Assembly: GCA_029262005.1 (NCBI GenBank) | Contig: JAJDAG010000012.1 | Span: forward strand, 3,161-67,160 | Reading direction: 5' to 3' | Source of the DNA: Candidatus Zhuqueibacterota bacterium | Lineage (GTDB): Bacteria; Zhuqueibacterota; Zhuqueibacteria; Oceanimicrobiales; Oceanimicrobiaceae | DNA length: 64,000 bases | Shown here: positions 1-64,000 of the stretch, one piece after another | Layout of the letters: every line of letters starts with the position of its first letter | Numbering within the stretch: the first letter of the stretch is position 1 | The notes under the pieces: model-generated | Databases searched by the model: none | What the model was told of the DNA's origin: nothing | The model's input: only the letters and a program-made list of their open reading frames with translations | Made by a program: the position numbers and the translations under genes

Positions 1-1
1 T

Positions 2-1492
2 GCCGGACTGGCATTATCATCTCTATATTTAACCAACTTAGCCTGCGGGCAGAAAAAATCCGGGAGCTCCAAACGTCCTAATATTTTAGTTTTGATGTCG
101 GATAACCAATATGCGTCGCATTTGGGTTGTTACGGCGACCCGGTGGTTAAGACGCCGGCCATCGATCGTATCGCCACACAGGGTGTACGATTCCAAAATG
201 CCTTTTGCGCTGCACCTTCCTGCACGCCTTCACGCGCGGGATTTCTCACCGGGCAGGACATCTGGAGACTGGAGGAAGGCGCGAACTTATGGGGAACCTT
301 GCCCAATAAATATACTACTTACACCGACCTTCTGGAACAAGCAGGCTATCTGGTCGGCTACCAGGGTAAAGGTTGGGGGCCCGGCAACTTCAATGATGGC
401 GGATACGAAAGAAATCCGGCCGGAAACAAATTTGATTCGTTTGGAAACTTCCTGCAGACGACCACAGAGACAAAGCCGTGGACTTATTGGTACTGTTCGC
501 AGGACCCGCATCGACCGTTCACTGTGGGTTCCGGTGTGGCCTCCGGCATGAGTTTGGATGATGTGGAAGTGCCGCCGTATCTGCCGGACACGAAAGAAGT
601 GCGCAGTGATATTTGTGACTACTATCACGAAATCCAAAATTTCGATAAGGATGTTTCTGCTGCGCTTGACTTGCTTGAACAAAGCGGTCAGTCTGAGAAT
701 ACCATCATCGTCATCACCAGTGATAACGGCTGGATGATGCCGCGTGGCCTTGCAAACCTTTATGATTTTGGCAGCAATGTCCCACTTATCGTTTCATGGA
801 AAGGGCATATCCCGGCGAACCGTGTTGTTACTGATTTTGCTAATCTCAATGACCTTGCCCCGACATTCCTCGAGCTTGCCGGAGTACAAATACCTGGGGA
901 AATGACTGCTAAAAGTCTAAAGCAGGTTCTTTTCTCAGACAGATCCGGAAGAGTCGAATCGGAACGAAATGTTGTTTTCACTGCCCGTGAAAGGCACGCT
1001 CTGGTTCGTAAAGATGGGCTCGGATATCCAGGCCGGGCCATCCGCACGGATGATTTTCTCTATATTCGAAATTATGAACCCGACCGCTGGCCGGCAGGTG
1101 ATCCACCGCTATTTGGCGACATCGATCTGCACATGCTGCAAGAGCCGACTCCTACAAAAGAATACATGATGCTTCACAAAGATGCTCCAAAAGTAAAGCC
1201 GCTATATGAACTCGCATTTCTTAAACGACCCGAAGAAGAGCTGTTTGATCTACGAAAAGATCCAAGCCAGATGAAAAATGTCGCTGAGGATGACGAATAT
1301 TCAGACGCAAAGAAAGAATTGTCAGCTAAACTTGATAAATATTTGAAAGACACCGGCGATCCCCGCGTGCTCGGAAAATCGGTTATCTGGGACAATACCG
1401 AGTATTACGAGAAAAATGATTATGTCGGCCAACCCCGAAAAGAAGCGCAGGAATTGTTTAATCTGAAAGCCGAATACCCTTACATGCAATAA
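2..1492 (+). CDS. S1-family sulfatase (formylglycine-dependent), 5'-partial: the reading frame is open back to the window edge and upstream residues look like a lipoprotein signal (LTNLACGQ)
   Basis: PNILVLMSDNQ...CAAPSCTPSRAGFLTGQ (C-x-P-x-R formylglycine motif); frame translated from nt 2 has no stop before the listed Met at 92. Confidence 0.85.
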   Translation, partial: AGLALSSLYLTNLACGQKKSGSSKRPNILVLMSDNQYASHLGCYGDPVVKTPAIDRIATQGVRFQNAFCAAPSCTPSRAGFLTGQDIWRLEEGANLWGTLPNKYTTYTDLLEQAGYLVGYQGKGWGPGNFNDGGYERNPAGNKFDSFGNFLQTTTETKPWTYWYCSQDPHRPFTVGSGVASGMSLDDVEVPPYLPDTKEVRSDICDYYHEIQNFDKDVSAALDLLEQSGQSENTIIVITSDNGWMMPRGLANLYDFGSNVPLIVSWKGHIPANRVVTDFANLNDLAPTFLELAGVQIPGEMTAKSLKQVLFSDRSGRVESERNVVFTARERHALVRKDGLGYPGRAIRTDDFLYIRNYEPDRWPAGDPPLFGDIDLHMLQEPTPTKEYMMLHKDAPKVKPLYELAFLKRPEEELFDLRKDPSQMKNVAEDDEYSDAKKELSAKLDKYLKDTGDPRVLGKSVIWDNTEYYEKNDYVGQPRKEAQELFNLKAEYPYMQ

Positions 1493-1498
1493 AATGTC

Positions 1499-2947
1499 AT
1501 GAAGAATATGAATCGAAGAAAATTCCTTAAATTATCCGGTTCCATTACTGCCGGCTTGACTGTTTCTGGTTTTGGATATTCGAAACACTTCCATGAAAAG
1601 AGCCTGTCGATTCAGCCTGCAGCCGCAAAACCCAATATTCTTTATATTATGACCGACCAGCAATTTGCCGGTGCCATGAGTTGCGCCGGCAATCAATTTG
1701 TCCATACTCCGGCAATGGACAGCATTGCTGAAAATGGCGTCCTGTTTGAAAAGGCCTACTGTTCAAATCCGCTATGCGTGCCTTCGCGGACAACGATGAT
1801 GACCGGCAGGATGCCGCATGAGACCGGCATTACTTTTAATGTTCATCCAAAGGAAGATTCCATACGTTTTCCGCTGATGGGTAAAATCATGTCTGAAGCA
1901 GGCTACGATTGCGGTTATGTCGGCAAGTGGCACCTTCCGGTTCCGACTTCGCAGGATGAGCGGCACGGCTTCAAAACTGTTCGGCATGCGCGCGGCAACA
2001 AGGTTGATTTCGATGCTGATATTCCAACAGCGTGTTCTGAATTTATCAACCAACAAAGGGAAACGCCGTTTCTACTGGTGGCTTCCTTTGTTAATCCGCA
2101 TGACATTTGCGAGTGGGCACGCGGTGACAAACTTAAAAATGGCGATATTCCCGAGCCTCCGCCGGCAAGCGAATGTCCGCCTCTACCTGAGAATTTTGAA
2201 ATTCCACCGCTTGAACCCGACATCTTGCGAAAAGTCATGCAAAAAAACCAGCGCACTTACCCAACAGTCAATTGGGAAACTGATCGTTGGCGGCAGTATT
2301 TATGGGCCTATTACCGGCTTATAGAAAAAGTTGATTCACATATTGGCGCTCTTTTGGAGACATTGCGAGAATCCGGACAACTTGAAAACACGGTCATTAT
2401 ATTCACCAGCGATCATGGTGACGGCTCCGGGGCACATCGCTGGAATCAGAAACAGGTGCTTTATGAAGAGTCGGTTCGTGTTCCTTTTATTATAAGCCAA
2501 AAGGGCGTGACCAAGGGGGGTAGAAAAGACGATAAACACTTGGTTTCCAACGGTCAGGACTTGCTTCCGACGTTGTGTGATTATGCAGACGTAGCTGTGC
2601 CTGCCGGTTTAAGCGGCTTTAGTGTTCGAGACTTGGCCGAAGATTCTCACCGAAGTGACTGGCGAGAGTTTCTGGTTGCTGAAACAGAGTTTGGCAATTT
2701 TGGAAAATCATTCGGCGTTACCGGCAGGATGGTGCGTACTGGAAGATTCAAATACGTTATTTATTCGGAAGGGGATTTGCGCGAGCAGTTATTCGATCTC
2801 GAAAAAGACCCGGGTGAACTTCTCAATTTAGTAGAAAGCGAAATGCATAAAAGAATACTCGAAGAACATCGTAATCGCCTCATTGCCTGGTGTCGGGAAA
2901 CGAATGATCCGTTTATTGCCAATCTGGAAAAAATCGAAATTTATTAA
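1499..2947 (+). CDS. S1-family sulfatase with Tat signal peptide
   Basis: MNRRKFLKL Tat motif; KPNILYIMTDQQ; CSNPLCVPSRTTMMTGR (CxPxR); GKWHL. Confidence 0.85.
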   Translation: MKNMNRRKFLKLSGSITAGLTVSGFGYSKHFHEKSLSIQPAAAKPNILYIMTDQQFAGAMSCAGNQFVHTPAMDSIAENGVLFEKAYCSNPLCVPSRTTMMTGRMPHETGITFNVHPKEDSIRFPLMGKIMSEAGYDCGYVGKWHLPVPTSQDERHGFKTVRHARGNKVDFDADIPTACSEFINQQRETPFLLVASFVNPHDICEWARGDKLKNGDIPEPPPASECPPLPENFEIPPLEPDILRKVMQKNQRTYPTVNWETDRWRQYLWAYYRLIEKVDSHIGALLETLRESGQLENTVIIFTSDHGDGSGAHRWNQKQVLYEESVRVPFIISQKGVTKGGRKDDKHLVSNGQDLLPTLCDYADVAVPAGLSGFSVRDLAEDSHRSDWREFLVAETEFGNFGKSFGVTGRMVRTGRFKYVIYSEGDLREQLFDLEKDPGELLNLVESEMHKRILEEHRNRLIAWCRETNDPFIANLEKIEIY

Positions 2948-2980
2948 TGCTTTATAATTAAATTTATAAATTACAAATGG

Positions 2981-3970
2981 ATGGAGGTTAAAATGAAAAA
3001 ATCATTATTAGTTTTATTTTTGCTCATGAGCATCACCATATCCCTTCAAGCCCAGAGTCTAATCGGGCACTGGAAATTCGATGGCAACGCTGAAGACGCA
3101 GTGGGTGCAGCGCACGGGACGACCCATGGCGGTATTGGCTTTGTTGAAGGGAAATTAGGTCAGGCGTTATTTTTCGATGGCATCGATGATTATGTCGATA
3201 TGGATACCGTAGCACAAATACCCGACATTATGAGCATTTCGGCCTGGGTAAAAAGTAATGAGAAGTTTCCCACTACTTTTAGCATTATTGGAAGAAATGG
3301 TCTTTCCGCTGATAACAACAAGGGTACATTGGCGACAATTCTAGGCAATGGAAAAATCCAACTGCTGCAATTTGTCGGTGGAAAGAATGCCCGGGCGTCC
3401 TCGGATTCAGTTTGGGCTTCGGATAGCCTTTGGCATCATGTGGTATTTACGCGGGACTCTATTTCAACCAAAATCTATCTGGACAACGCTAACGTAGCCG
3501 AGAAATTTGGCAGTCCGCCGTTTGACAAATCGCGAAACCCACTTGCTGTCGGCGTCGGAAAGTCCACAGTTCCGGGTGAAGATGAAGATCGGTGGGCGCT
3601 GGGCTTCATTGATGATATTCGGCTCTATGATTATGCTTTGAGTGAGAGTGAAATCGCGAATTTATTCACGGTGGTTAGCACAGTGAACAGCGAAAATGTG
3701 CCGGAAAAATTCAACTTTGCGTTGGAGAATTATCCCAATCCATTTAATCCGTCCACACATATTGTTTACACTATTCCGAAGGCCGCGACAGTGAGACTCA
3801 TTATCTACAACTTGCGGGGTCAGCAGGTGGCAGAACTTGTGAACCAGCGCCAGGCTGCCGGCGATTACAAAGTACTATTTGAAATCCACAATTTAAACAG
3901 TGGAGTCTATGTTGCGAAATTAAGTGCGGATTCTCAAATTGCCACCCGAAAAATAATGTACCTTAAGTAA
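2981..3970 (+). CDS. Secreted LamG/concanavalin-like domain protein with T9SS C-terminal sorting domain
   Basis: signal peptide; GHWKFDGNAEDAVG...GKLGQALFFDGIDDYVDM LamG-type pattern; C-terminus NYPNPFNPSTHIVYTIP...GVYVAKL...KIMYLK is a type-A T9SS tail. Confidence 0.7.
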   Translation: MEVKMKKSLLVLFLLMSITISLQAQSLIGHWKFDGNAEDAVGAAHGTTHGGIGFVEGKLGQALFFDGIDDYVDMDTVAQIPDIMSISAWVKSNEKFPTTFSIIGRNGLSADNNKGTLATILGNGKIQLLQFVGGKNARASSDSVWASDSLWHHVVFTRDSISTKIYLDNANVAEKFGSPPFDKSRNPLAVGVGKSTVPGEDEDRWALGFIDDIRLYDYALSESEIANLFTVVSTVNSENVPEKFNFALENYPNPFNPSTHIVYTIPKAATVRLIIYNLRGQQVAELVNQRQAAGDYKVLFEIHNLNSGVYVAKLSADSQIATRKIMYLK

Positions 3971-3987
3971 GAATAGCAGGAGTTGCA

Positions 3988-5574
3988 TTGGATTTTAATG
4001 AATACACCCGCCGTGATTTTTTAAAAACTCTGGGACTAGGGGCGGCCACAATGGCGTTGCCGGGGTGCCTTGGCACGACTTCACCACAGAACAGGCCGAA
4101 TATCGTGCTCATCATGGCGGACGATATGGGCTTCTCCGACTTGGGGTGCTACGGCGGTGAAATCGAAACGCCTAACCTGGATCGTCTCGCAGACAACGGC
4201 CTTCGATTTACCCATTTTTATAACGCGGCAAAGTGCTGCCCCACTCGCGCCTCGTTGCTCACGGGCTTGTACCAGCACCAGGCGGGCGTCGGCGATATGG
4301 ATCATGACCTGGGATATCCGGAGTACCAGGGGTATCTGAATGACCGCTGTGTCACCATTGCCGAGGCTTTGAAGCAAGCCGGGTATGCAACCTATATGTC
4401 AGGCAAGTGGCACATCGGCAAAGAACCGCAAAACTGGCCGCGTAAACGAGGATTTGACCGCTACTTCGGTTTAATTAATGGCGCCAACAGTTTTTGGGAG
4501 ATTCTGCCAGGAAGAACGATGGCCCTGGACGACACGCCCTGGGAACCCGACCCCGATGATGATTCCTTTTACATGACCGATGCTTTTACTGACAACGCCA
4601 TTGATTTTCTCGACACGCACCCCACTAAAGACAAACCGTTTTTTCTTTACATGGCCCACACGGCGCCGCACTGGCCCTTGCATGCCTGGCCCGAAGACAT
4701 CGCCAAATACCGGAATAAATACAAGATGGGCTGGGATGCACTGCGCAAACAGCGCCACGAACGCATGATCGAAATGGGCATCGTGGATGAAAAATGGGCG
4801 CTATCCCCGCGCCACGAGAAGGTTCCGTCGTGGGATTCGGTGGCAGATAAAGATGTGCAGGACTTGCGAATGGCAGTCTATGCGGCCATGATAGACCGCA
4901 TGGACCAGGGCATTGGCAGAGTGCTGGACAAAATCAAGCAGATGGGCGCCGAAGAGAACACGCTGGTCATGTTTTTATCGGATAATGGCGCTTCGCAGAT
5001 TATGGTCAATCGTGGTGAACCCGGCATTCCGCCAGGTCCCAAGGGTGGTTTCTGGGGTTATGATTATCCCTGGGCCAACGCCGGCAGCACGCCGTTGCGT
5101 AAGTTCAAACGCTTCGCCCACGAGGGAGGTATTTCGACCCCGCTGATTTGTTCCTGGCCAAAGGGCATTAAGCCGAAAAACCGACTGACGCACCAGGTCG
5201 GCCATATCATCGATGTCATGCCGACGGTGCTCGACATTGCCGGTATTCAGCACCCGGAAGAAAGTCATGGAAAGTCATTGCTGCCTTTGGAAGGACAAAG
5301 CCTGCTGCCTGTTTTTAAAGGCAACCAAAGCAATGAACCCAGGACCCTGTTCTGGGAGCACATGGGCCATAAGGCAGTACGGGACGGAAAATGGAAACTG
5401 GTTTTAGATCGGCATAGGCAGGTTTGGGAATTGTACGACCTGGAGGCCGACCGCACCGAATTAAATGATTTGTCTGCCCAATTCCCTGAAAAGGTTGCGG
5501 TGCTCAAAACAAAGTGGGAAACGTGGGCTGAACGCTGCGGCGTATTGCCCTGGCCGCTCGAGAAAACGAAATAA
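3988..5574 (+). CDS. Arylsulfatase (S1 family) with Tat signal; TTG start
   Basis: RRDFLKTLGLGAA Tat motif; RPNIVLIMADDMGFSDLGCYGG; AAKCCPTRASLLTG (CxPxR); SGKWHIG; AGGAG RBS 8 nt upstream of TTG. Confidence 0.85.
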   Translation: MDFNEYTRRDFLKTLGLGAATMALPGCLGTTSPQNRPNIVLIMADDMGFSDLGCYGGEIETPNLDRLADNGLRFTHFYNAAKCCPTRASLLTGLYQHQAGVGDMDHDLGYPEYQGYLNDRCVTIAEALKQAGYATYMSGKWHIGKEPQNWPRKRGFDRYFGLINGANSFWEILPGRTMALDDTPWEPDPDDDSFYMTDAFTDNAIDFLDTHPTKDKPFFLYMAHTAPHWPLHAWPEDIAKYRNKYKMGWDALRKQRHERMIEMGIVDEKWALSPRHEKVPSWDSVADKDVQDLRMAVYAAMIDRMDQGIGRVLDKIKQMGAEENTLVMFLSDNGASQIMVNRGEPGIPPGPKGGFWGYDYPWANAGSTPLRKFKRFAHEGGISTPLICSWPKGIKPKNRLTHQVGHIIDVMPTVLDIAGIQHPEESHGKSLLPLEGQSLLPVFKGNQSNEPRTLFWEHMGHKAVRDGKWKLVLDRHRQVWELYDLEADRTELNDLSAQFPEKVAVLKTKWETWAERCGVLPWPLEKTK

Positions 5575-5601
5575 CAAGTAAGGTTATGGAGGGGTTACTA
5601 A

Positions 5602-7167
5602 ATGGATAGTGCAAATCGCACACGGCGTGAGTTTTTAAAAACCATGGGTTACGGCAGCGCAGCGCTTACTCTTGCCGGAATTGGGTTGCCTGGGCTCGTC
5701 CACGCGGGAAATGATCGCCCGAATATTATTTTTATCATGTCCGATGACCACGACAGCAGCGCCATCAGCAGTTACGGTAGCAAGATTAACAAGACACCAA
5801 ACCTGGACCGGCTGGCCGACGAAGGCATGCGATTTGACAATTGTTTCTGCACCAATTCAATCTGTGCGCCCAGCCGTGCGGCAATTCTGACCGGAAAGTT
5901 CAGCCATCTAAACGGTGTCTACGACAATGTTGCCCGCTTTGACGGTTCACAGCAAACCTTCCCCAAACTCCTGCAAAAGGCCGGCTATGAAACCGCTATG
6001 ATCGGCAAGTGGCATCTCAAAAGCGCGCCCACAGGCTTCGATTACTGGAATGTGCTGCCTGGACAGGGTTCCTACTACAATCCTGAATTCATCGAGATGG
6101 GTGAGCTGAAAAGTTATGAAGGCTATGTTACGGATATTACCACCGACTTTTCTTTAAATTGGCTGAAAGGGCGCAAAAAAGAGCAGCCTTTCTGTTTGAT
6201 GTACCAGCACAAAGCGCCGCACCGCTGGTGGCAGCCCGATGCCAAACATCTCACCATGTACGATGACGTTGAGATTCCTGAGCCGCCAACCCTGTTTGAT
6301 GATTATAAAACCCGTAGCGCAGCAGCGCATGAGCAGGAAATGACCATCGCCGAGCATTTGAATGAACGCGACCTCAAACTCATTCCCCAGGCAGGATTGA
6401 ATGATGAACAACGCAAGGCCTGGGATGCGGCTTACGGTCCTAAAAACGAAGCCTTTCGCAAAGCCAATCTCGAAGGGGACGACCTGGTTCGCTGGAAATA
6501 CCAACGCTACATTAAAGACTATTTGCGCTGTGTCGCCTCGCTGGATGACAACATCGGCCGCCTGCTCGATTATCTCGACGCCTCCGGCTTAGCGGAAAAC
6601 ACGATTGTGGTTTACACCTCCGACCAGGGATTTTACCTTGGCGATCACGGCTGGTTTGACAAGCGCTTCATGTACGAACAATCCCTGCGCATGCCGCTGC
6701 TGGTGCGCTATCCGAAAAAAATTAAACCCGGCTCGGTGAACAAAGACCTGGTGATGAACGTTGATTTCGCCCCGACATTTCTGGATATGGCTGGTGTTGC
6801 CAGGCCCGAAGACATACAGGGCGAGAGCATGAAATCGATTCTGCAGGGAGAAACACCGCAGGATTGGCGCGCCTCGGTCTACTATCACTATTACGAATTT
6901 CCGAGCTGGCACATGGTGAAGCGGCATTACGGCGTGCGCACACAACGCTACAAGCTCATGCATTTCTACTATGACGTCGACGCCTGGGAGCTTTATGATT
7001 TGCAGAAGGATCCGCAGGAGCTGAACAATATTTATGACAATCCGGCTTATGCGGATGTTATTGCGGAGCTCAAAACCGAGTTAAAACGGCTGCGAAAACA
7101 ATACAACGATACAAACCTGAAAAGCGAAGAGATGATCAAAGACTATATGGAGAAGCGGAAGAAGTAG
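5602..7167 (+). CDS. S1-family sulfatase with Tat signal
   Basis: [14 protein letters not shown]; [13 protein letters not shown]; [15 protein letters not shown]; IGKWHL. Confidence 0.85.
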
Positions 7168-7186
7168 GGACGTTAAGCCTCAAGAC

Positions 7187-7221
7187 AACCCTCGCAGAGT
7201 TTGAACCCCTGGAAGGGTTAC
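7187..7221. repeat. GC-rich palindromic intergenic repeat (family 1, inverted orientation relative to the other copies), 20 nt after the sulfatase stop
   Basis: AACCCTCGCAGAGTTTGAACCCCTGGAAGGGTTAC; its reverse complement aligns with the 28541 copy (AACCC-TTCCAGGGGTTCAA...GAGGGTTG). Confidence 0.5.
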
Positions 7222-7245
7222 TAAAGATACCGATGGAGAAAACCT

Positions 7246-10122
7246 ATGATAAATAAAGGAAAAATTACCTGGATACGCTGGATCAATTTTCCACTCGCAG
7301 CGCTTTTACTGGGCTTGTTCATCGCTCCAGCAACCCGCGCCACCGCTTCGGATGAGCTTGATCAGAGCCGGAAAAAGTACATGGATTGGGTGATCGGCCC
7401 GAACCTGGATTATGAAGCCGCCCCGGTTAAGCAACGCTATAATGCCTTGAAAAGCTATATCTCCCGCGCGCACCGGAACTACGCTGATTACGATTATGCT
7501 AATCCCGGCGCGGCATACGATTTAAACAATTCCACAGACTATGACGAGTTGAAAGATATATTCCAATCAGTCATCCTGCCCCTTTCTGTGAGTTACCATT
7601 TGGCGGGCCCGACCTCCGATCCGAATCCCGATTTTCACAATGCCGAAGTTTTAAACAAGATTTTGAATGTCTTTAACTATATGCATGCCAGGGGCTGGAA
7701 AAAAGGCATCGTCATCCCGCTGAAAGATGGCGTTACTCTGGATGACGATATCAATGTCTATGTTCCATTTTCAAATTCAATTCTCATGCGTTCGGCGGGA
7801 TATGCACACAGTGTTTTGATCATGCGCGACGCGTTGAAGACAGCGGGTCTTTTAGCGCGCGAGCTGGAAACCCTCGATTGGACGACGCGCCTGCTGACGC
7901 CTCCCGACCAACCCTGGGCGTTCACCCATACCGGTTTTAATACCGACGGTGTACGCACAATCGCCATTCACCGGCTGCTCTACGTTCTCGCCCAGGATGC
8001 CACCGACTCTACCCGAGTCAACAATATCCAGGCGCTGGTGGACTTTCTGGAGAATGCCCTCAGTCTTGCCAATGGCTGGGCGGATATGATCAAACCGGAT
8101 TACCTCGGTTATCATCACAAAATCGCCTACGGCAGCGCCTATGTACCGCAGGCGCTGCATTGCGCAGCGCTCACCGCCTATCTTCTGCAAGGCACCCCAT
8201 TTTCTCTGCCGGAGCAGACGCTGGAGAATATCAAAAAATCGCTTCTGGCGCACCGCCTCATCGCCAATAAATATGATATCCACGACGGCGTCACCGGGCG
8301 TTTCCCGGATAATCTCGACGGCCTGGCCAAACACCTGCCGGCCTATGCCTACATGGCGCTGGCGACTGAGCCCATCGACACCGAGATGGCCGCTGCGTTT
8401 ATGCGATTGTGGCAGCCCGGATATTCAAGCGTGCAATCGAAACTTTTTAAACAAGTGAAAAGCACTATCAGTTATTTTCATACCATGGGTTCTCTCGATA
8501 TTATGTTGCAGCTTGCGCAGCAAGGAATTGCCGCCGAACCGGATCCCGCCGGTCACTGGGTAAAACCTTATGCCGCCATGTCCATTCACCGCCGCGATGA
8601 CTGGATGGTGGCTGTGAAAGGCTACAGTAAGTACATGCTGAGTTATGAACAATCTGACGACGAGAATGTTTACGGGCGCTATTTCAGCTATGGCTTCATG
8701 AAAATATTGTCGCAGGGAAATCCGGTTAACAGCGAAGCCAGCGGCTTTATCGAAGATGGCTGGGATTGGAAACGCCTGCCGGGCGTTACGGCGATCAATG
8801 TGCCGTTGAGCCAGTTAAAAGGCGACGAGCCACACGGTGATCGCAAATTTACCGACCAGTCCTTTGCCGGTGGCGTGAGCTTGTCAGGCAAACACGGCGT
8901 CTTCGCGATGAAACACTTTGACGTTAACTCAAACAGCCAAATGCGCGCCAATAAATCGATGTTTTTTTTCGATAACCAGATCGTTTGCCTGGGTTCGAAT
9001 ATCATCAACGGCAGCAGCTTCAACCAGACAGAGACGACACTGTTTCAAAGTCATCTCGCTTCTCGCACCACGCCGAACAATGTGGACGCACAAGAAATCA
9101 CTGCTTTCCCGTATGATTATGCCGCTGACGGTTCGGAGGCTATTTGGCTGACCGATCCCGTTGGCAACGGCTATTATTTGCCAAATCGAGAAGGCGTGCA
9201 TGTCCTGCGTTCGACGCAGGAATCCCGAGACAACGGTGACAAGGGCACGACCAGAGAGAACTTCGCCACAGCCTGGATCGACCATGGCAAAAAACTTGAA
9301 AACGCAGCGTACGAGTATGTCGTCCTGGTCAAAAGCACACCGGAGGAGGTGCAGGATTTTGCCCAAAACGCGTCAGCGCAGTACACGGTTTTGCAGCGGG
9401 ATAGCAGCGCCCACATCGTGCGGCACGAGCAACTCGGACTGACGGGCTACGCCCTGTTTCAGGCGCATGCAAGCCTTGAAGTTGAAGGCGATTTGCAAGC
9501 AACCGACACGCCGAGTCTGGTTATGACGAAAAGCGAGCCTGGTAAACTGACCGTGAGTGTCTGCAATCCTGATTTCGGCTGGCTTGCTGAAGACCAATTT
9601 ATTGTCTTTGACAACCTCAGCAAAAACAATAATCTTGAATTATTAAATACACCTTCCAAAGTTTTGCCGGTGCAGATTACATTGAAAGGCGTGTGGAGGC
9701 TCGATAGCCAGGCGGACAACGTTCGCATTCTCGAAAGTGACAGCGACAAAACAGTCGTACAATTTGACTGTTTTGACGCCCAAAGTGTCGAAGCGCAATT
9801 GGTTGGCCAAACTACCGGGGTTGTGGATGACTCTAAAAGCATACCTGAAAACTACATCAGCACCAATTACCCGAACCCATTTAACCCGGCAACAACCATT
9901 GAATACTCCGTTCAACAGTCGGGATTTGTCTCAATAAAAATTTATGCCGTTAACGGTAGATTGGTTCAAATTCTTGTTGCTGAGAAAAAACATGCGGGTC
10001 AACACACCGCTGTTTGGGATGGGAAAAATGTAAATGGGAAAACCGTCAGCAGTGGTTCGTATTTCTATCAAATAAAGGGCGACAGTTTCACCGCAACAAA
10101 AAAAATGCTTTTTATTAAATAA
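7246..10122 (+). CDS. Polysaccharide lyase family 8-like (chondroitin AC/hyaluronate/xanthan lyase fold) secreted through T9SS
   Basis: signal peptide; NGWADMIKPDYLGYHHKIAYGSAY reproduces the PL8 catalytic His-x3-(A)Y-x2-AY spacing (compare HTNVAYTGAY of hyaluronate lyase); C-terminal NYPNPFNPATTIEYSV...GSYFYQIKG...KKMLFIK T9SS tail. Confidence 0.7.
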   Translation: MINKGKITWIRWINFPLAALLLGLFIAPATRATASDELDQSRKKYMDWVIGPNLDYEAAPVKQRYNALKSYISRAHRNYADYDYANPGAAYDLNNSTDYDELKDIFQSVILPLSVSYHLAGPTSDPNPDFHNAEVLNKILNVFNYMHARGWKKGIVIPLKDGVTLDDDINVYVPFSNSILMRSAGYAHSVLIMRDALKTAGLLARELETLDWTTRLLTPPDQPWAFTHTGFNTDGVRTIAIHRLLYVLAQDATDSTRVNNIQALVDFLENALSLANGWADMIKPDYLGYHHKIAYGSAYVPQALHCAALTAYLLQGTPFSLPEQTLENIKKSLLAHRLIANKYDIHDGVTGRFPDNLDGLAKHLPAYAYMALATEPIDTEMAAAFMRLWQPGYSSVQSKLFKQVKSTISYFHTMGSLDIMLQLAQQGIAAEPDPAGHWVKPYAAMSIHRRDDWMVAVKGYSKYMLSYEQSDDENVYGRYFSYGFMKILSQGNPVNSEASGFIEDGWDWKRLPGVTAINVPLSQLKGDEPHGDRKFTDQSFAGGVSLSGKHGVFAMKHFDVNSNSQMRANKSMFFFDNQIVCLGSNIINGSSFNQTETTLFQSHLASRTTPNNVDAQEITAFPYDYAADGSEAIWLTDPVGNGYYLPNREGVHVLRSTQESRDNGDKGTTRENFATAWIDHGKKLENAAYEYVVLVKSTPEEVQDFAQNASAQYTVLQRDSSAHIVRHEQLGLTGYALFQAHASLEVEGDLQATDTPSLVMTKSEPGKLTVSVCNPDFGWLAEDQFIVFDNLSKNNNLELLNTPSKVLPVQITLKGVWRLDSQADNVRILESDSDKTVVQFDCFDAQSVEAQLVGQTTGVVDDSKSIPENYISTNYPNPFNPATTIEYSVQQSGFVSIKIYAVNGRLVQILVAEKKHAGQHTAVWDGKNVNGKTVSSGSYFYQIKGDSFTATKKMLFIK

Positions 10123-10141
10123 AGTGGTTTTTAAACCATGA

Positions 10142-10200
10142 TAACTGAAACAAAGATATTGAGTTATTGCAAACGCATTATAAATATACGGTTTCAGTTA
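10142..10200. promoter_or_regulatory. Perfect 10-bp inverted repeat TAACTGAAAC-N39-GTTTCAGTTA upstream of the MFS/ROK genes (candidate operator)
   Basis: read directly in the 104-bp gap before the GTG start at 10227; RBS AAGGATGGAG follows. Confidence 0.4.
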
Positions 10201-10226
10201 GTCACTAAACAAAGGATGGAGATCAA

Positions 10227-11489
10227 GTGAACAGGAATTATTATACCGTCGGCTTAATTTTACTCATTTTTTTCGTCATCTCATTTTTAACGAACATTCT
10301 TGGGGCCTTAAATCCAAGTGCGTCGTCGAGCTATGGTTTGAGCGAAACCATGGCCGGATTTTTACCTTTCTCGTTTTTTATCGCCTACGGCGTCATGTCG
10401 ATTCCCGCCGGTTTTATGCTGGAGCGGTTCGGCGAAAAAAAGATGATGGTTTTTGCCTTTATCCTCGCCCTGGCAGGCTCGCTCCTGTTCGCAGGTGTGC
10501 CCTCGTTCGGAGTCTTTGTTTTTTCATTATTTACCATCGGCACCGGCATGGCGGTTTTGCAGGTGGTGATCAATCCGTTGCTCAGAGTAGCAGGCGGTGA
10601 AGAGCACTATGCTTTTACATCGGTGCTGGCGCAATTGATTTTTGGGTTGGCTTCTTTCATAAGCCCACAAATGTACACCTGGTTGGTGACCGGATTAGAT
10701 AAGAGCACTGCGCACACCGGCGGCATCATCGGTTTTCTCTCAAATGTGGTGCCCGCAGATATGTCCTGGGTCTCGGTTTACTGGATGTTCACCCTGTTCA
10801 GCCTAGGGATGATCGTTGTCGTTTTTCTTTCCAGCTTTCCGAAAGTGGAGCTGAAGGACGATGAGAAAGTCGGCAGCAAAGAGAGCTACTTTGACCTGTT
10901 CAAAAATAGAATGGTTATTCTCTACTTCCTTGGCATTTTTGCATACGTTGGCGCCGAACAGGGCATTTCCTACTGGATGTCAAAATTTCTGCAAGTTTAC
11001 CACGGCTATGATTATGAAACCGTTGGCGCCGGCGCTGTGGCCAATTTCTGGGGCCTGATGACCATCGGCGGCCTGCTGGGATTGGTTCTGTTGAAAATTC
11101 TGGATAGCAAATTAGTGCTGAAACTCTTCACCTTGCTGGCGATCATCTGCCTCCTGGCGGCGCTGTTTGGCCCGGCCGAAACCGCCCTTTATGCTTTCCA
11201 GGCGAGTGGATTCTTTCTCTCGGTCATGTACCCGATTATCATTTCCCTGGCCTTGAATTCGGTCAGCAAACATCACGGTTCTTTCGCAGGAATTTTAATG
11301 TCCGGAATCATGGGCGGCGCTGTGGTGCAGTTGCTCATCGGCTTTATCAGCGATTTTACCTCGCTCAAAGTCGGCATGATGTTTATCTTCGTCGCCCTCG
11401 GCTATATTCTCAGTATCGCCTTTTGGGCCAGGCCTTTAATTGAAAATAAAACAATTAATTTGAAGAAAAAAGAGCCTGTGACAGTTTAG
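10227..11489 (+). CDS. MFS sugar permease of the FucP/GluP (glucose-galactose/hexosamine) type
   Basis: 12-TM profile; N-terminus YYTVGLILLIFFVISFLTNILGALNP...MAGFLPFSFFIAYGVMSIPAGFMLERFGEKK is typical of the L-fucose/glucose-galactose permease family. Confidence 0.8.
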   Translation: MNRNYYTVGLILLIFFVISFLTNILGALNPSASSSYGLSETMAGFLPFSFFIAYGVMSIPAGFMLERFGEKKMMVFAFILALAGSLLFAGVPSFGVFVFSLFTIGTGMAVLQVVINPLLRVAGGEEHYAFTSVLAQLIFGLASFISPQMYTWLVTGLDKSTAHTGGIIGFLSNVVPADMSWVSVYWMFTLFSLGMIVVVFLSSFPKVELKDDEKVGSKESYFDLFKNRMVILYFLGIFAYVGAEQGISYWMSKFLQVYHGYDYETVGAGAVANFWGLMTIGGLLGLVLLKILDSKLVLKLFTLLAIICLLAALFGPAETALYAFQASGFFLSVMYPIIISLALNSVSKHHGSFAGILMSGIMGGAVVQLLIGFISDFTSLKVGMMFIFVALGYILSIAFWARPLIENKTINLKKKEPVTV

Positions 11490-11531
11490 ATTTGGCATAT
11501 TCATTCACGATTGAGGAAGGTTTTTATTTAG

Positions 11532-12377
11532 ATGAAATCTGTTATTGGCGTTGACCTGGGGGGCACGAAAGTCAGCCTTGGCAAGGTGCAGGATCAAAGG
11601 ATTGTCGCTCACTACAAAACGAATGTTTCTGCCGACAAAGAGAGCGATTTCGTTGTGCAGGAAATCATCGAGGCCATTGACATGGTATTCGACGATTCTG
11701 TTGTCGGCATCGGCATTGGCGTGCCCAGCCTTGTCGATGTAAAACGAGGGATCGTCTACGATGTGCAGAACATTCCTTCGTGGAAGGAAGTGCATTTGCA
11801 AGAAATACTGGAGGCCCGTTTCGATATCCCGGTGCGAATCAATAACGACGCCAACTGTTTTGCGGTCGGTGAAAAATATTTTGGCAAGGCGCGTGATTAT
11901 CAAAATATCGTCGGCGCGACTATCGGCACGGGCTTTGGCACCGGGGTGATCATCAACAATAAATTGTATTCCGGTAAAAATTGCGGCGCGGGCGAGTTCG
12001 GCATGCTGCCTTACAAAGACCACGTTTTGGAATACTATTGCAGCGGCCAGTTTTTCAAAAACATGCATTACGTCAAAGGCGAAGAAATTTACGCACGTGC
12101 GCGGGAAGGTGATGAATCCGCAATCAAACTGTTCGACGAATTCGGCGCCCACGTCGGCGCGGCAGTGAGCACGATTTTGTACACAGTCGATCCTGAAATT
12201 ATCATTTTCGGTGGTTCGATCAGCAATGCCTACCCACTCTTTCAAAAAACGATGTGGCAGTATCTTGAATCTTTTGCTTACCAAAAGGCTTTGCAAAAAT
12301 TACAAATTGAAATCAGTGAAGAACCCAACATCGCTGTCCTGGGCGCTGCGGCGCTCTATTTGGATGCGCATAACTGA
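11532..12377 (+). CDS. ROK-family sugar kinase (short form without the CxCGxxGCxE zinc motif); likely hexosamine/glucose kinase
   Basis: MKSVIGVDLGGTKVSLG (N-terminal ATP-binding motif), NDANCFAVGEKYFG, GTGFGTGVI. Confidence 0.75.
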   Translation: MKSVIGVDLGGTKVSLGKVQDQRIVAHYKTNVSADKESDFVVQEIIEAIDMVFDDSVVGIGIGVPSLVDVKRGIVYDVQNIPSWKEVHLQEILEARFDIPVRINNDANCFAVGEKYFGKARDYQNIVGATIGTGFGTGVIINNKLYSGKNCGAGEFGMLPYKDHVLEYYCSGQFFKNMHYVKGEEIYARAREGDESAIKLFDEFGAHVGAAVSTILYTVDPEIIIFGGSISNAYPLFQKTMWQYLESFAYQKALQKLQIEISEEPNIAVLGAAALYLDAHN

Positions 12378-12390
12378 GAGAAATAATAAA

Positions 12391-15300
12391 ATGTTAAAGA
12401 GAAAAGTAACAAACGTGGTCATGTTTTCCTGCATGATTTTCAGCATGTTTTCTGCGTTGAACGCTTTTTCGCAGGGAAAAGATACTTTCAAAAACTGTGA
12501 ATCCTTTGAGATGCAAATTATTCCCGATGCCTGGCAGGTTGCCGGTGGCAGCTCACTCGAACTGTCGACGCGCCATTTCAAGCACGGCAAACGATCCCTT
12601 CTATGGCAATGGCAGGCAGGCGCGATGCTGACGGCAACCAAGCCGCAGGGATTGCAAAAAGCTACAGCGGCAATCGGCGGTGGCGATACCGGAAGGGATG
12701 AAAATGAACCCAAATATATCTCAAAGAATAGCAAACAGGGTGGTTTCAAGGCCTGGATTTACAATGAAACGCCGGTTAAAGATTTCGTGACCTTTCGCTT
12801 TGGCTCGGCTGCCGATTTGCAGCAGAACATGCCGCGCTACAGCTTTGATTTCCACCTGAATTTTAAAGGTTGGCGCGCAGTTTGGGTGCACTTCGAACAG
12901 GATGCGCGCAACCCGAATTATACCGGCGACAGTCCGGTGGCAGTCATGGACATCATCCCGCCGCAAAGCGTGAAAGAAGGCGCCTTGTTTTTTGACCTTA
13001 TCGAGTTCGTGGATTACATGTCGTGGAAACGCAGCGCGGATTATCAGTTTCCCAAAAAGAGCGTCCATGCTGACGCGGGAAAATGGGGAAAAACCTATAT
13101 TTACAGCCAATTAAATCCACCGGAAAAAGCGAAAGACGCCATTAGCGATGCTGAAAAAGAAGCCTTTCGCACTATTGAAAAACGCTACACAAAATGGGTT
13201 CTGGGCGACAATATAGATTTAAACAACGAATCCATAAAAATACGCTACGATGCGCTGACAAAATTTATCCACAAGGGCATCAAAGCCTATGAACGACTCA
13301 ATATTCAAATTAAAGACGGCGCAATTACCGGACTGCCGCTTTTCTCCAGCCGCAGCCCGCACAAACCAAAGATCGGCAAGACTGTGCTGGCCCCTGTTTT
13401 TCTGCCGCTTGCTTTGGATTATTTGATCAACGGTAATGCGCAGAGCAAAGAGAAAGTGATGACTTTATTCGATTATGTGCATGACCAGGGCTGGGCAGAT
13501 GGCAGTGGCATGGGCACGCTGAATCACCAGGGAAACCGCGTTTCGGGTTATATGCACGCTGTTATGTTGTTGCGCGATGAGTTGCGCAAGGTCGGCAAGC
13601 TGGAACGTGAAATGGCGGCGATGGCGTGGTTTACCGATTTCGGGCAGATTTACGTTGAGAATGAAGTGGGGGACGAAATCAGCGCCGACAACCTCAGAAC
13701 GAAATTTATGTACCGCCTTTTGGTTGTGCTTTGTATGGAAGACTCCCCCGAAAAAGTGGTGAAGATGCGCTATCTCAACCGCTGGATGAATCGCGCGCTG
13801 GCCATCATGCCGGGTTTTCTGGATACAATCAAGCCAGATTATACCGGCTATCACCACCGCGGCGTTTATAGCGCGGCTTACGCGCCGATGGCTTTTCATC
13901 TTTCTTCGGCGGTCACCTATTTGGTGCACGGCACCGAATTCGCCGTGCCGCAAGAGGGCATGAACAACCTGAAAAATGCGCTGCTGACCATTCGGACTCA
14001 CGCCAACAAATACGATGTGCCCGCCGGTATTTGCGGGCGCTTTCCCGAAAATTTGAGCGTGCTCAATCGCATTCTTCCCGCCTATGCCTACATGGCGCTA
14101 TCGAGCGATCCCATCGATAGCGAGCTGGCTGCAGCCTTTATGCGTTTATGGAAACCGTCCTCAAAGCGCTTGCGCGAGGGACTGTTCAGGCGCGCTGCCA
14201 GCAACATTGAATATTACGACACAATCGGCGCTATTCAGATTATGCAGGAACTGGCGGCCAAAAACATCGCTGCTGAAAAAGCGCCGGTCGGTCACTGGTA
14301 CAAGCCGTACGCCGGTTTAACGATTCACCGCCGCGGCAACTGGATGGTGAGCGCCAAGGGATGGAGCCAATATATTTGGGATTACGAATCCAGCGGCACC
14401 GAAAATAAGTTCGGGCGCTATCTCAGCTATGGCGCGATTCAAATTTACAGTGGAAAAGGATCCATCGCCAGCGGCTATAATCTGAAAAAAGGCTGGGACT
14501 GGAATCGCTGGCCTGGCGCCACCACCATTCATCTCCCTTTGAAAGATTTGAATCACAAGGGACGCATCTCGGCGACATATAAAGAAGGCAGGCATCGCAA
14601 TTTCTCCGATGAGACATTTATGGGCGGCGTCACTCTCGGCCAGCGCAACGGTATTTTCGCGATGAAGCTGCACGACACCGCTTATAATCCCAGCTTCCGC
14701 GCCCGGAAATCGGCCTTCTTTTTTGATGATCAGGTGGTCTGTCTCGGCTCGGGAATCGAAAATAACGACGCCGAACATGCGACGGAAACGATGATTTTTC
14801 AGACCTACCTGACTGCGCCCGAAAATCCGCAGTGGGTGAACGACGAAGAGCCGACGACACAATTCCCCTTCGAGATAAAATTTGCTGACAGCGAAACCGT
14901 GTGGCTGATGGATCCGGTTGGAAATGGCTATGTCGTGCCGCAAGCGCACAATCTTCAGGTCAGCCGCGCACAGCAAAATTCCATACATCACAAAGGCAAA
15001 AAGAAAACCGTTGGCGATTATGCGACCGCCTGGTTTGCTCACGGTACCCAGCCCGCGGGAACGGGCTATGAATATGCCATACTCGTGAAATCAACGCCGC
15101 AGAAAGTCAAAGCCTACGCAGCCGCGCCCGAATACAAAACGCTGCAAAAAGACAACAATGCGCATATCGTTCGACACGAGAAAAAGCGCACAACCGGTTA
15201 TGTTATTTTTGAGGAAAAAGAAACGATTACCCACGGCGCTATTCGCCGCGCGAGCGCACCTGTGCTGTTGATGGTTAAAGACGCAAAAAATGGCATGACT

Positions 15301-15546
15301 TTGAGCCTGTGCGATCCCGACTTCAGAAGGCCGAAAGTGGGCAATATCTCAGATATTTCGGGGGATGTGCTCGTCGCTCCAAGTGTCATGCAAAAAGTGC
15401 AGGTGGAATTGCAAGGCGTGTGGAAACTGGATGGAAGCTACGCCAGCGCCCGTATGGTGCAGGCTTCCGGAAACGGCAGTGCAAGCGTCATCGAGTTCGA
15501 TTGTATTGACGCCAAAACCATCGAAGTGAAGTTGGTAAAGGAATAA
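12391..15546 (+). CDS. Second PL8-family-like lyase paralog (no T9SS tail, signal peptide only)
   Basis: start moved to the ATG at 12391 (MLKRKVTNVVMFSCMIFSMFSALNAFSQG signal peptide) because the upstream extension overlaps the ROK gene; IKPDYTGYHHRGVYSAAYAPMAFH gives the same H-x3-VY-x2-AY catalytic spacing; paralogous blocks ILPAYAYMAL / AAAFMRLW shared with the 7246 gene. Confidence 0.7.
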   Translation: MLKRKVTNVVMFSCMIFSMFSALNAFSQGKDTFKNCESFEMQIIPDAWQVAGGSSLELSTRHFKHGKRSLLWQWQAGAMLTATKPQGLQKATAAIGGGDTGRDENEPKYISKNSKQGGFKAWIYNETPVKDFVTFRFGSAADLQQNMPRYSFDFHLNFKGWRAVWVHFEQDARNPNYTGDSPVAVMDIIPPQSVKEGALFFDLIEFVDYMSWKRSADYQFPKKSVHADAGKWGKTYIYSQLNPPEKAKDAISDAEKEAFRTIEKRYTKWVLGDNIDLNNESIKIRYDALTKFIHKGIKAYERLNIQIKDGAITGLPLFSSRSPHKPKIGKTVLAPVFLPLALDYLINGNAQSKEKVMTLFDYVHDQGWADGSGMGTLNHQGNRVSGYMHAVMLLRDELRKVGKLEREMAAMAWFTDFGQIYVENEVGDEISADNLRTKFMYRLLVVLCMEDSPEKVVKMRYLNRWMNRALAIMPGFLDTIKPDYTGYHHRGVYSAAYAPMAFHLSSAVTYLVHGTEFAVPQEGMNNLKNALLTIRTHANKYDVPAGICGRFPENLSVLNRILPAYAYMALSSDPIDSELAAAFMRLWKPSSKRLREGLFRRAASNIEYYDTIGAIQIMQELAAKNIAAEKAPVGHWYKPYAGLTIHRRGNWMVSAKGWSQYIWDYESSGTENKFGRYLSYGAIQIYSGKGSIASGYNLKKGWDWNRWPGATTIHLPLKDLNHKGRISATYKEGRHRNFSDETFMGGVTLGQRNGIFAMKLHDTAYNPSFRARKSAFFFDDQVVCLGSGIENNDAEHATETMIFQTYLTAPENPQWVNDEEPTTQFPFEIKFADSETVWLMDPVGNGYVVPQAHNLQVSRAQQNSIHHKGKKKTVGDYATAWFAHGTQPAGTGYEYAILVKSTPQKVKAYAAAPEYKTLQKDNNAHIVRHEKKRTTGYVIFEEKETITHGAIRRASAPVLLMVKDAKNGMTLSLCDPDFRRPKVGNISDISGDVLVAPSVMQKVQVELQGVWKLDGSYASARMVQASGNGSASVIEFDCIDAKTIEVKLVKE

Positions 15547-15550
15547 AAAA

Positions 15551-16834
15551 GTGACGACACGCTTTTTCATTATATTCGTTCTTGGATGCATTGCGGGTAC
15601 GGCAGGGGCTTCCGAAGCAGGCGCCCAAAAAATAAGAATTGATCTCGATAAAGCTATTGGCGCACAGGGAACGGTGAGTTTCATGCTGTGCACACAGCAA
15701 GCTTACAGCAATGGGCCGGATCGCAAAAAGCTCGAGCACGCGCTTTTGCAAATTGGCAGGATTGCAAAGCTCAGTATTCAGCAATCGAAAAGCGCCTGCT
15801 CATTGCTGTGGCAGTGGGATGAATCGGAGGTGAAAGGTGTCCTGGCGATAAAAACCACACTGCCCGAATTGCCCGGCCCTGAATGGTACCACCTGCTTTA
15901 TAGCTGGGATGCCGAAAACGGGCTGTTCAACGGTTATTTGAACGGTATGCCGCTACGGCTGCCGGGCACGGTCGTGGAAGCGTGGAAGATGAAACCACAG
16001 AAGCGCATCACTTTGAATGTTGGTTCTGCAGAAGTGAAAGATGTATCGGTGACGCCGGATTATTTTTCACAGCAAACAGCGCAGGCAAAAACGCCGAAAA
16101 CAATCCGGCTCCGCTACAGCCACCTGGTTGGCGATTTCGACCGTATTGAACCGGCTTCTGTAAAAGAGCGACTGGGACGCCTGCTCTACGCATCCAGCCT
16201 TGCAGACGGCGCCGTTATCGAAAACTGGACGCTGGAAGGCCCGGGTATTATTGACCATGCAGACGGCTGGATGAAAATGTATTCCAAACGTCCTGATGGA
16301 CCGCAAGGGCACCTGGTGCATTGGGCGCTGGTGGATTTTCCGGCACGTTTCGTGGCTGAATGGGAAATACAGCCATTATCCGAGCAAGGTCTGTGCATCA
16401 TTTTTTTTGCGGCCACAGGCAAGAACGGTGAAGATATTTTCGATCGCGAATTGCCCAAACGGGAAGGCGTTTTCAACCACTATATTCGCGGTGATATCAA
16501 CAGTTACCACATCTCGTATTATGCCAACAATCCCATTCTTGCGCCGGGGCGGATCACATCCAATTTGCGTAAGAATGCCGGGTTCTACCTGGCCGCCAAT
16601 GGCCCGGCCGGCATTCGCCCGGGTTCGCGGGATATTCATACGATCCGCTTGATCCGGGACTTCGAGCATATCCAACTGCTGGTTGATGGTGGGGTTGTCA
16701 TCGATTACGTGGATGACGGTACAAAATACGGCCCTGTGCTGGGCAGTGGAAAAATCGGGTTCCGGCAAATGCAGTGGATGATCGCCCGCTATCGTAATTT
16801 CAAAGTTTGGGAATTAAAAAACAAAGATTCTTAG
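15551..16834 (+). CDS. Secreted jellyroll (concanavalin/LamG-like) protein with a DUF1080/3-keto-disaccharide-hydrolase-like C-terminus; GTG start 4 nt after the PL8 stop
   Basis: signal peptide; C-terminal GKIGFRQMQWMIARYRNFKVWEL resembles the DUF1080 terminal signature G-x-IG-x-Q...FRNI-x-I-x-EL. Confidence 0.5.
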   Translation: MTTRFFIIFVLGCIAGTAGASEAGAQKIRIDLDKAIGAQGTVSFMLCTQQAYSNGPDRKKLEHALLQIGRIAKLSIQQSKSACSLLWQWDESEVKGVLAIKTTLPELPGPEWYHLLYSWDAENGLFNGYLNGMPLRLPGTVVEAWKMKPQKRITLNVGSAEVKDVSVTPDYFSQQTAQAKTPKTIRLRYSHLVGDFDRIEPASVKERLGRLLYASSLADGAVIENWTLEGPGIIDHADGWMKMYSKRPDGPQGHLVHWALVDFPARFVAEWEIQPLSEQGLCIIFFAATGKNGEDIFDRELPKREGVFNHYIRGDINSYHISYYANNPILAPGRITSNLRKNAGFYLAANGPAGIRPGSRDIHTIRLIRDFEHIQLLVDGGVVIDYVDDGTKYGPVLGSGKIGFRQMQWMIARYRNFKVWELKNKDS

Positions 16835-16851
16835 TAAAGGAGTTATGTTGA

Positions 16852-18210
16852 ATGGATCGTCGAAAATTCATTAAAACCTTGGGTGTTGGCACCGCGGCAG
16901 TTTCATTGCCGGGCTTCGGTTGTGTTTCGTCCCAAAATGAACCGGCAAAACCCAATATCGTATTGCTATTTGCCGACGACATGGGTTACGGTGACCTTGG
17001 CTCATATGGCCATCCAACCATCAAAACACCTAATTTGGATCAAATGGCGCAGGACGGTATCCGGCTCACGTCCTTCTATGTGGCGGCGCCGAGCTGTACA
17101 CCATCGCGGGCCGCTCTTTTGACCGGCCGCTACCCGTTTCGGTCCGGACTGTCGAACGTATTGCTGCCTGAATCTGAAAACGGCATTCCCCAAACCGAAG
17201 TGACGCTTGCTGAAAAACTTAAAGAGCAGGGCTACAATACGATGGCAATCGGCAAATGGCATCTTGGTCATGCCAAACCCGAATACCTGCCCACGGCTAA
17301 TGGCTTCGACAACTACTTAGGTTTGTTGTACAGCAATGACATGATCCCGCCCTGGGTAGAAACAGATAAGCCTTTAGAACTTTATCGCGATACTGAACCG
17401 GTCGAACATCCGGTTGACCAATCGACGTTGACAAAACGGTACACCGAAGAAGCGCTAAAATTTATAGAATCCCAAAAAGACGATCCGTTTTTTCTGTACC
17501 TTCCCTATAACATGCCTCACCTGCCCATTAACACGGCCGCCGAGTTCAAGGGGAAATCAATGGCGGGATTATACGGCGATGTGATCGAAGCGATTGACTG
17601 GAGCGTCGGACAGATATTGAGTGCACTTGATAAAAATGGTCTTGACGAAAATACGCTTGTGATATTTACCAGCGACAACGGCCCGTGGATCAATATGCCG
17701 GACCGAATGCTTCAGGCAGGCAATGAGCGCTGGCACGTGGGTTCGGCAGGGCCTTTGCGCGGGGCAAAGGCGAATACCTATGAAGGCGGCATGCGGGTCC
17801 CGGCCATCATGCGCTGGCCGGGGAAAATCACCCCTGGACAGACTTCTGCCGAGATGGCCACGGCAATGGATCTTTATCCAACGATTATCAAAGCCTGCGG
17901 CGGTGCGGTACCAGACGATCGGGTCATAGACGGCAATGATATTTTGCCCATGCTAAAAGGGCAAGCACCCTCGCCAACGACGGAGTTGTACTATTTCAGG
18001 CGGGAAGAGCTGGAAGCTGTCAGAAGCGGCAAATGGAAATTGCGGCTCTCCGGTCACCTGCGAACTGATGTGAAACCGGAGGATTTACCAACACCTGAAT
18101 TATTCGATCTCCATGTCGATCCTTTTGAACGGAATAATGTGGCGGAGCGGCATCCCGATGTTACGGAGCAATTGCGGGAGAAACTGCACCAATTCAGAAA
18201 ATCTATGTAA
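16852..18210 (+). CDS. S1 sulfatase, arylsulfatase-B (N-acetylgalactosamine-4-sulfatase)-like, Tat signal
   Basis: MDRRKFIKTLGVG; KPNIVLLFADDMGYGDLGSYG; APSCTPSRAALLTGRYPFRSG (compare ARSB CTPSRSQLLTGRY); IGKWHLG. Confidence 0.85.
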   Translation: MDRRKFIKTLGVGTAAVSLPGFGCVSSQNEPAKPNIVLLFADDMGYGDLGSYGHPTIKTPNLDQMAQDGIRLTSFYVAAPSCTPSRAALLTGRYPFRSGLSNVLLPESENGIPQTEVTLAEKLKEQGYNTMAIGKWHLGHAKPEYLPTANGFDNYLGLLYSNDMIPPWVETDKPLELYRDTEPVEHPVDQSTLTKRYTEEALKFIESQKDDPFFLYLPYNMPHLPINTAAEFKGKSMAGLYGDVIEAIDWSVGQILSALDKNGLDENTLVIFTSDNGPWINMPDRMLQAGNERWHVGSAGPLRGAKANTYEGGMRVPAIMRWPGKITPGQTSAEMATAMDLYPTIIKACGGAVPDDRVIDGNDILPMLKGQAPSPTTELYYFRREELEAVRSGKWKLRLSGHLRTDVKPEDLPTPELFDLHVDPFERNNVAERHPDVTEQLREKLHQFRKSM

Positions 18211-18282
18211 CACAATGTTTGCAAAGCCTTGGCGGGTTCAGCTCGACCAATAACAAAATTTTGACAACCAGATGGGAACACG

Positions 18283-19467
18283 ATGAAAAAAATTAATACA
18301 AACTACGCAACTGCCATTCTACATGCTCTGCTTCTCGTTTGTGTGCTCGGCTCGACCGGTTTTTCTCAGGATTTGCCGGCACAAATTGACTTGATCAAAA
18401 AGCAGCTCATCAAAAAAGACGACATCATTGCCGGACGCTTCCCCGAATATACGATCAATGGGAAATGGCATTATTCAGAGGGCCTAAACTGGTTTGCCGG
18501 TTTTACAGGCGGTGAATTGTGGTATTTGTTTGAGCTGACCGGCGAGCAGGAGTTGAAGAAACGCGCGCTAGCCCATGCCGATAAATTGACTGCCCACGCG
18601 GATAGTGATTTCACCCATGACGTGGGATTTATCTTTCAACCTTCTTGCATAAAAGCCTATCAAATCACGGGAGAAAAAAAATACAGGGAAGCGGCCATCA
18701 AGGCGGCTGAGATGCTGACCCGAAGATTTAATAGCAAAGGCGAGTTTATCAGGGCCTGGGGAAAGTTAAGCTCACCGGCGCAGGCAGGAGTCATGATCAT
18801 CGATTCGATGATGAATATTGAATTGCTGTTCTGGGCGGCGGAGGAAACCGGTGATAAAAAATTCTACGACATCGCTTACAAACATGCAACAACGGTGATG
18901 AACCAGAACGTCCGCAGCGATGGCTCATCTTACCACTTAATCGAATTTGATCCCGCAACCGGCAAGGTACTCGACAAAAGAACCAAGCAGGCTTATCGCA
19001 AAGAATCCACCTGGGGACGCGGCCAGGCCTGGGGTATTTACGGCTTTGCCAATGCTTATCGCCGCACCGGCGATGAAAAATTCCTGTACACATCGAAAGA
19101 ATTGGCAAACTTTTACATCAGTCGCCTGCAGGATGATCATCTGTCAAATTGGGATTTGAATTTAAGCGGCCCCGGTATCAAGCGCGATGCTTCTGCAGCC
19201 GCCATTGCCGCCTCGGGATTGTTCCTGTTGTCGGAGCAGGTCAAGACCGATGACTTGAAAGAGAAATACCAATCCTATGCAGAAAAGATCACCAAATCCC
19301 TGTTGAAAAAATGCTTGTACACCACCAGCACCCGCGAGATAGAAGAGGGCATTTTGATTCACCAGGTGTTACAGCACAATCGCGGAAAAGGTGTCGATGA
19401 ATCGAATCCCGCAGGCGATTATTATTTTGTTGAAGCGGTGAAAAAACTGCATGACAGGTTGAAATAA
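18283..19467 (+). CDS. GH88 unsaturated glucuronyl hydrolase (periplasmic, signal peptide)
   Basis: HDVGFIFQPS, IIDSMMNIELLFWAAEETGD, TWGRGQAWGIYGFANAYRRTGDEKFL are conserved UGL blocks. Confidence 0.8.
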   Translation: MKKINTNYATAILHALLLVCVLGSTGFSQDLPAQIDLIKKQLIKKDDIIAGRFPEYTINGKWHYSEGLNWFAGFTGGELWYLFELTGEQELKKRALAHADKLTAHADSDFTHDVGFIFQPSCIKAYQITGEKKYREAAIKAAEMLTRRFNSKGEFIRAWGKLSSPAQAGVMIIDSMMNIELLFWAAEETGDKKFYDIAYKHATTVMNQNVRSDGSSYHLIEFDPATGKVLDKRTKQAYRKESTWGRGQAWGIYGFANAYRRTGDEKFLYTSKELANFYISRLQDDHLSNWDLNLSGPGIKRDASAAAIAASGLFLLSEQVKTDDLKEKYQSYAEKITKSLLKKCLYTTSTREIEEGILIHQVLQHNRGKGVDESNPAGDYYFVEAVKKLHDRLK

Positions 19468-19469
19468 GA

Positions 19470-20678
19470 ATGGTGAAACATAATATGAAATCTTTTGCGC
19501 TCAAAACTTTGGGCGTGGCTGTTCTTTTAATTGGTGCGCTTTCTTGTTCTCAGAACAACACAAATTTAAAGGAAGTCTTCGTTTCCAGCTTACGGTTTTC
19601 GCAAGCGCAGTTAAAAAAGGCCGTTGCCGAAGTGAATGACCCTGCGCAATACCCCCGAAGCACATTGGAAAACGGCAAGTGGGGAACAACATCTTCGACA
19701 GATTGGACAGCCGGTTTTTTCCCGGGTTGCTTGTGGTATATGTACGACTGGACATCCGATTCTTCCTGGCAGGAACTGGCTGAAAAATGGACCAACGGAC
19801 TGGAGAAGGAAAAATATAATACCAACACCCATGATGTCGGTTTTATGATATTTTCCAGTTTTGGCAATGGCTACCGCTTAACCCGCAATCCGCATTATAA
19901 GGATGTTATTCTGCAAGCGGCGCAAACCTTGGCGAACCGTTACAATCAAAAAGTGGGATGCATTAAATCCTGGGATTTTATGGGCGACGATAAATATCCG
20001 GTAATCATCGATAATATGATGAACCTGGAACTCCTTTTCTGGGCCTCAAAAAATGGCGGCAAGAAAGAGTGGTACGATATTGCAATCAGCCACGCTGAGA
20101 AAACCATGAAAAATCATATTCGCGACGATGCCGGCAGCTATCATGTCGTGCTTTACGATACGCTCACCGGCAATGTCAAAGAGAGAATTACTTTTCAGGG
20201 TTATGCCGATGAATCGACATGGGCGCGGGGACAAGCCTGGGGGATTTACGGTTTTACCATGGCATTTCGCGAAAGCGGCGATGAGCGATTCCTGAAAACA
20301 GCGCACAGGCTGGCCGCCTTTTTTATCCGCCATCTGCCTGAAGATTATATCCCTTATTGGGATTTTAACGCGCCTGAAATACCCAATGAAGAAAGGGACA
20401 CTTCAGCAGGTGCTGTTGCGGCGTCCGCCCTGCTTGAATTGATGAAATTCACCCGCGAACCCGAATTGAAAGAGCAGTATTACAAAACAGCCCGGACAAT
20501 TCTCGCGAACCTTTCAAAACCCCCATACCTAGCAAGGGGAGCGGAGAGCAGCGCCATTCTTCTGCAAGCTGTCGGCGCAAAGACGCGAAACAAGGAAATT
20601 GATGTGTCCCTCATTTATGGTGATTATTATTATTTAGAAGCTCTGTTGAAGTTTCAGAATATGAAAAGGAAAAATTAA
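19470..20678 (+). CDS. GH88 unsaturated glucuronyl hydrolase paralog (lipoprotein-type signal)
   Basis: HDVGFMIFSS, IIDNMMNLELLFWASKNGG, TWARGQAWGIYGFTMAFRESGDERFL; tandem with the 18283 gene. Confidence 0.8.
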   Translation: MVKHNMKSFALKTLGVAVLLIGALSCSQNNTNLKEVFVSSLRFSQAQLKKAVAEVNDPAQYPRSTLENGKWGTTSSTDWTAGFFPGCLWYMYDWTSDSSWQELAEKWTNGLEKEKYNTNTHDVGFMIFSSFGNGYRLTRNPHYKDVILQAAQTLANRYNQKVGCIKSWDFMGDDKYPVIIDNMMNLELLFWASKNGGKKEWYDIAISHAEKTMKNHIRDDAGSYHVVLYDTLTGNVKERITFQGYADESTWARGQAWGIYGFTMAFRESGDERFLKTAHRLAAFFIRHLPEDYIPYWDFNAPEIPNEERDTSAGAVAASALLELMKFTREPELKEQYYKTARTILANLSKPPYLARGAESSAILLQAVGAKTRNKEIDVSLIYGDYYYLEALLKFQNMKRKN

Positions 20679-20690
20679 ATATTTTCACCC

Positions 20691-20726
20691 AACCCTTTCA
20701 GGGATTACAAGCCCCGGAAGGATTAC
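20691..20726. repeat. GC-rich palindromic intergenic repeat (family 1), 13 nt after the GH88 stop
   Basis: AACCCTTTCAGGGATTACAAGCCCCGGAAGGATTAC; arms CCTTTCAGGG/CCCCGGAAGG can pair (9/10 including a G-U). Confidence 0.5.
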
Positions 20727-20765
20727 TGACAATAGTGTTAAGAAAACCCGAATTGGAGATAAATT

Positions 20766-21596
20766 ATGGATAGAAAATGTTTTGCGGATGAAATTCGCTA
20801 CCAAAGGATGAGCACGCAGGAGCTGCGAGAATCGTTTTTGGTCGATAAGCTGTTTCAGCCGAACGTGATCGACCTTTGTTATACGGACGCTGATCGCGCG
20901 ATTGTTGGCTCTGCCGTTCCCGGTGCGGAGAGTTTGCGCCTTGCCACTGCCAAATACATGGCCTCGGATTATTTTGCTGAACGTCGGGAAATCGGCGTCA
21001 TCAATATCGGCCAAACCGGTTCAATTACGGTCGATGGCGAGAAATACAATTTGGACCACCGCGACGGCCTTTATATTGGCCGCGGCAACAAGGAGATTCT
21101 TTTTAGCAGCGAAAACGCGGCTGCTCCGGCTCGATTTTACATTTTGAGTTATCCTGCTCACACTGAATTCCCCACCACACATATCAAAGCTTCGACCATC
21201 GATCCGGTCCAGATCGGGGTGAATGAGGAAGCCAACGCGCGCGCCATTTATAAATACATCCATCTCGAAGGCGTGCGAAGCTGCCAGCTTGTCATGGGTC
21301 TTACTGAATTGCAAAAGGGCAGCATCTGGAACACGATGCCGGCACACACGCATGATCGGAGAACTGAAATTTATATGTATTTCGACTTGGGGAAAGATGA
21401 TTTGGCTTTCCATTTCATGGGTATGCCAGATGAAACACGACATATTGTGATCAGAAATCAACAGGCGGTTTTATCGCCGGGTTGGTCCATACACTGCGGC
21501 GCCGGAACCAGCAACTACACATTTATCTGGGGCATGGGCGGGGAAAACCAGGATTATGGCGATATGGATATGGTTGGAATGAAGCAATTGCTGTGA
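20766..21596 (+). CDS. kduI: 4-deoxy-L-threo-5-hexosulose-uronate ketol-isomerase
   Basis: near full-length similarity to E. coli KduI: GLYIGRGNKEILFSS, LTELQKGSIWNTMPAHTHDRRTEIYMYF, TRHIVIRNQQAVLSPGWSIHCGAGTSNYTFIWGMGGENQ. Confidence 0.9.
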   Translation: MDRKCFADEIRYQRMSTQELRESFLVDKLFQPNVIDLCYTDADRAIVGSAVPGAESLRLATAKYMASDYFAERREIGVINIGQTGSITVDGEKYNLDHRDGLYIGRGNKEILFSSENAAAPARFYILSYPAHTEFPTTHIKASTIDPVQIGVNEEANARAIYKYIHLEGVRSCQLVMGLTELQKGSIWNTMPAHTHDRRTEIYMYFDLGKDDLAFHFMGMPDETRHIVIRNQQAVLSPGWSIHCGAGTSNYTFIWGMGGENQDYGDMDMVGMKQLL

Positions 21597-21622
21597 CATA
21601 AAACGGAAGGAGATATAAAAAA

Positions 21623-22783
21623 ATGCTTGGCAGGAAGCGACTTTACATTTTTCTATTCACAGCGCTGTTTTTTTCTCAGTGTAAAAGTAACCATGATAGG
21701 CTTTTGATCACGGCTGCGAACGATTTGAATATCGAGCGTAAAAGCGAAACGATTGAGCTGCGATGGCAACACATTATCGCGAAAATACCGACGCTCAACC
21801 CCGGGTCCATTGAACTGACCGAGCAGGCTTCGGGTGCAAAACTCATCTCGCAGACCATTGATTATGATCAGGACGGGTCTGTGGATGCCTTGCTCTTCCA
21901 GGCTGATTTCGCGCCGAAAGCAGTCAAAACATTTGTGCTGCAGGCCACAAAAGAAGCCGCTCTCGTGGAAACGGCGTCAAAAACATACGCCAAGTTTGTG
22001 CCGACCCGATTCGATGATTTCGCCTGGGAAAACGACCGCATTGCCTTTCGCATGTACGGCCCGGCGCTGCAAGCAAAAGGTGAGATCAACAGCGGTGTCG
22101 ATGTTTGGGTGAAAAGCGTGCCCAATTTGGTGCTCGATAAATGGTACGCCCCCGATTATGGCTCCTATCACGAAGACAAGGGTGAAGGACTTGATCATTA
22201 TAAAGTCGGCCCCAGCCGAGGCTGCGGCGGTCTGGCTATTTGGGCAGATGAAAAAATGATCCCTTCCAAAAATTTCATTGAATGGAAGATCATTGCCAAT
22301 GGCCCGATTCGTACGGTTTTCGAATTGACTTATGCACCCTGGGAGGTTGCCGGTGACAAAATCTCCGAAATCAAACGCATCACCCTCGATGCCGGTCAGA
22401 ATCTGAATCGATTCGAAAGCACGTTCAAGAGTGCGCAGAACCGCGAGACGCTGCCCATTGCAATCGGCATTGTAAAGCGCGACAAGCCGGGCGATGTTTC
22501 CATGGATACAAAAAACGGTGTGTTGCGATACTGGCAGCCTGCGCATGAAAAGCATGGTCATACCGGCTGCGGCGTTGTGATTGCTCCTGCAAAAGTAAAT
22601 GATATGAAAGAACTTTCCGACCATTTTGTGGTCAGCACTGAGGCGAAAACCGCAAGTTCTTTGACCTATTATGCCGGTGCCGGGTGGAGCAAAAATGCTG
22701 ACTTCCCAACGCTGGCTGCCTGGGATAATTATTTAGCGCAATTTTCCGCCGGGTTGGCTTCACCGCTGCGGGTTGAGTTTTAA
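21623..22783 (+). CDS. Lipoprotein of the DUF4861-like type that sits between kduI and kduD in many uronate loci
   Basis: signal + Cys (FFSQC); position between kduI and kduD; no catalytic motif recognised. Confidence 0.45.
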   Translation: MLGRKRLYIFLFTALFFSQCKSNHDRLLITAANDLNIERKSETIELRWQHIIAKIPTLNPGSIELTEQASGAKLISQTIDYDQDGSVDALLFQADFAPKAVKTFVLQATKEAALVETASKTYAKFVPTRFDDFAWENDRIAFRMYGPALQAKGEINSGVDVWVKSVPNLVLDKWYAPDYGSYHEDKGEGLDHYKVGPSRGCGGLAIWADEKMIPSKNFIEWKIIANGPIRTVFELTYAPWEVAGDKISEIKRITLDAGQNLNRFESTFKSAQNRETLPIAIGIVKRDKPGDVSMDTKNGVLRYWQPAHEKHGHTGCGVVIAPAKVNDMKELSDHFVVSTEAKTASSLTYYAGAGWSKNADFPTLAAWDNYLAQFSAGLASPLRVEF

Positions 22784-22805
22784 AAAGATAAGGGTGGATT
22801 GAAAT

Positions 22806-23567
22806 ATGATATTAGAACAGTTTAGACTGGATGATAAAATTGCCATCGTCACCGGCGCTAACAGGGGCATCGGACAGGCCATGGCGATTGGGCTGGCCGA
22901 AGCCGGGGCAGATGTTACACTTGTCAGCAGAAATCCGGCCGATGCCACGCAGCAAACCATTGAAAAGCTCGGGCGAAAAGCAATTGTCATTTGCGCTGAT
23001 CTCGCATCACCAGGCAGCATCGAGACTATTGTCAATTCCACGATAAAAAAGTTCGGCAGAGTTGATATCCTCGTTAACAACGCCGGTATTATTCGCCGGG
23101 CGCCCTTCACGGAATTTTCTGAAAAAGACTGGGATGACGTTATCAATGTGAATCAAAGATCGCTTTTCCTGTTAAGTCAGGCAGTCGCAAAAGAATTCAT
23201 CAAACAAAGTGATGGCGGCAAGATAATCAATATCGCTTCAATGCTTTCTTTTCAAGGGGGTGTTTTTGTGCCATCCTATACCGCTTCGAAAAGCGCGGTG
23301 ATGGGATTGACGCGTTTGATGGCCAACGAATTAGCGCCGCATAATATCAATGTAAATGCCATTGCTCCGGGCTACATCGCGACCGACAACACCGCCCCTT
23401 TACGACAAGATGCAGCACGGAACAAAGCGATTCTCGAACGAATTCCGGCCGGGCGCTGGGGCCAGCCTGAAGACTTGAAAGGCATCGTCGTGTTTTTGGC
23501 ATGCGCTGCTTCGTCGTATATGCACGGTTATACGGTGGCAGTAGATGGCGGATGGCTGGCCAGGTAA
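22806..23567 (+). CDS. kduD: 2-dehydro-3-deoxy-D-gluconate 5-dehydrogenase (SDR)
   Basis: near-collinear with E. coli KduD: KIAIVTGANRGIGQ, DILVNNAGIIRR, FSEKDWDDVINVN, GGKIINIASMLSFQGG, VPSYTASKSAVMGLTRLMANE, NAIAPGYIATDNT, RIPAGRWG, GYTVAVDGGWLAR. Confidence 0.9.
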   Translation: MILEQFRLDDKIAIVTGANRGIGQAMAIGLAEAGADVTLVSRNPADATQQTIEKLGRKAIVICADLASPGSIETIVNSTIKKFGRVDILVNNAGIIRRAPFTEFSEKDWDDVINVNQRSLFLLSQAVAKEFIKQSDGGKIINIASMLSFQGGVFVPSYTASKSAVMGLTRLMANELAPHNINVNAIAPGYIATDNTAPLRQDAARNKAILERIPAGRWGQPEDLKGIVVFLACAASSYMHGYTVAVDGGWLAR

Positions 23568-23661
23568 TTATTTTAGACGATTGCTTCCAGGGTTTGCTAT
23601 CCTTCGATGCTTTAGCTTGATCGATTCACAAATCGACAATTTGCGACCATAAAATATGAGT

Positions 23662-23774
23662 CGGGTTGTCACTCAGGAGGCGTCTTTGTAATAAAGTAAG
23701 CTGCTGTGAATCAATAGGATTCCTCCTGATTGACAAGGATGTTGTGAATTGTTCAGGTTAGAAAAAAGAATGAG
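23662..23774. promoter_or_regulatory. Conserved ~110-nt intergenic element, copy 1 (15-bp inverted repeat TTGTCACTCAGGAGG / CCTCCTGATTGACAA with 56-nt arm-to-arm offset, then GGATGTTGTGAATTGTTCAGGTTAGA...AATGAG), 34 nt upstream of the TonB-dependent receptor start
   Basis: near-identical architecture and flanks recur at 33940-34052; spacer core CTGCTGT conserved. Confidence 0.5.
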
Positions 23775-23807
23775 ATTTATTAATTTTACCGGATTATGGA
23801 GGGTTAA

Positions 23808-26720
23808 ATGAGACAGAGAACGCAAATCAGTTTTTTGTGCTTTATCATACTTCTTGGCCTCAGCTTGTCAACTCTGACTGTTAACGCTGCTGTCAGTGGA
23901 AAGATAGCCGGCCAGGTGACTGATGCAAACACAGGGGAATCGCTGCCCGGGGCAAATGTTATGATAATCGGCACAAGTCTTGGGACTGCAACTGATCCTG
24001 AAGGAAGATACTTTCTGCCGAGAGTCCCGCCAGGTCAATATACACTAAAAATCAGTTATATCGGCTATCAAGAGATAGAACTACCGGTAACGGTTTATGC
24101 TGATCAAACCTTAACCCAGAACGGACAACTGTCCTTCCAGGTTGTCGAAGGGGAAAGCATTTTTATCACAGCCCAGGCGGAAGGGCAAATGGAAGCGATT
24201 AACCAGCAACTCTCATCAACCAGCATTAAAAATATCGTTGCTTCCGATCGCATTCAGGAAATTCCAGATGCCAACGCCGCTGAATCCGTGGGCAGGTTAC
24301 CAGGGGTTTCCATACTGCGCAGTAATGGTGAGGGCAACAAGGTTGTTGTTCGCGGGCTTTCACCTCAGTACAACTCGGTAACGGTTAACGGCGTCCGCAT
24401 GGCCTCCTCCGGCAATGATCGGAGTGTGGATATGTCCATGATTTCATCTAATCTGCTGTCCGGTATTGAGGTTCAAAAATCGCTTACGCCGGATCGGGAT
24501 GCCGATGCCATCGGTGGTATTGTAGATTTCAAACTGAAAGAAGCGCCAAACGGCTTTAATACGGATCTTTTGTTGCAAGGAGGTTACAACGGCCAGCAAT
24601 CAGAAACGGATAATTACAAAATGGCTGCTTCGTTCAGTAACCGGTTCTGGAACGATAAGTTCGGTGTTATCGTGCAAGCGAATACCGAGCGATTCAATCG
24701 CAGCTCGGATAATTTGAGCGGTAGTTATCGCATTGAAAAAGAAGATTTGGAAACCAACACCGCCGATATTCTGCTCAGTTCCATCACCCTGACCGATCAC
24801 CTGGAGTCGAGAAAACGCACCGGCGCCAGCCTTTTTCTGGATTATAAATTACCCCAGGGCAAGGTTGCTTTTCATAACTTCTATTCCTTGATGGACCGGG
24901 AAATTACGGATTATAAGGAAACGCTGAATATAAATGAAGTCCAACACAATTACCAGCCCACGCAATCGAATAGGAAGACCACCACGTTAACCAATGCGCT
25001 TTCTATGGAGAGCGTCTTGTTTGGTTCGAAAATCGATGCAAGTCTTGCTCATTCCTTCGCCTCCTCAAAAATACCGTGGCAGCATTCATGGACTTTCCAG
25101 GAGCCGGGTGGTTTTGCCAGCGGTTTTGATCCGGAGGCCATTTTGCCGGTTGATGTGCAGGCCTTCGCGAAAAACGATAGCGTCGCTGCCTTTTTGAATA
25201 ACATGAGCCGGGTCAACAGTTTTACCGAAGAGAGGGAATATACAGCCCAGGCCAATATCGAGATGCCTTTCGCGTTGACAGACAATATAAGCGGTGCCTT
25301 CAAGTTTGGCGGTAAATATCGTTACAAAACCCGAGAACACGACATCAATGAAAGGACAGTGCTCTTTAGAGTTGAGGAAGCCTTGCGCGCTGAGGTATAT
25401 GGAGCCTATCCCTTCATCGGAGATAACGTTGTTGGAGAGAAAGTGCCAATCTGGCTTTTGCAAGATCGCAATTATGATCCGGGTGAGTTTCTCGGCGGCA
25501 ACTATGATTTAGGCTATACCGCTGATTTGGATATAATGGAGCACATTACCGAACTGGGCCGATCTTACGAAAAAAATGACGCGACTGAGTCATTGCAAGA
25601 TGATTATAGTGGTAACGAAGCTTTGGGCGCCGGTTATGCCATGGCTGAAATCAACCTGGGATCGAAACTCCTGTTTATCCCCGGCGTCCGCTATGAGCGC
25701 ATCCGGACGGAATATCAGGCATGGAAGGCCAGTGATAATACCGACCCCGGCAACCCTGAAGATACCGATGCCGTGGATACAACCACTGTGCGAATCAACA
25801 GTCATTTTTTCCCGATGTTCCAGTTGCGCTACAAGGTCACAGATTGGTTTGATGTTCGCCTGGCGCGAACAAAGTCCCTGACGCGCCCTTCTTACCGGGA
25901 CATTATGCCCAAGCAGTTTTTGGACACACGCGACAATAAATTCTTTTTCAATAACCCTCAACTTGAACCTTCCATTTCGGTGAATTACGACCTCTACCTG
26001 TCGTTTTACGGCAATCGTATCGGTCTCTTTACAGTTGGCGGATTTTACAAAGAAATCGATGGGCTTATTTGGCAACGGCAATGGTCCTTGTTGCGCAATT
26101 CGTCTGACACCGAGGCATTTTTGGCTGAAAACGGACTGAGCAATACCATCGTTGGCTACGAAGTGACAACAGACATCAACAATCGATTCAAGGCATCTTT
26201 CAAAGGGGTAGAATTTGACTGGCAGACGAACTTTTGGTATTTGCCAAATCTGTTCCGCAATCTCGTGCTGAATATAAACTACACTCATATTTTTTCCGAG
26301 ACCACTTACCCGCGTGTGCTGTTGCGGACCCAATACTTAAACGAAGCACCCTGGGTTTTGGAAGAAAACCTGACGGCAGATCGCGATGGCCAGATGCTGC
26401 ATCAACCGAATAACGTTGTAAATATTTCGCTTGGCTATGATATTAGTGGCTTCTCTGCGCGTCTCTCGATGTTGTACCAGGGAGAAATCCTCTCCAGGTT
26501 GGGTGCTCGCCCCGAGGTCGATGGTTTTACCGAAGACTATGTTCGTTGGGATCTCTCGGTGAAACAAAATCTGCCTTTTAGCGGGCTCCAGTTATATTTA
26601 AACCTGAATAACATATCTGATCGTCCGGATATATCTCGTCGACCGATTGAGACTTTCGTCACCAGTGAGCAATATTATGGCAGGACAGGTGAAATTGGAA
26701 TTCGATACGTCATCAAGTAA
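23808..26720 (+). CDS. TonB-dependent outer-membrane receptor with N-terminal carboxypeptidase-regulatory-like domain (SusC-like architecture, no SusD partner)
   Basis: signal peptide; GKIAGQVTDANTGESLPGANVMIIGTSLGTATDPEGRYFL...ISYIGYQEIE (CarbopepD_reg); plug region DRIQEIPDANAAESVGRLPGVSI...VVRGL; long beta-barrel; GGAGGG RBS. Confidence 0.8.
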   Translation: MRQRTQISFLCFIILLGLSLSTLTVNAAVSGKIAGQVTDANTGESLPGANVMIIGTSLGTATDPEGRYFLPRVPPGQYTLKISYIGYQEIELPVTVYADQTLTQNGQLSFQVVEGESIFITAQAEGQMEAINQQLSSTSIKNIVASDRIQEIPDANAAESVGRLPGVSILRSNGEGNKVVVRGLSPQYNSVTVNGVRMASSGNDRSVDMSMISSNLLSGIEVQKSLTPDRDADAIGGIVDFKLKEAPNGFNTDLLLQGGYNGQQSETDNYKMAASFSNRFWNDKFGVIVQANTERFNRSSDNLSGSYRIEKEDLETNTADILLSSITLTDHLESRKRTGASLFLDYKLPQGKVAFHNFYSLMDREITDYKETLNINEVQHNYQPTQSNRKTTTLTNALSMESVLFGSKIDASLAHSFASSKIPWQHSWTFQEPGGFASGFDPEAILPVDVQAFAKNDSVAAFLNNMSRVNSFTEEREYTAQANIEMPFALTDNISGAFKFGGKYRYKTREHDINERTVLFRVEEALRAEVYGAYPFIGDNVVGEKVPIWLLQDRNYDPGEFLGGNYDLGYTADLDIMEHITELGRSYEKNDATESLQDDYSGNEALGAGYAMAEINLGSKLLFIPGVRYERIRTEYQAWKASDNTDPGNPEDTDAVDTTTVRINSHFFPMFQLRYKVTDWFDVRLARTKSLTRPSYRDIMPKQFLDTRDNKFFFNNPQLEPSISVNYDLYLSFYGNRIGLFTVGGFYKEIDGLIWQRQWSLLRNSSDTEAFLAENGLSNTIVGYEVTTDINNRFKASFKGVEFDWQTNFWYLPNLFRNLVLNINYTHIFSETTYPRVLLRTQYLNEAPWVLEENLTADRDGQMLHQPNNVVNISLGYDISGFSARLSMLYQGEILSRLGARPEVDGFTEDYVRWDLSVKQNLPFSGLQLYLNLNNISDRPDISRRPIETFVTSEQYYGRTGEIGIRYVIK

Positions 26721-26879
26721 AGAAGAGGACTAAAAGAATCCTGAGCAGACACATTCAGATAAACTAATTTCCACGTGGCTTTTAATCAACACGCAGTTCT
26801 TCAGAAAGGAGGTTTAAAGAATTTTTTTTAGTAAGTGAATAAATAATTAGAACCAATTATTTAAAGGAGGGTTTGCAAA

Positions 26880-28514
26880 ATGCATTCACATCAAAAAAGT
26901 AGTTTTATTTTTGCCATGATACTGTGCTTAAGCATGGTTATGCCTGTAGTTGTGCTGGCTCAACCCAATACCGTTGTTGTCGAGCCCGGGGTAGGCACTC
27001 TGAATGATGCTGTGGCGGCCAATCAGAATTCCGATACTATATTGCAACTGCGGCGTGGCGGCCGTTATACTTTAAACGGCAGACTGAAAAATGACGGTTT
27101 TACGCTTCACATCGAAGGCGAAGCTGATGATCCGAACAATCCATTGCCGCCGGCAACCATTTGGCCGATAACCAAATCGGACGGCACTTCTGACAACCCG
27201 CTCATCGAAATGAAGGGGGATGGCATATTCAAGAATATCGCTTTCCTGGGAATGAATTCCCAACTAGTCCGGATGGCAAATGCTATAAAAGTTCAAGCTG
27301 ACAGCGTTCGTCTTGTTGTTGATAACTGCCTCTTTGAGCATTTCAGGAACAGGGCTATCCGGGCCAAATCAAACGGGATCGATGTTTTTTTAACCAACAA
27401 TATTTTCAGGAATATTCTGGACAAGACGCGCAACTGGTATAATGCGGGCGCGCTCTCGCTCGATCACCTTCCCGCCGATACAGTCTGGTATGAAAACAAC
27501 ACCTTTGTCAACGTCCAGAGCTTTGTCTTCCAGGTCAGGTTTAATGTTGTCAACCATGTCCATTGGAATCACAACACCGTGGTCAATAATTCAAAGAATA
27601 CTTTTCATTTCGAGCAATGGACCGATGGCGTCGTTACCAACAATCTTTTTATCAACACTCAATTCTCCGGCGATTCCGATTCGGAAAGATCCGGCCAGGA
27701 TTTGGATGGTTTGGCCAGAGGCTCATGGATGATTGATACATTGGATGTTGCATTGGGTATTCCCGAGGCATCAAGAAAAGTTCTGCTGGGCAACAATAAC
27801 TGGTATCTGGATCCAAAATTCATCGATTTCTACGCCACCAACGATACGGTGCAGGCGCAACCTTTCTTTAATGAAACTGCGGCAGCCTTTTTCGCCGATA
27901 ATGTGAACTACCCCGATGTAATCGAGCAAAACAATACCCAGATCGATCCCCAGTTCACCACGCCACCGGATAATATCGATGCGATTATTGCCTGGTCAAC
28001 GGAACGGCGCATGAATCCGGTACCGAATGAAGTCACTGAATGGGCATGGGACCCGGATGGTGATCCATTAACAATTGGTTGGCCGCTCTCTGAGGACTTG
28101 AGCTACGCGAGCAGCAGCCCTCTCTATACCGCCGGTAGTGATGGGTTCCCTCTTGGTGATCTAAACTGGTTCCCGGATAAAAAAGCAGAGTTTGTGACGA
28201 GCGTTGAAACTGAAACACCTTCATCTATTCCGAGTGCTTTCGAGTTGTCACAAAACTATCCAAATCCCTTCAATCCTGAAACGTCCATCCAATACGCTCT
28301 GAAGAAAAACGGCCACGTGACATTGACCGTGTTCAACGTGCTTGGTCAGAAGTTCGCCACCCTTGTCGATCAAAAACAACAGGCCGGCCAGCACAGCGTG
28401 CACTGGGATGGCCGGGACCAAAGAGGTGAGCTTGCACCAAGCGGTGTATATTTCTACAAACTTGCACTGGATGGCTTTCAAAGTCAGACACGTAAGATGG
28501 TTTTGATGAAGTAG
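26880..28514 (+). CDS. Secreted right-handed parallel beta-helix protein (polysaccharide lyase/hydrolase-like) with T9SS C-terminal sorting domain
   Basis: repeats NNIFRNIL..., NNLFINTQF..., NCLFEHFRNRAIRAKSNG; C-terminal NYPNPFNPETSIQYAL...GVYFYKL...RKMVLMK. Confidence 0.65.
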   Translation: MHSHQKSSFIFAMILCLSMVMPVVVLAQPNTVVVEPGVGTLNDAVAANQNSDTILQLRRGGRYTLNGRLKNDGFTLHIEGEADDPNNPLPPATIWPITKSDGTSDNPLIEMKGDGIFKNIAFLGMNSQLVRMANAIKVQADSVRLVVDNCLFEHFRNRAIRAKSNGIDVFLTNNIFRNILDKTRNWYNAGALSLDHLPADTVWYENNTFVNVQSFVFQVRFNVVNHVHWNHNTVVNNSKNTFHFEQWTDGVVTNNLFINTQFSGDSDSERSGQDLDGLARGSWMIDTLDVALGIPEASRKVLLGNNNWYLDPKFIDFYATNDTVQAQPFFNETAAAFFADNVNYPDVIEQNNTQIDPQFTTPPDNIDAIIAWSTERRMNPVPNEVTEWAWDPDGDPLTIGWPLSEDLSYASSSPLYTAGSDGFPLGDLNWFPDKKAEFVTSVETETPSSIPSAFELSQNYPNPFNPETSIQYALKKNGHVTLTVFNVLGQKFATLVDQKQQAGQHSVHWDGRDQRGELAPSGVYFYKLALDGFQSQTRKMVLMK

Positions 28515-28540
28515 GCTGGTTACAACGTTTGCAGAATTCT

Positions 28541-28576
28541 AACCCCTTCCAGGGTTTCAAGCCCTGGAGGGGTTGA
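28541..28576. repeat. GC-rich palindromic intergenic repeat (family 1), 27 nt after the beta-helix gene stop
   Basis: AACCCCTTCCAGGGTTTCAAGCCCTGGAGGGGTTGA; 11-bp stem with one bulged T, loop TTTCAA. Confidence 0.5.
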
Positions 28577-28834
28577 CTTAATGTTATTGCAATCAGGTTA
28601 GAAATTGTTTGTCCCGGCCTTTCAGGAGCAGGGGAAATCCGTGGCGAATGCTTATCTTGGTGCGTGCTCGATAACACCATAACCCCCACAGATCAACATA
28701 GAACTAAAATGGGGGCTTGCAATACCATTTTCAAGGGCAGGGTGGATGTGTACTGTAATTGTTTACTCTATTCAGGATTTGTACATTGTTTTTGAGTAGC
28801 CAGGTGATTTTAATTGATGTCGGATTGAGATAAG

Positions 28835-30139
28835 ATGCCTTCAGCATTTCACATAATGGCCAAACCTATTGGCCCGGTTTGCAATATTGACTGCACCTAC
28901 TGTTTTTACCTGGAAAAGGAGAAACTGTATCCGCAAAAATCGGACTTCCGTATGTCTGATGCAGTGCTGGAGTCATTCATCCGTCAGAAAATCGCCAATC
29001 ATTCGGTTCCAAAAGTTACATTTGCCTGGCAGGGTGGCGAGCCGACCCTTTTGGGCGTTGATTTCTTTCGCAAGGTCGTCGCGCTGCAAAAGAAATATGC
29101 CGACGGCAAAGAAATTGAAAACGGGTTTCAAACCAATGGCGTTTTGCTCGATGATGAGTGGTGCACGTTTTTCAAGGAGAACAATTTTCTCGTCGGATTG
29201 TCTTTGGATGGTCCGGAAGAGAGCCACAACCGTTTTCGGATCAATAAAGGTGGCAAAGGCACATTTCAGCAAGTCATGCGTGGATTGGAGTTTCTTAAAA
29301 AGAATGGTGTGGAGTTTAATACTCTGACAGTGTTGCAACGGGATAACTCCTGTCATCCGCTGGAGATTTATCGTTTCCTGAAAGAAGTGGGCAGCGGTTT
29401 CATGCAATTTATTCCAATTGTGGAGCGAGTGGCTCAAGATTCTCCCGGGGACGGGCTTTCCCTGGTCGCACCAAATTTTACGGCCGCATCCCAGGTGACG
29501 GATTGGTCGGTGGAGCCGGTACAATATGGCAAATTTCTCTGCGCTATTTTCGATGAATGGGTTCGCAAGGATGTCGGCGAACAATTCGTGCAGATGTTTG
29601 ATGTTGCACTGTCGGCCTGGCTGGGCTTAGAGCCCCCGCTTTGTGTTTTTCGCAGGACCTGCGGTGACGCCCTTGCCATTGAACATAATGGCGACGTTTA
29701 TTCATGTGACCATTTTGTCTATCCGGAAAATAAACTGGGTAATATTATCGACAGCCCGCTCGAAGCACTGATTTCATCGGACAAGCAAGTCAGGTTTGGC
29801 CGGGACAAATTGGATCAGCTTCCGAAGTATTGCGGGGACTGTGACGTTAGATTTGTTTGTAACGGTGAATGCCCCAAACATCGTTTTCTAAAAACACCGG
29901 ATGGAGAAGAAGGACTGAACTATTTGTGCGCCGGATACAAACAGTTTTTTAAACACATCGATCCATTTATGAAATTTATGGCAAATGAATTACGAAACCA
30001 GCGCCCACCGGCCAATGTGATGGCCTGGGCAGAAGAAAAGGACAAAGGTTTTCCTTCTCACAACATAGGGCGCAATGAGCCCTGTCCATGCGGCAGCGGC
30101 ATAAAGATCAAGAACTGTTGTGCTTCCAATAAAAAATAG
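28835..30139 (+). CDS. Anaerobic sulfatase-maturating enzyme (radical SAM/SPASM) with extra C-terminal SEC-C-type Cys motif
   Basis: HIMAKPIGPVCNIDCTYCFY (CxxxCxxC); SPASM Cys cluster CGDCDVRFVCNGECPKH; C-terminus EPCPCGSGIKIKNCC. Confidence 0.85.
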   Translation: MPSAFHIMAKPIGPVCNIDCTYCFYLEKEKLYPQKSDFRMSDAVLESFIRQKIANHSVPKVTFAWQGGEPTLLGVDFFRKVVALQKKYADGKEIENGFQTNGVLLDDEWCTFFKENNFLVGLSLDGPEESHNRFRINKGGKGTFQQVMRGLEFLKKNGVEFNTLTVLQRDNSCHPLEIYRFLKEVGSGFMQFIPIVERVAQDSPGDGLSLVAPNFTAASQVTDWSVEPVQYGKFLCAIFDEWVRKDVGEQFVQMFDVALSAWLGLEPPLCVFRRTCGDALAIEHNGDVYSCDHFVYPENKLGNIIDSPLEALISSDKQVRFGRDKLDQLPKYCGDCDVRFVCNGECPKHRFLKTPDGEEGLNYLCAGYKQFFKHIDPFMKFMANELRNQRPPANVMAWAEEKDKGFPSHNIGRNEPCPCGSGIKIKNCCASNKK

Positions 30140-30171
30140 AATTAGATCTAAAAGAAAAAGCGAAACAAGTT

Positions 30172-31161
30172 ATGAACTTTAATCACGGAAAGATCCACAG
30201 ATGTTTATTTCTCCTGATGGCCTTTCTTCTTATCGCCGGTTGCAATAGCGAAAGAAAAGTGCGGGTGATCAAGCTCGCCCATGTTCTGGATACGCAGCAT
30301 CCGGTGCACAAAGCCATGGTTTACATGGCCGACCGGGTGGTTGAAAAATCAAATGGGACCATGCGCGTTGACATTTATCCCGGCGGTCAACTCGGAGGGG
30401 AGCGCGACCTGATAGAGTTGCTGCAAATCGGTAGCCTGGCAATGACCAAAGTGTCCGCCGCTCCACTGGAAGCCTTTGTTCCGGAAATGAAATTATTTGG
30501 TATTCCCTATGTGTTTCGTGATGATGAACAGCGCTGGAAAGTACTGAACGGGGACATCGGGAAAAAACTTCTGCTTGCGGGCGAACCGTTTTTCCTGCGT
30601 GGTATGTGCTATTACGACGCCGGCAGCCGCAGTTTCTACACCAAAGAAATGCCCGTAAACACGCCGGTCGATTTAGAGGGTTTAAAAATCAGGGTGATGA
30701 AGAGTATAACAGCCGTGAAAATGGTGCAGGCTTTGGGGGGCGCCGCCACACCTATCCCATGGGGAGAGCTTTATACCTCGCTGCAACAAGGCGTTGTTGA
30801 TGGCGCTGAGAACAATCTCCCCACTTTCTACCTCTCGCGCCACTATGAAGTGTGCAAATATTTCAGTCTCGACGAACACACCGCCATTCCCGACATTTTG
30901 CTCATGAGCACAGTTGTCTGGAAAAGTCTCTCCAAACAGCAACAAATATGGTTGCAGGAGGCTGTGGACGAGTCGGTCGGGTACCAAAACAAATTGTGGC
31001 AGGAAGCCAGCGAAGAAGCGTTAAACGCGGTGCAAAAAGCCGGTGTTGAGGTCATCTATCCCGATAAGAGTCCGTTTCACGAATCGGTGAAAGAAATGCA
31101 TGACTCTTTTCGTGGCACGTCGATCCACCGCCTGCTCAATGAAATCAAAGATATCCAATAA
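30172..31161 (+). CDS. dctP: TRAP transporter solute-binding protein, DctP family (lipoprotein)
   Basis: IAGCNS lipobox; DctP-family blocks (VIKLAHVLDTQHPVHKA...YPGGQLGGERDLIELLQIGSLAMT). Confidence 0.8.
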   Translation: MNFNHGKIHRCLFLLMAFLLIAGCNSERKVRVIKLAHVLDTQHPVHKAMVYMADRVVEKSNGTMRVDIYPGGQLGGERDLIELLQIGSLAMTKVSAAPLEAFVPEMKLFGIPYVFRDDEQRWKVLNGDIGKKLLLAGEPFFLRGMCYYDAGSRSFYTKEMPVNTPVDLEGLKIRVMKSITAVKMVQALGGAATPIPWGELYTSLQQGVVDGAENNLPTFYLSRHYEVCKYFSLDEHTAIPDILLMSTVVWKSLSKQQQIWLQEAVDESVGYQNKLWQEASEEALNAVQKAGVEVIYPDKSPFHESVKEMHDSFRGTSIHRLLNEIKDIQ

Positions 31162-31171
31162 GCTCGTGGGA

Positions 31172-31690
31172 ATGAAAATGCAAAAATTAACCTATACAAT
31201 AACCCGAACACTGGAGATCATGCTGATCGTCCTCATGTCAGCCATCGTCATCGATGTCACCTGGCAGATTTTCACTCGTTTCATTTTACGCGATCCCAGC
31301 TCGTTTACCGAAGAGCTGGCGGGTTTCTTGCTGGTCTGGATTGGCCTGTTGGGCGCCAGCTATGCTCTGCACACACGGGCGCACCTGGGAATTGATATTT
31401 TAGTCGCCAAACTCGACGGCTTGAAAAAGCAGTTTGCAGAGGTTCTGGTCTATTCTGTGGTGCTGCTCTTTGCTCTGTTCATTCTTTTAATCGGCGGCTT
31501 GAAACTGGTAAAGCTCACTTATGTTCTCAACCAAATTTCACCGGCGATAGGCATTCCGATGTGGTATATCTACCTGGCCCTGCCACTCACAGGCATGCTG
31601 ATGATGTTTTATTCGCTGGTATTTATCGTTGATGCTTTGAAAAAATCATCTCCCTCCGATGGAAGGCCACACGTGAGTCCGGTTAATTAA
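31172..31690 (+). CDS. dctQ: TRAP transporter small permease, DctQ family
   Basis: 4-TM small protein between dctP and dctM; start placed at the first ATG after the dctP stop (31159-31161). Confidence 0.7.
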   Translation: MKMQKLTYTITRTLEIMLIVLMSAIVIDVTWQIFTRFILRDPSSFTEELAGFLLVWIGLLGASYALHTRAHLGIDILVAKLDGLKKQFAEVLVYSVVLLFALFILLIGGLKLVKLTYVLNQISPAIGIPMWYIYLALPLTGMLMMFYSLVFIVDALKKSSPSDGRPHVSPVN

Positions 31691-31708
31691 TCAAAAGGAA
31701 GGAAATGA

Positions 31709-33004
31709 GTGGAAACGTCTATTTTTATACTGATCATTAGTTTTGTTGTACTGTTAGCGCTCAATGTTCCCATCGCCATCAGTATCGGTGTGTCAACGGT
31801 ATTGACCATGCTGTTTACCATTGCCCCGGGCCCGGCCATTACGACGGTTGCGCAGCAGATGACCACGGGCATCAACAGTTTTACTTTGCTGGCCATCCCG
31901 TTTTTCATCCTCTCCGGATTGCTTATGGGCCGAGGAGGCATTGCCCGTCGTTTAATCGATTTTGCCAAAGTCGTTGTCGGAATGTTCCCCGGTGGCCTGG
32001 CTTACGTCAATGTCTTGGCCTGTATGTTTTTTGGCGCAATATCAGGTTCGGCAGTTGCCGCGACCTCCGCGATCGGCGGATTTATGATCCCTTCGATGAA
32101 TAAAGAAGGCTACGATGACGAGTTTAGCACGGCGGTTACCGTCACGGCTTCCACCACGGGATTGTTGATACCGCCGAGCAATATTCTCATTGTCTATTCG
32201 CTGGCAAGCGGCGGCGTTTCCATTGCCGCATTGTTCATTGCCGGTTACTTGCCCGGCTTGCTGGTTGGCATGGGTTTGATCGTTGTCGCAGCGATTACTT
32301 CCATTGTGAGAGGCTACCCGGTGGGTGCGAAAGCCGGTTTGCGCGAGTCGATGCTCAAGTTTTTGGCTGCCATTCCCAGCCTTTTGCTCATCATCATTGT
32401 TATTGGTGGCATCATTGCGGGCATTTTTACGGCCACGGAAGCCAGCGCGGTTGCGGTGCTCTATTCATTGTTCCTGGCTGTCGGCGTTTATCGTGAAGTC
32501 AAAATAAAGGAACTACCGGCGATTCTACTTAAGACAGTCGAAACCACGGCCATTGTGATGCTGCTCATCGGTACTTCAAAAGCGATGTCCTGGATTTTGT
32601 CTTATGAAAATATTCCACAAAATATCAGCACTGCGCTGGTTGGCTTGACCGACAATACCATTGTCATCCTGTTGCTCATCAATCTCATTTTGCTTGTTGT
32701 CGGCACTTTCATGGACATGACGCCCGCCGTCCTGATTTTCACGCCAATCCTGTTGCCGGTTGTGATGAAACTGGGTATGACGCCACTGCATTTTGGTATT
32801 ATGATGGTACTTAATCTTTCTATCGGCTTGTGTACGCCGCCTGTGGGCAGCGTACTATTTGTTGGCTGCGGAATCGGCAAAACGTCCATCGCAAAACTGA
32901 TCAGGCCTCTGGTTCCGCTTTATATCGCCATGCTGATTGCCCTCATGCTGGTGACTTACATTCCGGCAATCAGTCTTTGGCTGCCGGAACTTTTTGGTTA
33001 TTAA
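31709..33004 (+). CDS. dctM: TRAP transporter large permease, DctM family
   Basis: polytopic 431 aa; typical DctM N-terminus METSIFILIISFVVLLALNVPIAISIG and GxxSGS motifs. Confidence 0.85.
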   Translation: METSIFILIISFVVLLALNVPIAISIGVSTVLTMLFTIAPGPAITTVAQQMTTGINSFTLLAIPFFILSGLLMGRGGIARRLIDFAKVVVGMFPGGLAYVNVLACMFFGAISGSAVAATSAIGGFMIPSMNKEGYDDEFSTAVTVTASTTGLLIPPSNILIVYSLASGGVSIAALFIAGYLPGLLVGMGLIVVAAITSIVRGYPVGAKAGLRESMLKFLAAIPSLLLIIIVIGGIIAGIFTATEASAVAVLYSLFLAVGVYREVKIKELPAILLKTVETTAIVMLLIGTSKAMSWILSYENIPQNISTALVGLTDNTIVILLLINLILLVVGTFMDMTPAVLIFTPILLPVVMKLGMTPLHFGIMMVLNLSIGLCTPPVGSVLFVGCGIGKTSIAKLIRPLVPLYIAMLIALMLVTYIPAISLWLPELFGY

Positions 33005-33009
33005 TTAAC

Positions 33010-33040
33010 GAAGACTACTATTTTTGGTCTTCATTTTTGT
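33010..33040 (+). terminator. Rho-independent terminator after dctM
   Basis: GAAGAC-(11 nt)-GTCTTC stem followed by ATTTTTGT. Confidence 0.5.
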
Positions 33041-33077
33041 AAGAATCTAAGCGGTTTATTACTTGGGGTGTTGAAAG

Positions 33078-33884
33078 ATGAGAATAGTCATTCATAAAGA
33101 CAAGTACAGCCTGAGTAAGTGGGTTGCCTGTTACATTGCGCATAAAATAAATAGTCATAATGCTACTTCGCAAAAGCCATTTGTCCTTGGCCTTCCCACC
33201 GGCTCATCTCCATTGGAAACATACAAAGAGCTCATTCGCCTTCATAAAGATGGAAAAGTATCATTTAAAAATGTGATAACATTCAATATGGATGAATACG
33301 TTGGCCTGCCTGAAGATCATGATCAGAGTTACCACTATTTTATGTGGCATAATTTCTTTAATCATATCGATATTCCCTCCGAAAATGTAAATATTTTGGA
33401 TGGTATGGCGCCGGACCTTGAGAAAGAGTGCAAACAGTATGAAAAGAAAATTAGTCAGACCGGCGGCATTGATCTTTTTCTCGGAGGTATTGGCCCGGAC
33501 GGGCATATTGCCTTTAACGAACCTGGTTCCTCCCTGTCATCACGAACCAGAGTGAAAACCCTGACCTATGATACGAGAATGGCTAACTCTCGATTTTTTA
33601 AAGATATTGAAGAGGTGCCGAGTACCGCACTTACTGTTGGGGTAGGTACGGTTTTGGATACCCGCGAAATAGTAATCATTATCAGCGGATACAGTAAAGC
33701 CCGGGCACTGCAAAAGGTGGTTGAAGAAGGTGTTAACCACATGTGGACAGTTTCAGTAATGCAATTACATCAGAATTGCATCATAGCCTGTGATGATGAA
33801 TCGACAATGGAATTAAAAGTGGGTACAGTTAATTATTTCAAGAATATTGAAATGGAAAATATTAATAAATTATTAGACTTATAA
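33078..33884 (+). CDS. nagB: Glucosamine-6-phosphate deaminase
   Basis: near-collinear with E. coli NagB: [91 protein letters not shown]. Confidence 0.9.
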
Positions 33885-33939
33885 CAATATCAGCCTGAGT
33901 AATTCATAAATTTACAATTTAAGGTCAAACGTCAAGCAC

Positions 33940-34052
33940 CGGCTTGTCACTCAGGAGGAGTCCTGTTAGCTTGGCAAACTGCTGTTAGTTAACAAGATTC
34001 CTCCTGAATGACAAGGGTGCTGTGAATTATTCAGGTTAGATGATAAATGAGG
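33940..34052. promoter_or_regulatory. Conserved ~110-nt intergenic element, copy 2 (TTGTCACTCAGGAGG / CCTCCTGAATGACAA, identical 56-nt offset, then GGGTGCTGTGAATTATTCAGGTTAGA...AATGAG), 93 nt upstream of eda
   Basis: direct comparison with 23662-23774; same mismatch position in the stem in both copies. Confidence 0.5.
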
Positions 34053-34144
34053 ATGATCAGAGTCGCGCAATGCGGTACCGTAGCGATTGCACGGTTCCTT
34101 GCCGCTTCTGAGATTGCCTCTAAGCTTCAAATCCGGGAGAAAGA

Positions 34145-34807
34145 ATGAATCGTTCAGAAATCGTGCAAAGAATCATTCGGGAGGGTGTTGTTGCGGTCAT
34201 CCGCATGACGGATTCCGACAATTTTATACGGGTTGCCGAAGCCATTCATAAGGGTGGCGTATCGTCTCTTGAAATAACCATGACGACGCCGAATGCGCTC
34301 AAAGTTATCGAAGAATGTAACAATGTACTCGGGCAGAAAATGCTGATAGGGGTTGGCTCCGTTTTGGACGCAGAGACCGCAAGGCTGGCGATTTTGGCTG
34401 GCGCGCGGTATGTCGTGAGCCCGATTACGAAAGCAGAAATCATCCAGACGGCGCACAGGTATGATGTACCCGTAATGACGGGCGCATTCACACCGACAGA
34501 AATTCAGGTAGCCTCCGAATTCGGTGCAGATATTGTCAAAGTTTTTCCGGCAGATATTGTTGGAATGGCTTTTTTCAAGGCCGTGAAGGCTCCCATGCCA
34601 CATGTCAATCTCATGCCGACCGGAGGGGTTTCTCTCACCAACGCCGGTGACTGGTTGAAAGCTGGTGCCTGTGCTGTTGGTGTCGGTAGTGCACTACTTG
34701 ACAAGAAAGCAATTGCCGAAGGAAGATATGACATGTTAACAGAAAATGCAAAAATTATAGTGGGCAGTATCCTGGCGGGACGCAAAGCAACACAAGAGGG
34801 CAATTAA
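34145..34807 (+). CDS. eda: 2-dehydro-3-deoxy-phosphogluconate (KDPG) aldolase
   Basis: KDPG/KHG aldolase blocks: VVAVIRMTDSDN, SLEITMTTPNALKVIEE, IVKVFPA. Confidence 0.85.
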   Translation: MNRSEIVQRIIREGVVAVIRMTDSDNFIRVAEAIHKGGVSSLEITMTTPNALKVIEECNNVLGQKMLIGVGSVLDAETARLAILAGARYVVSPITKAEIIQTAHRYDVPVMTGAFTPTEIQVASEFGADIVKVFPADIVGMAFFKAVKAPMPHVNLMPTGGVSLTNAGDWLKAGACAVGVGSALLDKKAIAEGRYDMLTENAKIIVGSILAGRKATQEGN

Positions 34808-34808
34808 A

Positions 34809-35843
34809 ATGGCACATAAAGTTGTGACATTCGGAGAAATCATGTTGCGGTTATCGACACCGGCTTTTAGTCGTTTTGTTCAGGCACAGAGTTTTGACAT
34901 GACTTTCGGCGGCGGAGAGGCTAACGTTGCGGTTGCATTGGCAAATTATGGTTTGGACAGTTATTTCCTATGCAAATTACCGCAGCATGAAATTGGCCAG
35001 GCAGCGTTGAATCATTTACGCCGGTTTGGAGTTCAGTGCCGGTACGTAATTCGCGGCGGGGACCGCGTCGGTATATATTTCCTGGAAACCGGTGCCAGCC
35101 AAAGAGCTTCCAAAGTTATATACGATCGTGCCCATTCCGCTCTGAGTCAGATGCAAAAAGACGAGGTGAATTGGCAGGAAATATTTGATGGTGCTGCATG
35201 GTTTCACTGGACCGGCATTACCCCGGCGCTTGGTGCCAAAGCAAGAGAATGTGTCAAATGCGCATGCGAAGCTGCTAAGGAGGCAAACGTAACAATTAGT
35301 TGCGATTTGAATTTTCGAAAGAAGTTGTGGTCTGAACGCGAGGCTCAGGCTTTCATGCAACCGTTGATGGAATATGTGGATGTCTGCATTGCCAATGAAG
35401 AAGATGCCGAAAAGAGTTTGGGGTTGAAGGCAGGTGAATCCGACGTTGAATCCGCAGAACTTGAAGAACAATCCTATTTCGAAATGGCCAGGAGGCTGAA
35501 AAATAAATATGATTTTCAGGCTGTTGCCATTACGCTGCGCGAAAGTTTTTCAGCATCGAGGAATGGCTGGAGTGCTATTCTTTTGGATGACAGGGATTGC
35601 CCTGTACCCAGCAGATCCCGGCGGTATGACATCCAGCTCATTGACCGGGTCGGTGGAGGCGATGCTTTTGCAAGCGGTTTGATTTATGGATTGCTTGCCA
35701 ATGAGAATTCCAAGGAAGCTCTTGAATTTGCAGTTGCTGCATCGTGCCTAAAACAAACCATTCCCGGAGATTTCAATCTTGTCACTGTCGAGGAGGTCGA
35801 AAAACTGGCAACCGGCAGCGGGTCGGGAAGGGTAGAAAGGTAA
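34809..35843 (+). CDS. kdgK: 2-dehydro-3-deoxygluconokinase (PfkB/ribokinase family)
   Basis: VVTFGEIMLRL...GGGEANVAVALANYG (PfkB N-terminal motif); DRVGGGDAFASGLIYGL (C-terminal anion-hole motif); start 2 nt after eda stop. Confidence 0.8.
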   Translation: MAHKVVTFGEIMLRLSTPAFSRFVQAQSFDMTFGGGEANVAVALANYGLDSYFLCKLPQHEIGQAALNHLRRFGVQCRYVIRGGDRVGIYFLETGASQRASKVIYDRAHSALSQMQKDEVNWQEIFDGAAWFHWTGITPALGAKARECVKCACEAAKEANVTISCDLNFRKKLWSEREAQAFMQPLMEYVDVCIANEEDAEKSLGLKAGESDVESAELEEQSYFEMARRLKNKYDFQAVAITLRESFSASRNGWSAILLDDRDCPVPSRSRRYDIQLIDRVGGGDAFASGLIYGLLANENSKEALEFAVAASCLKQTIPGDFNLVTVEEVEKLATGSGSGRVER

Positions 35844-36138
35844 GGAAAACTCTAACGTCAAATTATCCGGGAGTTGGAGGTATTGAAGTAGAATTTGGAA
35901 AATGGTGAATTACCTGAAAAAGACAAGCGTAACAGGCCGGTCGAAGAAATAAAAACAGAGAATACAATGAAATATAACTTGCTATTTTATGCCTGTGGTT
36001 TATCGCAATTGTTGCAACCTTTCGCATTGAAGGAACCGGAGTTTTCACTTACCTCGGTCCATTATATGCGGTTTGTTGCATCGGCTCGGTTCTGATCCTT
36101 CGTCCGGCCAGGCATGCAACCCAAAATTAACATAGCAT

Positions 36139-36804
36139 CTACCCCAGGACCACTTGATATTCAAACAGCGCCTGCCCGCTCAGCCAGTACTTTTTCTCAA
36201 ATGCTGAAACCGGCTCTTCAATAGTCAATTGGCTGACAGGTGCGCTCACGCTCTTGGCCACTTTGACAGCCGCGGCAAATTCCTCAAGATAGAGTTTCCA
36301 GTTGCTGCGCAGGTGCAGTGTGCCACCCAGCGCCAGCAACTCTGGAAATACCGGGTGGCCGTGCCAACGCCGTTTGAACTGACGTTTTTTAGGCCATGGA
36401 TTGGGGTACAACAGGTAGTGATGTTGCAGGCGCCAGCCAGCCTGATTTGCCATCCGCCAGATATCGATAAGCTCAGCGCGAACCAACACAACATTTTTGT
36501 GAGCTTGCAGTTTGAAGTCGGCCTTAATTGTTCGCATCTCAGATTTGTCGATGCCAATCACCAAACAGTCCGGATGCTTTAGGCCTAGTAAAAACGTGCT
36601 ATCCCCGGTGCCGCAGCCGGAGTCAAAAATCAATGGTCCTTTGTGCCCCAACACACGATCGCGAATCCGTTGAAAAATTTCATGACTAACAGATTTGAAT
36701 GGCTGCCTGAACTCTGCATTTAAATGCCTTTGCACGACGGCCGCCAGATCTGGGTGTGTTTCAGTCTGATTGCTGGTAATTGTTTTAGAATTGGCTATCA
36801 TCAA
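36139..36804 (-). CDS. trmB: tRNA (guanine-N7)-methyltransferase-like SAM methyltransferase
   Basis: IFDSGCGTGDSTFLLG (SAM motif I) and LLYPNPWPKKRQFKRRW (compare TrmB FPDPWHKARHNKRR). Confidence 0.65.
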   Translation of the reverse strand: MMIANSKTITSNQTETHPDLAAVVQRHLNAEFRQPFKSVSHEIFQRIRDRVLGHKGPLIFDSGCGTGDSTFLLGLKHPDCLVIGIDKSEMRTIKADFKLQAHKNVVLVRAELIDIWRMANQAGWRLQHHYLLYPNPWPKKRQFKRRWHGHPVFPELLALGGTLHLRSNWKLYLEEFAAAVKVAKSVSAPVSQLTIEEPVSAFEKKYWLSGQALFEYQVVLG

Positions 36805-36806
36805 AT

Positions 36807-38069
36807 TTACCTGAATGAGACTGGTGGTGGTGATTTCAGCGCAACCCGTACAGAGTCCAGGCTGCCATCATTCGGGGCCGGATTAATACCCAGAATGTGC
36901 GTCATCAGCTCGTACAGATGAATATTTGACAACGATGGCATGACAAAACCTGTCTTAAATGCCGGTCCGTGCGCAACAAACAGTCCGCCCATGGACTGCA
37001 AGCCATTGTCATAGCCATGCGTGCCGCCATCAAACCTCGACTCTCGCCCGAGATAATAATCGTGACTGCTAATGGACCAACCTTCCGCGGCAATGGCAAT
37101 AATCGCTGGAATTCGTTCATGCTTACTGTAGTGAAAACGGGCCGGCATTTCTTGCTTGCGGTAAACTTGCATGTGCGGGTGCGCATTAACCAGCGCCGCA
37201 TAGACGCTATCTTCTTTTCCGGGCGCAGGGTTGATTGCCGCTAGCGGATCCCAATCCACCACTTGCACGGCGCTGAGACGAATGTAATCATCGAGAAAAA
37301 TAACGCGGTCGCGACTGATCGGTGCCATGCCATGATCAGATACAATTATCACATTGACTGAATCGAGGCATCCTCTCTGCCGCAAACCGTCTAGCAATAT
37401 TCCCAGGAGCTGGTCGATAGTCTCAATTGCCACAACCACCTCCGGTGACTCCGGATCGAAGTCATGGCCGGCATCGTCAAGAATACTGAAGTATGAAGTC
37501 AGAAATCCGGGGCGTTTGTCACCTGGCAAATCTAACCAGCGCAGCAACTGTTCAACGCGTGTTTCATTGGCAACGCTGCCATTATATTCATACCAATAAC
37601 TTGGAAGTTTTCCTTGAATTCGTGTGCTCGTCCCAGGCCAAAAGTAACTGGCCGCTCTAATATTCTGTTTTTCAGCGGTAACCCAAACCGGCTCACCGCC
37701 CCACCATACCGGATCATGAATGGCCTCGCTATTGCTCAAACCAAAGTATTTATCACGCAGTGGATCATACATGTTATTGGCAACAATGCCATGATTTTCC
37801 GGATACAACCCGGTAACAATGGAATAATGATTTGGGAAGGTTTTCGTGGGAAAACAGGGAATGAGCGACTCGGCCCGTACACCGTGCTCAATCAAGTAAT
37901 CCAGGTTAGGTGTGTTTGCTTTTTGGGTATAGTCCCAGCGAAACCCATCGACAGAAATCAAGATTATTGTTTCCGTATCTTTGGGGTTGACCGAATTGGT
38001 GCTGCAGGCCAAAAACACGGCTGCACAAGCGGAGAACACTGTAAATAATCGCAATATCCAAACTTCCAC
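36807..38069 (-). CDS. Ectonucleotide pyrophosphatase/phosphodiesterase (alkaline-phosphatase superfamily, type I phosphodiesterase) lipoprotein
   Basis: ILISVDGFRWDY...PTKTFPNHYSIVTGLYPENHGIV (catalytic Thr region); VIIVSDHGM. Confidence 0.8.
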   Translation of the reverse strand: MEVWILRLFTVFSACAAVFLACSTNSVNPKDTETIILISVDGFRWDYTQKANTPNLDYLIEHGVRAESLIPCFPTKTFPNHYSIVTGLYPENHGIVANNMYDPLRDKYFGLSNSEAIHDPVWWGGEPVWVTAEKQNIRAASYFWPGTSTRIQGKLPSYWYEYNGSVANETRVEQLLRWLDLPGDKRPGFLTSYFSILDDAGHDFDPESPEVVVAIETIDQLLGILLDGLRQRGCLDSVNVIIVSDHGMAPISRDRVIFLDDYIRLSAVQVVDWDPLAAINPAPGKEDSVYAALVNAHPHMQVYRKQEMPARFHYSKHERIPAIIAIAAEGWSISSHDYYLGRESRFDGGTHGYDNGLQSMGGLFVAHGPAFKTGFVMPSLSNIHLYELMTHILGINPAPNDGSLDSVRVALKSPPPVSFR

Positions 38070-38387
38070 TTTTGATAGAATTTTTCGGTTGGCAATACTT
38101 CAAGAAACGAAAGCTGCCATTTAATAGAAAGGAAAATCTTAGTGACAGACATTTTCAATATTGAGTAAATATCTTCTAAGAGTTTCTCAATAATTACAAA
38201 CATCTTTCCCAAATTTAACAAAATATGCTGATTTAGTTTGTCCTGGCGATTGGTTGCACTAGACCAATCTCATTAATAAACAAACCTTTAATACAAACCT
38301 TTTAATGAGACGCGGCGTGGTATGTCCCTTGCTATTGGTTTGTTCTAATTATTTTCAATTATTTCTCACCAAAAAAAGTATAGAATT

Positions 38388-39698
38388 ATGGAAACAGCAA
38401 CGCTTAATCCACGAGTCACAAAAAAGCACAACAAACATAGCCAGGGTGCTAAGCTGCAAACCGCGCAACCAGCCGGTGGTTTCTGGTATTTCCCGTGGCA
38501 ATATCGGCAAACGGTGGTGATCATGGTTTTGCTACTGCTCTCAGGTTGGCTCCTGGGGATTGTCACAGAGGGAAGCGGCCTGACGATTCCGCCATGGCCG
38601 ATGAACCTATACCTGCTCATTGGGTTTGCCCTCACACTAGCCCTCATGGCTCTCACGGCTGAGAACAACCGGGCCGTGGCCTGGCTGGCCAGCATCCCGG
38701 TTGCCATTTGCTCTATTGCTTTCATGGGGCTACTTTCTTTAATTGCCGGAATTTTGCCGCAAGATCCTGAGTTTGGCGGCACCTGGGTGCGACTCCTTGG
38801 TTTCAATTATGTTTTTACCAGTTGGCCATTTGCATTCAGCATTCTTTTTTTACTAAGCAATCTCGGCATTGCCGCCTTCAGGAGGTTGTACACTTTCAAG
38901 AGTCAAAATCTTCGTTTTGTTCTCAACCATGCAGGCTTGTGGATTGTAATCGCAGGCGGAACCATCGGCGCCAGCGACCTCCAACGTTTGCGAATTTATG
39001 TAAATGAAGGCGAAACAACCAGCCATGCCATGCGACAACAGCGGCAAGCAGTCAGCATGCCTTTTGACATTACTCTGCAAGACTTCCGCATGGAACTCTA
39101 TCCTCCGAAAATGACATTTGTTGACCGTCAGACCGGCTCCGTGCTTCTTGAAGGACCCGCAGCCAGCGTTGAAACAATAAAGGGCGCTTCTCTGAACATG
39201 AGCGGCTGGCAAGTGCAAGTGCTGAAATTCCTTCCCACTGCCATCTTTCGCAACGGCGGTTACGAAGCCTCTTCCGAAGTAGAGGCAGCGCCGGCCGCAC
39301 AAGTTCAATCCATTAACACCTACACTCGCGAAACGAAAACCGGGTGGATCAGCAGTGGCAGCAGCTTTGCCAGAGCCCGTTATTTTGAAGTGGGACATGC
39401 AGTTTTGGTCATGACAACACCGCAGCCTAAAAAATATCAGTCTGAAGTTATTTTGCGCGAGGCCGGCCGCGAGCGACATGAAACACTTGAAGTAAACAAA
39501 CCCATTGCCATTGCCGGTTGGAAACTGTACCAACTGTCTTATGATGAAAAATTAGGACAGTGGTCGAAACTCAGCATCATCGAGGCCATTCGTGATCCCT
39601 GGTTGCCTTTTGTCTATCTCGGGATTGCCATGCTGATGCTTGGCACGTTACAAATATTATGGTCCGGAACCAGAATAAGAGGAGTCAACGAATCATGA
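38388..39698 (+). CDS. ccsB: Cytochrome c biogenesis protein Ccs1/ResB-like (System II); the exact start is uncertain
   Basis: N-terminal TM helices, large periplasmic region, C-terminal TM; ATGA-overlapped with the following ccsA. Confidence 0.55.
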   Translation: METATLNPRVTKKHNKHSQGAKLQTAQPAGGFWYFPWQYRQTVVIMVLLLLSGWLLGIVTEGSGLTIPPWPMNLYLLIGFALTLALMALTAENNRAVAWLASIPVAICSIAFMGLLSLIAGILPQDPEFGGTWVRLLGFNYVFTSWPFAFSILFLLSNLGIAAFRRLYTFKSQNLRFVLNHAGLWIVIAGGTIGASDLQRLRIYVNEGETTSHAMRQQRQAVSMPFDITLQDFRMELYPPKMTFVDRQTGSVLLEGPAASVETIKGASLNMSGWQVQVLKFLPTAIFRNGGYEASSEVEAAPAAQVQSINTYTRETKTGWISSGSSFARARYFEVGHAVLVMTTPQPKKYQSEVILREAGRERHETLEVNKPIAIAGWKLYQLSYDEKLGQWSKLSIIEAIRDPWLPFVYLGIAMLMLGTLQILWSGTRIRGVNES

Positions 39699-40495
39699 CC
39701 TGGAACATATTCCCATATATCGTCGGTGGTACAATCGGCTTGTGGTCGGCTGGAGTTGGCCTGAGCCTCTTTTCGCCAAAAGCCAAACTGGCAAATTTAT
39801 TTAGCAAGCTGGCCTATCTCGCCGGCAGTCTGGTTGTCATCACTTTTGTTGTGATGCTTTGGCAGACTCTGGATCGTCCACCCATGCGCACGCTTGGTGA
39901 GACCCGTCTCTGGTATGCCGTATTTCTGCCTGTGGTCGGGTTTGCAGTGCACTATCGCTGGGGCATTAAGTGGCTCAATATTTATTGCGTAGCCCTTGCC
40001 AGCATGTTTTTGTGCATCAATTTAATGAACCCGGAAACTTATGATAAAGCTCTGATGCCCGCTTTGCAAAGCATCTGGTTTGTGCCACATGTTATTGTTT
40101 ATATGATTAGCTACGCGCTGTTGGCGGCTTCATCCCTTGTCGGATTTCACGGTGTATTTCTTTCATATAAGCAGCGGCCCATAAACGGCACACTGCGGCT
40201 GGCAGATCAGATTGTCACGCTGGGCTATGGTTTTCTTACCACCGGCCTGCTCTTCGGCGCTTTGTGGGCCAAAGAAGCGTGGGGACATTACTGGACCTGG
40301 GATCCAAAAGAAACCTGGGCCTTCCTCACCTGGATCGCCTATCTTGTGTTCTTGCACATACGCCACCATCACAAACAATCGCAGAAGCTCGCTTTGCAGT
40401 ATCTGGCATTTTCATTTATCGTCTTGCTGGTTTGCTGGTTCGGTGTAAACTACCTGCCATCAGCCAGTTACAGCGTGCATACTTACACGAATTAA
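39695..40495 (+). CDS. ccsA: Cytochrome c-type biogenesis protein CcsA (heme-handling WWD domain)
   Basis: WGHYWTWDPKETWAF (WWD motif); conserved His residues; start chosen at the ATG overlapping the upstream TGA. Confidence 0.8.
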   Translation: MTWNIFPYIVGGTIGLWSAGVGLSLFSPKAKLANLFSKLAYLAGSLVVITFVVMLWQTLDRPPMRTLGETRLWYAVFLPVVGFAVHYRWGIKWLNIYCVALASMFLCINLMNPETYDKALMPALQSIWFVPHVIVYMISYALLAASSLVGFHGVFLSYKQRPINGTLRLADQIVTLGYGFLTTGLLFGALWAKEAWGHYWTWDPKETWAFLTWIAYLVFLHIRHHHKQSQKLALQYLAFSFIVLLVCWFGVNYLPSASYSVHTYTN

Positions 40496-40620
40496 GCAAA
40501 ATGAACTCAGGCAGGGTTTTAGGCCCTGTCTGAGTTTGCAGCCGACTACACAATTCCTTCCTAAAATCGCATTACAGAATAAACATTGAATTCAAGTTTT
40601 AGCAACAAGGAGATCTTTTT

Positions 40621-40649
40621 TTGACACGGATAGTTTATTCCTTTATATT
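40621..40649 (+). promoter_or_regulatory. Sigma70-like promoter (TTGACA-N17-TATATT) for the DUF4339-MinD gene pair
   Basis: read in sequence ~60 nt upstream of the ATG at 40712. Confidence 0.4.
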
Positions 40650-40711
40650 GTCATTTGCCGGCAACCCGGTTTCTGATAGCTGTTGCACCATTTCAAGAAA
40701 AGGAATTCGCA

Positions 40712-42013
40712 ATGGAGAATTTGTTCATCAAGGTTGATGAGAAGGAATTTGGCCCTGTCTCACTCAAAGAACTTAAGGATTTAGCAAAGGAAGGTAGCTT
40801 CAGTAGAGAGGATTATATCTGGAGTGAAGATTTGGATGAGTGGGTGCCGGCAGAACACACCGTTGAACTCAAAGATGTGTTCACTGTTAACACCAACGGC
40901 CATTTCAAAAAACGCATTTATGCTGTTGCAAGCGGAAAAGGAGGTGTTGGTAAAACGGTGATTTCTTCTTCAATCGGCGTTGGACTGGCTTCCATGGGGC
41001 AGGAAGTCATTATGGTTGATGCCGATTTTGGTGGTGCAAACATGCACACCTGCATGGGAATTTTGGAGCCTGAACTCACATTTTTCGATTTCTATACCTT
41101 ACAAAAAGAAACATTGAGTGATATTGTCCTGGACACCCCGGTTGAAAACTTGCGTATGATCAGCGGCGCTTGCGGTACACTCGGGCTGGCGAATCCCAAA
41201 TACTTTCAGAAACAGCGGTTTATCCGAGAGCTCAAGAAGTTGCAGGCAGATAGCATTCTCATAGATCTGGGCGCAGGTTCCGGATTTCATACCGTTGATC
41301 TTTTTCTGCTCGCCGATGAAAAAATCCTCGTTATGACGCCGGAGCCCACTTCTGTGTTCGAAGCCTTTGGCTTTATCAAAATATGTCTGCTGCGTGATTT
41401 GAACCGGCGTCTTAAAAAGTATCCAGAGGCTCTTGCGGTTTTGGCAAAAGACGGCATAAATAAGCCCAATAATATTCAGTTGACCATTGGCGATTTGATG
41501 ACCGAAATAGAAAAAATCGACGAAGAGGCGTTGAATATTTTTAAAGAAACGCTGGCCGGCTTTTCGCCAAAGCTCATATTGAATATGGTAAAGGCGCGCG
41601 ATGAAATTAAGGAAGGGCAGGCGATTCAAGCTGCTGCGCTAGATTTGCTTTGCATCAACGTGGAGCTGCTTGGCTACATTTCTTTCGATTTTCAAGTGAA
41701 GGCAGCGGTTAAAGCAATGAAGCCATTTTTGCTTTTTGACCCAAAAGCCAAAGCCTCGCAGGATCTGTCCGCCTTGATCAGGGTAAATCTGCTTGGCAAA
41801 AAAGGCGTGCGTGAGATTCTTGAACGACGGCGGTGGCGAAAATTGGTGGAAAACTACTCCCGTGAATATCCGGAACAAAATATTTTAGAAAATGGGACTA
41901 TCTGCTCGGTGCGCTGTTTCTATTGGGGTGATTGTGAATATGAGGATGGCGGCAGCCATTGCCCTGTGCGGCACCTTGAACCCGTTTTAAAGGAACGACT
42001 CGTGTCCTCTTAA
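40712..42013 (+). CDS. Fusion of an N-terminal GYF-like DUF4339 domain and a MinD/ParA-type P-loop ATPase, with a C-terminal Cys/His-rich tail (paralog 1)
   Basis: N-terminus FIKVDEKEFGPVSLKELKDLAKEGSFSREDYIWSEDLDEWVPAEHTVEL fits the DUF4339 W...GP.S...L..L...G.I...W...W..A pattern; deviant Walker A VASGKGGVGKT; DADFGGANMHTCMG; tail CSVRCFYWGDCEYEDGGSHCPVRH. Confidence 0.6.
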   Translation: MENLFIKVDEKEFGPVSLKELKDLAKEGSFSREDYIWSEDLDEWVPAEHTVELKDVFTVNTNGHFKKRIYAVASGKGGVGKTVISSSIGVGLASMGQEVIMVDADFGGANMHTCMGILEPELTFFDFYTLQKETLSDIVLDTPVENLRMISGACGTLGLANPKYFQKQRFIRELKKLQADSILIDLGAGSGFHTVDLFLLADEKILVMTPEPTSVFEAFGFIKICLLRDLNRRLKKYPEALAVLAKDGINKPNNIQLTIGDLMTEIEKIDEEALNIFKETLAGFSPKLILNMVKARDEIKEGQAIQAAALDLLCINVELLGYISFDFQVKAAVKAMKPFLLFDPKAKASQDLSALIRVNLLGKKGVREILERRRWRKLVENYSREYPEQNILENGTICSVRCFYWGDCEYEDGGSHCPVRHLEPVLKERLVSS

Positions 42014-42122
42014 CCTTTCAGCACATTCAACCTGCCGACTCCGGCAGCTTATTTCTAATGTGAAGAAGTCTCCCCGATCGTCCGATGCTATAATTAAATC
42101 CAGTTCAATTTGAGGTTATGGC

Positions 42123-43337
42123 ATGCAGGATATTATAATAAAGGTTGAGGCCAACACCCTTGGCCCGCTTTCTCCCAAAAAAGTCCGCAATCTGATCAAG
42201 CAGGGCGTGTTCTCTTCAGCACATTTGGTTTGGAGCAATTCAGAAGGAGAGTGGGTGCCGGCATGGAGCGTGCCCGAGCTCAAAGAAATGTTCAATCTTA
42301 CTCATGCCAAGGCTGCGGGCCTCAGCAAAGTGCTCGCTGTTGCCAGTGGCAAAGGCGGTGTCGGGAAAACGGTTCTGGCTTCCTCTCTGGGCGTAGGGTT
42401 GGCCTCAGCCGGGCGTACGACCACAGTCGTGGATGCTGATTTTGGCGGTGCTAACCTGCATACGGCTATGGGCGTTCTTCAGCCGGAATATAATTTCGAT
42501 GACTTTTTTTCTAATAGCGGCAAACCACTTTCAGATTTTTTAATCGAAACGCCTGTCGCAAACCTCACCATGATCGGTGGCACATGTGGTTCTATTCTGA
42601 CCACCCCGAAATATCATCAAAAGCAGCGTTTCATAAGGACTTTGCGCAAGTTGACCGCAGAATATGTCGTTCTCGATCTGGGTGGCGGTTCCCAATTTAA
42701 TGTCATTGATTTTTTTCTGCTTGCTGATGAGCCGATTGTTGTCGTAACGCCTGAATTGCCCTCGGTGCAGGAGGCCTTTTCGTTTATAAAAATGGCCTTG
42801 CTGCGTCGTCTTGTGCGGGTGTTTAGACATGAACCCGCTGTCCTGGCTTTGGTAAAAGAAGGTGAGGTAAATCGGCCCGGGCATATCATTAAAACAATGG
42901 AAGATATTTATCACTGTTTAACCGAAATAGATATTGGCCTGGCCTTAAGGTTTCGTTCAACCCTCAATTCATTCGCGCCAAAACTTGTCCTGAACAAACG
43001 CTCGAAACGCAGTGACGACGAGGAAGCTGCTGCTATTCAAACTGCCGCATTCGAACTTCTTTCCATTGAAGTCGACTACCTCGGTCACATTTCGTTTGAT
43101 GAAAACGTCGAGAAAGCCATCCAGCAGTTTCGGCCGTTTCTGCTGCACTCTCCAGCAAGCCAGGCTGCAAGAGACATAGAAAAATTGATAGATGGTCATT
43201 TGCTTGGCCTGGGCAGCCTGCGGCGCACTTTGCGGAAACGCAAATGGCAGCAGGAGCTTAATTCAATAACTGAATACTATCCGGAAGTTAAGTTGGTAGA
43301 TGAAGTGCCAATTATGGATATCGTTAAGTCAAAGTAG
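42123..43337 (+). CDS. Fusion of a GYF-like DUF4339 domain and a MinD/ParA-type ATPase (paralog 2, lacks the Cys-rich tail)
   Basis: IIKVEANTLGPLSPKKVRNLIKQGVFSSAHLVWSNSEGEWVPAWSVPEL; VASGKGGVGKT; DADFGGANLHTAMG; collinear with paralog 1. Confidence 0.6.
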   Translation: MQDIIIKVEANTLGPLSPKKVRNLIKQGVFSSAHLVWSNSEGEWVPAWSVPELKEMFNLTHAKAAGLSKVLAVASGKGGVGKTVLASSLGVGLASAGRTTTVVDADFGGANLHTAMGVLQPEYNFDDFFSNSGKPLSDFLIETPVANLTMIGGTCGSILTTPKYHQKQRFIRTLRKLTAEYVVLDLGGGSQFNVIDFFLLADEPIVVVTPELPSVQEAFSFIKMALLRRLVRVFRHEPAVLALVKEGEVNRPGHIIKTMEDIYHCLTEIDIGLALRFRSTLNSFAPKLVLNKRSKRSDDEEAAAIQTAAFELLSIEVDYLGHISFDENVEKAIQQFRPFLLHSPASQAARDIEKLIDGHLLGLGSLRRTLRKRKWQQELNSITEYYPEVKLVDEVPIMDIVKSK

Positions 43338-43645
43338 CTTTACCGCGAGGGTGTGCCGCTGTGTTTCGGAGGGCAAAAGGGTGCTGCGTTTTTTCACCGT
43401 GTTGGCTGCCCGGTGCAATTGTGCCGTCGGCATGAGGCGCAATAGAAAGCGTGCTGTAGCACCCGTTTTTCCCATGGACTCACCGAGGTGCTGGTTTTTA
43501 CCTTGCATTTGTTTGCTCTCACCAATATATTTCCTTATTCCGAAACACACATTAGTTTTGTTGCCTAAGAAGAGGTTGTCGGAACTTAGGGTGTTTTTTT
43601 TTGTAAAATAGAGAATTCTTTCCACCGTAACTCTGGAGTCTGTGA

Positions 43646-44407
43646 ATGACAATCTTGTTGAACCTGACGTTTTTTTTACAACAAACGAACCCACAGCAAA
43701 TGCTGTCACGCAGTCCCATCGAACTGGTTTTGAATGCCGGCGTAATTGCACAAGTCGTACTCGGTATCCTTGCATTTTTCTCAATTATTTCCTGGGGAAT
43801 AATTTTAGATAAATTGCGCGTGTTTCGAAGAGTCCGCAAAGAATCCGACAAATTTTTAAACGCTTTCCAGCAAAAAAAAGGTGCCCGCGAGATAATGCAG
43901 GCAAGCCGTTTGTATCCTGGAAATCCGTTTGCAGCCGTTTACAAAGAAGCTTTTTGGCTTCTCAATCAGAGCGAGGGCAAGCCCGCTGGCGGCAGCCTGG
44001 GTATGATGCGTGAGCCGACGCCGAAGCAAAATCACACATCTGAAGATTTGCTGCGCCTTTTTGATTCCGTAGCAACTCGGGAAGTTCTCAGGCTGGAAAA
44101 ACATCTCGCATTTCTCGCTACCACAGGTAGTGTCAGTCCTTTTTTTGGCCTCTTTGGCACGGTTTGGGGTGTGATGGGCGCGTTTCTTTCCATTGGTTTA
44201 ACCGGGTCAGCTGACATCAGCGTTGTTGCGCCTGGCATTGCAGAAGCTTTGATAACAACAGTTGCCGGGCTCGGAGCTGCGATTCCGGCGGTGATGGCCT
44301 ACAATTTCTTTGTTAGCAAGCTGAAACGAATCAGTGCTGAACTGGAGATTTTTTATTCAAATTTGATTGAAGCATTTGTCAAGAGGGAAGTGAATGAAGT
44401 CCGGTAG
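43646..44407 (+). CDS. tolQ: Tol-Pal/ExbB-type proton channel protein
   Basis: MotA/TolQ/ExbB pattern ...TTGSVSPFFGLFGTVWGVMGAFLSIG. Confidence 0.8.
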   Translation: MTILLNLTFFLQQTNPQQMLSRSPIELVLNAGVIAQVVLGILAFFSIISWGIILDKLRVFRRVRKESDKFLNAFQQKKGAREIMQASRLYPGNPFAAVYKEAFWLLNQSEGKPAGGSLGMMREPTPKQNHTSEDLLRLFDSVATREVLRLEKHLAFLATTGSVSPFFGLFGTVWGVMGAFLSIGLTGSADISVVAPGIAEALITTVAGLGAAIPAVMAYNFFVSKLKRISAELEIFYSNLIEAFVKREVNEVR

Positions 44408-44795
44408 CAGGTACACGAGTTTATCCGAAATAAACGTGACGTCCCTGGTAGATGTGACGTTGGTTCTGCTGATCGTTTTTATGATTACAGCCCCTCTCTT
44501 GCGCTCCGGCATGTCCGTTGATCTGCCGCAAACCATGGCTAAAGAAATCGATCCCGGCGAAGCCATTGTTCTCACTGTTGACAAAAAGGGTGCCTTGTTC
44601 TGGGATAAAGAGAAAATCGATTTGCTCACCTTAAGAGAGCGGCTGCAAAAACGGGAGGCAGCGAATCGGTTAAAGCCGATTCTTCTTCAAGGTGACAAAG
44701 AGGTCTACTATGGGCATGTCATTGAAGTAATGGACATTATTAAAGAGCTTGGCATTGGCAAGTTGGGCTTGATATTGAAGCCGCGACAACGGTAG
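44394..44795 (+). CDS. tolR: TolR/ExbD biopolymer transport protein
   Basis: EINVTSLVDVTLVLLIVFMITAPL single TM and conserved Asp; overlaps tolQ by 14 nt. Confidence 0.8.
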   Translation: MKSGSRYTSLSEINVTSLVDVTLVLLIVFMITAPLLRSGMSVDLPQTMAKEIDPGEAIVLTVDKKGALFWDKEKIDLLTLRERLQKREAANRLKPILLQGDKEVYYGHVIEVMDIIKELGIGKLGLILKPRQR

Positions 44796-44799
44796 CACG

Positions 44800-45426
44800 G
44801 TGAAAGCGAGCATTTTTTTTTCATGCGTTCTGCATCTGGCTCTTTTTGCCGCATTGGTTTTTTCACGGACCACACCCAGGCGGTTTGAAGGTTATCCAAC
44901 CGTTCTGCCGGTTGAAATTGTTGACTTGAAGCCGGTTTCTTTTAAGGCTCCTGAAGTTGAAAAAATCGCGCCGAAACGCCGAAGGGCACTGCCGCAACCT
45001 AAGGAATTGAAGGGTGTAACTGTTGAGAAAGCGAAAATTGAAACGGAGGAGCCTGAGGAGCGGCCACGCAAACAAGTTGAGAAACCTGAAAAGTCCGACA
45101 AAGGGAAATCTCTAGCCAAAGGGGAAAAAGTCAGACTTGACGTAAAGGAATTCCCCTTTTCCTATTACCTGGCCCTGCTGCAATCGCGAATTAACGCCAA
45201 TTGGGAGCCTCCATTCGGTGTTGCAGGACGTGTTGTTGTCTTCTTCAAGATTCAGCGAAATGGGCACCTGACCAATGTGTTGCTGGAATTAAAGTCGGGA
45301 GATTTTTTACTGGATCGTGCAGCAATGCGTGCAGTGACGCTTGCTGACCCGTTACCACCGCTGCCATACGACTTTTCTGAGCCGGCACTTGGTGTGCATT
45401 TTGAATTTGAACAGGCAAGAAATTGA
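44800..45426 (+). CDS. tolA: TonB-family C-terminal-domain protein in the TolA position
   Basis: N-terminal TM, Pro/Lys-rich linker, C-terminal YYLALLQSRINANWEPPF...LPPLPYDF TonB/TolA-type fold. Confidence 0.65.
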   Translation: MKASIFFSCVLHLALFAALVFSRTTPRRFEGYPTVLPVEIVDLKPVSFKAPEVEKIAPKRRRALPQPKELKGVTVEKAKIETEEPEERPRKQVEKPEKSDKGKSLAKGEKVRLDVKEFPFSYYLALLQSRINANWEPPFGVAGRVVVFFKIQRNGHLTNVLLELKSGDFLLDRAAMRAVTLADPLPPLPYDFSEPALGVHFEFEQARN

Positions 45427-45610
45427 AAATATTTCTCTATCGAAAAGTAGAGCGGTTACGTTTGGTCTTACCATCATAGAGAGAGTTTGCTGAAAGATTG
45501 AATTGATTTTGCCGGGTTGTTTCGCGGGCTCCTGGGCCCTGTTTCATCCCGCTGTTTTGTGAAATAGTGAAATAATTTCAAATAGACAATGAAGAAAGGA
45601 AACAGATATT

Positions 45611-46906
45611 TTGGCCGCGACTTCCCGCAATCTTGCTTGTAAATTTATTATCATCCTTGGCATATTGATTTTTGTTTCGGTTGAAAATGCCTTTGCGCAG
45701 ACCGATATTTACCTTAAAGTTCATTCACAGATATTTCAGCGCATGGAGATCGATTTGTATCCGTTTACTGCAGAGACTCAAAGTATGGATTCAGAGGTTT
45801 TGGCAGGGACAATTACTGAGGTACTCAAAAACGACTTGTGGATGTCCGGTTATTTTAAGGTAAATCTAAAGTACGGAGCGCCTGAAAACGGCAACGGTGT
45901 TGCTGAAAAAGGCGGGGCGCTAACCTCAGTGAACGGCACATTCAGTTTTGACGCCAATTCGGTCAGGCTCCAACCCAATGTGATCGACAATACTTCCGGG
46001 CGTTTTATAATCCGCACCGCCTATGACGAAGTGGCGGGGAATGAGCGCACGGCGATTCACCGCCTGGCCGATGATATTGTGTACACCCTGACCGGAGAGC
46101 CGGGCATCGCCAACTCGAAAATCGCTTACATTCATGAGGGTGAAGATGGAACGAAAGAGGTCGCTGTGATGGATTATGATGGGCACCGAGCTTCAATTTT
46201 GACCTCTGACAAGAATTTGAATCTCTCTCCGGCCTGGTCGCCGAATGGGCATAAAATTTGTTACACTTCTTTCAAAGATGATAACCCTAATCTTTACGTT
46301 TATAATCTGAAAACAAATACACAAATTCAATTGTCAGCGCTTCATGGGTTGAATTCAGCGCCGTCATGGTCCCCGGACGGTGCCAGACTGGCTATTACTT
46401 TGTCAAAAGACGGCAACGCTGAAATTTACATTCTGGATGTTGAGAAAAAGCAGTTGCAGCGACTTACATACAATCGGGCCATCGATTCTTCCCCTGGTTG
46501 GGCGCCATCAAATCGGGATATTGTTTTTACATCAGATCGTTCCGGTTCGCCCCAGGTCTATATTATGGATTCTGATGGACTGAATGTTCGGCGGCTGACA
46601 TTTGAGGGGAATTACAATGATTCCCCAAGCTGGTCGCCGCGCGGTGACAGAATTGCGTATGTGTCGCGTACCGATTCCGGCTTTGATATTTATACAATTG
46701 ATACCCTTGGCGAGAACAGGATGCGGCTTACTGACAGTGCGAAAAGCAACGAAGATCCGTGTTGGTCGCCAAACGGGTTTTCGATTGTTTTTAGTTCGAA
46801 CAGAAATGGTAAACGGGCGCTGTATTCAATGTTTTGGGATGGGACTGATCAAAAAAAACTAACCAATGTCGGCGTTAATTACATGCCGGCCTGGTCTACG
46901 CGTTAA
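45611..46906 (+). CDS. tolB: Tol-Pal system beta-propeller protein TolB
   Basis: repeated PxWSPDG blocks (SPAWSPNGHKI, SAPSWSPDGARLA, SSPGWAPSNRDI, DSPSWSPRGDRIAY). Confidence 0.85.
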   Translation: MAATSRNLACKFIIILGILIFVSVENAFAQTDIYLKVHSQIFQRMEIDLYPFTAETQSMDSEVLAGTITEVLKNDLWMSGYFKVNLKYGAPENGNGVAEKGGALTSVNGTFSFDANSVRLQPNVIDNTSGRFIIRTAYDEVAGNERTAIHRLADDIVYTLTGEPGIANSKIAYIHEGEDGTKEVAVMDYDGHRASILTSDKNLNLSPAWSPNGHKICYTSFKDDNPNLYVYNLKTNTQIQLSALHGLNSAPSWSPDGARLAITLSKDGNAEIYILDVEKKQLQRLTYNRAIDSSPGWAPSNRDIVFTSDRSGSPQVYIMDSDGLNVRRLTFEGNYNDSPSWSPRGDRIAYVSRTDSGFDIYTIDTLGENRMRLTDSAKSNEDPCWSPNGFSIVFSSNRNGKRALYSMFWDGTDQKKLTNVGVNYMPAWSTR

Positions 46907-46924
46907 AAATAAAGGAGAAATGTC

Positions 46925-47473
46925 ATGTTTCAAAGTTTTCGGTTGTCTTATGTGATAATTTTGTTAATTTTAGGCAGCGTTTTTTTTGGATGCGGCGGCA
47001 GTAAGGAAACTGTTAATTATGAGCCTCCGCCGGATCCTTTTCCAAGACCTGAAGAAGAGACTTTTACTGAACGCGCAAGCATGCCGATTGGTCCACCTGA
47101 AGTCGAGGAGCCGAAAAATGAATTGGTTAAGGCGGTTCCACTTATTCTGACAACCGTGAATTTTGACTTTAATCAATCTCGACTGACGGATGAAGCCAAA
47201 GCGCTTTTGGCACAAAACGCAAGCACGTTGCATGCTCACCCGGAAACGAATATTCGCATTGAGGGGCATTGCGATGAGCGCGGCACGGTTGAATTCAATT
47301 TGGCGCTTGGTGAGCGTCGGGCAATGGCTGTAAGAAATTACATGATTAACTTTGGTGTGCCCGCACGTAGAATGACAATTATCAGTTACGGAAAAGAACG
47401 GCCCGTGGATCCCCGGCATACTTCGGACGCATGGGCTGCTAACAGACGGGCAGAATTTATTATCCGAAACTAG
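46925..47473 (+). CDS. pal: Peptidoglycan-associated lipoprotein (OmpA-like domain)
   Basis: lipobox FFGCGG; NFDFNQSRLTDEAK...IRIEGHCDERGTVEFNLALGERRAMAV...ISYGKERP...NRRAEF. Confidence 0.85.
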   Translation: MFQSFRLSYVIILLILGSVFFGCGGSKETVNYEPPPDPFPRPEEETFTERASMPIGPPEVEEPKNELVKAVPLILTTVNFDFNQSRLTDEAKALLAQNASTLHAHPETNIRIEGHCDERGTVEFNLALGERRAMAVRNYMINFGVPARRMTIISYGKERPVDPRHTSDAWAANRRAEFIIRN

Positions 47474-47495
47474 CTGGAAACCGAGCGAGAGACAA

Positions 47496-48275
47496 ATGAA
47501 AACAGTTGCTTTGATTTGTGCTGCCATAATTCTGGGGGTTGGTTGCGCCCCTCAAAACAAACGCATCAATGCCACGGGCATGGAGATGGAAAACTTGCGT
47601 CGGGATATCCGTTTCTTGAAACAACAAAACTCACAACTGCTGCGTGAGCTGGATAGTCTCAAGAAGCAGTTCGGTGAAATCGACCTGGCCAATCGTAAAG
47701 TTCGGGCAGATTTGTCAGCCCGGATTGATGAACTGACGGACCAACTTGAATCCGTCCAAGGTAATTTAAAGGATACGAATTACCGAATGACTAGCTTTGA
47801 TCAGCGGGCACCAAGACCTGGTGTTGCCGAAAATGAGAAAATGAATATTGCTGAAAATGACAGCCTTAAGAGATTGACCAGTCCGCAGGCCCTGGCCGTA
47901 AACCAATCCCGGGCGCTTTACAATACTGCTTACCGGGACCTCTCCCGTGGTAATTATCGGTTGGCATTGGAAGGATTCCGGCAATTCGTTAAAGACTACC
48001 CAAACTCGGATTTGACGGATAATGCGCAATATTGGACAGGGGAAGTTTACTACGCGCAAGGTCGCTACCAGTTGGCCATTGAAGAATTTGAACGGGTGGT
48101 GAAATGGTATGGAACCGGCGATAAAACAGCCTCTGCCTTGCTTAAAATTGGATTTTCCTATTTGAATATGGAGGAAACTGAGCAAGGGAAATTGTATCTT
48201 GAGGAGATTGTGAAAGATTACCCTGGCTCCGATGAAGCGAGCAGAGCACAGGGACGACTTGCTTCTCTTAATTAG
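47496..48275 (+). CDS. cpoB: Tol-Pal system protein YbgF/CpoB (coiled coil + TPR)
   Basis: coiled-coil N-half, TPR C-half (ALYNTAYRDLSRGNYRLALEGFRQFVKDYPNSDLTDNAQYWTGEVYYAQGRYQLAIEEF), position after pal. Confidence 0.75.
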   Translation: MKTVALICAAIILGVGCAPQNKRINATGMEMENLRRDIRFLKQQNSQLLRELDSLKKQFGEIDLANRKVRADLSARIDELTDQLESVQGNLKDTNYRMTSFDQRAPRPGVAENEKMNIAENDSLKRLTSPQALAVNQSRALYNTAYRDLSRGNYRLALEGFRQFVKDYPNSDLTDNAQYWTGEVYYAQGRYQLAIEEFERVVKWYGTGDKTASALLKIGFSYLNMEETEQGKLYLEEIVKDYPGSDEASRAQGRLASLN

Positions 48276-48411
48276 TGTTCGGGGCCGAAACTCTAGTTTG
48301 TTTTTATTCTGAATCCGTTGTCCGCAAGGCAAATAGAACTCACAAAAGTGATTTTTTATAGCACTTTTAAAAGTTGGAACATAAAAAATTAAGCAAGTAA
48401 AATCGACTAAA

Positions 48412-48834
48412 TTGATTGGTACTATCTTTATTAGTGCCTCAATTATTTTTAACATTTCCGTGAGTGCGGTATTCATTGCAGTAAAACTAGATAAGCAGTC
48501 CCTCTTGCAAGTGTTTGGTGCGATTACACTTGCTATGGCACTGCCTTTCACTGTCACATTGATCGGCTATTGGCAAGATAAAGCAGAAAAAAAGATAATC
48601 GTATCGCATATATTTATTCTCTTCTATCTGTTTCTGGAATTATTACTAGACTATATACTCAAGATTCCGTTTAGAGAAATACTTGCACTTCATATTCCGT
48701 ATATTCTTTTCTTCTATGCTGCAACGTTCAACATGATAGTCGTTTCCTTCAAAATAAATAAGAAAATGGGATTTGTCGTGACAGGAACATTTCTGGTATT
48801 GATAGGATGTCTAATTTACTTGTATTTAGGTTGA
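48412..48834 (+). CDS. Hypothetical small integral membrane protein in an AT-rich (~36% GC) islet
   Basis: four predicted TM helices; no recognisable motif; composition differs from the ~50% GC flanks. Confidence 0.3.
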   Translation: MIGTIFISASIIFNISVSAVFIAVKLDKQSLLQVFGAITLAMALPFTVTLIGYWQDKAEKKIIVSHIFILFYLFLELLLDYILKIPFREILALHIPYILFFYAATFNMIVVSFKINKKMGFVVTGTFLVLIGCLIYLYLG

Positions 48835-48987
48835 TTGTGAACAGATGAAGATGTTTGACGGAAAACGCCAAGTTTCAAATAAATAAAGATTAACAATAAT
48901 GTCGTGCGTTGACAATGGAATATTTTGAAAAACGAAACAGCCCTATACTCAGCGAAATAGAATTTATTAATTCTCCTGGTACCGATT

Positions 48988-49509
48988 ATGCATACTAAAA
49001 ATTATTCTCAATTCTTGTCAGTGGTGATTTTGACGTTTGTTGCTTGTGTGGTTTTCGCCGACGAAGACATCGACAAAGTTTTGGACAAAGAACAAGCCAA
49101 GTTACAAGCTGAAATCGAGCACAGCCTGGTTTCCCCTTGCTGCTGGAACATGACGGTTGATCAGCACGAATCGGGCACCTCAAGGCAAGTGCGTTTAAAA
49201 ATTGCAGATTTAATAAAGGCCGGTAAGAATAAAGAAGAGATTCTTGATTATTTCGTTGCGCAGCCGCAGTACGGTGAACGAATTCTTGCGACACCATCAC
49301 AGGATAACTGGCTGGGTAAATCCGCTTACTGGTTGATACCACTGTTCCTGGTCTTTGGAGGCAGCGTTGTGATTGTAGTTATTCGGAATTTGTCAAAATC
49401 CGGACAGGCGGTTGCACCCACTGCCGAACAAAAAATGACAAAGGGCCAGGCAGCGAGCAATGTTTACTCTCAACGCGTTGAAAATGAATTGAAAGAATTT
49501 GATACCTGA
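48988..49509 (+). CDS. CcmH/NrfF-like cytochrome c-type biogenesis protein with a variant Cys motif
   Basis: signal peptide; LVSPCCWNMTVDQHESGTSRQVRLKIADLIKAGKNKEEILDYFVAQPQYGERILATP parallels CcmH LRCPKCQNQSIADSNAP...GKSKKEIVDYMVARYGDFV but has adjacent CC instead of CxxC; C-terminal TM helix. Confidence 0.45.
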   Translation: MHTKNYSQFLSVVILTFVACVVFADEDIDKVLDKEQAKLQAEIEHSLVSPCCWNMTVDQHESGTSRQVRLKIADLIKAGKNKEEILDYFVAQPQYGERILATPSQDNWLGKSAYWLIPLFLVFGGSVVIVVIRNLSKSGQAVAPTAEQKMTKGQAASNVYSQRVENELKEFDT

Positions 49510-49934
49510 TGCCCAAACTCGCGCGAATGCATACTGCCGAACATCTCCTCTCTGCGGTGATGCGCAAACATTTTCACGCACCACGTAACCTTGAATTTCA
49601 TCTTGGCGAAAAGAAAACCAAGTGTGATTATGTTGTGCCCGGCCCGCTCTCTGTCGATGACATTCGCAAGGCTGAGCAGTTGGTAAATGAACAAATTCAA
49701 GCAGCACATCCCGTGACTGCTTTTAAAATTACCCGTAAAGAAAATACCGATTACGACCTTTGGAAAGTGCCGGAGACGGCTGAGGAAATCAGAATTGTTC
49801 GCATCGGGGATTATGATGCACAACCATGCAGCGGCGAGCATGTTTCTCTGTCGTCTGAAGTGGGCACTTTTCGGGTGGCCAGTTTTGAGATGCGCGACAA
49901 AGATCGGGTGCGCATCCGGTTTAAGCTAAATTGA
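49509..49934 (+). CDS. AlaX-S-like tRNA editing protein (alanyl/threonyl-tRNA synthetase second additional domain)
   Basis: zinc-binding motifs HTAEHLL and CSGEH at the expected spacing in a ~140-aa protein; TGATG overlap with the upstream gene. Confidence 0.6.
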   Translation: MPKLARMHTAEHLLSAVMRKHFHAPRNLEFHLGEKKTKCDYVVPGPLSVDDIRKAEQLVNEQIQAAHPVTAFKITRKENTDYDLWKVPETAEEIRIVRIGDYDAQPCSGEHVSLSSEVGTFRVASFEMRDKDRVRIRFKLN

Positions 49935-50011
49935 AGCGAATTTGTTAATCAAAAATTTGCTTGACACAACCATTCAATTAGAAATCTAATTCAGTTTAAT
50001 TTGTACGAGCA

Positions 50012-50051
50012 ATCATATTTGATTTATTGAATAAAATCAATCAAATATGAT
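50012..50051. promoter_or_regulatory. Perfect 13-bp inverted repeat ATCATATTTGATT-N14-AATCAAATATGAT immediately upstream of the GTG start at 50062 (candidate autoregulatory operator)
   Basis: read directly; reverse complement of the left arm equals the right arm. Confidence 0.45.
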
Positions 50052-50061
50052 TTTGTGGTGA

Positions 50062-50727
50062 GTGACCGATGTGACTGACACGCAATCATTTGACAAAGAG
50101 TACTATCTGCTTTTGATTGACATCAAGGGCTCCACAAGCCTCACCCAGGCTGACAGAGCCTGGCTTTTTGCTGAATTGGAGCAAAAGTTGGATGAGCTGA
50201 ATCACCATCTTGTGCCGAAACCAGTAGTGCCGCTTGCAATCAATTATGGCGACGAAGTTGCGGGTGTTTTTGACAGCCCTGCTCTGTTCTACCAAATCGT
50301 TGCCAGCCTGCGGGAAACAATGTACCCGGTCACCACCTTCCGCTTTGCAGCGACTTACGGACAGATAGGAATTACTTCAACAGACATTAAGAAAGTTGGC
50401 GGAAAAGTATTTAAGGAAGCGGATAAATATATCGGTCAGCTCAAAAAGAAAAAGAATTTTTGCTGGTGGGCATTGAAAGACAATAGTATGAATGCCAGTC
50501 TCAATGTGCTGACTGAAATGAGCAATGCGTTGCTCGAAAGAATGACAGAGTATCAGCGGACAGTTTGCCGTTACCTGGCTGCGGGTTTCTCGCAAAAGCA
50601 AATTGCAGAAAAATTGGAAAAGCACCCACAATCGGTATCAAATGCAGTGAGGAAAAGTTCGGCAGACAAAGTGGTCAACGCAGGCAAGGTTATTACGGAT
50701 TTATTAAAAAGAAGCGCACATGTTTGA
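50062..50727 (+). CDS. Class-III nucleotidyl-cyclase-homology-like (palm) domain fused to a C-terminal LuxR/sigma-region-4-type HTH
   Basis: YLLLIDIKGSTSL (compare cyclase FADIVGFT) and AINYGDEVAGVF (compare GDxxxAxF); the two Asp are 44 residues apart as in class III cyclases; C-terminal TEYQRTVCRYLAAGFSQKQIAEKLEKHPQSVSNAVRKS HTH. Confidence 0.5.
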   Translation: MTDVTDTQSFDKEYYLLLIDIKGSTSLTQADRAWLFAELEQKLDELNHHLVPKPVVPLAINYGDEVAGVFDSPALFYQIVASLRETMYPVTTFRFAATYGQIGITSTDIKKVGGKVFKEADKYIGQLKKKKNFCWWALKDNSMNASLNVLTEMSNALLERMTEYQRTVCRYLAAGFSQKQIAEKLEKHPQSVSNAVRKSSADKVVNAGKVITDLLKRSAHV

Positions 50728-51094
50728 AATTTTGAGCAAAGCGGTTCCGGCCTTTGCTGTGTCATTCCTGTTGACAACCTGGCTGATCAGGTGGGGAATC
50801 CCGAAACTGGAAACAGACAAAGGCGATGAACCTTTGCCTGAAAGCGGCGCCACCGACAAGATTTTAAACGTTGGCTCTGTCGGCTTCTGGATAGGGTTTT
50901 GTGAGACCTTGTTGGTTTTCACTTTTGTTTACAAAGGCGAATATGGCGCCCTCGCGATCATTATTGGCGCCAAGCAGTTTGTGCGAAAAGAAAATATTCA
51001 GAAAAATCCGTCTTATTACCTTCTTGGCACACTCATCAATATTTCGTTGGCGCTATTGTTTGCTTTATGGGCAAAAGCTTTGATTGGGCCTTAA
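50720..51094 (+). CDS. Small integral membrane protein (3-4 TM) overlapping the preceding gene by 8 nt
   Basis: hydrophobic segments AVPAFAVSFLLTTWLI, VGSVGFWIGFCETLLVFTFVY, YLLGTLINISLALLFALWA; translationally coupled. Confidence 0.4.
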   Translation: MFEILSKAVPAFAVSFLLTTWLIRWGIPKLETDKGDEPLPESGATDKILNVGSVGFWIGFCETLLVFTFVYKGEYGALAIIIGAKQFVRKENIQKNPSYYLLGTLINISLALLFALWAKALIGP

Positions 51095-51128
51095 GTCATT
51101 CGCTTCCCATTTGTTTTTCATCAAAATC

Positions 51129-53702
51129 TCACACCACAAAGTTAACCAGCCTACCAGGAACCACAATCACTTTCCGCAGAGATTTTCCGCCCAGCCGATC
51201 TTTAATTTTTTGCATGGCCATATTTTCGAGCGTTGCCTTGTCGCGTGCCACATCGGTTGGTACCACAAGTTGGTCACGTAGCTTACCATTCACTTGAATA
51301 ACAATGGTTATTTCGTCGCGCTTCAAGGCGCTCTGGTCTGCCTGCGGCCATTTTTGTTTAAGGACAGCAGAGTCGTTACCAAGCAGGCGCCACAGCTCTT
51401 CGGCGATAAACGGCGTCATCGGTGACTGCAAAAGAGTCAGGTTCTCCAGCACCTTTTTTAGCAAAGGTGCATTTAATTTATGATTGCCGCGCTCACAATC
51501 TGTGCAATAGTCGGAAAGTTCATTGCTTAATTCCATGCAGGCTGCAACCGCCGTATTAAAATGAAATTTGAGAAAGTCTCTGGTGACGGAATCGATTTTT
51601 TCATTGGCCAGATGCCACAACTGTTTGTCGCGTTTGTTGAGACTTTCCAAGTCAATTGTTGTATCGGCTGTGGCGTTCACAACGTCCTTGTATTTTTGTA
51701 CAATATTCCACACACGGTTCAAAAAGCGATGGCCACCGCGTATACCTTCATCATTCCATTCTATTTCTTTTTCCGGCGGCCCCATAAAAAGTGTGTAAAG
51801 CCGCTCGGTATCCGTGCCATATTTATTGATGATGTCTGTCGGTGCCACGGTATTTTTTTTTGATTTGCTCATTTTCGCCAACTCGGATGCGAGCTTGTTA
51901 CCACAATGCGGGCAAGCATTGCCGTCGGCAACTTCATGGGATGGAATCCAGCCGTGTTCTTTGCAGCGGAAGGCCTGGTGCGTGATCATGCCCTGCGTAA
52001 ACAGACGCTTGAATGGTTCATCAAAATTGATCAGCCCCAGGTCGCGAACTGCTTTGGTGATGAAACGCGCATAAAGCAGATGCAAAATTGCATGTTCGAT
52101 TCCACCGACATATTGGTCAACCGGCAGCCATCGGTTAACCATCTCAGAGTCAAATATTTTTTCATTATCTTGCGATGAAATATAGCGCATGAAATACCAG
52201 GATGAATCGACAAAAGTGTCCATTGTGTCGGTGTCGCGACGGGCTGCTGCGTTGCATTTCGGGCAATTAACTTCATAGAATTCCGGTATTTCGGCGAGAC
52301 CTTTTTTACCGAGAAATTCGACGTCGGGCAGTTGAACAGGCAAGTCGGCTTCCGGCACCGGCACAACGCCACATGCTTCGCAGTGAATCATGGGAATGGG
52401 TGTGCCCCAATAGCGCTGTCTGGAAATGAGCCAGTCTCGCAGGCGAAAGTTGACTTCGCCTTTGCCCAGTCCTCTTTCTTGCAAAAATTGAATGAATTTG
52501 CTGATGCTTTCTTTGCCGGCAGCCAGACCGTTAAATTGACTGGAGTTGATCATCACTACGTCACCCGGAAAAGCTACGGTCATGTCTTCCGGATTTGTTG
52601 TTTGGTCCTCGGTTGCAATGACGGCAATCACCGGCAACTGAAATGCCCGGGCAAATTCAAAATCGCGTTGATCGTGCCCTGGAACTGCCATGATGGCGCC
52701 GGTGCCGTATCCCATTAAAACATAGTCGGCAATCCAAATCGGTATTTTTTCGTCATTGACCGGGTTAACACAATAAGCCCCTGTGAACTTTCCGGTTTTT
52801 TCACGCTCTGTCTGCTGCCGTTGGATATCACTTTCTGCGCTTACTTCTTTTACGTAAGCCTGAACTTCTGCGAGTTGCTCTTTTGTTGTCAGTTTTTCAA
52901 CCAAAGGATGCTCGGGTGCCAAAACCATAAACGTGACGCCAAAAATGGTATCCGGTCGCGTCGTGAACACTTCAATGGATTCATCCAGTCCATCAATTGG
53001 AAAGTTGACCCGAGCGCCCTCGCTGCGGCCAATCCAGTTTTGCTGCATGGTTTTTACGCGTTCCGGCCAGTGTTCGAGTTTATCCAGATCATCCAGAAGC
53101 TCCTGGGCGTATTGGGTGATTTTGAAAAACCACTGCGTCAGATTTTTTTTGGTAACGTCAGAGTTGCAGCGCTCACACTGGCCGTCAACCACCTGTTCGT
53201 TGGCTAAGACTGTATCACAACCCGGGCACCAGTTCACTTGCGATGCCTGGCGATAAGCCAATTTTTTGTGAAATAATTGAATGAAAAGCCACTGGTTCCA
53301 CTTGTAGTAGGCCGGATCGCAGGTGGCCAGCTCACGCCGCCAATCGAAAACCACGCCCCACTGACGAAACTGTTTTCTAAAAGATTCGATATTTGTATAG
53401 GTCCACTTTTTCGGGTGAATACCACGGTCTATTGCCGCATTTTCGGCCGGTAGGCCAAAGGCATCATATCCCATAGGATTGAGCACATTGTGGCCGTTCA
53501 TGAGCAAATAACGGCTGTAGGCATCGCCAATGAGCCAGTTGCGGCCATGTCCGACGTGCATTTCTCCGGATGGATACGGGAACATGTTGAGGTAATACAT
53601 TTTGTTGGAAGTTGCGTCGAGGTCTGGCTCAAAGAACTTATTCTCCTGCCAGTAATCGCGCCATTTTTCCTCTATGGCTCTGAAATCGTAAGAATGGCCC
53701 AT
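51129..53702 (-). CDS. leuS: Leucyl-tRNA synthetase
   Basis: class I HMGH-type motif (PYPSGEMHVGHGRNW), KMSKSKKN, CP1 editing domain, 857 aa. Confidence 0.95.
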   Translation of the reverse strand: MGHSYDFRAIEEKWRDYWQENKFFEPDLDATSNKMYYLNMFPYPSGEMHVGHGRNWLIGDAYSRYLLMNGHNVLNPMGYDAFGLPAENAAIDRGIHPKKWTYTNIESFRKQFRQWGVVFDWRRELATCDPAYYKWNQWLFIQLFHKKLAYRQASQVNWCPGCDTVLANEQVVDGQCERCNSDVTKKNLTQWFFKITQYAQELLDDLDKLEHWPERVKTMQQNWIGRSEGARVNFPIDGLDESIEVFTTRPDTIFGVTFMVLAPEHPLVEKLTTKEQLAEVQAYVKEVSAESDIQRQQTEREKTGKFTGAYCVNPVNDEKIPIWIADYVLMGYGTGAIMAVPGHDQRDFEFARAFQLPVIAVIATEDQTTNPEDMTVAFPGDVVMINSSQFNGLAAGKESISKFIQFLQERGLGKGEVNFRLRDWLISRQRYWGTPIPMIHCEACGVVPVPEADLPVQLPDVEFLGKKGLAEIPEFYEVNCPKCNAAARRDTDTMDTFVDSSWYFMRYISSQDNEKIFDSEMVNRWLPVDQYVGGIEHAILHLLYARFITKAVRDLGLINFDEPFKRLFTQGMITHQAFRCKEHGWIPSHEVADGNACPHCGNKLASELAKMSKSKKNTVAPTDIINKYGTDTERLYTLFMGPPEKEIEWNDEGIRGGHRFLNRVWNIVQKYKDVVNATADTTIDLESLNKRDKQLWHLANEKIDSVTRDFLKFHFNTAVAACMELSNELSDYCTDCERGNHKLNAPLLKKVLENLTLLQSPMTPFIAEELWRLLGNDSAVLKQKWPQADQSALKRDEITIVIQVNGKLRDQLVVPTDVARDKATLENMAMQKIKDRLGGKSLRKVIVVPGRLVNFVV

Positions 53703-54155
53703 TTTATAATGCTCACGTTTAAAAAAAAGTCTAATCTGGATTATTTTATAACATTTTGTAAAACTGAACTTAACCTAATGTAAGTTCAAGTAATAATACT
53801 TAGCACGTTTATCATTATTATTAGCGTGAAAAATAAATTTTTAACGCGGAGGATGCAAGGAACTCAGGGAAAGGGGAAGAATCAATTGTAGAATTCTTGC
53901 ATAAATAGCTAATTTTTATAATATTAGCTGTTTAGATTTCTCTGCGAATTCTGCGTTAAATTTATTATGCATAACTCAGGCTAAATGATTAAAATAGTGT
54001 CTAAGTGCTCCACACGGCGAAACCGCGATTCAAAAGTACATCTCCGTGCACGCAGACAGTCAAATTTTTGTTTGAATGTTTGCAGTACAGGGTTTATATT
54101 ATTTTTTCTAAAGCTGTTAAAGATAGAATTTATTAACCTATTTGCAAGGCAAAAC

Positions 54156-54662
54156 ATGGATGTGAAGAAAGCAAGATGGCGCCGGATAAACAGTCGGTTT
54201 CTGCTGAAACTTGCCTGGACGCTTTGGGTGCCGACACTGTTTATGGCGCCCGCCGGCGCCGGGGCGCAGGAACATGGCTTTGGGCTTGGCGTTATTCTTG
54301 GAGAGCCCACCGGCATCAGCGGCAAAAAATGGTTGTCAACCACCACTGCTCTGGACTTTGCAGCAGCCTGGTCTTTCCGCAAAGAGGACTCCCTGACGCT
54401 GTATGCAGATATTCTCAGCCATAATTTCCGCATGATTCCGGTCAAGAGCGGCCGCCTGCCATTTTATTACGGCATTGGCGCCCGCATGAAGTTTGATGAT
54501 AAAGATCCACGGTTGGGGGTGCGCATTCCTTTTGGCCTGAACTACCATTTTGCAGATGTTTCGCTGGATCTGTTTTTCGAAATTGTACCGATTCTCGAGC
54601 TACTGCCGGAAACGGAGTTCGAACTCAATGCGGCAATTGGTATCCGCTACTTTTTTCAGTGA
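54156..54662 (+). CDS. Putative small outer-membrane beta-barrel protein
   Basis: signal peptide (LFMAPAGAGAQE), alternating amphipathic beta-strands, C-terminal IGIRYFFQ; start moved to the internal ATG at 54156 with N-terminal signal. Confidence 0.4.
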   Translation: MDVKKARWRRINSRFLLKLAWTLWVPTLFMAPAGAGAQEHGFGLGVILGEPTGISGKKWLSTTTALDFAAAWSFRKEDSLTLYADILSHNFRMIPVKSGRLPFYYGIGARMKFDDKDPRLGVRIPFGLNYHFADVSLDLFFEIVPILELLPETEFELNAAIGIRYFFQ

Positions 54663-54897
54663 TGTGATTTATACACATTCAAATGACACGCTTGTTGAGT
54701 TCGACTGGACTGAAATCGCGTGCACGACAAGTTTGAACTTGCTGGACTAAGAATATTTTCCGGTGCGGTGCTAAACATGATATTCTTAGTCTTAAAGAAG
54801 TAGCACGGTGGTTTGAAAACAGTGATTACCGCTTCGCCAAATTGCAGTTCCTGGAAATCGGGAAAACGATTGTGATTAAAAAAAAGGGGATGTTTCA

Positions 54898-55476
54898 ATG
54901 AGAATTCACCATCTGTTTTTTGTTTGTCTAGTGACTGTGTTTCTGTCTTCGTGTAGCAACGTAATTGTTCGGAAATCGTATCCGCAGAAATTCCAGGGCC
55001 TGACTCAATTGGTTCTGGCTTCGGAAACGACGAACATGGATTTTGTAGAGGTCAAGAAAACAAAGTTTCTATTTTTGACACTGAGTTCGGCAAAAATTAG
55101 AGTCATTGCCAATGCCACATTTGATTTTTATTGTGATTTTCAAAAAGACGGCTATCAAATACAAGTCAATGAAACGCAAGATGAAATGACGTTTCTGGCG
55201 CCGCCGATTCATGCGAAAAAACCACAATTCAATTCCACGCAGGTCAGCTATCCGGATCGAGGGCTGCTTGTGGATGAAGAGAAGGCAGCGAGAAAAATAT
55301 TACAGGGTTTGAGTAAACGAGTCATGTCAGAGGGTGAAGCGCTGTTACAGGAGCAGTATGTAATTGATGAATGCAGAAAGCAATTAACTACGTTTGTAAC
55401 TGATTTATGCCAAAAACTCGGTTACAATTATAACACGATTAAAGTGGCGTTTTATGGAGAACCCGCGACGACTTAA
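54898..55476 (+). CDS. Hypothetical lipoprotein
   Basis: lipobox LSSCSN; no catalytic motif. Confidence 0.4.
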   Translation: MRIHHLFFVCLVTVFLSSCSNVIVRKSYPQKFQGLTQLVLASETTNMDFVEVKKTKFLFLTLSSAKIRVIANATFDFYCDFQKDGYQIQVNETQDEMTFLAPPIHAKKPQFNSTQVSYPDRGLLVDEEKAARKILQGLSKRVMSEGEALLQEQYVIDECRKQLTTFVTDLCQKLGYNYNTIKVAFYGEPATT

Positions 55477-55550
55477 GGGGAAAAATGAAATTCAAAAATA
55501 AAAGGCTGAAAAAACAGCTCTATCCAGCTCATAAATTAAAGGGAAAAAAC

Positions 55551-58373
55551 ATGAAGCAATTCAAATTACTTCTGTTCTTAATTTTGGCCATTGTTGTCAG
55601 GTCAGCGGCCGCTCAGGTAGGAAGTCTTGCCATTGATGAGAAACTGCCCACTGATTCCAAAATTACTATCGGCAAACTCGACAACGGCATCACCTACTAT
55701 ATCCGGGAAAACAAAAAGCCTGAGAACCGGGCCGAGCTGCGGCTTGCTGTCAATGCCGGCGCCATTCTTGAAGATGACGATCAGCGCGGTCTGGCGCACT
55801 TTGTCGAGCACATGGCGTTTAACGGCACAAAGAATTTTGCCAAACAGGAAATTGTAAATTTCCTCGAATCCATAGGCATGCGTTTCGGTGCAGACATCAA
55901 CGCTTACACCGGCTTTGATGAGACCGTTTACATGCTGCAAGTGCCCACAGACAGCGCGGCAATTGTCGAGAAAGGGTTTCAAATTCTCGAAGAATGGGCG
56001 CATAATGTCAGTTTTGACAAGAAGGAAGTTGACAAAGAACGTGGTGTTGTGGTTGAAGAATGGCGTATTGGCCGTGGTGCTGATGCCCGCATGCGCGACA
56101 AACAGTTTCCAATCCTTTTTAAAAATTCCCGTTACGCGGAACGCCTGCCAATTGGCAAAAAAGAGACCTTGGAAAATGCCTCAGTCGAAACGATTCAGCG
56201 TTTTTACAAAGATTGGTACCGGCCCGATTTGATGGCCATTGTGGCTGTAGGCGATTTTGACAAAACATGGATTGAGAAGTTGATTCAGGAACGTTTTAGC
56301 GGCATCAAAAATCGCAGCGACGTGCGCAAGCGCGAAATGTACGAAGTGCCAAATCACAGCGAGACCCTGTTTACCACCGCCTCGGATCTGGAAGCTACCA
56401 ACACCAATATAAGTGTCTATCGTAAAATGGAAGTGGCCGCACAGGGAACCGCACGCGCTTACCGCCAATCGCTGGTTGAAAATTTGTACAACGCCATGCT
56501 CAACAGCAGGCTGCAGGAACTGTTGCAACAATCTGAGCCGCCTTACCTGGGTGCTTTTTCAGGCAAGGGCAGATTTGTACGTAGCAAAGAGTTTTATGTT
56601 CTCGGCGCAGTCGTTAAAGAGGATGGCATTTCCACCGGGTTGGAAACTATCCTCACAGAGGCCGAACGTGTAAAGCAGTTTGGTTTTACGCAGTCAGAGC
56701 TGGAGAGAGAAAAAGTTGAAATGCTGCGCGGCATGGAGCAAGCTTACAATGAGCGTGACAAGACACGCTCACGAAATTACGCCAGCGAGTTTATTCGCAA
56801 CTTTCTCACCGATGAGTCTTTGCCCGGAATTGAATACGAATTCATGCTCTACAATAAATTTATCCCGGAGATCACGCTTGATGAAGTAAGCCAACTCTCT
56901 AATGAATGGCTTCGAGAAGACAGTCGCGTGGTCACGCTCAGTGCACCGGAAAAAGAGGGCATTGCTCTGCCGGCAGAAAAGGCTCTGCGAGCTGTTATAG
57001 AGGCAGTCGCGCAAAAAGAAGTAACGGCATATAAGGATAATGTTCCTGACATGCCTTTGGTTGAAAATCCACCTGTGCCGGGCAGTGTGACCAGCGAAAA
57101 GAGCATTACCGAAATTGGCGTGACTGAATGGCAGCTAGCAAATGGTGTTCGGGTTGTTTTGAAACCGACCGATTTCAAAAATGATCAGATTCTGTTCACC
57201 GCGTTCAGTCTCGGTGGTCATTCGCTTGTGACCGATAAAAATTATATCCCCGGAAGATGGGCAAGCTCAATTGTCCGTCTGAGTGGACTCGGCCGCTTTA
57301 ACCAGATAGCGTTGCAAAAGAAACTCGCTGGAAAACTGGTGTCTGTTTCACCCTATATAGATGAACTTGAAGAAGGCATTGCCGGCAATGCAGCACCACA
57401 GGATATCGAAACAGCAATGCAATTGATTTATCTCTATTTTACCGCACCACGCAAAGATCAAACGGCATTTGAATCTTTGCGTGAACGCATTCTCGGGTTT
57501 ATTCAAAACCGCGGCGCCAGCCCGGAGGCAGCTTATCAGGATACCATTCAAGTCACCATGACAAACTACCACCATAGGAGTCGGCCCTTGTCTGAGGCAG
57601 TGGTAAACGAGTTGGATCTCGATGAGTCATTCCGAATTTATCAAGAGCGTTTTGCGGATGCGGGTGATTTCACATTCTTCTTTGTCGGCAATTTCAAGCT
57701 CGATGAAATGAAACCTCTTGTAGAAAAATACATCGGCGGGTTACACACTATTGGGCGCACGGAAACATGGAAAGATATCGGGGAGAAAGCGCCTGTCGGG
57801 ATTATTCACAAACAAGTCAAAAAGGGCCTGGAACCGAAGAGCCGGGTCAGTATTGTTTTCACCGGTGCATTTGATTGGAGTCGTAAGAACCGCTATCACT
57901 TTAGTTCCATGGCCGCCGCCCTGCGCATCAAACTGCGGGAAATTCTGCGTGAAGATCTTGGCGGCACTTATGGCGTTAGGGTTTCTGCGGCCAGTTCGCG
58001 TTTTCCAAAATCAAACTACAGCATTAATGTTGGCTTTGCTTGCGCACCGGAGCGTGTGGATGAATTGACTCAAACCGTTTTTCAACAACTGGATAGCCTG
58101 AAAACGGTTGGCACAACAGAAAAATATTTGAACAAAGTGAAAGAGACTCAATTGCGTACGCGCGAAACAGATTTGCAAGAAAACCAATTCTGGCTTAATA
58201 CATTGGAGGCCTTGTACTACCACGAATCAGATCCAAAAAATATCTTCGATTATGAAAATCTGGTTAAAAGCCTGAGTCTTGATGATGTTCAGCAGGCGGC
58301 AAAGAAGTATTTTGATTTGAATAATTATGTCCAGGTGGTTTTATATCCTGATGAATCCAAAAGTCAGAAGTAG
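55551..58373 (+). CDS. M16-family zinc metallopeptidase (pitrilysin-like, tandem M16 modules), secreted
   Basis: inverted zinc motif HFVEHMAFNGT (HxxEH); signal peptide at the internal ATG 55551; ~940 aa two-module architecture. Confidence 0.85.
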   Translation: MKQFKLLLFLILAIVVRSAAAQVGSLAIDEKLPTDSKITIGKLDNGITYYIRENKKPENRAELRLAVNAGAILEDDDQRGLAHFVEHMAFNGTKNFAKQEIVNFLESIGMRFGADINAYTGFDETVYMLQVPTDSAAIVEKGFQILEEWAHNVSFDKKEVDKERGVVVEEWRIGRGADARMRDKQFPILFKNSRYAERLPIGKKETLENASVETIQRFYKDWYRPDLMAIVAVGDFDKTWIEKLIQERFSGIKNRSDVRKREMYEVPNHSETLFTTASDLEATNTNISVYRKMEVAAQGTARAYRQSLVENLYNAMLNSRLQELLQQSEPPYLGAFSGKGRFVRSKEFYVLGAVVKEDGISTGLETILTEAERVKQFGFTQSELEREKVEMLRGMEQAYNERDKTRSRNYASEFIRNFLTDESLPGIEYEFMLYNKFIPEITLDEVSQLSNEWLREDSRVVTLSAPEKEGIALPAEKALRAVIEAVAQKEVTAYKDNVPDMPLVENPPVPGSVTSEKSITEIGVTEWQLANGVRVVLKPTDFKNDQILFTAFSLGGHSLVTDKNYIPGRWASSIVRLSGLGRFNQIALQKKLAGKLVSVSPYIDELEEGIAGNAAPQDIETAMQLIYLYFTAPRKDQTAFESLRERILGFIQNRGASPEAAYQDTIQVTMTNYHHRSRPLSEAVVNELDLDESFRIYQERFADAGDFTFFFVGNFKLDEMKPLVEKYIGGLHTIGRTETWKDIGEKAPVGIIHKQVKKGLEPKSRVSIVFTGAFDWSRKNRYHFSSMAAALRIKLREILREDLGGTYGVRVSAASSRFPKSNYSINVGFACAPERVDELTQTVFQQLDSLKTVGTTEKYLNKVKETQLRTRETDLQENQFWLNTLEALYYHESDPKNIFDYENLVKSLSLDDVQQAAKKYFDLNNYVQVVLYPDESKSQK

Positions 58374-58466
58374 ACATTTTTGCAAGAATGCCATTCTCCC
58401 ATCGGTGCTATGATTGCATGGGAGAATGAATGGGTTGCATAGAAAAATATTTTAACAGGCGAGGTT

Positions 58467-58986
58467 TTGTTGGAGAAAACACGCAACGCAGCGCTAGTCT
58501 ATATTCCGCCTGATGAGTGTTTGCAGCCCATCCAGAATATTAGAAGAAAGTATGCAAAGAATTTTCGGCGCTGGATGCCGCACATGACACTCCTTTATCC
58601 ATTCTGTGATCGCAAGGGATTCAACAATGTCCGTCAAGGGTTTGGTAATATTTGTAAAAGTTGTGCACCTTTTGATTTGAGTTTTGCAGCGTTTTGTTAT
58701 CTGGCTGCTGCCTGAGCCGGAAAGCCCGATAGAAAAAATTCAGGAATTGCTTTATCAGCAAGTTCCTGAATGCGATGATAGAAGACGATTTTCAGGAGGG
58801 TTTAAACCGCACCTTACAGTGGGCACTGTTCGTGGAGAAGAAGCGCTTGAAGAGGTTATGGCAGAATTGCAGTCGAATTGGCAGCCGATTAAAATGTTGT
58901 TTGACAGGGTCAGTTATATTTGGTGCAACGCCCCGCCGGATGATGTTTTTCGGGTTGGAGAATATTTCATATTAGGTGAAAACTAG
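58467..58986 (+). pseudogene. 2H phosphoesterase (LigT/ThpR-like) split by a frameshift near 58685-58700
   Basis: first HxT motif (PHMTLLYP) in ORF 58467-58715 and second HxT motif (KPHLTVGT) in overlapping ORF 58684-58986 in another frame; indel near a T4 run. Confidence 0.5.
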
Positions 58987-58993
58987 GGACGAG

Positions 58994-60352
58994 ATGAAAA
59001 ATCTTTTAAAAAAAACGGCTGAGCGAGCCACAAACTACCTTGAAGGCCTGCCGGCAAGAAGCGTTGCGCCTCAACAAGATTCAGTCGCAAAACTGAGCGT
59101 GCTAAAAGAACTACTGCCTGAGCAGGGCACTGACCCGGAATCAGTGGTGCAGCTTTTAGACGAAACCGTCTCGCCCGCCACCATGGCCATGGCCGGGCCG
59201 CGTTTTTTTGGTTTTGTGATTGGCGGCGCTTTGCCGGCCACCTTGGCAGCCAATTGGCTAGCAAATACCTGGGATCAAAACAGTGTTTTGGCAAATGTTA
59301 CGCCGGGGACGGCGCTTGTTGAAGAAATTGCTCTAAGCTGGTTGCTCGATATTTTCAAGCTGCCGGATGATTGCGCCGGCACATTTGTAACCGGGGCCAC
59401 CGTGGCGAATTTTTGTGCCCTTGCTGCCGCCCGGCGCTCGGTTCTTGAAAAAGTAGATTGGAATGTTGAAGCGGACGGGATGTTTGGCGCGCCACCGATT
59501 ACGGTTATCGTTGGCCAGGAAGCACACCCCACATTGATGAAATCGCTGGGCATGCTTGGTTTGGGCCGCAATCGTGTTGTTCGGGTGGCAGTCGATGCCC
59601 ATGGCAGGATGCGTTCCGACGCACTACCCAAATTTTCCGGCCCGACCATCGTTTGCACGCAAGCAGGCAATATCAACACCGGCGCTTTTGATCCATTTGC
59701 GGAAATCTGTGATGCCGCGCATGAAGCCGGGGCATGGGTGCACGTCGATGGGGCGTTTGGCCTGTGGGCGATTGCCGCACCAAAACTTATGCATCTTACA
59801 ACCGGCATGAACCAGGCTGATTCATGGGCCACAGATGCACACAAATGGCTTAACGTGCCTTACGATAGCGGTTTGGCATTCGTACGTGATTCCGATTCAC
59901 TGCGAGCCGCCATGGCCATCACAGCGGAATATTTGCCAACTGAAAGTCAGGCTCGCAATCCGTCAGACTACACGCCGGAACTCTCCCGGCGCGCCCGTGG
60001 CATTGAGGTTTGGGCCGCGCTAAAATCGCTTGGACGTGCCGGTGTTGCAGAAATGATTGAGCGCACTTGCCAACATGCAAAACGATTTGCTGCAGGATTT
60101 GAGGCGGCCGGTCATCGCGTCCTTAATGAAGTGGTGCTCAATCAGGTGTTGGTTTCTTTTGGCGACAAAGAAACCACGCAACAAGTCATTCAGGAAATTC
60201 AGGCCGAGGGAACATGTTGGTGCGGCGTTACGACTTGGCAGGAGCAGACTGCCATGCGCATCAGCGTTTCTTCCTGGGCAACCACGGAAGCAGATGTTGA
60301 GCTTTCTTTGCAAGCCATGCTTAAGGTTGCGGCAGAGCACGGGAAAAAATAA
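58994..60352 (+). CDS. Group II PLP-dependent amino-acid decarboxylase
   Basis: TDAHKWLNVPYDSG (PLP-Lys), fold-type I layout; ATG at 58994 chosen over the in-frame GTG at 58976. Confidence 0.8.
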   Translation: MKNLLKKTAERATNYLEGLPARSVAPQQDSVAKLSVLKELLPEQGTDPESVVQLLDETVSPATMAMAGPRFFGFVIGGALPATLAANWLANTWDQNSVLANVTPGTALVEEIALSWLLDIFKLPDDCAGTFVTGATVANFCALAAARRSVLEKVDWNVEADGMFGAPPITVIVGQEAHPTLMKSLGMLGLGRNRVVRVAVDAHGRMRSDALPKFSGPTIVCTQAGNINTGAFDPFAEICDAAHEAGAWVHVDGAFGLWAIAAPKLMHLTTGMNQADSWATDAHKWLNVPYDSGLAFVRDSDSLRAAMAITAEYLPTESQARNPSDYTPELSRRARGIEVWAALKSLGRAGVAEMIERTCQHAKRFAAGFEAAGHRVLNEVVLNQVLVSFGDKETTQQVIQEIQAEGTCWCGVTTWQEQTAMRISVSSWATTEADVELSLQAMLKVAAEHGKK

Positions 60353-60382
60353 CCGTAGAGATCCTCCTGAAAGCAAGGGCGA

Positions 60383-60961
60383 ATGGTTGCGGAATGTGAA
60401 GGTCCGGTACATTTGATAAATCCATATACAATTATTGAAAAGTACTACAAACGCGGTAGCAAAGCGCATAAAATTTTATTGGTTCACAGTGAAATGGTGC
60501 AGCAAAAGGCGTTGCAATTGGCCGAGCGTGTTGGTCACTTGCAACCGGATATTGAGTTCATTGAGCAAGCGGCCATGTTGCACGATATTGGCATTTTCCT
60601 CACACACGCACCCGGCATCGGCTGCAATGGCCTGCATCCGTACCTTTTGCACGGGCCACTCGGTCGCGAGTTGCTGGAGAAAGAAGATCTGCCGCGGCAC
60701 GCACTTGTTTGTGACAGGCACACAGGCGTTGGTTTGAGCAAAGAAGACATTATTCAGCAAGAACTCCCTTTGCCGCATCGCGACATGTTACCGGTCAGCA
60801 TCGAAGAAAAAATCATCTGTTTTGCCGATCTGTTTTTTGGCAAGAATCCCCGGAAACCTCACAAGGAAAAAGACATGGACAAAATCACCACAACGGTGGC
60901 TAATTATGGTGAACATTATTTACGACGGTTGCAGGTGTTCAGAGATTTGTTTGGAGTTTAA
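60383..60961 (+). CDS. HD-domain phosphohydrolase
   Basis: MLHDIGIF...H...CDRHTG (H...HD...H...D pattern). Confidence 0.7.
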   Translation: MVAECEGPVHLINPYTIIEKYYKRGSKAHKILLVHSEMVQQKALQLAERVGHLQPDIEFIEQAAMLHDIGIFLTHAPGIGCNGLHPYLLHGPLGRELLEKEDLPRHALVCDRHTGVGLSKEDIIQQELPLPHRDMLPVSIEEKIICFADLFFGKNPRKPHKEKDMDKITTTVANYGEHYLRRLQVFRDLFGV

Positions 60962-60999
60962 CGGCTGGTCAAAAGGATCGAAGCTAACTTAATTCAAAC

Positions 61000-61020
61000 A
61001 AAAGCCCCGGCTTTTCATTT
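61000..61020 (+). terminator. Rho-independent terminator after the HD-domain gene
   Basis: AAAGC-CCCG-GCTTT hairpin followed by TTTTCATTT. Confidence 0.5.
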
Positions 61021-61055
61021 GCATTTCCTTGCTTTGCTTATTATATTCTGCCCCT

Positions 61056-62210
61056 ATGCGAGATCTTATTGAAGAATCCATTCGGCTCTTACAAATAGAC
61101 CAGCCGTTCGTGCTGGCGACCATTGTGCGCACCCGTGGCATGACGCCGCAAAAAGCAGGCGCCAAGCAAATATTCAAGCTGGACGGCGCCAGTCTTGGCA
61201 CGCTCGGAGGCGGCTGTCTGGAGGGCGACATTGCGTACTGCGCCAATCAAATACTGCAAAATAAGTCCGGCCCCGAGTTTCGAGTTTTCCATTTGAATGA
61301 AGCGTTTGCGGCGCAGGATGGTTTTGTCTGCGGTGGAACCATGGAAGTATTTATCGAGCCGCTCCGTGATGCAAAAGAAGCCCTCCCGCTTTTTCAGGAG
61401 AAAGTTCGGTCTTTCGACAAAGGACCTGCCATTGCTGTGGCCACCGTTGTCAAATCGGCTGACTCAAGCGTGCCTTGCGGAAAAAAAATGCTTGTGCGTG
61501 CGGACGGAACAACGGTTGGCGCGGTCGGTGACATGCGCCTGCAAAACCAAATCGTTGGCTCAGGAAAAGCGCTGGCTCCTTACGGCCACAGCCAATTAAT
61601 CGCGGGGGATGATTTAACCCTTTTTATCGAAGGCTACACAACCACACCCACTTTGATTATACTGGGTGGTGGTCACATAGGTTTGGCTGTTTACAATCTG
61701 GCCTTGACACTTGGTTTCAGTGTAATCGTCATCGATGACCGTGCAGAGTTTGCTGCTCAGGAACGTTTCCCCAAAGCAGCCAAATTAATGGTGGAAGAAT
61801 ATGACACGGCCCTCGCCGGACTGGAAGTCAACTTCAATTCATTTATTCTCATCGCCACGCGTGGCCATCGTTACGACGAGCAGGCGGTGCGCGCCGCAGT
61901 TGCCACCAACGTCCGTTACATCGGCTTGTTGGGAAGTAAACGCAAAAATTCATTGATTTTTAGTGCGCTACAGCAAAGCGGTATCCCTCTGGAAAAACTC
62001 AAAAATATTTATGCACCAGTGGGGCTTGCTATCGGTGCATTAACTCCTGAGGAGTTGGCGGTGAGTATTTTAGCCGAAATTATTCAGAATCGACGCGGCG
62101 GTGATGGTCGCTCGCTGAAAAGTTTTGAAATGGAAGTGGTTCGACCTCTTGCCGGCCCCATTTGCGACAATGGCTCAAGGGCAAAAACCAAAGGCGAAAC
62201 AAAGAAATAA
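61056..62210 (+). CDS. XdhC/CoxI-family accessory protein (XdhC N-domain + Rossmann C-domain)
   Basis: FVLATIVRTRGMTPQKAGAK...GTLGGGCLE and second-domain IILGGGHIGLAVYNLALTLGF; ATG at 61056 chosen over the TTG at 61029. Confidence 0.75.
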   Translation: MRDLIEESIRLLQIDQPFVLATIVRTRGMTPQKAGAKQIFKLDGASLGTLGGGCLEGDIAYCANQILQNKSGPEFRVFHLNEAFAAQDGFVCGGTMEVFIEPLRDAKEALPLFQEKVRSFDKGPAIAVATVVKSADSSVPCGKKMLVRADGTTVGAVGDMRLQNQIVGSGKALAPYGHSQLIAGDDLTLFIEGYTTTPTLIILGGGHIGLAVYNLALTLGFSVIVIDDRAEFAAQERFPKAAKLMVEEYDTALAGLEVNFNSFILIATRGHRYDEQAVRAAVATNVRYIGLLGSKRKNSLIFSALQQSGIPLEKLKNIYAPVGLAIGALTPEELAVSILAEIIQNRRGGDGRSLKSFEMEVVRPLAGPICDNGSRAKTKGETKK

Positions 62211-62258
62211 ATCCTTGCAGTTTCAAGGAAGACTTTATAATTGAGATAAAAAGGAACA

Positions 62259-62798
62259 ATGACTGTAATGAAACGATTTTACATGATGTTGATAATTCTC
62301 GTCACCTGTTTTGGTTGCGATCAGGTAAGTAAGCATGTGGCCAAAAGCACCCTGGAAAATGCCCCCTCTCTTTCATATTTGGGAGATACGTTTCGGTTGA
62401 AATACGCTGAAAATTCCGGCGCTTTTTTAAGCCTTGGCTCCAGCCTTTCAGACACAGCACGACTCTGGTTATTCGAGATTTTGAGTGGGTGTCTGCTCGC
62501 TGCATTGCTGTTTTACATTTTGTATAGCCGGGAGCTGGACCGCAACCACACATTTGCGTTATCCCTTATTTTTGCCGGGGGTTCCAGCAATCTGTTTGAT
62601 CGTCTGGTCAATGATGGCAAAGTCATTGATTTTATGAATATGGGAATCGGCGGTTTACGTACCGGTATTTTCAATTGGGCGGATGTTGTGATTATGGTCG
62701 GCATGGGCTTGATTGTCTTGCTTAACTTCTCCACGAGCAAAAAACATGACGGTAATGACACAGGTGATAAAGTTGAAGAAAGCAGTCTGGATTCGTGA
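62259..62798 (+). CDS. lspA: Lipoprotein signal peptidase (signal peptidase II)
   Basis: 4-TM; YAENSGAFLSLG, FNWADVVIMVG conserved LspA blocks. Confidence 0.85.
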   Translation: MTVMKRFYMMLIILVTCFGCDQVSKHVAKSTLENAPSLSYLGDTFRLKYAENSGAFLSLGSSLSDTARLWLFEILSGCLLAALLFYILYSRELDRNHTFALSLIFAGGSSNLFDRLVNDGKVIDFMNMGIGGLRTGIFNWADVVIMVGMGLIVLLNFSTSKKHDGNDTGDKVEESSLDS

Positions 62799-63163
62799 AA
62801 AAAATGGCTGAAAATAAATTGACTGTTTAAATAATTTATAGCCTTTCTTCCTGGGTATCCTTTTTTTACTTGTCTGGCGGCTACTTTGAAGCCGAGATTG
62901 AGGCTGCCATTTTTACGAATAGTTAATTTTTGGCACGGTGTTAAACCCCGGGTGTGCGAACGAGAGTGAGTTCCCCGGGTGTTTCGTAACAGTTGAACCG
63001 GTTTTTGATAACAGGTCTTTCTGCAGGAACGCTGGTTCCTTTGTTGTGCTTTTTTCGCTGATGTTGAGCTCGCTTGTGCTCGAAAATTTGTTCAATGGTT
63101 GATGTTAGCTGCGTCAACACACAGGGGGTGAGGCCAATTTTTAGTTAGAGAGATGAGATTACC

Positions 63164-63451
63164 CTATTGCCGAAAGAGCATTTTTTCGGATTGAACAAAT
63201 CCATCGGTTACAAGTTGGCATACATACACGCCACCGGCCATTCGCCGGCCGGAAGCGTCTCTGCCGTCCCAAACCATTTTATAAAAACCAATGGGTTTTT
63301 CTTTATTCACAAAAGTGCGAACTTCCGGACCCAGCAAATTCCTGATTTCTAACCTGATACGCGCCTGGCTTGAAACTTCGTAGATGATTTTAGCCTCAGA
63401 GTTGAACGGGGTTGGATATTTTTCCTTGACAAACCTGCAACATTTTCCCAC
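63164..63451 (-). pseudogene. Orphan T9SS type-A C-terminal sorting domain without a protein body or signal peptide (gene remnant)
   Basis: KYPTPFNSEAKIIYEVSSQARIRLEIRNLLG...GGVYVCQL...EKMLF matches the tails of the secreted proteins in this window; an in-frame stop lies 11 codons upstream of its Met. Confidence 0.4.
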
Positions 63452-63600
63452 ATTGTATGTGGAGCATCTTCCAGAGGCCGTTCTCAGAAACTGATTCCGA
63501 CAGAATGCATATCAGAACCAGTCGCAATGATTGCTCCGGTTGAATTTCGCGAACATATCCCGTGCTGTATTTACGAACACTAAAGTTGAGGTGAATAACT

Positions 63601-64000
63601 ATGTTTGGCTCGCAAATCCTTGAGATTGTTATCGGACTTGTCTTTGTTTATTTGTTGTTGAGCCTTCTTGCCACAACCGTAAGCGAGTTGGTTCTGCAAT
63701 ATTTTGTCTCACGTGGTGAACATTTGCAGATGGTCATAAAGACCATGCTTAATGATGAAAATTCGCAGGCGCTTGGGGAGAAGTTTTTTGGTCACGCCAC
63801 AATCCGTAAATTCTACAATACGCCTGACGGGGTGAAACCATCGTATTTGTCTAGCCGGTCTTTTTCAAGGAGCCTCGTTGAAGTGCTTACAGATGAAGCT
63901 GACAGTGGTATTGCCTTTGGTAAACTGGAGGAAACCGTATCTGCTTTGCCGGTTGGTGAGACCCGGATTGCTTTGCAGTCCCTGCTTAAGAACGCCAATC
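63601..64000 (+). CDS. Hypothetical membrane-anchored protein, 3'-partial (runs off the window; not in the supplied ORF track)
   Basis: own translation from the ATG at 63601 (GAGGTGA RBS 7 nt upstream): MFGSQILEIVIGLVFVYLLLSLLATTVSELVLQYF... with no stop to the window end. Confidence 0.35.
   Translation, partial: MFGSQILEIVIGLVFVYLLLSLLATTVSELVLQYFVSRGEHLQMVIKTMLNDENSQALGEKFFGHATIRKFYNTPDGVKPSYLSSRSFSRSLVEVLTDEADSGIAFGKLEETVSALPVGETRIALQSLLKNAN

What the first reader, a model, noticed from the sequence alone, without database searches (positions are those of the whole stretch)
1..35843. 36-kb glycosaminoglycan (chondroitin-sulfate/hyaluronan-type) utilisation locus built without SusC/SusD: T9SS-secreted PL8 lyase plus TRAP and MFS import
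The full catabolic route can be read off the sequence. Two PL8 lyases carry the catalytic H-x3-AY-x2-AY motif, and one is exported by T9SS. Five CxPxR sulfatases sit with an anSME maturase. Two periplasmic GH88 hydrolases feed KduI, KduD, KdgK and Eda. Hexosamine handling is covered by a FucP-like MFS permease, a ROK kinase and NagB. This is the logic of Bacteroides chondroitin-sulfate PULs, but here it is coupled to a DctPQM TRAP transporter and a lone TonB receptor. There is no SusD, no HTCS regulator and no NagA. Shine-Dalgarno sites are used throughout. That argues for an undescribed GAG-degradation architecture in a non-Bacteroidia T9SS lineage, possibly host- or animal-associated or a marine anaerobe.
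Basis: partly seen in the sequence, partly recalled or inferred. Interest (0 to 1): 0.6.

Follow-up and report, generated by a model that had tools for sequence, protein, structure and literature searches.

The report
Glycosaminoglycan locus with unusual transporter partner
An uncultured bacterium, whose nearest named relatives are in candidate division KSB1, carries a near-complete gene set for breaking down chondroitin/hyaluronan-like sugars, and its outer-membrane importer is paired with a T9SS-exported beta-helix protein instead of the usual SusD, a pairing that recurs in several related phyla.

Summary
Window 1-35,843 is one same-strand block of 25 genes:
- two chondroitinase-ABC-type PL8 lyases, one with a T9SS type-A C-terminal domain (CTD)
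- five Cys-type S1 sulfatases plus anSME
- two GH88
- KduI-KduD-KdgK-Eda
- an MFS/ROK/NagB hexosamine branch
- a DctPQM TRAP system
- a TonB-dependent transporter (TBDT)

No SusD, HTCS or NagA lies in the window.

Corrections:
- The block is cut by the window's left edge.
- The sulfatases are not purely chondroitin-type. Best solved relatives are a 2-O-uronate sulfatase, a GlcNAc-6-O-sulfatase, an S1_4-like arylsulfatase and S1_8-like and ARSA/GALNS-like enzymes.
- TRAP next to kduI/kduD is already seen in marine Gammaproteobacteria, and T9SS-secreted PL8 in Flavobacteriia.

The main correction is that the TBDT is not "lone". The 544-aa T9SS protein just downstream models as a confident beta-helix of an unnamed family. 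In 9 of 9 other loci with upstream DNA, its homologue sits directly behind a homologous TBDT, amid quite different CAZymes. I read this as a SusC/SusD-like import pair of non-Bacteroidia FCB (Fibrobacterota-Chlorobiota-Bacteroidota superphylum) bacteria. Verdict: new variant of a known kind, moderately interesting.

The parts
2..1492 (+). Sulfatase 1, 5' end cut by the window edge. Has a lipobox-like LTNLAC and the CTPSR motif. Nearest solved relative is S1_8A (weak match).
1499..2947 (+). Sulfatase 2, with a TAT signal and CVPSR. Nearest solved relative is the 2-O glycosaminoglycan sulfatase 5G2T (S1_9 type).
   Evidence: 206 bits
2981..3970 (+). Laminin_G_3 (concanavalin-like) protein with a T9SS type-A CTD. 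Probably a surface binding protein.
3988..5574 (+). Sulfatase 3, with a TAT signal and CCPTR. Arylsulfatase-like (S1_4 type). Best matches are 7ALL and Pseudomonas arylsulfatase 1HDH.
5602..7167 (+). Sulfatase 4, with a TAT signal and CAPSR. Close to N-acetylglucosamine-6-sulfatase 5G2V (S1_11 type).
   Evidence: 608 bits
7246..10122 (+). Chondroitinase-ABC-type PL8 lyase. Lacks the N-terminal Lyase_N domain and carries a T9SS type-A CTD, so it is the surface or secreted lyase. Catalytic residues H291, Y299, R352 and E468 are conserved.
10227..11489 (+). MFS permease of the GluP/FucP/NagP type. Presumed N-acetylhexosamine importer.
   Evidence: all equivalog scores below cutoff
11532..12377 (+). 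ROK-family sugar kinase with no DNA-binding domain.
12391..15546 (+). Full-length chondroitinase-ABC-type PL8 lyase (Lyase_N + catalytic + super-sandwich + C-terminal domains). Has a Sec signal and no CTD, so it is periplasmic. H379, H489, Y497, R550 and E666 are conserved.
15551..16834 (+). Two-domain protein of unknown function: an unassigned N-terminal half plus DUF1961 (YesU-like jelly roll).
16852..18210 (+). Sulfatase 5, with a TAT signal and CTPSR. Resembles steryl-sulfatase, ARSA and GALNS. Specificity unresolved.
18283..19467 (+). GH88 unsaturated glucuronyl hydrolase a, with a Sec signal.
19470..20678 (+). GH88 unsaturated glucuronyl hydrolase b, lipoprotein-like signal, Bacteroidota-type clade.
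20766..21596 (+). KduI, 5-dehydro-4-deoxy-D-glucuronate isomerase.
   Evidence: 415 bits against 250
21623..22783 (+). DUF4861 / BT3233-family polysaccharide utilisation protein with a signal peptide. Function unknown.
22806..23567 (+). KduD, 2-dehydro-3-deoxy-D-gluconate 5-dehydrogenase.
   Evidence: 390 bits against 339
23662..23762 (+). Copy 1 of a ~100-nt hairpin element, 46 nt upstream of the TBDT start.
23808..26720 (+). TonB-dependent transporter: CarboxypepD_reg N-terminal domain + plug + barrel. TonB-Xanth-Caul subfamily, not SusC/RagA.
26880..28514 (+). 544-aa T9SS cargo: right-handed beta-helix (residues ~30-440), a conserved GDLNWFP motif, a disordered linker and a type-A CTD. Conserved tandem partner of the TBDT.
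28835..30139 (+). Anaerobic sulfatase-maturating enzyme (radical SAM/SPASM), cytoplasmic, with a C-terminal SEC-C motif.
30172..31161 (+). TRAP substrate-binding protein DctP with a lipobox. Belongs to a clade linked to kduI/kduD elsewhere.
31172..31690 (+). TRAP small permease DctQ.
31709..33004 (+). TRAP large permease DctM.
33078..33884 (+). NagB, glucosamine-6-phosphate deaminase.
   Evidence: 401 bits against 237
33940..34040 (+). Copy 2 of the ~100-nt hairpin element, 105 nt upstream of the Eda start.
34145..34807 (+). Eda, KDPG/KHG aldolase.
34809..35843 (+). PfkB-family 2-dehydro-3-deoxygluconokinase (KdgK).

Best explanation
The block is a polysaccharide-utilisation locus for sulfated, uronic-acid-containing glycosaminoglycan-type polymers. 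Chondroitin/dermatan sulfate and hyaluronan are the best guess. The host is an uncultured, Shine-Dalgarno-using FCB-superphylum (Fibrobacterota-Chlorobiota-Bacteroidota) bacterium whose nearest named relatives are KSB1.

Proposed route; gene functions are shown at family level, and localisation and order of steps are inferred:
1. T9SS exports a truncated ABC-type PL8 lyase, a LamG protein and a beta-helix protein to the cell surface.
2. The surface lyase cuts the polymer.
3. The beta-helix protein works with the TonB-dependent transporter encoded just upstream, as a functional counterpart of SusD/SusC. It captures oligosaccharides and hands them to the barrel.
4. In the periplasm, a full-length PL8 exolyase reduces them further. 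Five formylglycine sulfatases are involved, four exported folded through TAT after cytoplasmic maturation by anSME. [quoted passage not shown]
5. The DctPQM TRAP system imports the uronate product for KduI, KduD, KdgK and Eda.
6. The MFS permease imports the amino sugar for the ROK kinase and NagB. The deacetylase is encoded elsewhere.
For: Family assignments:
- Pfam and NCBIfam hits cover every gene. KduI, KduD, NagB, Eda, anSME and DctP/M are above curated cutoffs.
- Both PL8s align to chondroitinase ABC 2Q1F with His, Tyr, Arg and Glu conserved.
- All five sulfatases carry CxPxR, and four carry RR-x-F-[LI]-K signals (TAT_signal Pfam hit).
- Sulfatase 2 matches the 2-O GAG sulfatase and sulfatase 4 the GlcNAc-6-sulfatase.
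- Both GH88 were confirmed against annotated genes.

TRAP role:
- DctP is 54-59% identical to Pseudoalteromonas and Alteromonas binding proteins that lie beside kduI, kduD, a sugar kinase and, in Pseudoalteromonas, GH88 genes.

Transporter pair:
- The family has more than 5,000 hits with the CTD included. Without the CTD there are 840 cluster representatives at E<=1e-3 and 529 at E<=1e-10.
- Where named, members come from KSB1, Ignavibacteriae/Melioribacteraceae, Calditrichaeota and Balneolaceae.
- In 9 of 9 further loci with upstream DNA, the homologue directly follows a homologous TBDT on the same strand (505-813 bits to the window TBDT).
- The neighbouring CAZymes differ from locus to locus: GH5/GH3, GH94, GH10, GH97/GH1, GH27, GH29, sulfatases and lyases.
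- Pairwise identities of the transporters and of their partners correlate (r = 0.85, Mantel p about 2e-4).
- The AF2 model has pLDDT 91 and is a beta-helix.
- Many longer family members add CBM_35, CBM_6 or LamG modules.
- The most conserved stretch (residues 401-440, GDLNWFP) lies next to the linker that precedes the CTD, which would place it near the membrane anchor.

No SusD domain occurs in the window or in any of these loci.
Against: - No experiment or complex prediction links the beta-helix protein physically to the transporter.
- Correlated divergence can arise from shared descent alone.
- The nearest solved folds are PL6 lyases (Foldseek E 3e-9, TM 0.46), so an enzymatic role is not excluded.
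- Only ten loci were examined.
- The substrate is not pinned down. A GlcNAc-6-O-sulfatase, an S1_4-like sulfatase (whose known sugar specificities are 3S/6S-Gal) and NagB do not fit chondroitin, which contains GalNAc. No heparinase or keratanase is present.
- NagA and any regulator are missing from the window, and the left border is cut.
- T9SS machinery genes were not seen, because only 64 kb was available.
- Taxonomy rests on one marker (LeuRS).
Confidence: 0.68

Rival explanations
1. The 544-aa beta-helix protein is a surface depolymerase (a PL6-like lyase or another beta-helix CAZyme) that produces oligosaccharides at the mouth of the transporter. On this reading it is not a binding or lid partner.
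For: The best structural neighbours are PL6 alginate lyases and pectin lyase. Some members hit Pfam Beta_helix. Several residues are invariant or nearly so within the helix: Y63, R177, H231, D322.
Against: There is no Pfam or NCBIfam lyase hit. No Lys or Glu in the helix is invariant or conserved at 90% or more, as would be expected for the PL6 Ca2+/Lys/Arg site as I know it. Family members also sit in loci for neutral glycans (GH94/MFS, GH10, GH97/GH1, GH5/GH3), where a lyase has no substrate. The helix body is poorly conserved (0.35-0.5) compared with the C-terminal motif (0.81).
Confidence: 0.2
2. The locus is not aimed at animal chondroitin sulfate or hyaluronan. Its target would be another sulfated uronic-acid polymer (marine invertebrate, algal or microbial), or a mixture of GAG fragments that includes GlcNAc-6-sulfated ones.
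For: Sulfatase 4 is closest to GlcNAc-6-sulfatases (608 bits). Sulfatase 3 is S1_4-like. NagB and a GlcNAc-type kinase and permease are present, but no GalNAc-specific genes. The DctP relatives come from marine polysaccharide degraders.
Against: Both lyases are closest to chondroitinase ABC and keep its catalytic residues. A 2-O-uronate GAG sulfatase relative is present. The locus contains no lyase or hydrolase family for heparan, keratan, ulvan or alginate.
Confidence: 0.3
3. The TBDT/beta-helix adjacency is only inherited gene order. On this reading the beta-helix protein is a generic T9SS surface adhesin with no functional tie to the transporter.
For: Only synteny and correlated divergence support the link. 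Both can reflect common descent.
Against: The pair stays together while everything around it changes, across loci whose named proteins come from KSB1, Calditrichaeota and Melioribacteraceae (Ignavibacteriae). Gaps from the TBDT stop codon to the partner's annotated start are 65-160 bp in six of the seven distinct loci with annotated starts (the window plus six; L167 carries the same partner protein as L166), and 476 bp in the seventh.
Confidence: 0.12
4. It is an ordinary SusC/SusD PUL whose SusD (and regulator) lies just upstream of the window.
For: The window begins inside the first sulfatase, and the contig is 11 kb longer than the window.
Against: The only TBDT in the locus fails the SusC/RagA model (62 bits against 368) and passes TonB-Xanth-Caul. 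Its downstream neighbour, where susD would sit, is the beta-helix protein. No related locus contains SusD.
Confidence: 0.05

Closest known systems
Bacteroides thetaiotaomicron chondroitin sulfate/hyaluronan PUL (BT3324-BT3350 plus BT1596, BT4410; own knowledge)
   Same: The enzymatic logic is the same: a surface lyase, periplasmic PL8 ABC-type lyases (2Q1F is the best hit of both lyases), exo-sulfatases including a 2-O-uronate sulfatase relative, periplasmic GH88, then KduI/KduD/KdgK/Eda. Sulfatases are matured by anSME.
   Different: There is no SusC/SusD and no HTCS regulator. The surface lyase is a T9SS-exported PL8, not a lipoprotein PL29. Sulfatases use TAT signals. Catabolic genes and inner-membrane transporters (TRAP, MFS) lie inside the locus. 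A GlcNAc-6-sulfatase relative is included.
SusC/SusD outer-membrane import pair of Bacteroidota
   Same: It is a tandem of a large TBDT with a CarboxypepD_reg N-terminal domain followed by a surface-exposed partner gene. The pair is embedded in CAZyme loci of changing specificity.
   Different: The barrel fails the SusC/RagA model. The partner is an all-beta right-handed helix with a T9SS CTD, whereas SusD is, to my knowledge, an alpha-helical TPR-type lipoprotein. No physical complex has been shown.
Proteobacterial TBDT-based carbohydrate loci (Xanthomonas/Caulobacter CUT loci; Alteromonas/Pseudoalteromonas PULs)
   Same: The TBDT is of the TonB-Xanth-Caul subfamily. A TRAP transporter 54-59% identical in its binding protein lies beside kduI/kduD/kinase, and in Pseudoalteromonas also beside GH88.
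   Different: In the two gammaproteobacterial regions viewed, no T9SS-CTD protein is annotated; to my knowledge these bacteria lack T9SS, and no partner gene is known behind their TBDTs. The Pseudoalteromonas and Alteromonas loci carry LacI or DeoR regulators, which the window lacks.
T9SS-secreted chondroitin AC lyase CslA of Tenacibaculum maritimum and Flavobacterium columnare (PMC5561996)
   Same: It is a PL8 lyase delivered by T9SS through a C-terminal domain.
   Different: Those are PL8_3 AC-type virulence factors in Flavobacteriia. Here the lyase is an ABC-type PL8 without its N-terminal domain, in a KSB1-like organism and inside a catabolic locus.
Rhodothermus marinus xylan locus, Rmar_1070 (TonB receptor) followed by Rmar_1071 (hypothetical protein with Por CTD) (PMC6987092)
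   Same: The gene order is the same: a TBDT followed by a hypothetical T9SS-CTD protein within a CAZyme cluster. The paper lists the genes but does not interpret the arrangement.
   Different: Homology of Rmar_1071 to the beta-helix family could not be tested here. That locus also contains a true SusC/SusD pair.
PL6 beta-helix lyases (alginate lyase BcAlyPL6 7DMK; chondroitinase B)
   Same: They share the right-handed parallel beta-helix fold (Foldseek E 3e-9).
   Different: Identity is 16% and TM only 0.46. No Chondroitinas_B or other lyase profile hit was found, and no invariant Lys or Glu.

Membership tests
PL8 polysaccharide lyases (chondroitinase ABC type) | An alpha/alpha catalytic domain plus the Lyase_8 super-sandwich and C-terminal beta-sandwich | tested here: met
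   Lyase_catalyt, Lyase_8 and Lyase_8_C are found in both proteins. Lyase_N is found only in 12391-15546.
PL8 polysaccharide lyases (chondroitinase ABC type) | Catalytic His/Tyr/Arg/Glu tetrad (H454, Y461, R514, E628 of 2Q1F; residue roles from own knowledge) | tested here: met
   H291/Y299/R352/E468 and H489/Y497/R550/E666 align to those positions.
PL8 polysaccharide lyases (chondroitinase ABC type) | Lyase activity on CS, DS or HA | not testable with these tools
   This needs an enzyme assay.
Bacteroidota PUL (SusC/SusD-defined) | A SusD/RagB-family gene adjacent to the TBDT | tested here: not met
   No SusD Pfam family was found in any ORF of the window. The downstream gene is a beta-helix protein.
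Bacteroidota PUL (SusC/SusD-defined) | The TBDT belongs to the SusC/RagA subfamily (TIGR04056) | tested here: not met
   62 bits against a 368 cutoff, from the N-terminal region only. TIGR01782 TonB-Xanth-Caul scores 392 against 310.
S1 formylglycine sulfatases with anSME maturation | Sulfatase domain with the C/S-x-P-x-R motif | tested here: met
   CTPSR, CVPSR, CCPTR, CAPSR and CTPSR. PF00884 is present in all five.
S1 formylglycine sulfatases with anSME maturation | A radical-SAM/SPASM maturase of the anSME equivalog | tested here: met
   TIGR03942 scores 521 bits against 349; NF010308 scores 539 against 484.
S1 formylglycine sulfatases with anSME maturation | Assignment to GAG-specific SulfAtlas subfamilies | tested here: inconclusive
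   No SulfAtlas tool was available. By nearest PDB chain, two of five are GAG-type (5G2T 2-O; 5G2V GlcNAc-6-O). One is S1_4-like, one is weakly S1_8-like and one is ARSA/GALNS-like.
T9SS cargo | A type-A C-terminal sorting domain (TIGR04183 / PF18962) | tested here: met
   43.5, 37.4 and 36.8 bits against a cutoff of 23, for three proteins.
T9SS cargo | T9SS machinery present in the genome | not testable with these tools
   Only 64 kb was available, and it contains no T9SS core gene. Homologues named 'T9SS type A sorting domain-containing protein [candidate division KSB1 bacterium]' exist.
DHU (unsaturated uronate) pathway KduI-KduD-KdgK-Eda | All four enzymes present | tested here: met
   KduI 415 against 250; KduD 390 against 339; Eda 179 against 156. 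The PfkB kinase scores 554 bits to the kinase part of a KDG-kinase fusion model.
TRAP transporter | DctP, DctQ and DctM genes in tandem | tested here: met
TRAP transporter | Ligand is an unsaturated uronate or DHU | not testable with these tools
   This is inferred from the conserved linkage of 54-59% identical binding proteins to kduI/kduD.
PL6 lyases (for the 544-aa beta-helix protein) | Sequence membership and a conserved Ca2+/Lys/Arg catalytic site | tested here: not met
   No Chondroitinas_B or other lyase profile hit was found. The alignment of 74 members has no Lys or Glu in the helix that is invariant or conserved at 90% or more. Only the fold is similar.
Candidate division KSB1 (Zhuqueibacterota) | Phylogenetic placement with marker genes | tested here: inconclusive
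   Only one marker was used. LeuRS is 67% identical to KSB1-named proteins and 72-79% to unnamed MAG proteins. No rRNA or tRNA lies in the window.

The most novel reading that the evidence does not exclude
The tandem of a TonB-dependent transporter (CarboxypepD_reg N-terminal domain, non-SusC barrel) and a T9SS-anchored beta-helix protein may be a previously unrecognised, widespread outer-membrane glycan-import unit. It would be the SusC/SusD equivalent of non-Bacteroidia FCB lineages such as KSB1, Ignavibacteria, Calditrichota and the Balneola group. The variable helix would bind the glycan, and the conserved GDLNWFP region near the membrane anchor would dock on the barrel. If so, the pair could serve as a marker for predicting polysaccharide-utilisation loci in these mostly uncultured phyla.
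Probability: 0.4. Interest if true: 0.8.

Novelty: new variant of a known kind. Interest (0 to 1): 0.58.

Why it matters
PUL prediction today depends on finding SusC/SusD pairs, so it cannot see most glycan-degrading loci outside the class Bacteroidia. This window gives a worked example of a complete GAG-type locus in a barely sampled lineage. Every protein looked up is the only member of its 90%-identity cluster among 15 billion sequences.

The window also exposes a recurring transporter/partner pair that could play SusC/SusD's role in KSB1, Ignavibacteria, Calditrichota and relatives. If confirmed, the pair would:
- give a handle for annotating carbon turnover by these sediment and hot-spring phyla
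- show that T9SS anchoring can replace lipoprotein anchoring for the surface component of a glycan importer

The catabolic part by itself is ordinary biochemistry in a new host.

Tried and rejected
It returned 80 loci at 44% identity or less, from Acidobacteriota, Verrucomicrobiota and Pedobacter. None shares PL8, TRAP or more than one sulfatase or GH88 homologue with this locus, so it gave no close relative and no syntenic locus.
- Exact look-ups of the window's PL8, its LeuRS and the 54%-identical PL8 relative found no contig. KduD led only to a 3-kb Logan contig from SRR15505514. The missing 11 kb of the source contig could not be retrieved.
- The metagenome scan with the beta-helix alignment locked onto the T9SS CTD motif (YPNPFNPxT). 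Almost all 80 loci matched the CTD only, and three were real family members.
- Single-sequence AlphaFold of the DUF1961 protein was useless (pLDDT 30).
- Rfam found nothing in the window at gathering thresholds, and nothing for hairpin copy 1 at E<=1 (copy 2 was not searched at that threshold).
- The sigma-70 promoter and terminator scans were at or near shuffle expectation (22 against 27.3; 28 against 21.7). Operon borders could not be set.
- Six literature searches aimed at either a KSB1/FCB GAG locus or the TBDT plus T9SS-partner pair found no description of either. This covers open-access text only.
- I considered whether the LamG or DUF1961 proteins might be hidden heparinase-like jelly-roll lyases that would explain the GlcNAc-6-sulfatase. 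No sequence evidence supports this.

Full report
**What is in the sequence**

Positions 1-35,843 hold 25 genes, all on the + strand, with short spacers. Pfam and NCBIfam give the following, in order:

| Coordinates | Gene |
|---|---|
| 2-1492 | sulfatase 1 |
| 1499-2947 | sulfatase 2 |
| 2981-3970 | Laminin_G_3 protein with a T9SS type-A CTD |
| 3988-5574 | sulfatase 3 |
| 5602-7167 | sulfatase 4 |
| 7246-10122 | PL8 lyase with a T9SS CTD |
| 10227-11489 | MFS permease |
| 11532-12377 | ROK kinase |
| 12391-15546 | second PL8 lyase |
| 15551-16834 | DUF1961 protein |
| 16852-18210 | sulfatase 5 |
| 18283-19467, 19470-20678 | two GH88 |
| 20766-21596 | KduI |
| 21623-22783 | DUF4861 (BT3233 family) |
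| 22806-23567 | KduD |
| 23808-26720 | TonB-dependent transporter (TBDT) |
| 26880-28514 | 544-aa T9SS-CTD protein with no other domain hit |
| 28835-30139 | anSME |
| 30172-33004 | DctP, DctQ, DctM |
| 33078-33884 | NagB |
| 34145-34807 | Eda |
| 34809-35843 | PfkB-type KDG kinase |

KduI, KduD, NagB, Eda, anSME and the TRAP subunits exceed curated NCBIfam cutoffs. Downstream lie housekeeping genes: cytochrome c biogenesis, Tol-Pal, LeuRS and others. The right border at about 35.8 kb is therefore real. The left border is not, because the first sulfatase reads through the window start in frame 2. The source contig is 75,034 bp.

- *PL8 lyases.* Both are most similar to B. thetaiotaomicron chondroitinase ABC 2Q1F (E 3e-115 and 4e-78), then to Proteus chondroitinase ABC I.
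  - Chain positions H454, Y461, R514 and E628 are the catalytic tetrad as I recall it from the literature on that enzyme. They align with H489/Y497/R550/E666 in the long lyase and H291/Y299/R352/E468 in the T9SS lyase.
  - The quoted motif is exact in the T9SS lyase (HHKIAYGSAY). It has V for A in the other (HHRGVYSAAY).
  - The two lyases are 38% identical. The T9SS one lacks the roughly 260-residue N-terminal domain and has Asp where the long one keeps the equivalent of His345. The long one has a Sec signal and no CTD, so it is probably periplasmic.
- *Sulfatases.* All five carry C-x-P-x-R, and four carry clear twin-arginine signals (TAT_signal hit).
- *GH88.* Both are 38-52% identical to genes annotated GH88 or ugl and 37% identical to each other.
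- *Shine-Dalgarno.* Cores precede 14 of 24 starts, against 8.5% of random 17-mers.
- *Absences.* No SusD, HTCS or NagA domain occurs in any scanned ORF.

**Sulfatase specificities**

No SulfAtlas tool was available, so I used nearest solved structures.

| Sulfatase | Nearest solved structures |
|---|---|
| 2 | 2-O glycosaminoglycan sulfatase (5G2T/3B5Q, 206 bits) |
| 4 | N-acetylglucosamine-6-sulfatase 5G2V (608 bits), then mucin-desulfating enzymes |
| 3 | 7ALL (411 bits) and Pseudomonas arylsulfatase 1HDH (342 bits), i.e. the arylsulfatase S1_4 type |
| 1 | weakly S1_8-like (129 bits) |
| 5 | steryl-sulfatase, ARSA and GALNS (260-294 bits) |

The characterised sugar specificities of S1_4 in B. 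thetaiotaomicron are 3S-Gal and 6S-Gal.

The set is still not a clean chondroitin set. GlcNAc-6-O-sulfate occurs in heparan and keratan sulfate and in mucins, not in chondroitin. NagB with a GlcNAc-type kinase and permease also points to GlcNAc. No heparinase or keratanase family is present. The exact substrate range is therefore unresolved.

**Who carries it**

- There is no rRNA or tRNA in the window.
- The window's proteins are each the sole member of their 90%-identity cluster among about 15 billion sequences.
- LeuRS finds 72-79% identical proteins labelled only "[bacterium]". The first named ones, at 67%, are from candidate division KSB1. KSB1 was recently renamed Zhuqueibacterota and placed in the FCB superphylum (Fibrobacterota-Chlorobiota-Bacteroidota; PMC11683472).
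- Homologues of the 544-aa protein are also named from KSB1.

"Non-Bacteroidia T9SS lineage" is therefore supported, but phylum assignment rests on one marker. Habitat cannot be judged.

**The transporter is not lone**

The TBDT has a SusC-like CarboxypepD_reg N-terminal domain. Even so, it fails the SusC/RagA model (62 bits against a 368 cutoff) and passes TonB-Xanth-Caul (392 against 310).

The gene 160 bp downstream encodes a protein with no Pfam hit outside its CTD. It has thousands of homologues. Without the CTD there are 840 cluster representatives at E<=1e-3, 529 at E<=1e-10 and 126 at E<=1e-30 among 1.84 billion. Where named, members come from KSB1, Ignavibacteriae/Melioribacteraceae, Calditrichaeota and Balneolaceae.

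An AlphaFold model built on 74 homologues is confident (pLDDT 91). It shows a right-handed beta-helix (residues about 30-440), a disordered linker (443-464) and the CTD. The only significant fold matches outside the CTD region are PL6 alginate lyases (E 3e-9, TM 0.46).

I looked up six homologues, which gave seven distinct loci, and found three more family members in metagenome loci. One of those three (L084) starts at its contig end, so its upstream side is missing. In all nine loci where upstream DNA exists, a TBDT with the same domain layout lies immediately upstream on the same strand, scoring 505-813 bits to the window's TBDT.

The surroundings differ each time:
- GH5 + GH3 + sulfatases
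- sulfatases + alginate-lyase-like + chondroitinase B
- LacI + GH94 + MFS
- GH5
- GH27 + GH88
- sulfatases + GH29
- GH116 + MFS + GH10-CTD + an esterase
- GH97 + GH1

None of these loci has SusD. Further observations:
- Pairwise identities of transporters and partners correlate (r = 0.85, Mantel p about 2e-4).
- The best-conserved part of the partner is residues 401-440 (…PLGDLNWFPDKK…), with mean conservation 0.62-0.81. The helix body scores 0.35-0.5.
- Longer members insert CBM_35, CBM_6 or LamG modules.
- A paper on Rhodothermus marinus lists the same order in its xylan locus (Rmar_1070 TonB receptor, then Rmar_1071 hypothetical protein with Por CTD) without comment (PMC6987092).
- My searches found no description of this pair.

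**Interpretation of the pair**

The constant adjacency in changing CAZyme contexts is what defines SusC/SusD in Bacteroidota. The same holds for a variable body with added CBMs, and for a conserved segment that would sit next to the membrane anchor once the CTD is removed.

I therefore favour a glycan-capturing partner of the transporter, anchored through T9SS instead of a lipid. This is inference, because no physical link has been shown.

An enzymatic role (PL6-like) remains possible. It is disfavoured for three reasons. There is no lyase profile hit. No Lys or Glu in the helix is invariant or conserved at 90% or more. And the pair occurs in loci for neutral glycans.

**The inner-membrane side**

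DctP is 54-59% identical to TRAP binding proteins of Pseudoalteromonas and Alteromonas sp. 76-1. There they lie beside kduI, kduD and a sugar kinase, and in Pseudoalteromonas also beside GH88 genes. It also shows that the coupling is already seen in marine Gammaproteobacteria.

T9SS-delivered chondroitin lyase is likewise known in Tenacibaculum (PMC5561996). What is new here is the combination and the host, not the parts.

**Model**

Family-level functions are shown. Localisation and order of steps are inferred.
1. A surface PL8 lyase cuts the polymer.
2. The beta-helix partner and the TBDT import oligosaccharides.
3. In the periplasm, the PL8 exolyase, the TAT-exported sulfatases (matured in the cytoplasm by anSME) and the GH88 hydrolases reduce them to monomers.
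4. TRAP imports the uronate product for KduI, KduD, KdgK and Eda.
5. The MFS permease imports the amino sugar for the ROK kinase and NagB.

NagA and a regulator lie elsewhere or in the unseen 11 kb.

**Verdict**

The locus is a new variant of known polysaccharide-utilisation systems.

Noticed in passing
window 23662-23762 and 33940-34040: There are two copies of a ~100-nt element. It has 15-nt inverted arms (TTGTCACTCAGGAGG ... CCTCCTGA[T/A]TGACAA) about 41 nt apart, then a conserved tail ending in TTCAGGTTAGA. One copy lies 46 nt upstream of the TBDT start and the other 105 nt upstream of Eda. Copy 2 folds at -54 kcal/mol (z = -6.6). Copy 1 was searched in Rfam at E<=1 without a hit, and the element is absent from the 171 fetched loci. 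It could be a shared cis-regulatory element or a small mobile repeat.
   Followed up: partly
window 7207-7219, 20691-20724, 28542-28574: REP-like imperfect hairpins (AACCC[C]TTCCAGGG - N7 - CCCTGGA[A]GGGGTT) lie just after the stop codons of sulfatase 4, GH88b and the beta-helix protein. The arm pattern gives six matches, against 1.15 expected by chance.
   Followed up: partly
window 1499, 3988, 5602, 16852 (N-termini): Four of the five sulfatases carry twin-arginine signals (RRKFLK, RRDFLK, RREFLK, RRKFIK). This would fit cytoplasmic formylglycine formation by anSME before export of the folded protein.
   Followed up: partly
window 28835-30139: The anSME ends in a SEC-C zinc-binding motif (CPCGSG...C), picked up by Pfam PF02810. 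This seems an unusual appendage for this enzyme.
   Followed up: no
homologues of window 7246-10122 (P0016, P0020, P0023): Chondroitinase-ABC-like proteins 29-34% identical to the T9SS lyase are annotated in cnidarian genomes (Montipora, Oculina, Nematostella). These may reflect gene transfer or contamination.
   Followed up: no
window 21623-22783; loci L001-L080: Among 80 loci from Acidobacteriota, Verrucomicrobiota, Bacteroidota and Planctomycetota, KduI and KduD homologues each occur in 21, and lie directly adjacent to DUF4861 (BT3233 family) 21 times in all. This suggests an unrecognised role in unsaturated-uronate metabolism.
   Followed up: partly
window 15551-16834: This is a two-domain periplasmic or lipoprotein-like protein. 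Its roughly 200-residue N-terminal half has no family hit. Its C-terminal half is DUF1961, matching B. subtilis YesU (1OQ1, E 3e-43), which to my knowledge is encoded in the rhamnogalacturonan gene cluster. Function is unknown, and single-sequence AlphaFold failed.
   Followed up: partly
window 40655-42013 and 42123-43337: Two tandem paralogues combine an N-terminal GYF_2 domain with a ParA/MinD-type P-loop ATPase. They lie upstream of a Tol-Pal cluster.
   Followed up: no
window 30172-31161: DctP is up to 59-60% identical to Pseudoalteromonas proteins. That is much closer than most locus proteins are to anything outside the lineage, and hints at lateral exchange of the TRAP module with marine Gammaproteobacteria.
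   Followed up: partly
whole window: Each of the nine window proteins found by exact look-up is a singleton at 90% identity among about 15 billion proteins. Only KduD and the beta-helix protein are also listed from Logan; for KduD the run is SRR15505514. The organism is very sparsely sampled.
   Followed up: partly

Follow-up and report, generated by a model that had tools for sequence, protein, structure and literature searches.

The window, a 64-kb stretch of DNA from a KSB1-like organism, carries four short palindromes of an ordinary kind; they belong to a familiar class of small bacterial repeats, as a member not listed before. We think it probable that they are REP-type palindromes, of a family that a REP-associated tyrosine transposase (RAYT) recognises and spreads. 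The copies are near-symmetric, 33 to 34 nt long and each single; all four are intergenic, in a window with only about 7% intergenic DNA, and all start 8 to 26 nt past a plus-strand stop codon with a same-strand gene downstream. The association of the palindrome family with RAYT genes is seen in other genomes; we infer that a RAYT has also acted in the window genome and that the copies may affect RNA, as stabilisers or partial terminators.

The copies, listed without a strand, are as follows. Copy A (7187 to 7219; AACCCTCGCAGAGTTTGAACCCCTGGAAGGGTT), a degenerate palindrome, falls between a sulfatase gene (5602 to 7167) and a PL8 lyase gene (7246 to 10122), which are 78 nt apart; it lies 19 nt past the stop, and the next ATG is 26 nt on. 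Copy B (20691 to 20724; AACCCTTTCAGGGATTACAAGCCCCGGAAGGATT), also degenerate, begins 12 nt past the stop of a GH88 gene (19470 to 20678), in the 87-nt gap ahead of KduI (20766 to 21596), and has the same plus-strand 3' flank as copy A, TTACTNA. The best preserved is copy C (28541 to 28574; AACCCCTTCCAGGGTTTCAAGCCCTGGAGGGGTT), which departs from the family consensus by one bulged T and one compensated pair and lies 26 nt past the stop of a gene for a T9SS-tailed protein (26880 to 28514). These three palindromes had been described in a sequence-only reading of the DNA, and their positions, their gaps of 19, 12 and 26 nt from the stop codons, and a mutual likeness beyond chance are all confirmed here. 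The same reading placed the copies inside operons; since copy C starts a 320-nt intergenic region ahead of an anSME gene (28835), it is probably at the end of an operon rather than in the interior of one.

Copies A, B, and C, three of the four, lie in one polysaccharide-utilisation cluster (sulfatases, PL8 lyases, GH88, KduI, KduD). Copy D (40504 to 40536; AACTCAGGCAGGGTTTTAGGCCCTGTCTGAGTT), outside the range covered by the earlier reading and absent from it, follows a cytochrome c biogenesis gene unrelated to that cluster, starting 8 nt past the stop of this CcsA-like gene (39659 to 40495) with the next gene 118 nt away. It has the ends AAC...GTT and the apex CAGGGTT...CCCTG of the family, while its middle pairs are altered on both sides, leaving a hairpin that is paired throughout when G-U pairs are counted. 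No inverted doublets or clusters, as in REPIN or BIME arrangements, are seen among the four window copies.

The likeness among the window copies exceeds chance. With copy C as the query, copies A and B score 36 and 32, and the highest score over 40 dinucleotide shuffles of the window is 27. A covariance model built without any window sequence (R2) finds exactly four sites in the window: copy C at 37.1 bits (E = 4e-8), A at 25.9 bits (5.5e-5), D at 24.5 bits (1.4e-4), and B at 22.2 bits (6e-4), with the next match, a background one, at 9.3 bits. A further model (R1) gives copy D 16.1 bits.

The sequence-only reading also listed a half-copy after kduD at 23592 to 23603; the site, CTTCCAGGGTTT, is in fact at 23584 to 23595 on the plus strand, 16 nt past the kduD stop, and agrees with one arm exactly over 11 nt. 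Its alignment score of 24 to 26 is at the level of the shuffles (maximum, 27), and the region is matched by neither R1 nor R2. Arm matches with at most one mismatch number four in the window against 1.0 expected, two of them inside copies A and C. The half-copy may be a remnant, though it is indistinguishable from chance.

An orientation is not readily given to such symmetric elements. Copy A, previously read as inverted, aligns nearly as well on either strand (36 on the minus, 32 on the plus; 25.9 versus 21.0 bits with R2), and R2 scores copies B and C, too, on either strand, so that the occurrence of both orientations, advanced earlier as an argument for a dispersed repeat, is not a sound one for a near-symmetric palindrome. 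The predicted RNA folding energies are -10.5 kcal/mol (plus) and -15.7 kcal/mol (minus) for copy A, -12.5 and -13.5 kcal/mol for copy B, -24.5 kcal/mol for copy C, and -23.2 kcal/mol on the plus strand for copy D. At the sites of A and B, selection for an RNA role is not apparent, because both copies give their more stable fold as minus-strand RNA and not as mRNA.

None of the window copies has a T/U tract on its 3' side (tails ACTAAAGA, ACTGACAA, GACTTAAT, and TGCAGCCG), in agreement with the earlier reading, and a terminator scan that calls a canonical terminator at 33010 to 33032 calls neither B nor C. Intrinsic (Rho-independent) terminators were accordingly set aside, the hairpin being present and the tract absent. 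Rfam models give zero matches in the whole window at the gathering threshold; at relaxed thresholds there are generic hairpin matches of at most 17 bits around copy C and of at most 25 bits around a copy from the JACCD assemblies described below, well under the gathering scores.

The core, AACCCTTCCAGGGTT-loop-AACCCTGGAAGGGTT, also recurs in metagenomes, on contigs of which many come from Bacteroidota, and mainly just past stop codons. Metagenomes scanned for the pattern yielded 36 palindrome-bearing loci, most of them intergenic; 26 of 43 sites were no more than 30 nt past the stop of an open reading frame of at least 100 aa, and the copies follow unrelated genes, e.g., PurL, Asd, and a Mur ligase. 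The JACCDH, JACCDI, and JACCDQ assemblies, which represent the one population in which a high copy number is seen, have more than 20 identical copies, with up to three per 3.4 kb. The fetching pattern came from copies A and C, so the sequence likeness of the fetched set is partly built in. Beyond the positions fixed by the pattern, the stem extension TT..AA is found in 12 of about 16 independent single-copy matches, and the family stem covaries, with 5 of 15 pairs changed on both sides and 98.5% of cells paired. In the consensus each 15-nt arm is itself a small palindrome, AACCCT-N3-AGGGTT, and the loops are mostly TTTAAA. The occurrence of one palindrome family in unrelated contigs bears out the proposal of a dispersed REP-like repeat, as opposed to local duplication or chance.

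Other searches came back empty or nearly so. No copies were found in 68 to 70 kb from relatives, among them KSB1 and one whose LeuRS is 76% identical, none of which keeps the exact gene junctions at which copies A to D lie; this points to a lineage-specific repeat and not to a conserved signal. A scan of species-representative genome contigs for one arm plus the loop gave 61 matches, nearly all of them chance matches in coding sequence (NPFQGF-type peptides), and a scan of viral contigs for the palindrome gave none. The 13-mers of the element are absent from the searchable literature, in which the sole match was to an unrelated primer.

The association with RAYT genes was found in other genomes, where the RAYT check suggested by the sequence-only reading showed the palindrome beside or flanking RAYT-type genes at five of five distinct loci; the window itself has no RAYT by tblastn and Pfam scans. 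At locus L067, a 201-aa open reading frame has the palindrome on both sides. Its product matches the NCBIfam family NF047646, "REP-associated tyrosine transposase" (E = 1.4e-15). The HUH motif of this protein reads NHFH and its Y motif YIHNNP, and Escherichia coli TnpA-REP (4ER8) is the one PDB entry that it matches. Homologues at two other loci, of the JACCD assemblies (L064 and L089), have the palindrome 71 to 72 nt away. Further RAYT loci were retrieved on protein identity only. In these, the palindrome, or a compensated form of it, lies on both sides of the gene in Flavobacterium endophyticum (L105), where there is also a third copy, and at L113, upstream of the gene in Aequorivita (L106), and on one side at L108 to L110, again of the JACCD assemblies. 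The RAYT proteins are about 200 aa long and of the HUH/Y1 type, and they lack the WQ/WE motif. Those that have the REP core in common are only 31 to 41% identical, and the contigs carrying the core range from 31 to 57% GC. Of 8,000 candidates scored, more than 7,700 proteins fall in the RAYT-like clade at E <= 1e-10; members with an organism name are from Flavobacteriia, whereas the window organism looks KSB1-like and not part of Bacteroidota.

Good characterisation of REP/RAYT systems comes mainly from Proteobacteria. Like the REPs of E. coli and Pseudomonas (BIME, REPIN), the element is a short, imperfect palindrome that is extragenic and mostly 3' of genes; further copies in its family flank a single-copy HUH/Y1 transposase gene (compare TnpA-REP, 4ER8), and the same roles in mRNA stability and termination would be expected (PMC6006769). 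It differs from them in having a longer and nearly perfect stem (15 bp) with a loop of 3 to 4 nt, in the single occurrence of the window copies as opposed to inverted pairs or clusters, and in its RAYT, which is about 200 aa long, has NHFH in place of DHLH, and is without WQ/WE. The 5' GT[AG]G guide tetranucleotide is also missing: by the GT[AG]G/CGTC tag definition of PMC3733652 and PMC6006769, neither tag is present at the hairpin foot of the window copies, and the wider family has no common tag. The plus-strand feet read AAGAC/AACCC, CACCC/AACCC, ATTCT/AACCCC, and AAATG/AACTC (slash at the foot), and the minus-strand feet are preceded by TTAGT, TCAGT, AAGTC, and CTGCA. Furthermore, REPs are usually species-specific (PMC6006769), whereas this core is common to RAYTs with 31 to 41% identity.

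Bacteroidetes TnpA-REP genes with atypical flanking hairpins and more genomic copies have been reported before (PMC6006769). Also among the closest known systems are the Bacteroidetes TnpA-Y1 subclasses 2.4 and 2.6 (Quentin et al. 2018; Bertels groups 4 and 5), which resemble the RAYTs of this family in a Bacteroidetes host range, in the Y motif YIHNNP and the HUH motif NH[IFV]H, and in a length of about 180 to 200 aa. In subclass 2.6, as here, atypical (non-GTAG) structures flank the gene, with other copies in the genome. The family RAYTs fit 2.4 by NHFH and 2.6 by the missing WQ motif and the non-GTAG hairpins; hairpin sequences are not given in the parts of Quentin et al. (2018) that we consulted. 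The CGTC-tagged REPs, which Di Nocera et al. (2013) reported from Bacteroidetes and other phyla, are likewise small stem-loop repeats, found mainly 3' of open reading frames between unidirectional or convergent genes, and in both cases G-T stem pairs hint at an RNA role; however, their stems are of 8 to 9 bp, they carry CGTC as a terminal tag, and no transposase is dedicated to them, compared to a 15-bp stem, no tag, and RAYT association for the element. By analogy, the element may also be likened to the subterminal hairpins of IS200/IS605, which are likewise imperfect and which an HUH/Y1 enzyme recognises in single-stranded form, and one feature of those hairpins, a bulged T, is present in copy C. 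Unlike them, the window copies are not at insertion-sequence ends, and the associated gene is flanked by the hairpins and not contained within a defined insertion sequence.

Several other classes of element were considered and rejected. Integron attC sites are about 57 to 141 nt long, longer than the 33-nt element; the window feet do not fit the RYYYAAC...GTTRRRY core sites, the genes on either side belong to operons and are not cassettes, and no integrase appears in any Pfam scan. It is the feet of the JACCD copies (CCTAAC...GTTAGG), and not those of the window copies, that resemble attC core sites. A tRNA-like T-arm minihelix is at odds with family loops that are mostly TTTAAA and not TTCRA, and CRISPR repeats with the absence of arrays. 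A REPIN-style doublet of the self-palindromic 15-mer was also rejected, as the self-palindromy is gone in the variants of F. endophyticum, Aequorivita, L113, and copy D.

The alternative that deserves most attention is that the copies are host-encoded attenuators or RNA-stability hairpins lacking a T-tract, evolved in place for differential expression in glycosaminoglycan-utilisation operons and alike because they share an RNA-binding or processing factor. In its favour, each copy closely follows a stop on the transcribed strand and is itself followed by a gene of the same direction; the hairpins of C and D are strong, with G-U pairs making D stabler as plus-strand RNA, and the canonical T-tract terminators elsewhere in the window set the copies apart as a distinct class. 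We nevertheless regard this as unlikely: in other taxa, this sequence is found flanking RAYT genes and behind various unrelated genes, the palindrome is missing from the loci of relatives, the degenerate copies A and B have their better fold on the nontranscribed strand, and D stands behind a cytochrome c biogenesis gene and not in the utilisation cluster. An RNA role of this kind is compatible with a REP origin.

The clustering of three copies among chondroitin and uronate utilisation genes, together with the self-palindromic consensus arm, might instead suggest DNA operators, i.e., palindromic transcription factor sites controlling those genes. This seems very improbable, given that the sites are directly past stop codons and not at promoters, that operators do not typically have a 15-bp stem and a 3-nt loop, that the fourth copy falls outside the regulon, that variants do not keep the self-palindromy of the arm, and that other organisms have the identical sequence behind housekeeping genes and next to transposase genes. 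We give hardly any credence to a chance resemblance or a local duplication of ordinary hairpins, despite there being only four known copies and a half-site search that on its own is not significant (three matches versus 0.8 expected); none of the 40 shuffles reached the scores of A and B, the R2 E-values are followed by a wide gap down to background, and the unrelated flanks of the copies show that they are not a segmental duplication.

On the preferred reading, that of REP-type palindromes spread by a RAYT, the enzyme would be an HUH/Y1 single-strand DNA transposase akin to E. coli TnpA-REP and to the TnpA of IS200/IS605, with the folded single-stranded hairpin as its substrate, and copies would persist where insertion is tolerated, in the short spaces just 3' of stop codons. 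Copies C and D, which keep strong predicted hairpins (about -24 kcal/mol), would then be intact, and A and B would be decaying. Intact copies, transcribed with the mRNA of the upstream gene, could serve as 3'-exonuclease barriers or as weak terminators without a T-tract, and B and D, less than about 15 nt from the stop, could affect translation termination, as has been described for E. coli REPs. Points against this reading are the absence of a RAYT from the window, the missing GTAG or CGTC tag, a host that looks KSB1-like when the named RAYT carriers are Flavobacteriia, and the small number of copies, four in 64 kb with three of these in a single gene cluster.

The REP core ACCCT-N3-AGGGTT, loop, AACCCT-N3-AGGGT is nearly unchanged across divergent RAYTs and the KSB1-like genome. 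A more speculative idea, for which we see only a slim chance, is that this core is unusually ancient or horizontally mobile, with intact copies possibly co-opted as T-tract-less 3'-end or stability elements in polysaccharide-utilisation operons; if so, it would imply repeated cross-phylum RAYT/REP transfer, or a conserved host factor reading the sequence. As it stands, a specific non-GTAG REP is now tied to a large RAYT-like clade, with relics in a KSB1-like genome. The hairpin and its enzyme offer a concrete pair for asking how RAYTs without a GTAG guide choose their substrate, and the palindrome is a marker by which such repeats may be annotated in genomes of the FCB group, which includes Bacteroidota. 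The window copies are candidate sites at which to ask whether REPs tune expression within polysaccharide-utilisation operons.

Copies A (7187-7219, AACCCTCGCAGAGTTTGAACCCCTGGAAGGGTT), B (20691-20724, AACCCTTTCAGGGATTACAAGCCCCGGAAGGATT), and C (28541-28574, AACCCCTTCCAGGGTTTCAAGCCCTGGAGGGGTT), the three palindromes proposed by the sequence-only reading, are borne out when read from the sequence. A local alignment of C against both strands of the window ranked A (score 36) and B (32) as the top two non-self matches, compared to a maximum of 27 in 40 dinucleotide-preserving shuffles of the window, and the A/C pair is the longest inverted repeat present. R2, a covariance model of the palindrome family trained on outside sequences only, recovered C (37.1 bits, E = 4e-8), A (25.9 bits, E = 5.5e-5), and B (22.2 bits, E = 6e-4), together with a new copy, D, at 40504-40536 (AACTCAGGCAGGGTTTTAGGCCCTGTCTGAGTT; 24.5 bits, E = 1.4e-4), 8 nt past the stop of a CcsA-like gene. 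Copy D keeps the family ends and apex, with middle pairs altered on both sides. No further R2 site was found in the window, the next best match scoring 9.3 bits (E = 2.5). The flanks of A, B, and C are unrelated to one another, and so the similarity does not come from a segmental duplication. The half-copy CTTCCAGGGTTT, reported at 23592-23603, actually lies at 23584-23595 and is at best a possible remnant, since its score is at shuffle level. Nor does the argument from occurrence in both orientations have a basis: the element is nearly symmetric, all copies score on both strands in covariance models, A aligns to C with 36 on the minus strand versus 32 on the plus strand, and orientation is therefore not assignable. 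A plus-strand 3' flank, TTACTNA, is common to A and B. In the 27-nt gap at 5575-5601, ahead of the sulfatase gene that starts at 5602, GGAGGGGTTACTAA is similar to copy A's 3' arm and flank (GGAAGGGTTACTAA), with a chance-level score.

All four copies are in intergenic DNA, which makes up about 7% of the window, and they start 8 to 26 nt past a plus-strand stop codon with no T-tract after any of them. Of the copies described as lying inside operons, A and B occupy gaps of 78 and 87 nt within gene arrays; C heads a structured intergenic region of 320 nt, probably where an operon ends. A terminator scan of 20001-40000 left B and C uncalled while calling canonical T-tract terminators elsewhere, e.g., at 33010-33032. 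As mRNA, C and D fold strongly (-24.5 and -23.2 kcal/mol), and A and B form weak hairpins for which the opposite strand folds better, which makes these two look more like copies in decay than like RNA signals under maintenance. An E. coli REP affects translation if no more than about 15 nt separate it from a stop codon, and the same would presumably hold for B and D.

The window carries the genes of a glycosaminoglycan-utilisation cluster (several sulfatases, two PL8 lyases, two GH88 hydrolases, KduI, KduD, a SusC-like TonB-dependent receptor, type IX secretion-tail proteins, an anaerobic sulfatase-maturating enzyme, and a TRAP transporter), with housekeeping genes after it; no transposase gene is present at any point of the window. 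The closest named homologues belong to candidate division KSB1 (GH88, 62% identity; LeuRS, 67%). Relatives, among them a KSB1 genome and one whose LeuRS is 76% identical, had no palindrome copy in 68-70 kb of DNA; because no locus there keeps the gene junctions of the window, this absence is only a loose sign that the palindrome may be lineage-specific. No recognisable SusD comes after the SusC-like receptor (23808-26720). In its place is a 544-aa protein (region to 28514) that matched no Pfam models other than those for C-terminal secretion tails (Por_Secre_tail, FlgD_ig, and CHU_C); the TRAP transporter lies downstream. Directly 3' of copy D, at 40655-43337, are two tandem paralogues, each with a GYF_2 domain and a ParA/MinD-type ATPase.

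A separate repeat of about 100 nt, at 23662-23762 and 33940-34040 (79% identity), comprises a long hairpin, TTGTCACTCAGGAGG ... CCTCCTGAnTGACAAGG, and then TGTGAATTnTTCAGGTTAGA; its two copies precede the SusC-like receptor gene (23808) and a KDPG-aldolase/kinase pair (34145), and it may serve the uronate regulon as a common leader or operator. The motif TCAGGTTAGA is also present after copy C, near 28598. L062, a strain-level contig from Logan SRR15505514, is 99.5% identical to 21348-23760 and wholly divergent past 23760, at the end of this repeat, where it runs into a different 114-aa gene; the divergence point may be a recombination or assembly breakpoint.

Scanning of a metagenome collection with a pattern satisfied by both A and C gave 36 loci, nearly all of them with the perfect palindrome AACCCTTCCAGGGTT, a loop of 2 to 4 nt, and AACCCTGGAAGGGTT. 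Positions left free by the pattern agree as well, with a TT..AA stem extension in 12 of about 16 independent single-copy matches. Across all loci the palindrome is almost always intergenic, and at 26 of 43 sites no more than 30 nt separate it from the stop codon of an ORF encoding 100 aa or more; the preceding genes are unrelated (PurL, Asd, and a Mur ligase among them), and some sites lie between convergent genes. More than 20 identical copies, as many as three of them in 3.4 kb, occur in the JACCDH/JACCDI/JACCDQ population (37-41% GC), whose type IX secretion-tail proteins and CarboxypepD_reg domains mark it as Bacteroidota-like. On these contigs (L063-L098, e.g., L070 4400-4522), every copy has behind it some 70 nt of conserved tail in a fixed orientation, AGGATGATAATCAATCGATTAC...AAAAAACCACCTAA..., and the constant order of gene stop, hairpin, and tail means that the mobile or functional unit there exceeds the palindrome. 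Rfam has no family for the palindrome, and its 13-mers are absent from the searchable literature. Two other repeats were noted in MAGs. MAG Bacteroidota ELA624 (L013, L050, L061) has a composite repeat of about 200 nt, with three 15-mers AACCCTKSMAGGGTT in alternating orientation and other small hairpins, conserved on one side of the match and divergent on the other; MAG Fibrobacteraceae SRP192927_co6_101 (L025, L048, L049) has an unexplained recurrent 20-mer, AAAACCCTTCCAGGGRTTCAA, matched three times with no complementary second arm.

At one locus, L067, a 201-aa ORF lies between two palindrome copies. It matches NCBIfam NF047646, "REP-associated tyrosine transposase" (RAYT; E = 1.4e-15, 57.5 bits, below the 80-bit equivalog cut-off), and carries the HUH motif NHFH and the catalytic tyrosine motif YIHNNP. 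Its profile has E. coli TnpA-REP (4ER8) as sole PDB match; Pfam gave no match to the ORF itself, and the family member P0121 has a precomputed Y1_Tnp match. Homologues at L064 and L089 lie 71-72 nt from a palindrome. A database search with these three proteins returned over 7,700 relatives, about 202 aa in length; the ones with organism names come mostly from Flavobacterium and Aequorivita and are labeled in some sources "REP element-mobilizing transposase RayT". Further RAYT loci were chosen with protein identity as the sole criterion. In Flavobacterium endophyticum the gene has TACCCTGACAGGGTTTTGAACCCTGTCAGGGTA-type palindromes on both sides and a third copy 7 kb off, the Aequorivita gene has TACCCATCCAGAGTTTAAAACTCTGGATGGGTA upstream, the L113 gene has copies on both sides, and the JACCD genes have a consensus copy past their stop; the palindrome is thus beside the gene in all five distinct loci examined. 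Its variants show compensated changes, with 5 of 15 stem pairs altered on both sides and 98.5% of cells paired, a covariation that no shuffle attains. In F. endophyticum (L105), each copy (2656-2688, 9911-9943, and 10632-10664) sits inside its own palindromic flank (GATATTC...GAATATC, CCCG...CGGG, and TACCTAC...GTAGGTA), as though an older hairpin had taken up the element in its loop or the stem had been extended differently at each site.

The best-supported reading is that the window palindromes are REP-type elements deposited by a RAYT, as suggested by homology to E. coli TnpA-REP and IS200/IS605 TnpA (PMC6006769). Such an HUH/Y1 enzyme would recognise folded single-stranded DNA and deposit palindromes, and copies would persist where they are nearly harmless, just 3' of stop codons. 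The association of the palindrome with RAYT genes, its occurrence after unrelated genes in other taxa, the position of copy D outside the regulon, and the shuffle and R2 statistics all weaken the other explanations, in which the palindrome evolved in place as an attenuator or RNA-stability hairpin, serves the utilisation genes as a DNA operator, or is a chance resemblance. The palindromes observed are real, with the corrections made here, and the earlier interpretation as a REP-like dispersed repeat is supported by the five RAYT loci and by the recovery of the window copies with R2.

The window palindromes would work like REPs. They have neither GT[AG]G nor CGTC at the foot of the hairpin, a tag by which classical REPs are recognised, and are single rather than in inverted pairs. 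E. coli REPs are involved in mRNA stabilisation, termination, and effects on translation (PMC6006769), and comparable RNA consequences may follow for the window copies. The RAYT motifs fit subclass 2.4 (NH[IFV]H, YIxNNP) or 2.6 (YIH[QN]NP). REPs are usually species-specific, whereas here the core is common to RAYTs of only 31-41% identity and to contigs of 31-57% GC. This sharing across divergent RAYTs and the presence in a KSB1-like genome are mildly unusual features of the palindrome core.

Follow-up and report, generated by a model that had tools for sequence, protein, structure and literature searches.

Two look-alike non-coding stretches lie in a long same-strand cluster of glycosaminoglycan/uronate utilisation genes, with spacers of roughly 100 nt, and the question they raise is whether they belong to the pathway or to a repeat. 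An earlier note had taken them for a shared cis-regulatory module or a structured 5' leader RNA of uronate catabolism, remarking also on a likeness to a MITE-like mobile unit. Their resemblance is real: 23662-23762 and 33940-34040 align gap-free over 101 nt at 79% identity and form the longest direct repeat of the 64-kb stretch of DNA analysed here, called the window. Our analysis identifies the element as a MITE scattered between unrelated genes, and not a control element for the sugar-acid pathway; very probably a single kind of non-autonomous DNA transposon, 142 nt long, has inserted at both places.

The boundaries of the element were set by alignment of 13 full-length family members, drawn from three MAGs, one metagenome and the window, together with target-site duplications (Table 1). 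Similarity between the two copies begins about 50 nt further to the left than had been reported, and each unit is closed by 16-nt terminal inverted repeats, CCTGATTAATTCACAA and TTGTGAATTATTCAGG, which are found in the 13 copies. This outer inverted repeat (CYTGA..ATTCAYAA / YTGTGAATT.TTCAGG) surrounds the inner 15-bp one; the suspicion of a mobile unit was right as to a MITE, while the ends are the outer repeats and not the 15-bp arms. With its 142 nt the element stays under the limit of about 600 bp for MITEs, and no conserved ORF is present in it, an 11-codon ORF occurring in copy 1 only.

Much of the inner anatomy described before holds. The left arm, TTGTCACTCAGGAGG, does not differ between the copies (23666-23680, 33944-33958), the right arms (23722-23736, 34000-34014) follow at an equal offset of 56 nt with one mismatch each at the same stem position, CTGCTGT is kept in both loops, and TGTGAATTRTTCAGGTTAGA comes after both copies (2 pattern matches vs 0.02 expected). 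The mismatch, present in both copies as claimed, marks a sub-family; in most family members the palindrome is perfect at that place. The TTAGA on the right does not belong to the element, being the 4-bp target duplication plus flank, and the trailing AATGAG lies outside the element, 1 nt out of register between the copies and missing in other family members. What had been listed as a third partial copy, TCAGGTTAGA, really at 28593-28602, is a match of only 10-12 nt, of which about one is expected by chance in the window by our estimate, and the family profile finds no copy there at E<=1.

Table 1. Positions of the two element copies and their parts in the window
Feature	Position	Strand	Remark
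Left target-site duplication, copy 1, TTAG	23612..23615	.	same 4-mer flanks both sides of the element
MITE copy 1, 142 nt	23616..23757	+	alignment of 13 members and duplications
Left terminal inverted repeat, copy 1, CTTGATCGATTCACAA	23616..23631	+	
Central palindromic core, copy 1	23666..23736	.	15-bp arms, 41-nt interior
Right terminal inverted repeat, copy 1, TTGTGAATTGTTCAGG	23742..23757	+	
Right target-site duplication, copy 1, TTAG	23758..23761	.	
Left target-site duplication, copy 2, TCAG	33890..33893	.	3 of 4 bases as in the right one
MITE copy 2, 142 nt	33894..34035	+	alignment of 13 members and duplications
Left terminal inverted repeat, copy 2, CCTGAGTAATTCATAA	33894..33909	+	
Central palindromic core, copy 2	33944..34014	.	
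Right terminal inverted repeat, copy 2, CTGTGAATTATTCAGG	34020..34035	+	
Right target-site duplication, copy 2, TTAG	34036..34039	.	

Evidence of insertion comes from the flanks. Identical 4-mers border 9 of the 13 full-length copies (permutation mean 1.9, P<5e-5), and three further copies match at three of the four bases. The 4-mers vary among copies (TTAG, CTAA, GTAA, TGAA, ATAA, TTAA and ATAG), with NTAR as the duplication consensus; YTAR, the published duplication motif of IS5 (PMC10359306), is fitted by 8 of the 13 left-flank 4-mers. A duplication of TA alone was considered for the window type and dropped, since the variable bases beside TA match across each copy, which makes the duplication 4 bp long. 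The 4-bp NTAR duplications are a putative IS5-type insertion signature. The imperfect duplication of copy 2 (TCAG/TTAG) counts against the MITE reading. At another locus, L113, a Y1-transposase ORF is interrupted by a sibling MITE that shares the core and has CCT… ends: an intact homologue aligns with its residues 1-55 to one flank and with its residues 55-190 to the other, and deleting the element plus one TTAA/TTTAA restores the reading frame. For the sibling element this restored frame is, at the level of sequence, proof of insertion.

The two window insertions are situated between kduD (stop 23567) and the gene of a TonB-dependent receptor (start 23808) and between a nagB-like gene (stop 33884) and eda (start 34145). 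For neither did an empty site come to light, a point against the MITE reading: exact look-ups gave nothing for Eda or the TonB receptor, and for KduD one 3.2-kb contig that likewise carries the element. The closest homologue of the TonB receptor is merely 51% identical, so it offers no orthologous locus for comparison. Near leuS, no copies occur in 112 kb of relatives (72-76% LeuRS identity), where one weak single-arm profile match was seen; the distribution of the element is patchy.

Besides the two copies known from the 64 kb of the source genome, the family was met at 17 loci in 5 MAGs in a first scan and at 100 metagenome loci in a second. Both scans together, covering 874 kb, contain 121 exact and 31 diverged cores, about 150 in total, the diverged ones being unascertained additional copies within those 874 kb. 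Per MAG, 4-7 copies were seen, at least 75 contigs of one metagenome have a copy, and decayed copies are present; the hosts are several uncultured sediment bacteria. Elsewhere the element stands next to genes of a peptidase, a protein kinase, glycosyltransferases, pyruvate:ferredoxin oxidoreductase and UbiA, and several copies lie between the 3' ends of convergent genes. The 115 classifiable copies fall into tandem (81), convergent (17) and divergent (17) spacers in proportions equal to those of the background (439, 93 and 90, respectively), and only 4 copies are placed inside heuristically called ORFs. Copies are scattered without association to promoters, beside unrelated genes and in background-like contexts, which is the outcome that the earlier note had named as refuting its proposal, and the proposed role as a module or leader of uronate catabolism falls. 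An origin from phages was also considered and set aside, as viral contigs gave no exact match to the core. In the literature, an exact search with the arm strings retrieved a single, unrelated PCR primer.

This genome-wide distribution refutes a dedicated cis-regulatory module, that is, an operator or promoter through which a uronate/KDG-responsive regulator would co-regulate the two operon heads, and we hold such a module to be exceedingly improbable. Its attraction is that pathway genes follow both window copies, which share one orientation, and that the right end contains a repressor-operator-like palindrome, TGAAT.ATTCA; in addition, the cluster shows no recognisable HTH-type regulator. 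That palindrome, however, is the terminal repeat, and with the rest of the element it occurs next to unrelated genes as well as where convergent genes meet at their 3' ends, while divergent and 5' regions are not enriched, target-site duplications are present, and a consensus scan detects no sigma-70 promoter and no terminator within the copies. A sugar-acid operator of the KdgR/UxuR/ExuR type was rejected, the motif not being confined to regulon promoters. A structured RNA (5' leader, riboswitch or small RNA gene) with the hairpin as its functional unit is also very improbable. The predicted folds, at -44.9 and -58.0 kcal/mol, are far more stable than those of shuffled sequences (z -3.7 and -6.9), and the distant variants at L011, L102 and L103 retain arm complementarity despite a different inner-stem sequence. 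Against this, no Rfam family matches at the gathering threshold, and at E<=10 there are only generic hairpin matches to miRNA models far under their cut-offs. Compensatory changes, for which a covariance check had been proposed, do not support the fold in the family alignment: double changes occur at 3 of 34 predicted pairs, the RNAalifold covariation term is +0.31, and the common arm variants are one-sided and uncompensated (27 vs about 3, and 47 vs 3). G·U and C·A asymmetries do not single out a favoured strand, since they appear on opposite ones; the orientation to neighbouring genes varies, and the element is not tied to one gene family. Three further resemblances were considered and discarded: an integron attC site (the arms are conserved in sequence and the copies lie outside cassette arrays), a hammerhead (CUGAAUGA is incompatible with its core) and a terminator (the T-run stands before, not after, the inner hairpin).

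Spread by a RAYT (Y1/HUH) transposase instead of a DDE transposase, as for REP/REPIN-type elements, is very improbable too. The core taken alone is REPIN-like, with two inverted 23-mers around a variable spacer of about 20 nt, an extragenic position and many copies, about 60% of which have neither outer repeats nor a detectable duplication, and a RAYT-type gene lies 70 nt from a core in L113. That gene, however, is frameshifted and broken by the element rather than serving it; no cognate RAYT was found for the core, and the intact RAYT homologues at L125-L127 are flanked by another palindrome, GTGGCACGYGCCTTTAGGCCGTGCC, the distinct repeat of that family. The core also lacks the GTAG-type 5' tetranucleotide of REP/REPIN, and the composite elements here carry DDE-type duplications, the 4-bp ones of the window type favouring DDE-type insertion. 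More room, while still unlikely, is left for a MITE that was co-opted to modulate expression of the cluster in the kduD-receptor and nagB-eda spacers, where by analogy it could serve as a partial terminator or as a hairpin that stabilises the mRNA or is cleaved by RNase III. As the copies sit in short same-strand spacers they are probably co-transcribed, their hairpins are very stable, Correia and ERIC elements are documented to act in this way (PMC10969869), and the gene-parallel orientation of both window copies leaves room for a local effect on expression. The insertions nevertheless occur at background frequency in every intergenic class, as neutral tolerance predicts, and no U-tract follows the hairpin in either copy.

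The preferred reading remains a MITE, whose build is seen in the 16-nt terminal inverted repeats, the long palindromic interior and the non-coding sequence. A transposase from elsewhere in the genome would bind the terminal repeats and insert the element at a 4-bp NTAR site, duplicating that site in the manner known for IS5-type DDE transposases. The two copies would have arrived independently in two spacers of about 100 nt of the uronate gene cluster, and their nearness to pathway genes would reflect places where insertion is tolerated, not a pathway function. If co-transcribed with the cluster, each copy would fold into a very stable hairpin, which by analogy could alter mRNA processing or stability; any effect on the operons would then be a by-product, for instance of such a hairpin. 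Against this reading, the 874 kb yielded neither a parent autonomous IS nor a transposase with matching terminal repeats, every match to the ends being a short element, and no IS5-family DDE transposase with matching ends was seen in the loci examined. Between paired cores there is no transposase either; the genes between neighbouring cores in L050 and L078 are housekeeping ones.

Among the nearest published counterparts are IS5-derived MITEs, for example MITEPgRS/BrickBuilt of Porphyromonas gingivalis (PMC4596501), likewise small, non-coding and multi-copy elements with terminal inverted repeats, from the same FCB superphylum. The 4-bp duplication of the window element with its T-A core agrees with the IS5 motif YTAR, yet ATAG, GTAA and TGAA show that the first duplicated base is not limited to Y. 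Its terminal repeats differ from those listed for ISPg elements and, unlike in IS5-derived MITEs, the interior is a single long palindrome with a core common to other MITE families.

This palindromic core of about 70 nt (TGTCATTCAGGAGGAATC…) is built of two conserved 23-mers, inverted to each other, with a variable spacer of about 20 nt between them (TGTCATTCAGGAGGAATCTTTTT-N~20-AAAAAGATTCCTCCTGAATGACA). At least seven MITE families, 133-165 nt long and with unrelated terminal repeats, have it exactly at their centre. The duplications of core-bearing families fall into classes of 4-5 bp, TA and 7-9 bp. Clean duplications of 7-9 bp are seen in sister families at L082 (GGTGGTTG), L084 (CGCTTAAG), L090 (CGTAGCTCG), L021 (ATTTCATT) and L027 (TTTCATG), while others (c1, c4) have TA at each end. 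Solo cores show no duplication above the shuffled-partner control, whether directly at the edge (k=2-5) or up to 60 nt away (k=6, 8). The core is present in KSB1-like MAGs and in one Saprospiraceae MAG, and decayed cores still keep their outermost 8 nt.

Across genomes the core is conserved more than the transposon ends, which counts against the MITE reading; in a typical MITE the order is the opposite, and an additional constraint is hinted at. That the core is an independent functional or mobile module, more than transposon filler, is a tentative and rather doubtful proposition. It is possible that it is a hairpin element targeting the centres of other palindromes, cargo captured by several transposons to their own benefit or that of the host, or the recognition site of a structure-specific enzyme. 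One core shared by transposon families of differing insertion chemistry is unusual and deserves specialist attention.

PU units in BIMEs combine with other motifs in mosaic fashion, as the core does here, and like REP/REPIN/BIME of Proteobacteria the core lies outside genes and often stands alone, with no duplications. Correia (Neisseria), ERIC (Enterobacteriaceae) and RUP (pneumococcus) elements are also imperfect intergenic palindromes of 100-200 nt; RUP and ERIC carry TA at both ends, like the sister families c1 and c4. The window type duplicates 4 bp, in contrast to the TA of these elements, and no internal promoter-like site was detected in it, unlike in them; similarity in sequence is not expected, because the phylum differs. 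Correia/ERIC-type elements are often co-transcribed, forming long RNA hairpins, and affect neighbouring genes via promoters, IHF sites or RNase III/E cleavage (PMC10969869).

In practice the two elements are best masked as copies of a transposon and not used as a uronate regulon motif, which removes a false lead; motif-based regulon reconstruction in these genomes would otherwise be contaminated by repeats. A first MITE superfamily with measurable insertion signatures is hereby documented in the poorly sampled KSB1-like branch of FCB, and a full-text literature search found no paper naming MITEs together with KSB1. Repeats of such type break up metagenome assemblies and can drive rearrangements, which the junction with L118 suggests: synteny with the window stops at 23760, inside the right 4-bp duplication of copy 1.

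The two look-alike stretches of the window are insertions of a MITE that is of an ordinary kind and forms a new family. That they are real repeats, as the earlier note proposed, was confirmed by aligning 23662-23762 with 33940-34040, which gave 79% identity over 101 nt without gaps; no longer direct repeat is present in the window. The 15-mer TTGTCACTCAGGAGG occurs exactly in both, its reverse complement follows with one mismatch at the same 56-nt offset, and the conserved block reported downstream of the arms, TGTGAATTRTTCAGGTTAGA, was also recovered (2 matches vs 0.02 expected). The reported start, however, has to be moved, as similarity begins ~50 nt further upstream. Reverse-complementing this block (…CYTGA..ATTCAYAA) gives the downstream one (YTGTGAATT.TTCAGG), so an outer inverted repeat encloses the inner one, and the terminal ends of the 142-nt element are CCTGATTAATTCACAA. 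The stretch near 28594 that was supposed to be a third, partial copy matches over just 10-12 nt, gives no detection with the family profile at E<=1, and is treated as a chance match.

Coordinates of the elements, their duplications and other features (L-numbers are MAG or metagenome loci retrieved for comparison)
Feature	Locus	Position	Sequence or remark
Copy 1	window	23616-23757	kduD/receptor-gene spacer (240 nt)
Copy 1, target-site duplication	window	23612-23615 / 23758-23761	TTAG / TTAG
Copy 1, core	window	23666-23736	arms at 23666 and 23722-23736
Copy 2	window	33894-34035	nagB/eda spacer (260 nt)
Copy 2, target-site duplication	window	33890-33893 / 34036-34039	TCAG / TTAG
Copy 2, core	window	33944-34014	arms at 33944 and 34000-34014
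Cores elsewhere	L018-L117		e.g. L088 47-117, L090 61-130
8-9-bp duplications, other same-core families	L082, L084, L090		GGTGGTTG, CGCTTAAG, CGTAGCTCG
8-9-bp duplications, other same-core families	L106, L021, L043		7/8, ATTTCATT, AAATCATT
7-bp duplication, same-core family	L027		TTTCATG
Family c3 ends, other interior	L035	11030-11260	G+C-rich internal palindrome
Split RAYT-type gene	L113	958-1702	minus strand
Palindromes flanking RAYT genes	L125	~500-546, 1120-1150	GTGGCACGYGCCTTTAGGCCGTGCC
Palindromes flanking RAYT genes	L126	~200-247, 821-850	GTGGCACGYGCCTTTAGGCCGTGCC
Palindromes flanking RAYT genes	L127	~1950-2000, 2577-2610	GTGGCACGYGCCTTTAGGCCGTGCC
IS200-like Y1 gene	L058	148-651	minus strand; hairpin arrays in 1-1000
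Junction contig	L118	2260-3161	vs window 23613-23761
Polysaccharide utilisation cluster	window	1-35843	all genes on one strand
PL8 lyase genes	window	7246-10122, 12211-15546	paralogous
AACCCCTGGAAGGGTT-like hairpins	window	7194-7219, 28531-28574	3' of genes 5602-7167 (sulfatase) and 26880-28514 (T9SS protein)
GYF_2-ParA/MinD genes	window	40655-42013, 42123-43337	tandem
GYF_2-ParA/MinD gene	L119	1014-2321	relative, near leuS

Insertion is documented by the flanks. Thirteen full-length window-type copies were anchored on their terminal repeats, and the four bases outside each end were compared. Left and right 4-mers are the same in 9 of the 13, three of four bases agree in 3 further copies, and the motif varies from copy to copy (TTAG, CTAA, GTAA, TGAA, ATAA, TTAA, ATAG). 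When left flanks were permuted against the right flanks of other copies, the mean was 1.9 identities, and 9 was never reached in 20,000 permutations. These 4-mers are 4-bp target-site duplications with the consensus NTAR. For IS5 the published duplication motif is YTAR (PMC10359306), and Porphyromonas, also in the FCB group, has IS5-related MITEs (PMC4596501); judged from the duplication motif, an IS5-like DDE transposase would mobilise the element. A sibling family that shares the core but has CCTAAATTGAGCGAT ends shows matching flanks as well (TTAA, GTAA, AAAA). In L113 a member of it splits a RAYT-type Y1 transposase gene, which is also frameshifted; alignments to the intact homologue P0246 (190 aa) flank the insertion, with residues 1-55 upstream and, in another frame, residues 55-190 downstream. 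Once the element and one TTAA/TTTAA copy are taken out, …KDNFKLKLW… is restored, and L113 is a filled site with a reconstructable empty form.

The inner palindrome of ~70 nt is the most widely conserved part of the element. Its majority form is TGTCATTCAGGAGGAATCTTTTT, ~20 variable nucleotides and the exact reverse complement; TGTCATTCAGGAGGAATC also belongs to the core. The families that have this palindrome at their centre fall into three duplication classes (4-5 bp, TA and 7-9 bp), and their terminal repeats are unrelated; TA stands at both ends of 5/6 and 4/7 copies in two further same-core families. The outer inverted repeat is absent from ~60% of cores, including 41 of the 47 with unique flanks, and around solo cores there is no duplication, either directly at the edge or up to 60 nt away. 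Conservation in diverged copies stays at 93-100% for the outer eight bases and falls to 32-77% at central positions; distant variants from other metagenomes and a Saprospiraceae MAG still have complementary arms with a different inner-stem sequence. Family c3 terminal repeats enclosing another palindrome in L035 suggest exchangeable interiors and hint that core-less versions of the families exist.

The earlier note had read the pair as a shared cis-regulatory module or structured 5' leader RNA of uronate catabolism, mentioning a MITE in passing. The distribution of copies speaks for the MITE. A two-arm pattern scan of genomes found 17 loci in five MAGs, which, aligned with their flanks, have the architecture of the window copies; those from MAG JBHHXN01 hardly differ from one another across ~150 nt. 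Their neighbours are unconnected with uronate metabolism and encode an M1 peptidase, a Ser/Thr kinase with a GAF protein, a GH106 enzyme and PfkB, an acyltransferase, a deacetylase, a GT4 glycosyltransferase, pyruvate:ferredoxin oxidoreductase, UbiA, a subtilase and a C25 peptidase. Two copies lie between 3' ends, those of FtsX permease and TonB-receptor genes (L017) and of uxuA and a CBM35 protein gene (L015), and two others (L004, L009) are antisense to both neighbours; these positions exclude a promoter role. The metagenome scan added 100 loci, about three quarters from one metagenome, and 121 distinct exact and 31 diverged cores were collected in 874 kb. Among 115 copies with called neighbours, 81 are tandem, 17 convergent and 17 divergent, against 439, 93 and 90 for all adjacent gene pairs in the same DNA, and therefore promoter-bearing regions are not preferred; four copies lie inside heuristically called ORFs. 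Copies are thus scattered irrespective of gene or promoter, an outcome that the earlier note had named as refuting its reading, and the pair is no regulator of uronate catabolism. A sigma-70 consensus scan found no promoter inside either window copy.

A leader RNA might be argued from the very stable predicted folds of 150-nt windows (-44.9 and -58.0 kcal/mol; z -3.7 and -6.9), yet stability alone is not evidence of RNA function, because any palindrome is expected to fold stably. Rfam gave no match in the whole window at gathering thresholds, and at E<=10 the elements alone gave only generic hairpin matches to miRNA models, far below cut-offs. The stem gave no compensatory signal: in RNAalifold of the 13 copies the covariation term was +0.31, with any double change in only 3 of 34 pairs. 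At the two commonly variable stem positions of the 121 cores changes are one-sided (27 vs ~3 and 47 vs 3), as under independence. In the window type each strand is favoured by one G·U/C·A asymmetry, which leaves no preference between the two. RNA-type covariation is absent, and with uncompensated arm variants and no Rfam family the leader reading fails. The mismatch at the same stem position is indeed present in both copies, but it marks a sub-family, most cores being perfect palindromes there. By analogy with Correia and ERIC elements (PMC10969869), the MITE may still affect the mRNA of the cluster.

One explanation tested and rejected for the core was a REPIN mobilised by a RAYT transposase. 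The sole RAYT near a core is the L113 gene, disrupted by the core-carrying element, and the family to which this RAYT belongs carries on both sides, in L125-L127, its own, different palindrome, GTGGCACGYGCCTTTAGGCCGTGCC. Such flanking makes a classic REPtron, here in uncultured bacteria, and has nothing to do with the core of the MITEs. The Y1 gene of L058 sits within arrays of three other small hairpin repeats (CCGGAGGATGAATCCTCCGG, AGCGTCATAAATGACGCT and GACCCACGATTCATCGTGGG).

The MITE is patchily distributed: in relatives whose LeuRS is 72-76% identical, the 112 kb surrounding leuS contained no copy, only one weak single-arm match. The 3.2-kb contig L118 (Logan SRR15505514, another run), from a near-identical strain, is identical to window 21348-23680 and differs from copy 1 at 11 positions in the right 95 nt of the element. 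Similarity ends after 23760, within the right duplication and three bases beyond the element, and unrelated DNA follows. Its flanks are TTAG and TTAT, the latter where the window has TTAG. The junction may stem from recombination between two copies, which would give such non-matching flanks and a mosaic element, or be an assembly chimera at the repeat.

The window LeuRS is 67% identical to candidate division KSB1 proteins and 72-79% to other MAG proteins, and therefore the host belongs to the FCB group as an uncultured, KSB1-like bacterium. The cluster holding both copies encodes six sulfatases, two PL8 lyases, an MFS transporter, a ROK protein, DUF1961, two GH88 enzymes, KduI, DUF4861, KduD, a TonB-dependent receptor, a T9SS-tailed protein, anSME, a TRAP transporter, a NagB-like protein, Eda and KdgK. 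This 36-kb single-strand locus is of the glycosaminoglycan (chondroitin/hyaluronan-type) utilisation kind in a KSB1-like bacterium, with a TRAP transporter in place of a SusD partner for the receptor; the PL8 genes have 80%-identical DNA blocks in common. Short G+C-rich AACCCCTGGAAGGGTT-like hairpin repeats directly 3' of two stop codons either resemble terminators or make up one more family of small repeats. Beyond the cluster, tandem paralogues fuse an N-terminal GYF_2 domain to a ParA/MinD-type ATPase, an architecture also found near leuS in a relative.
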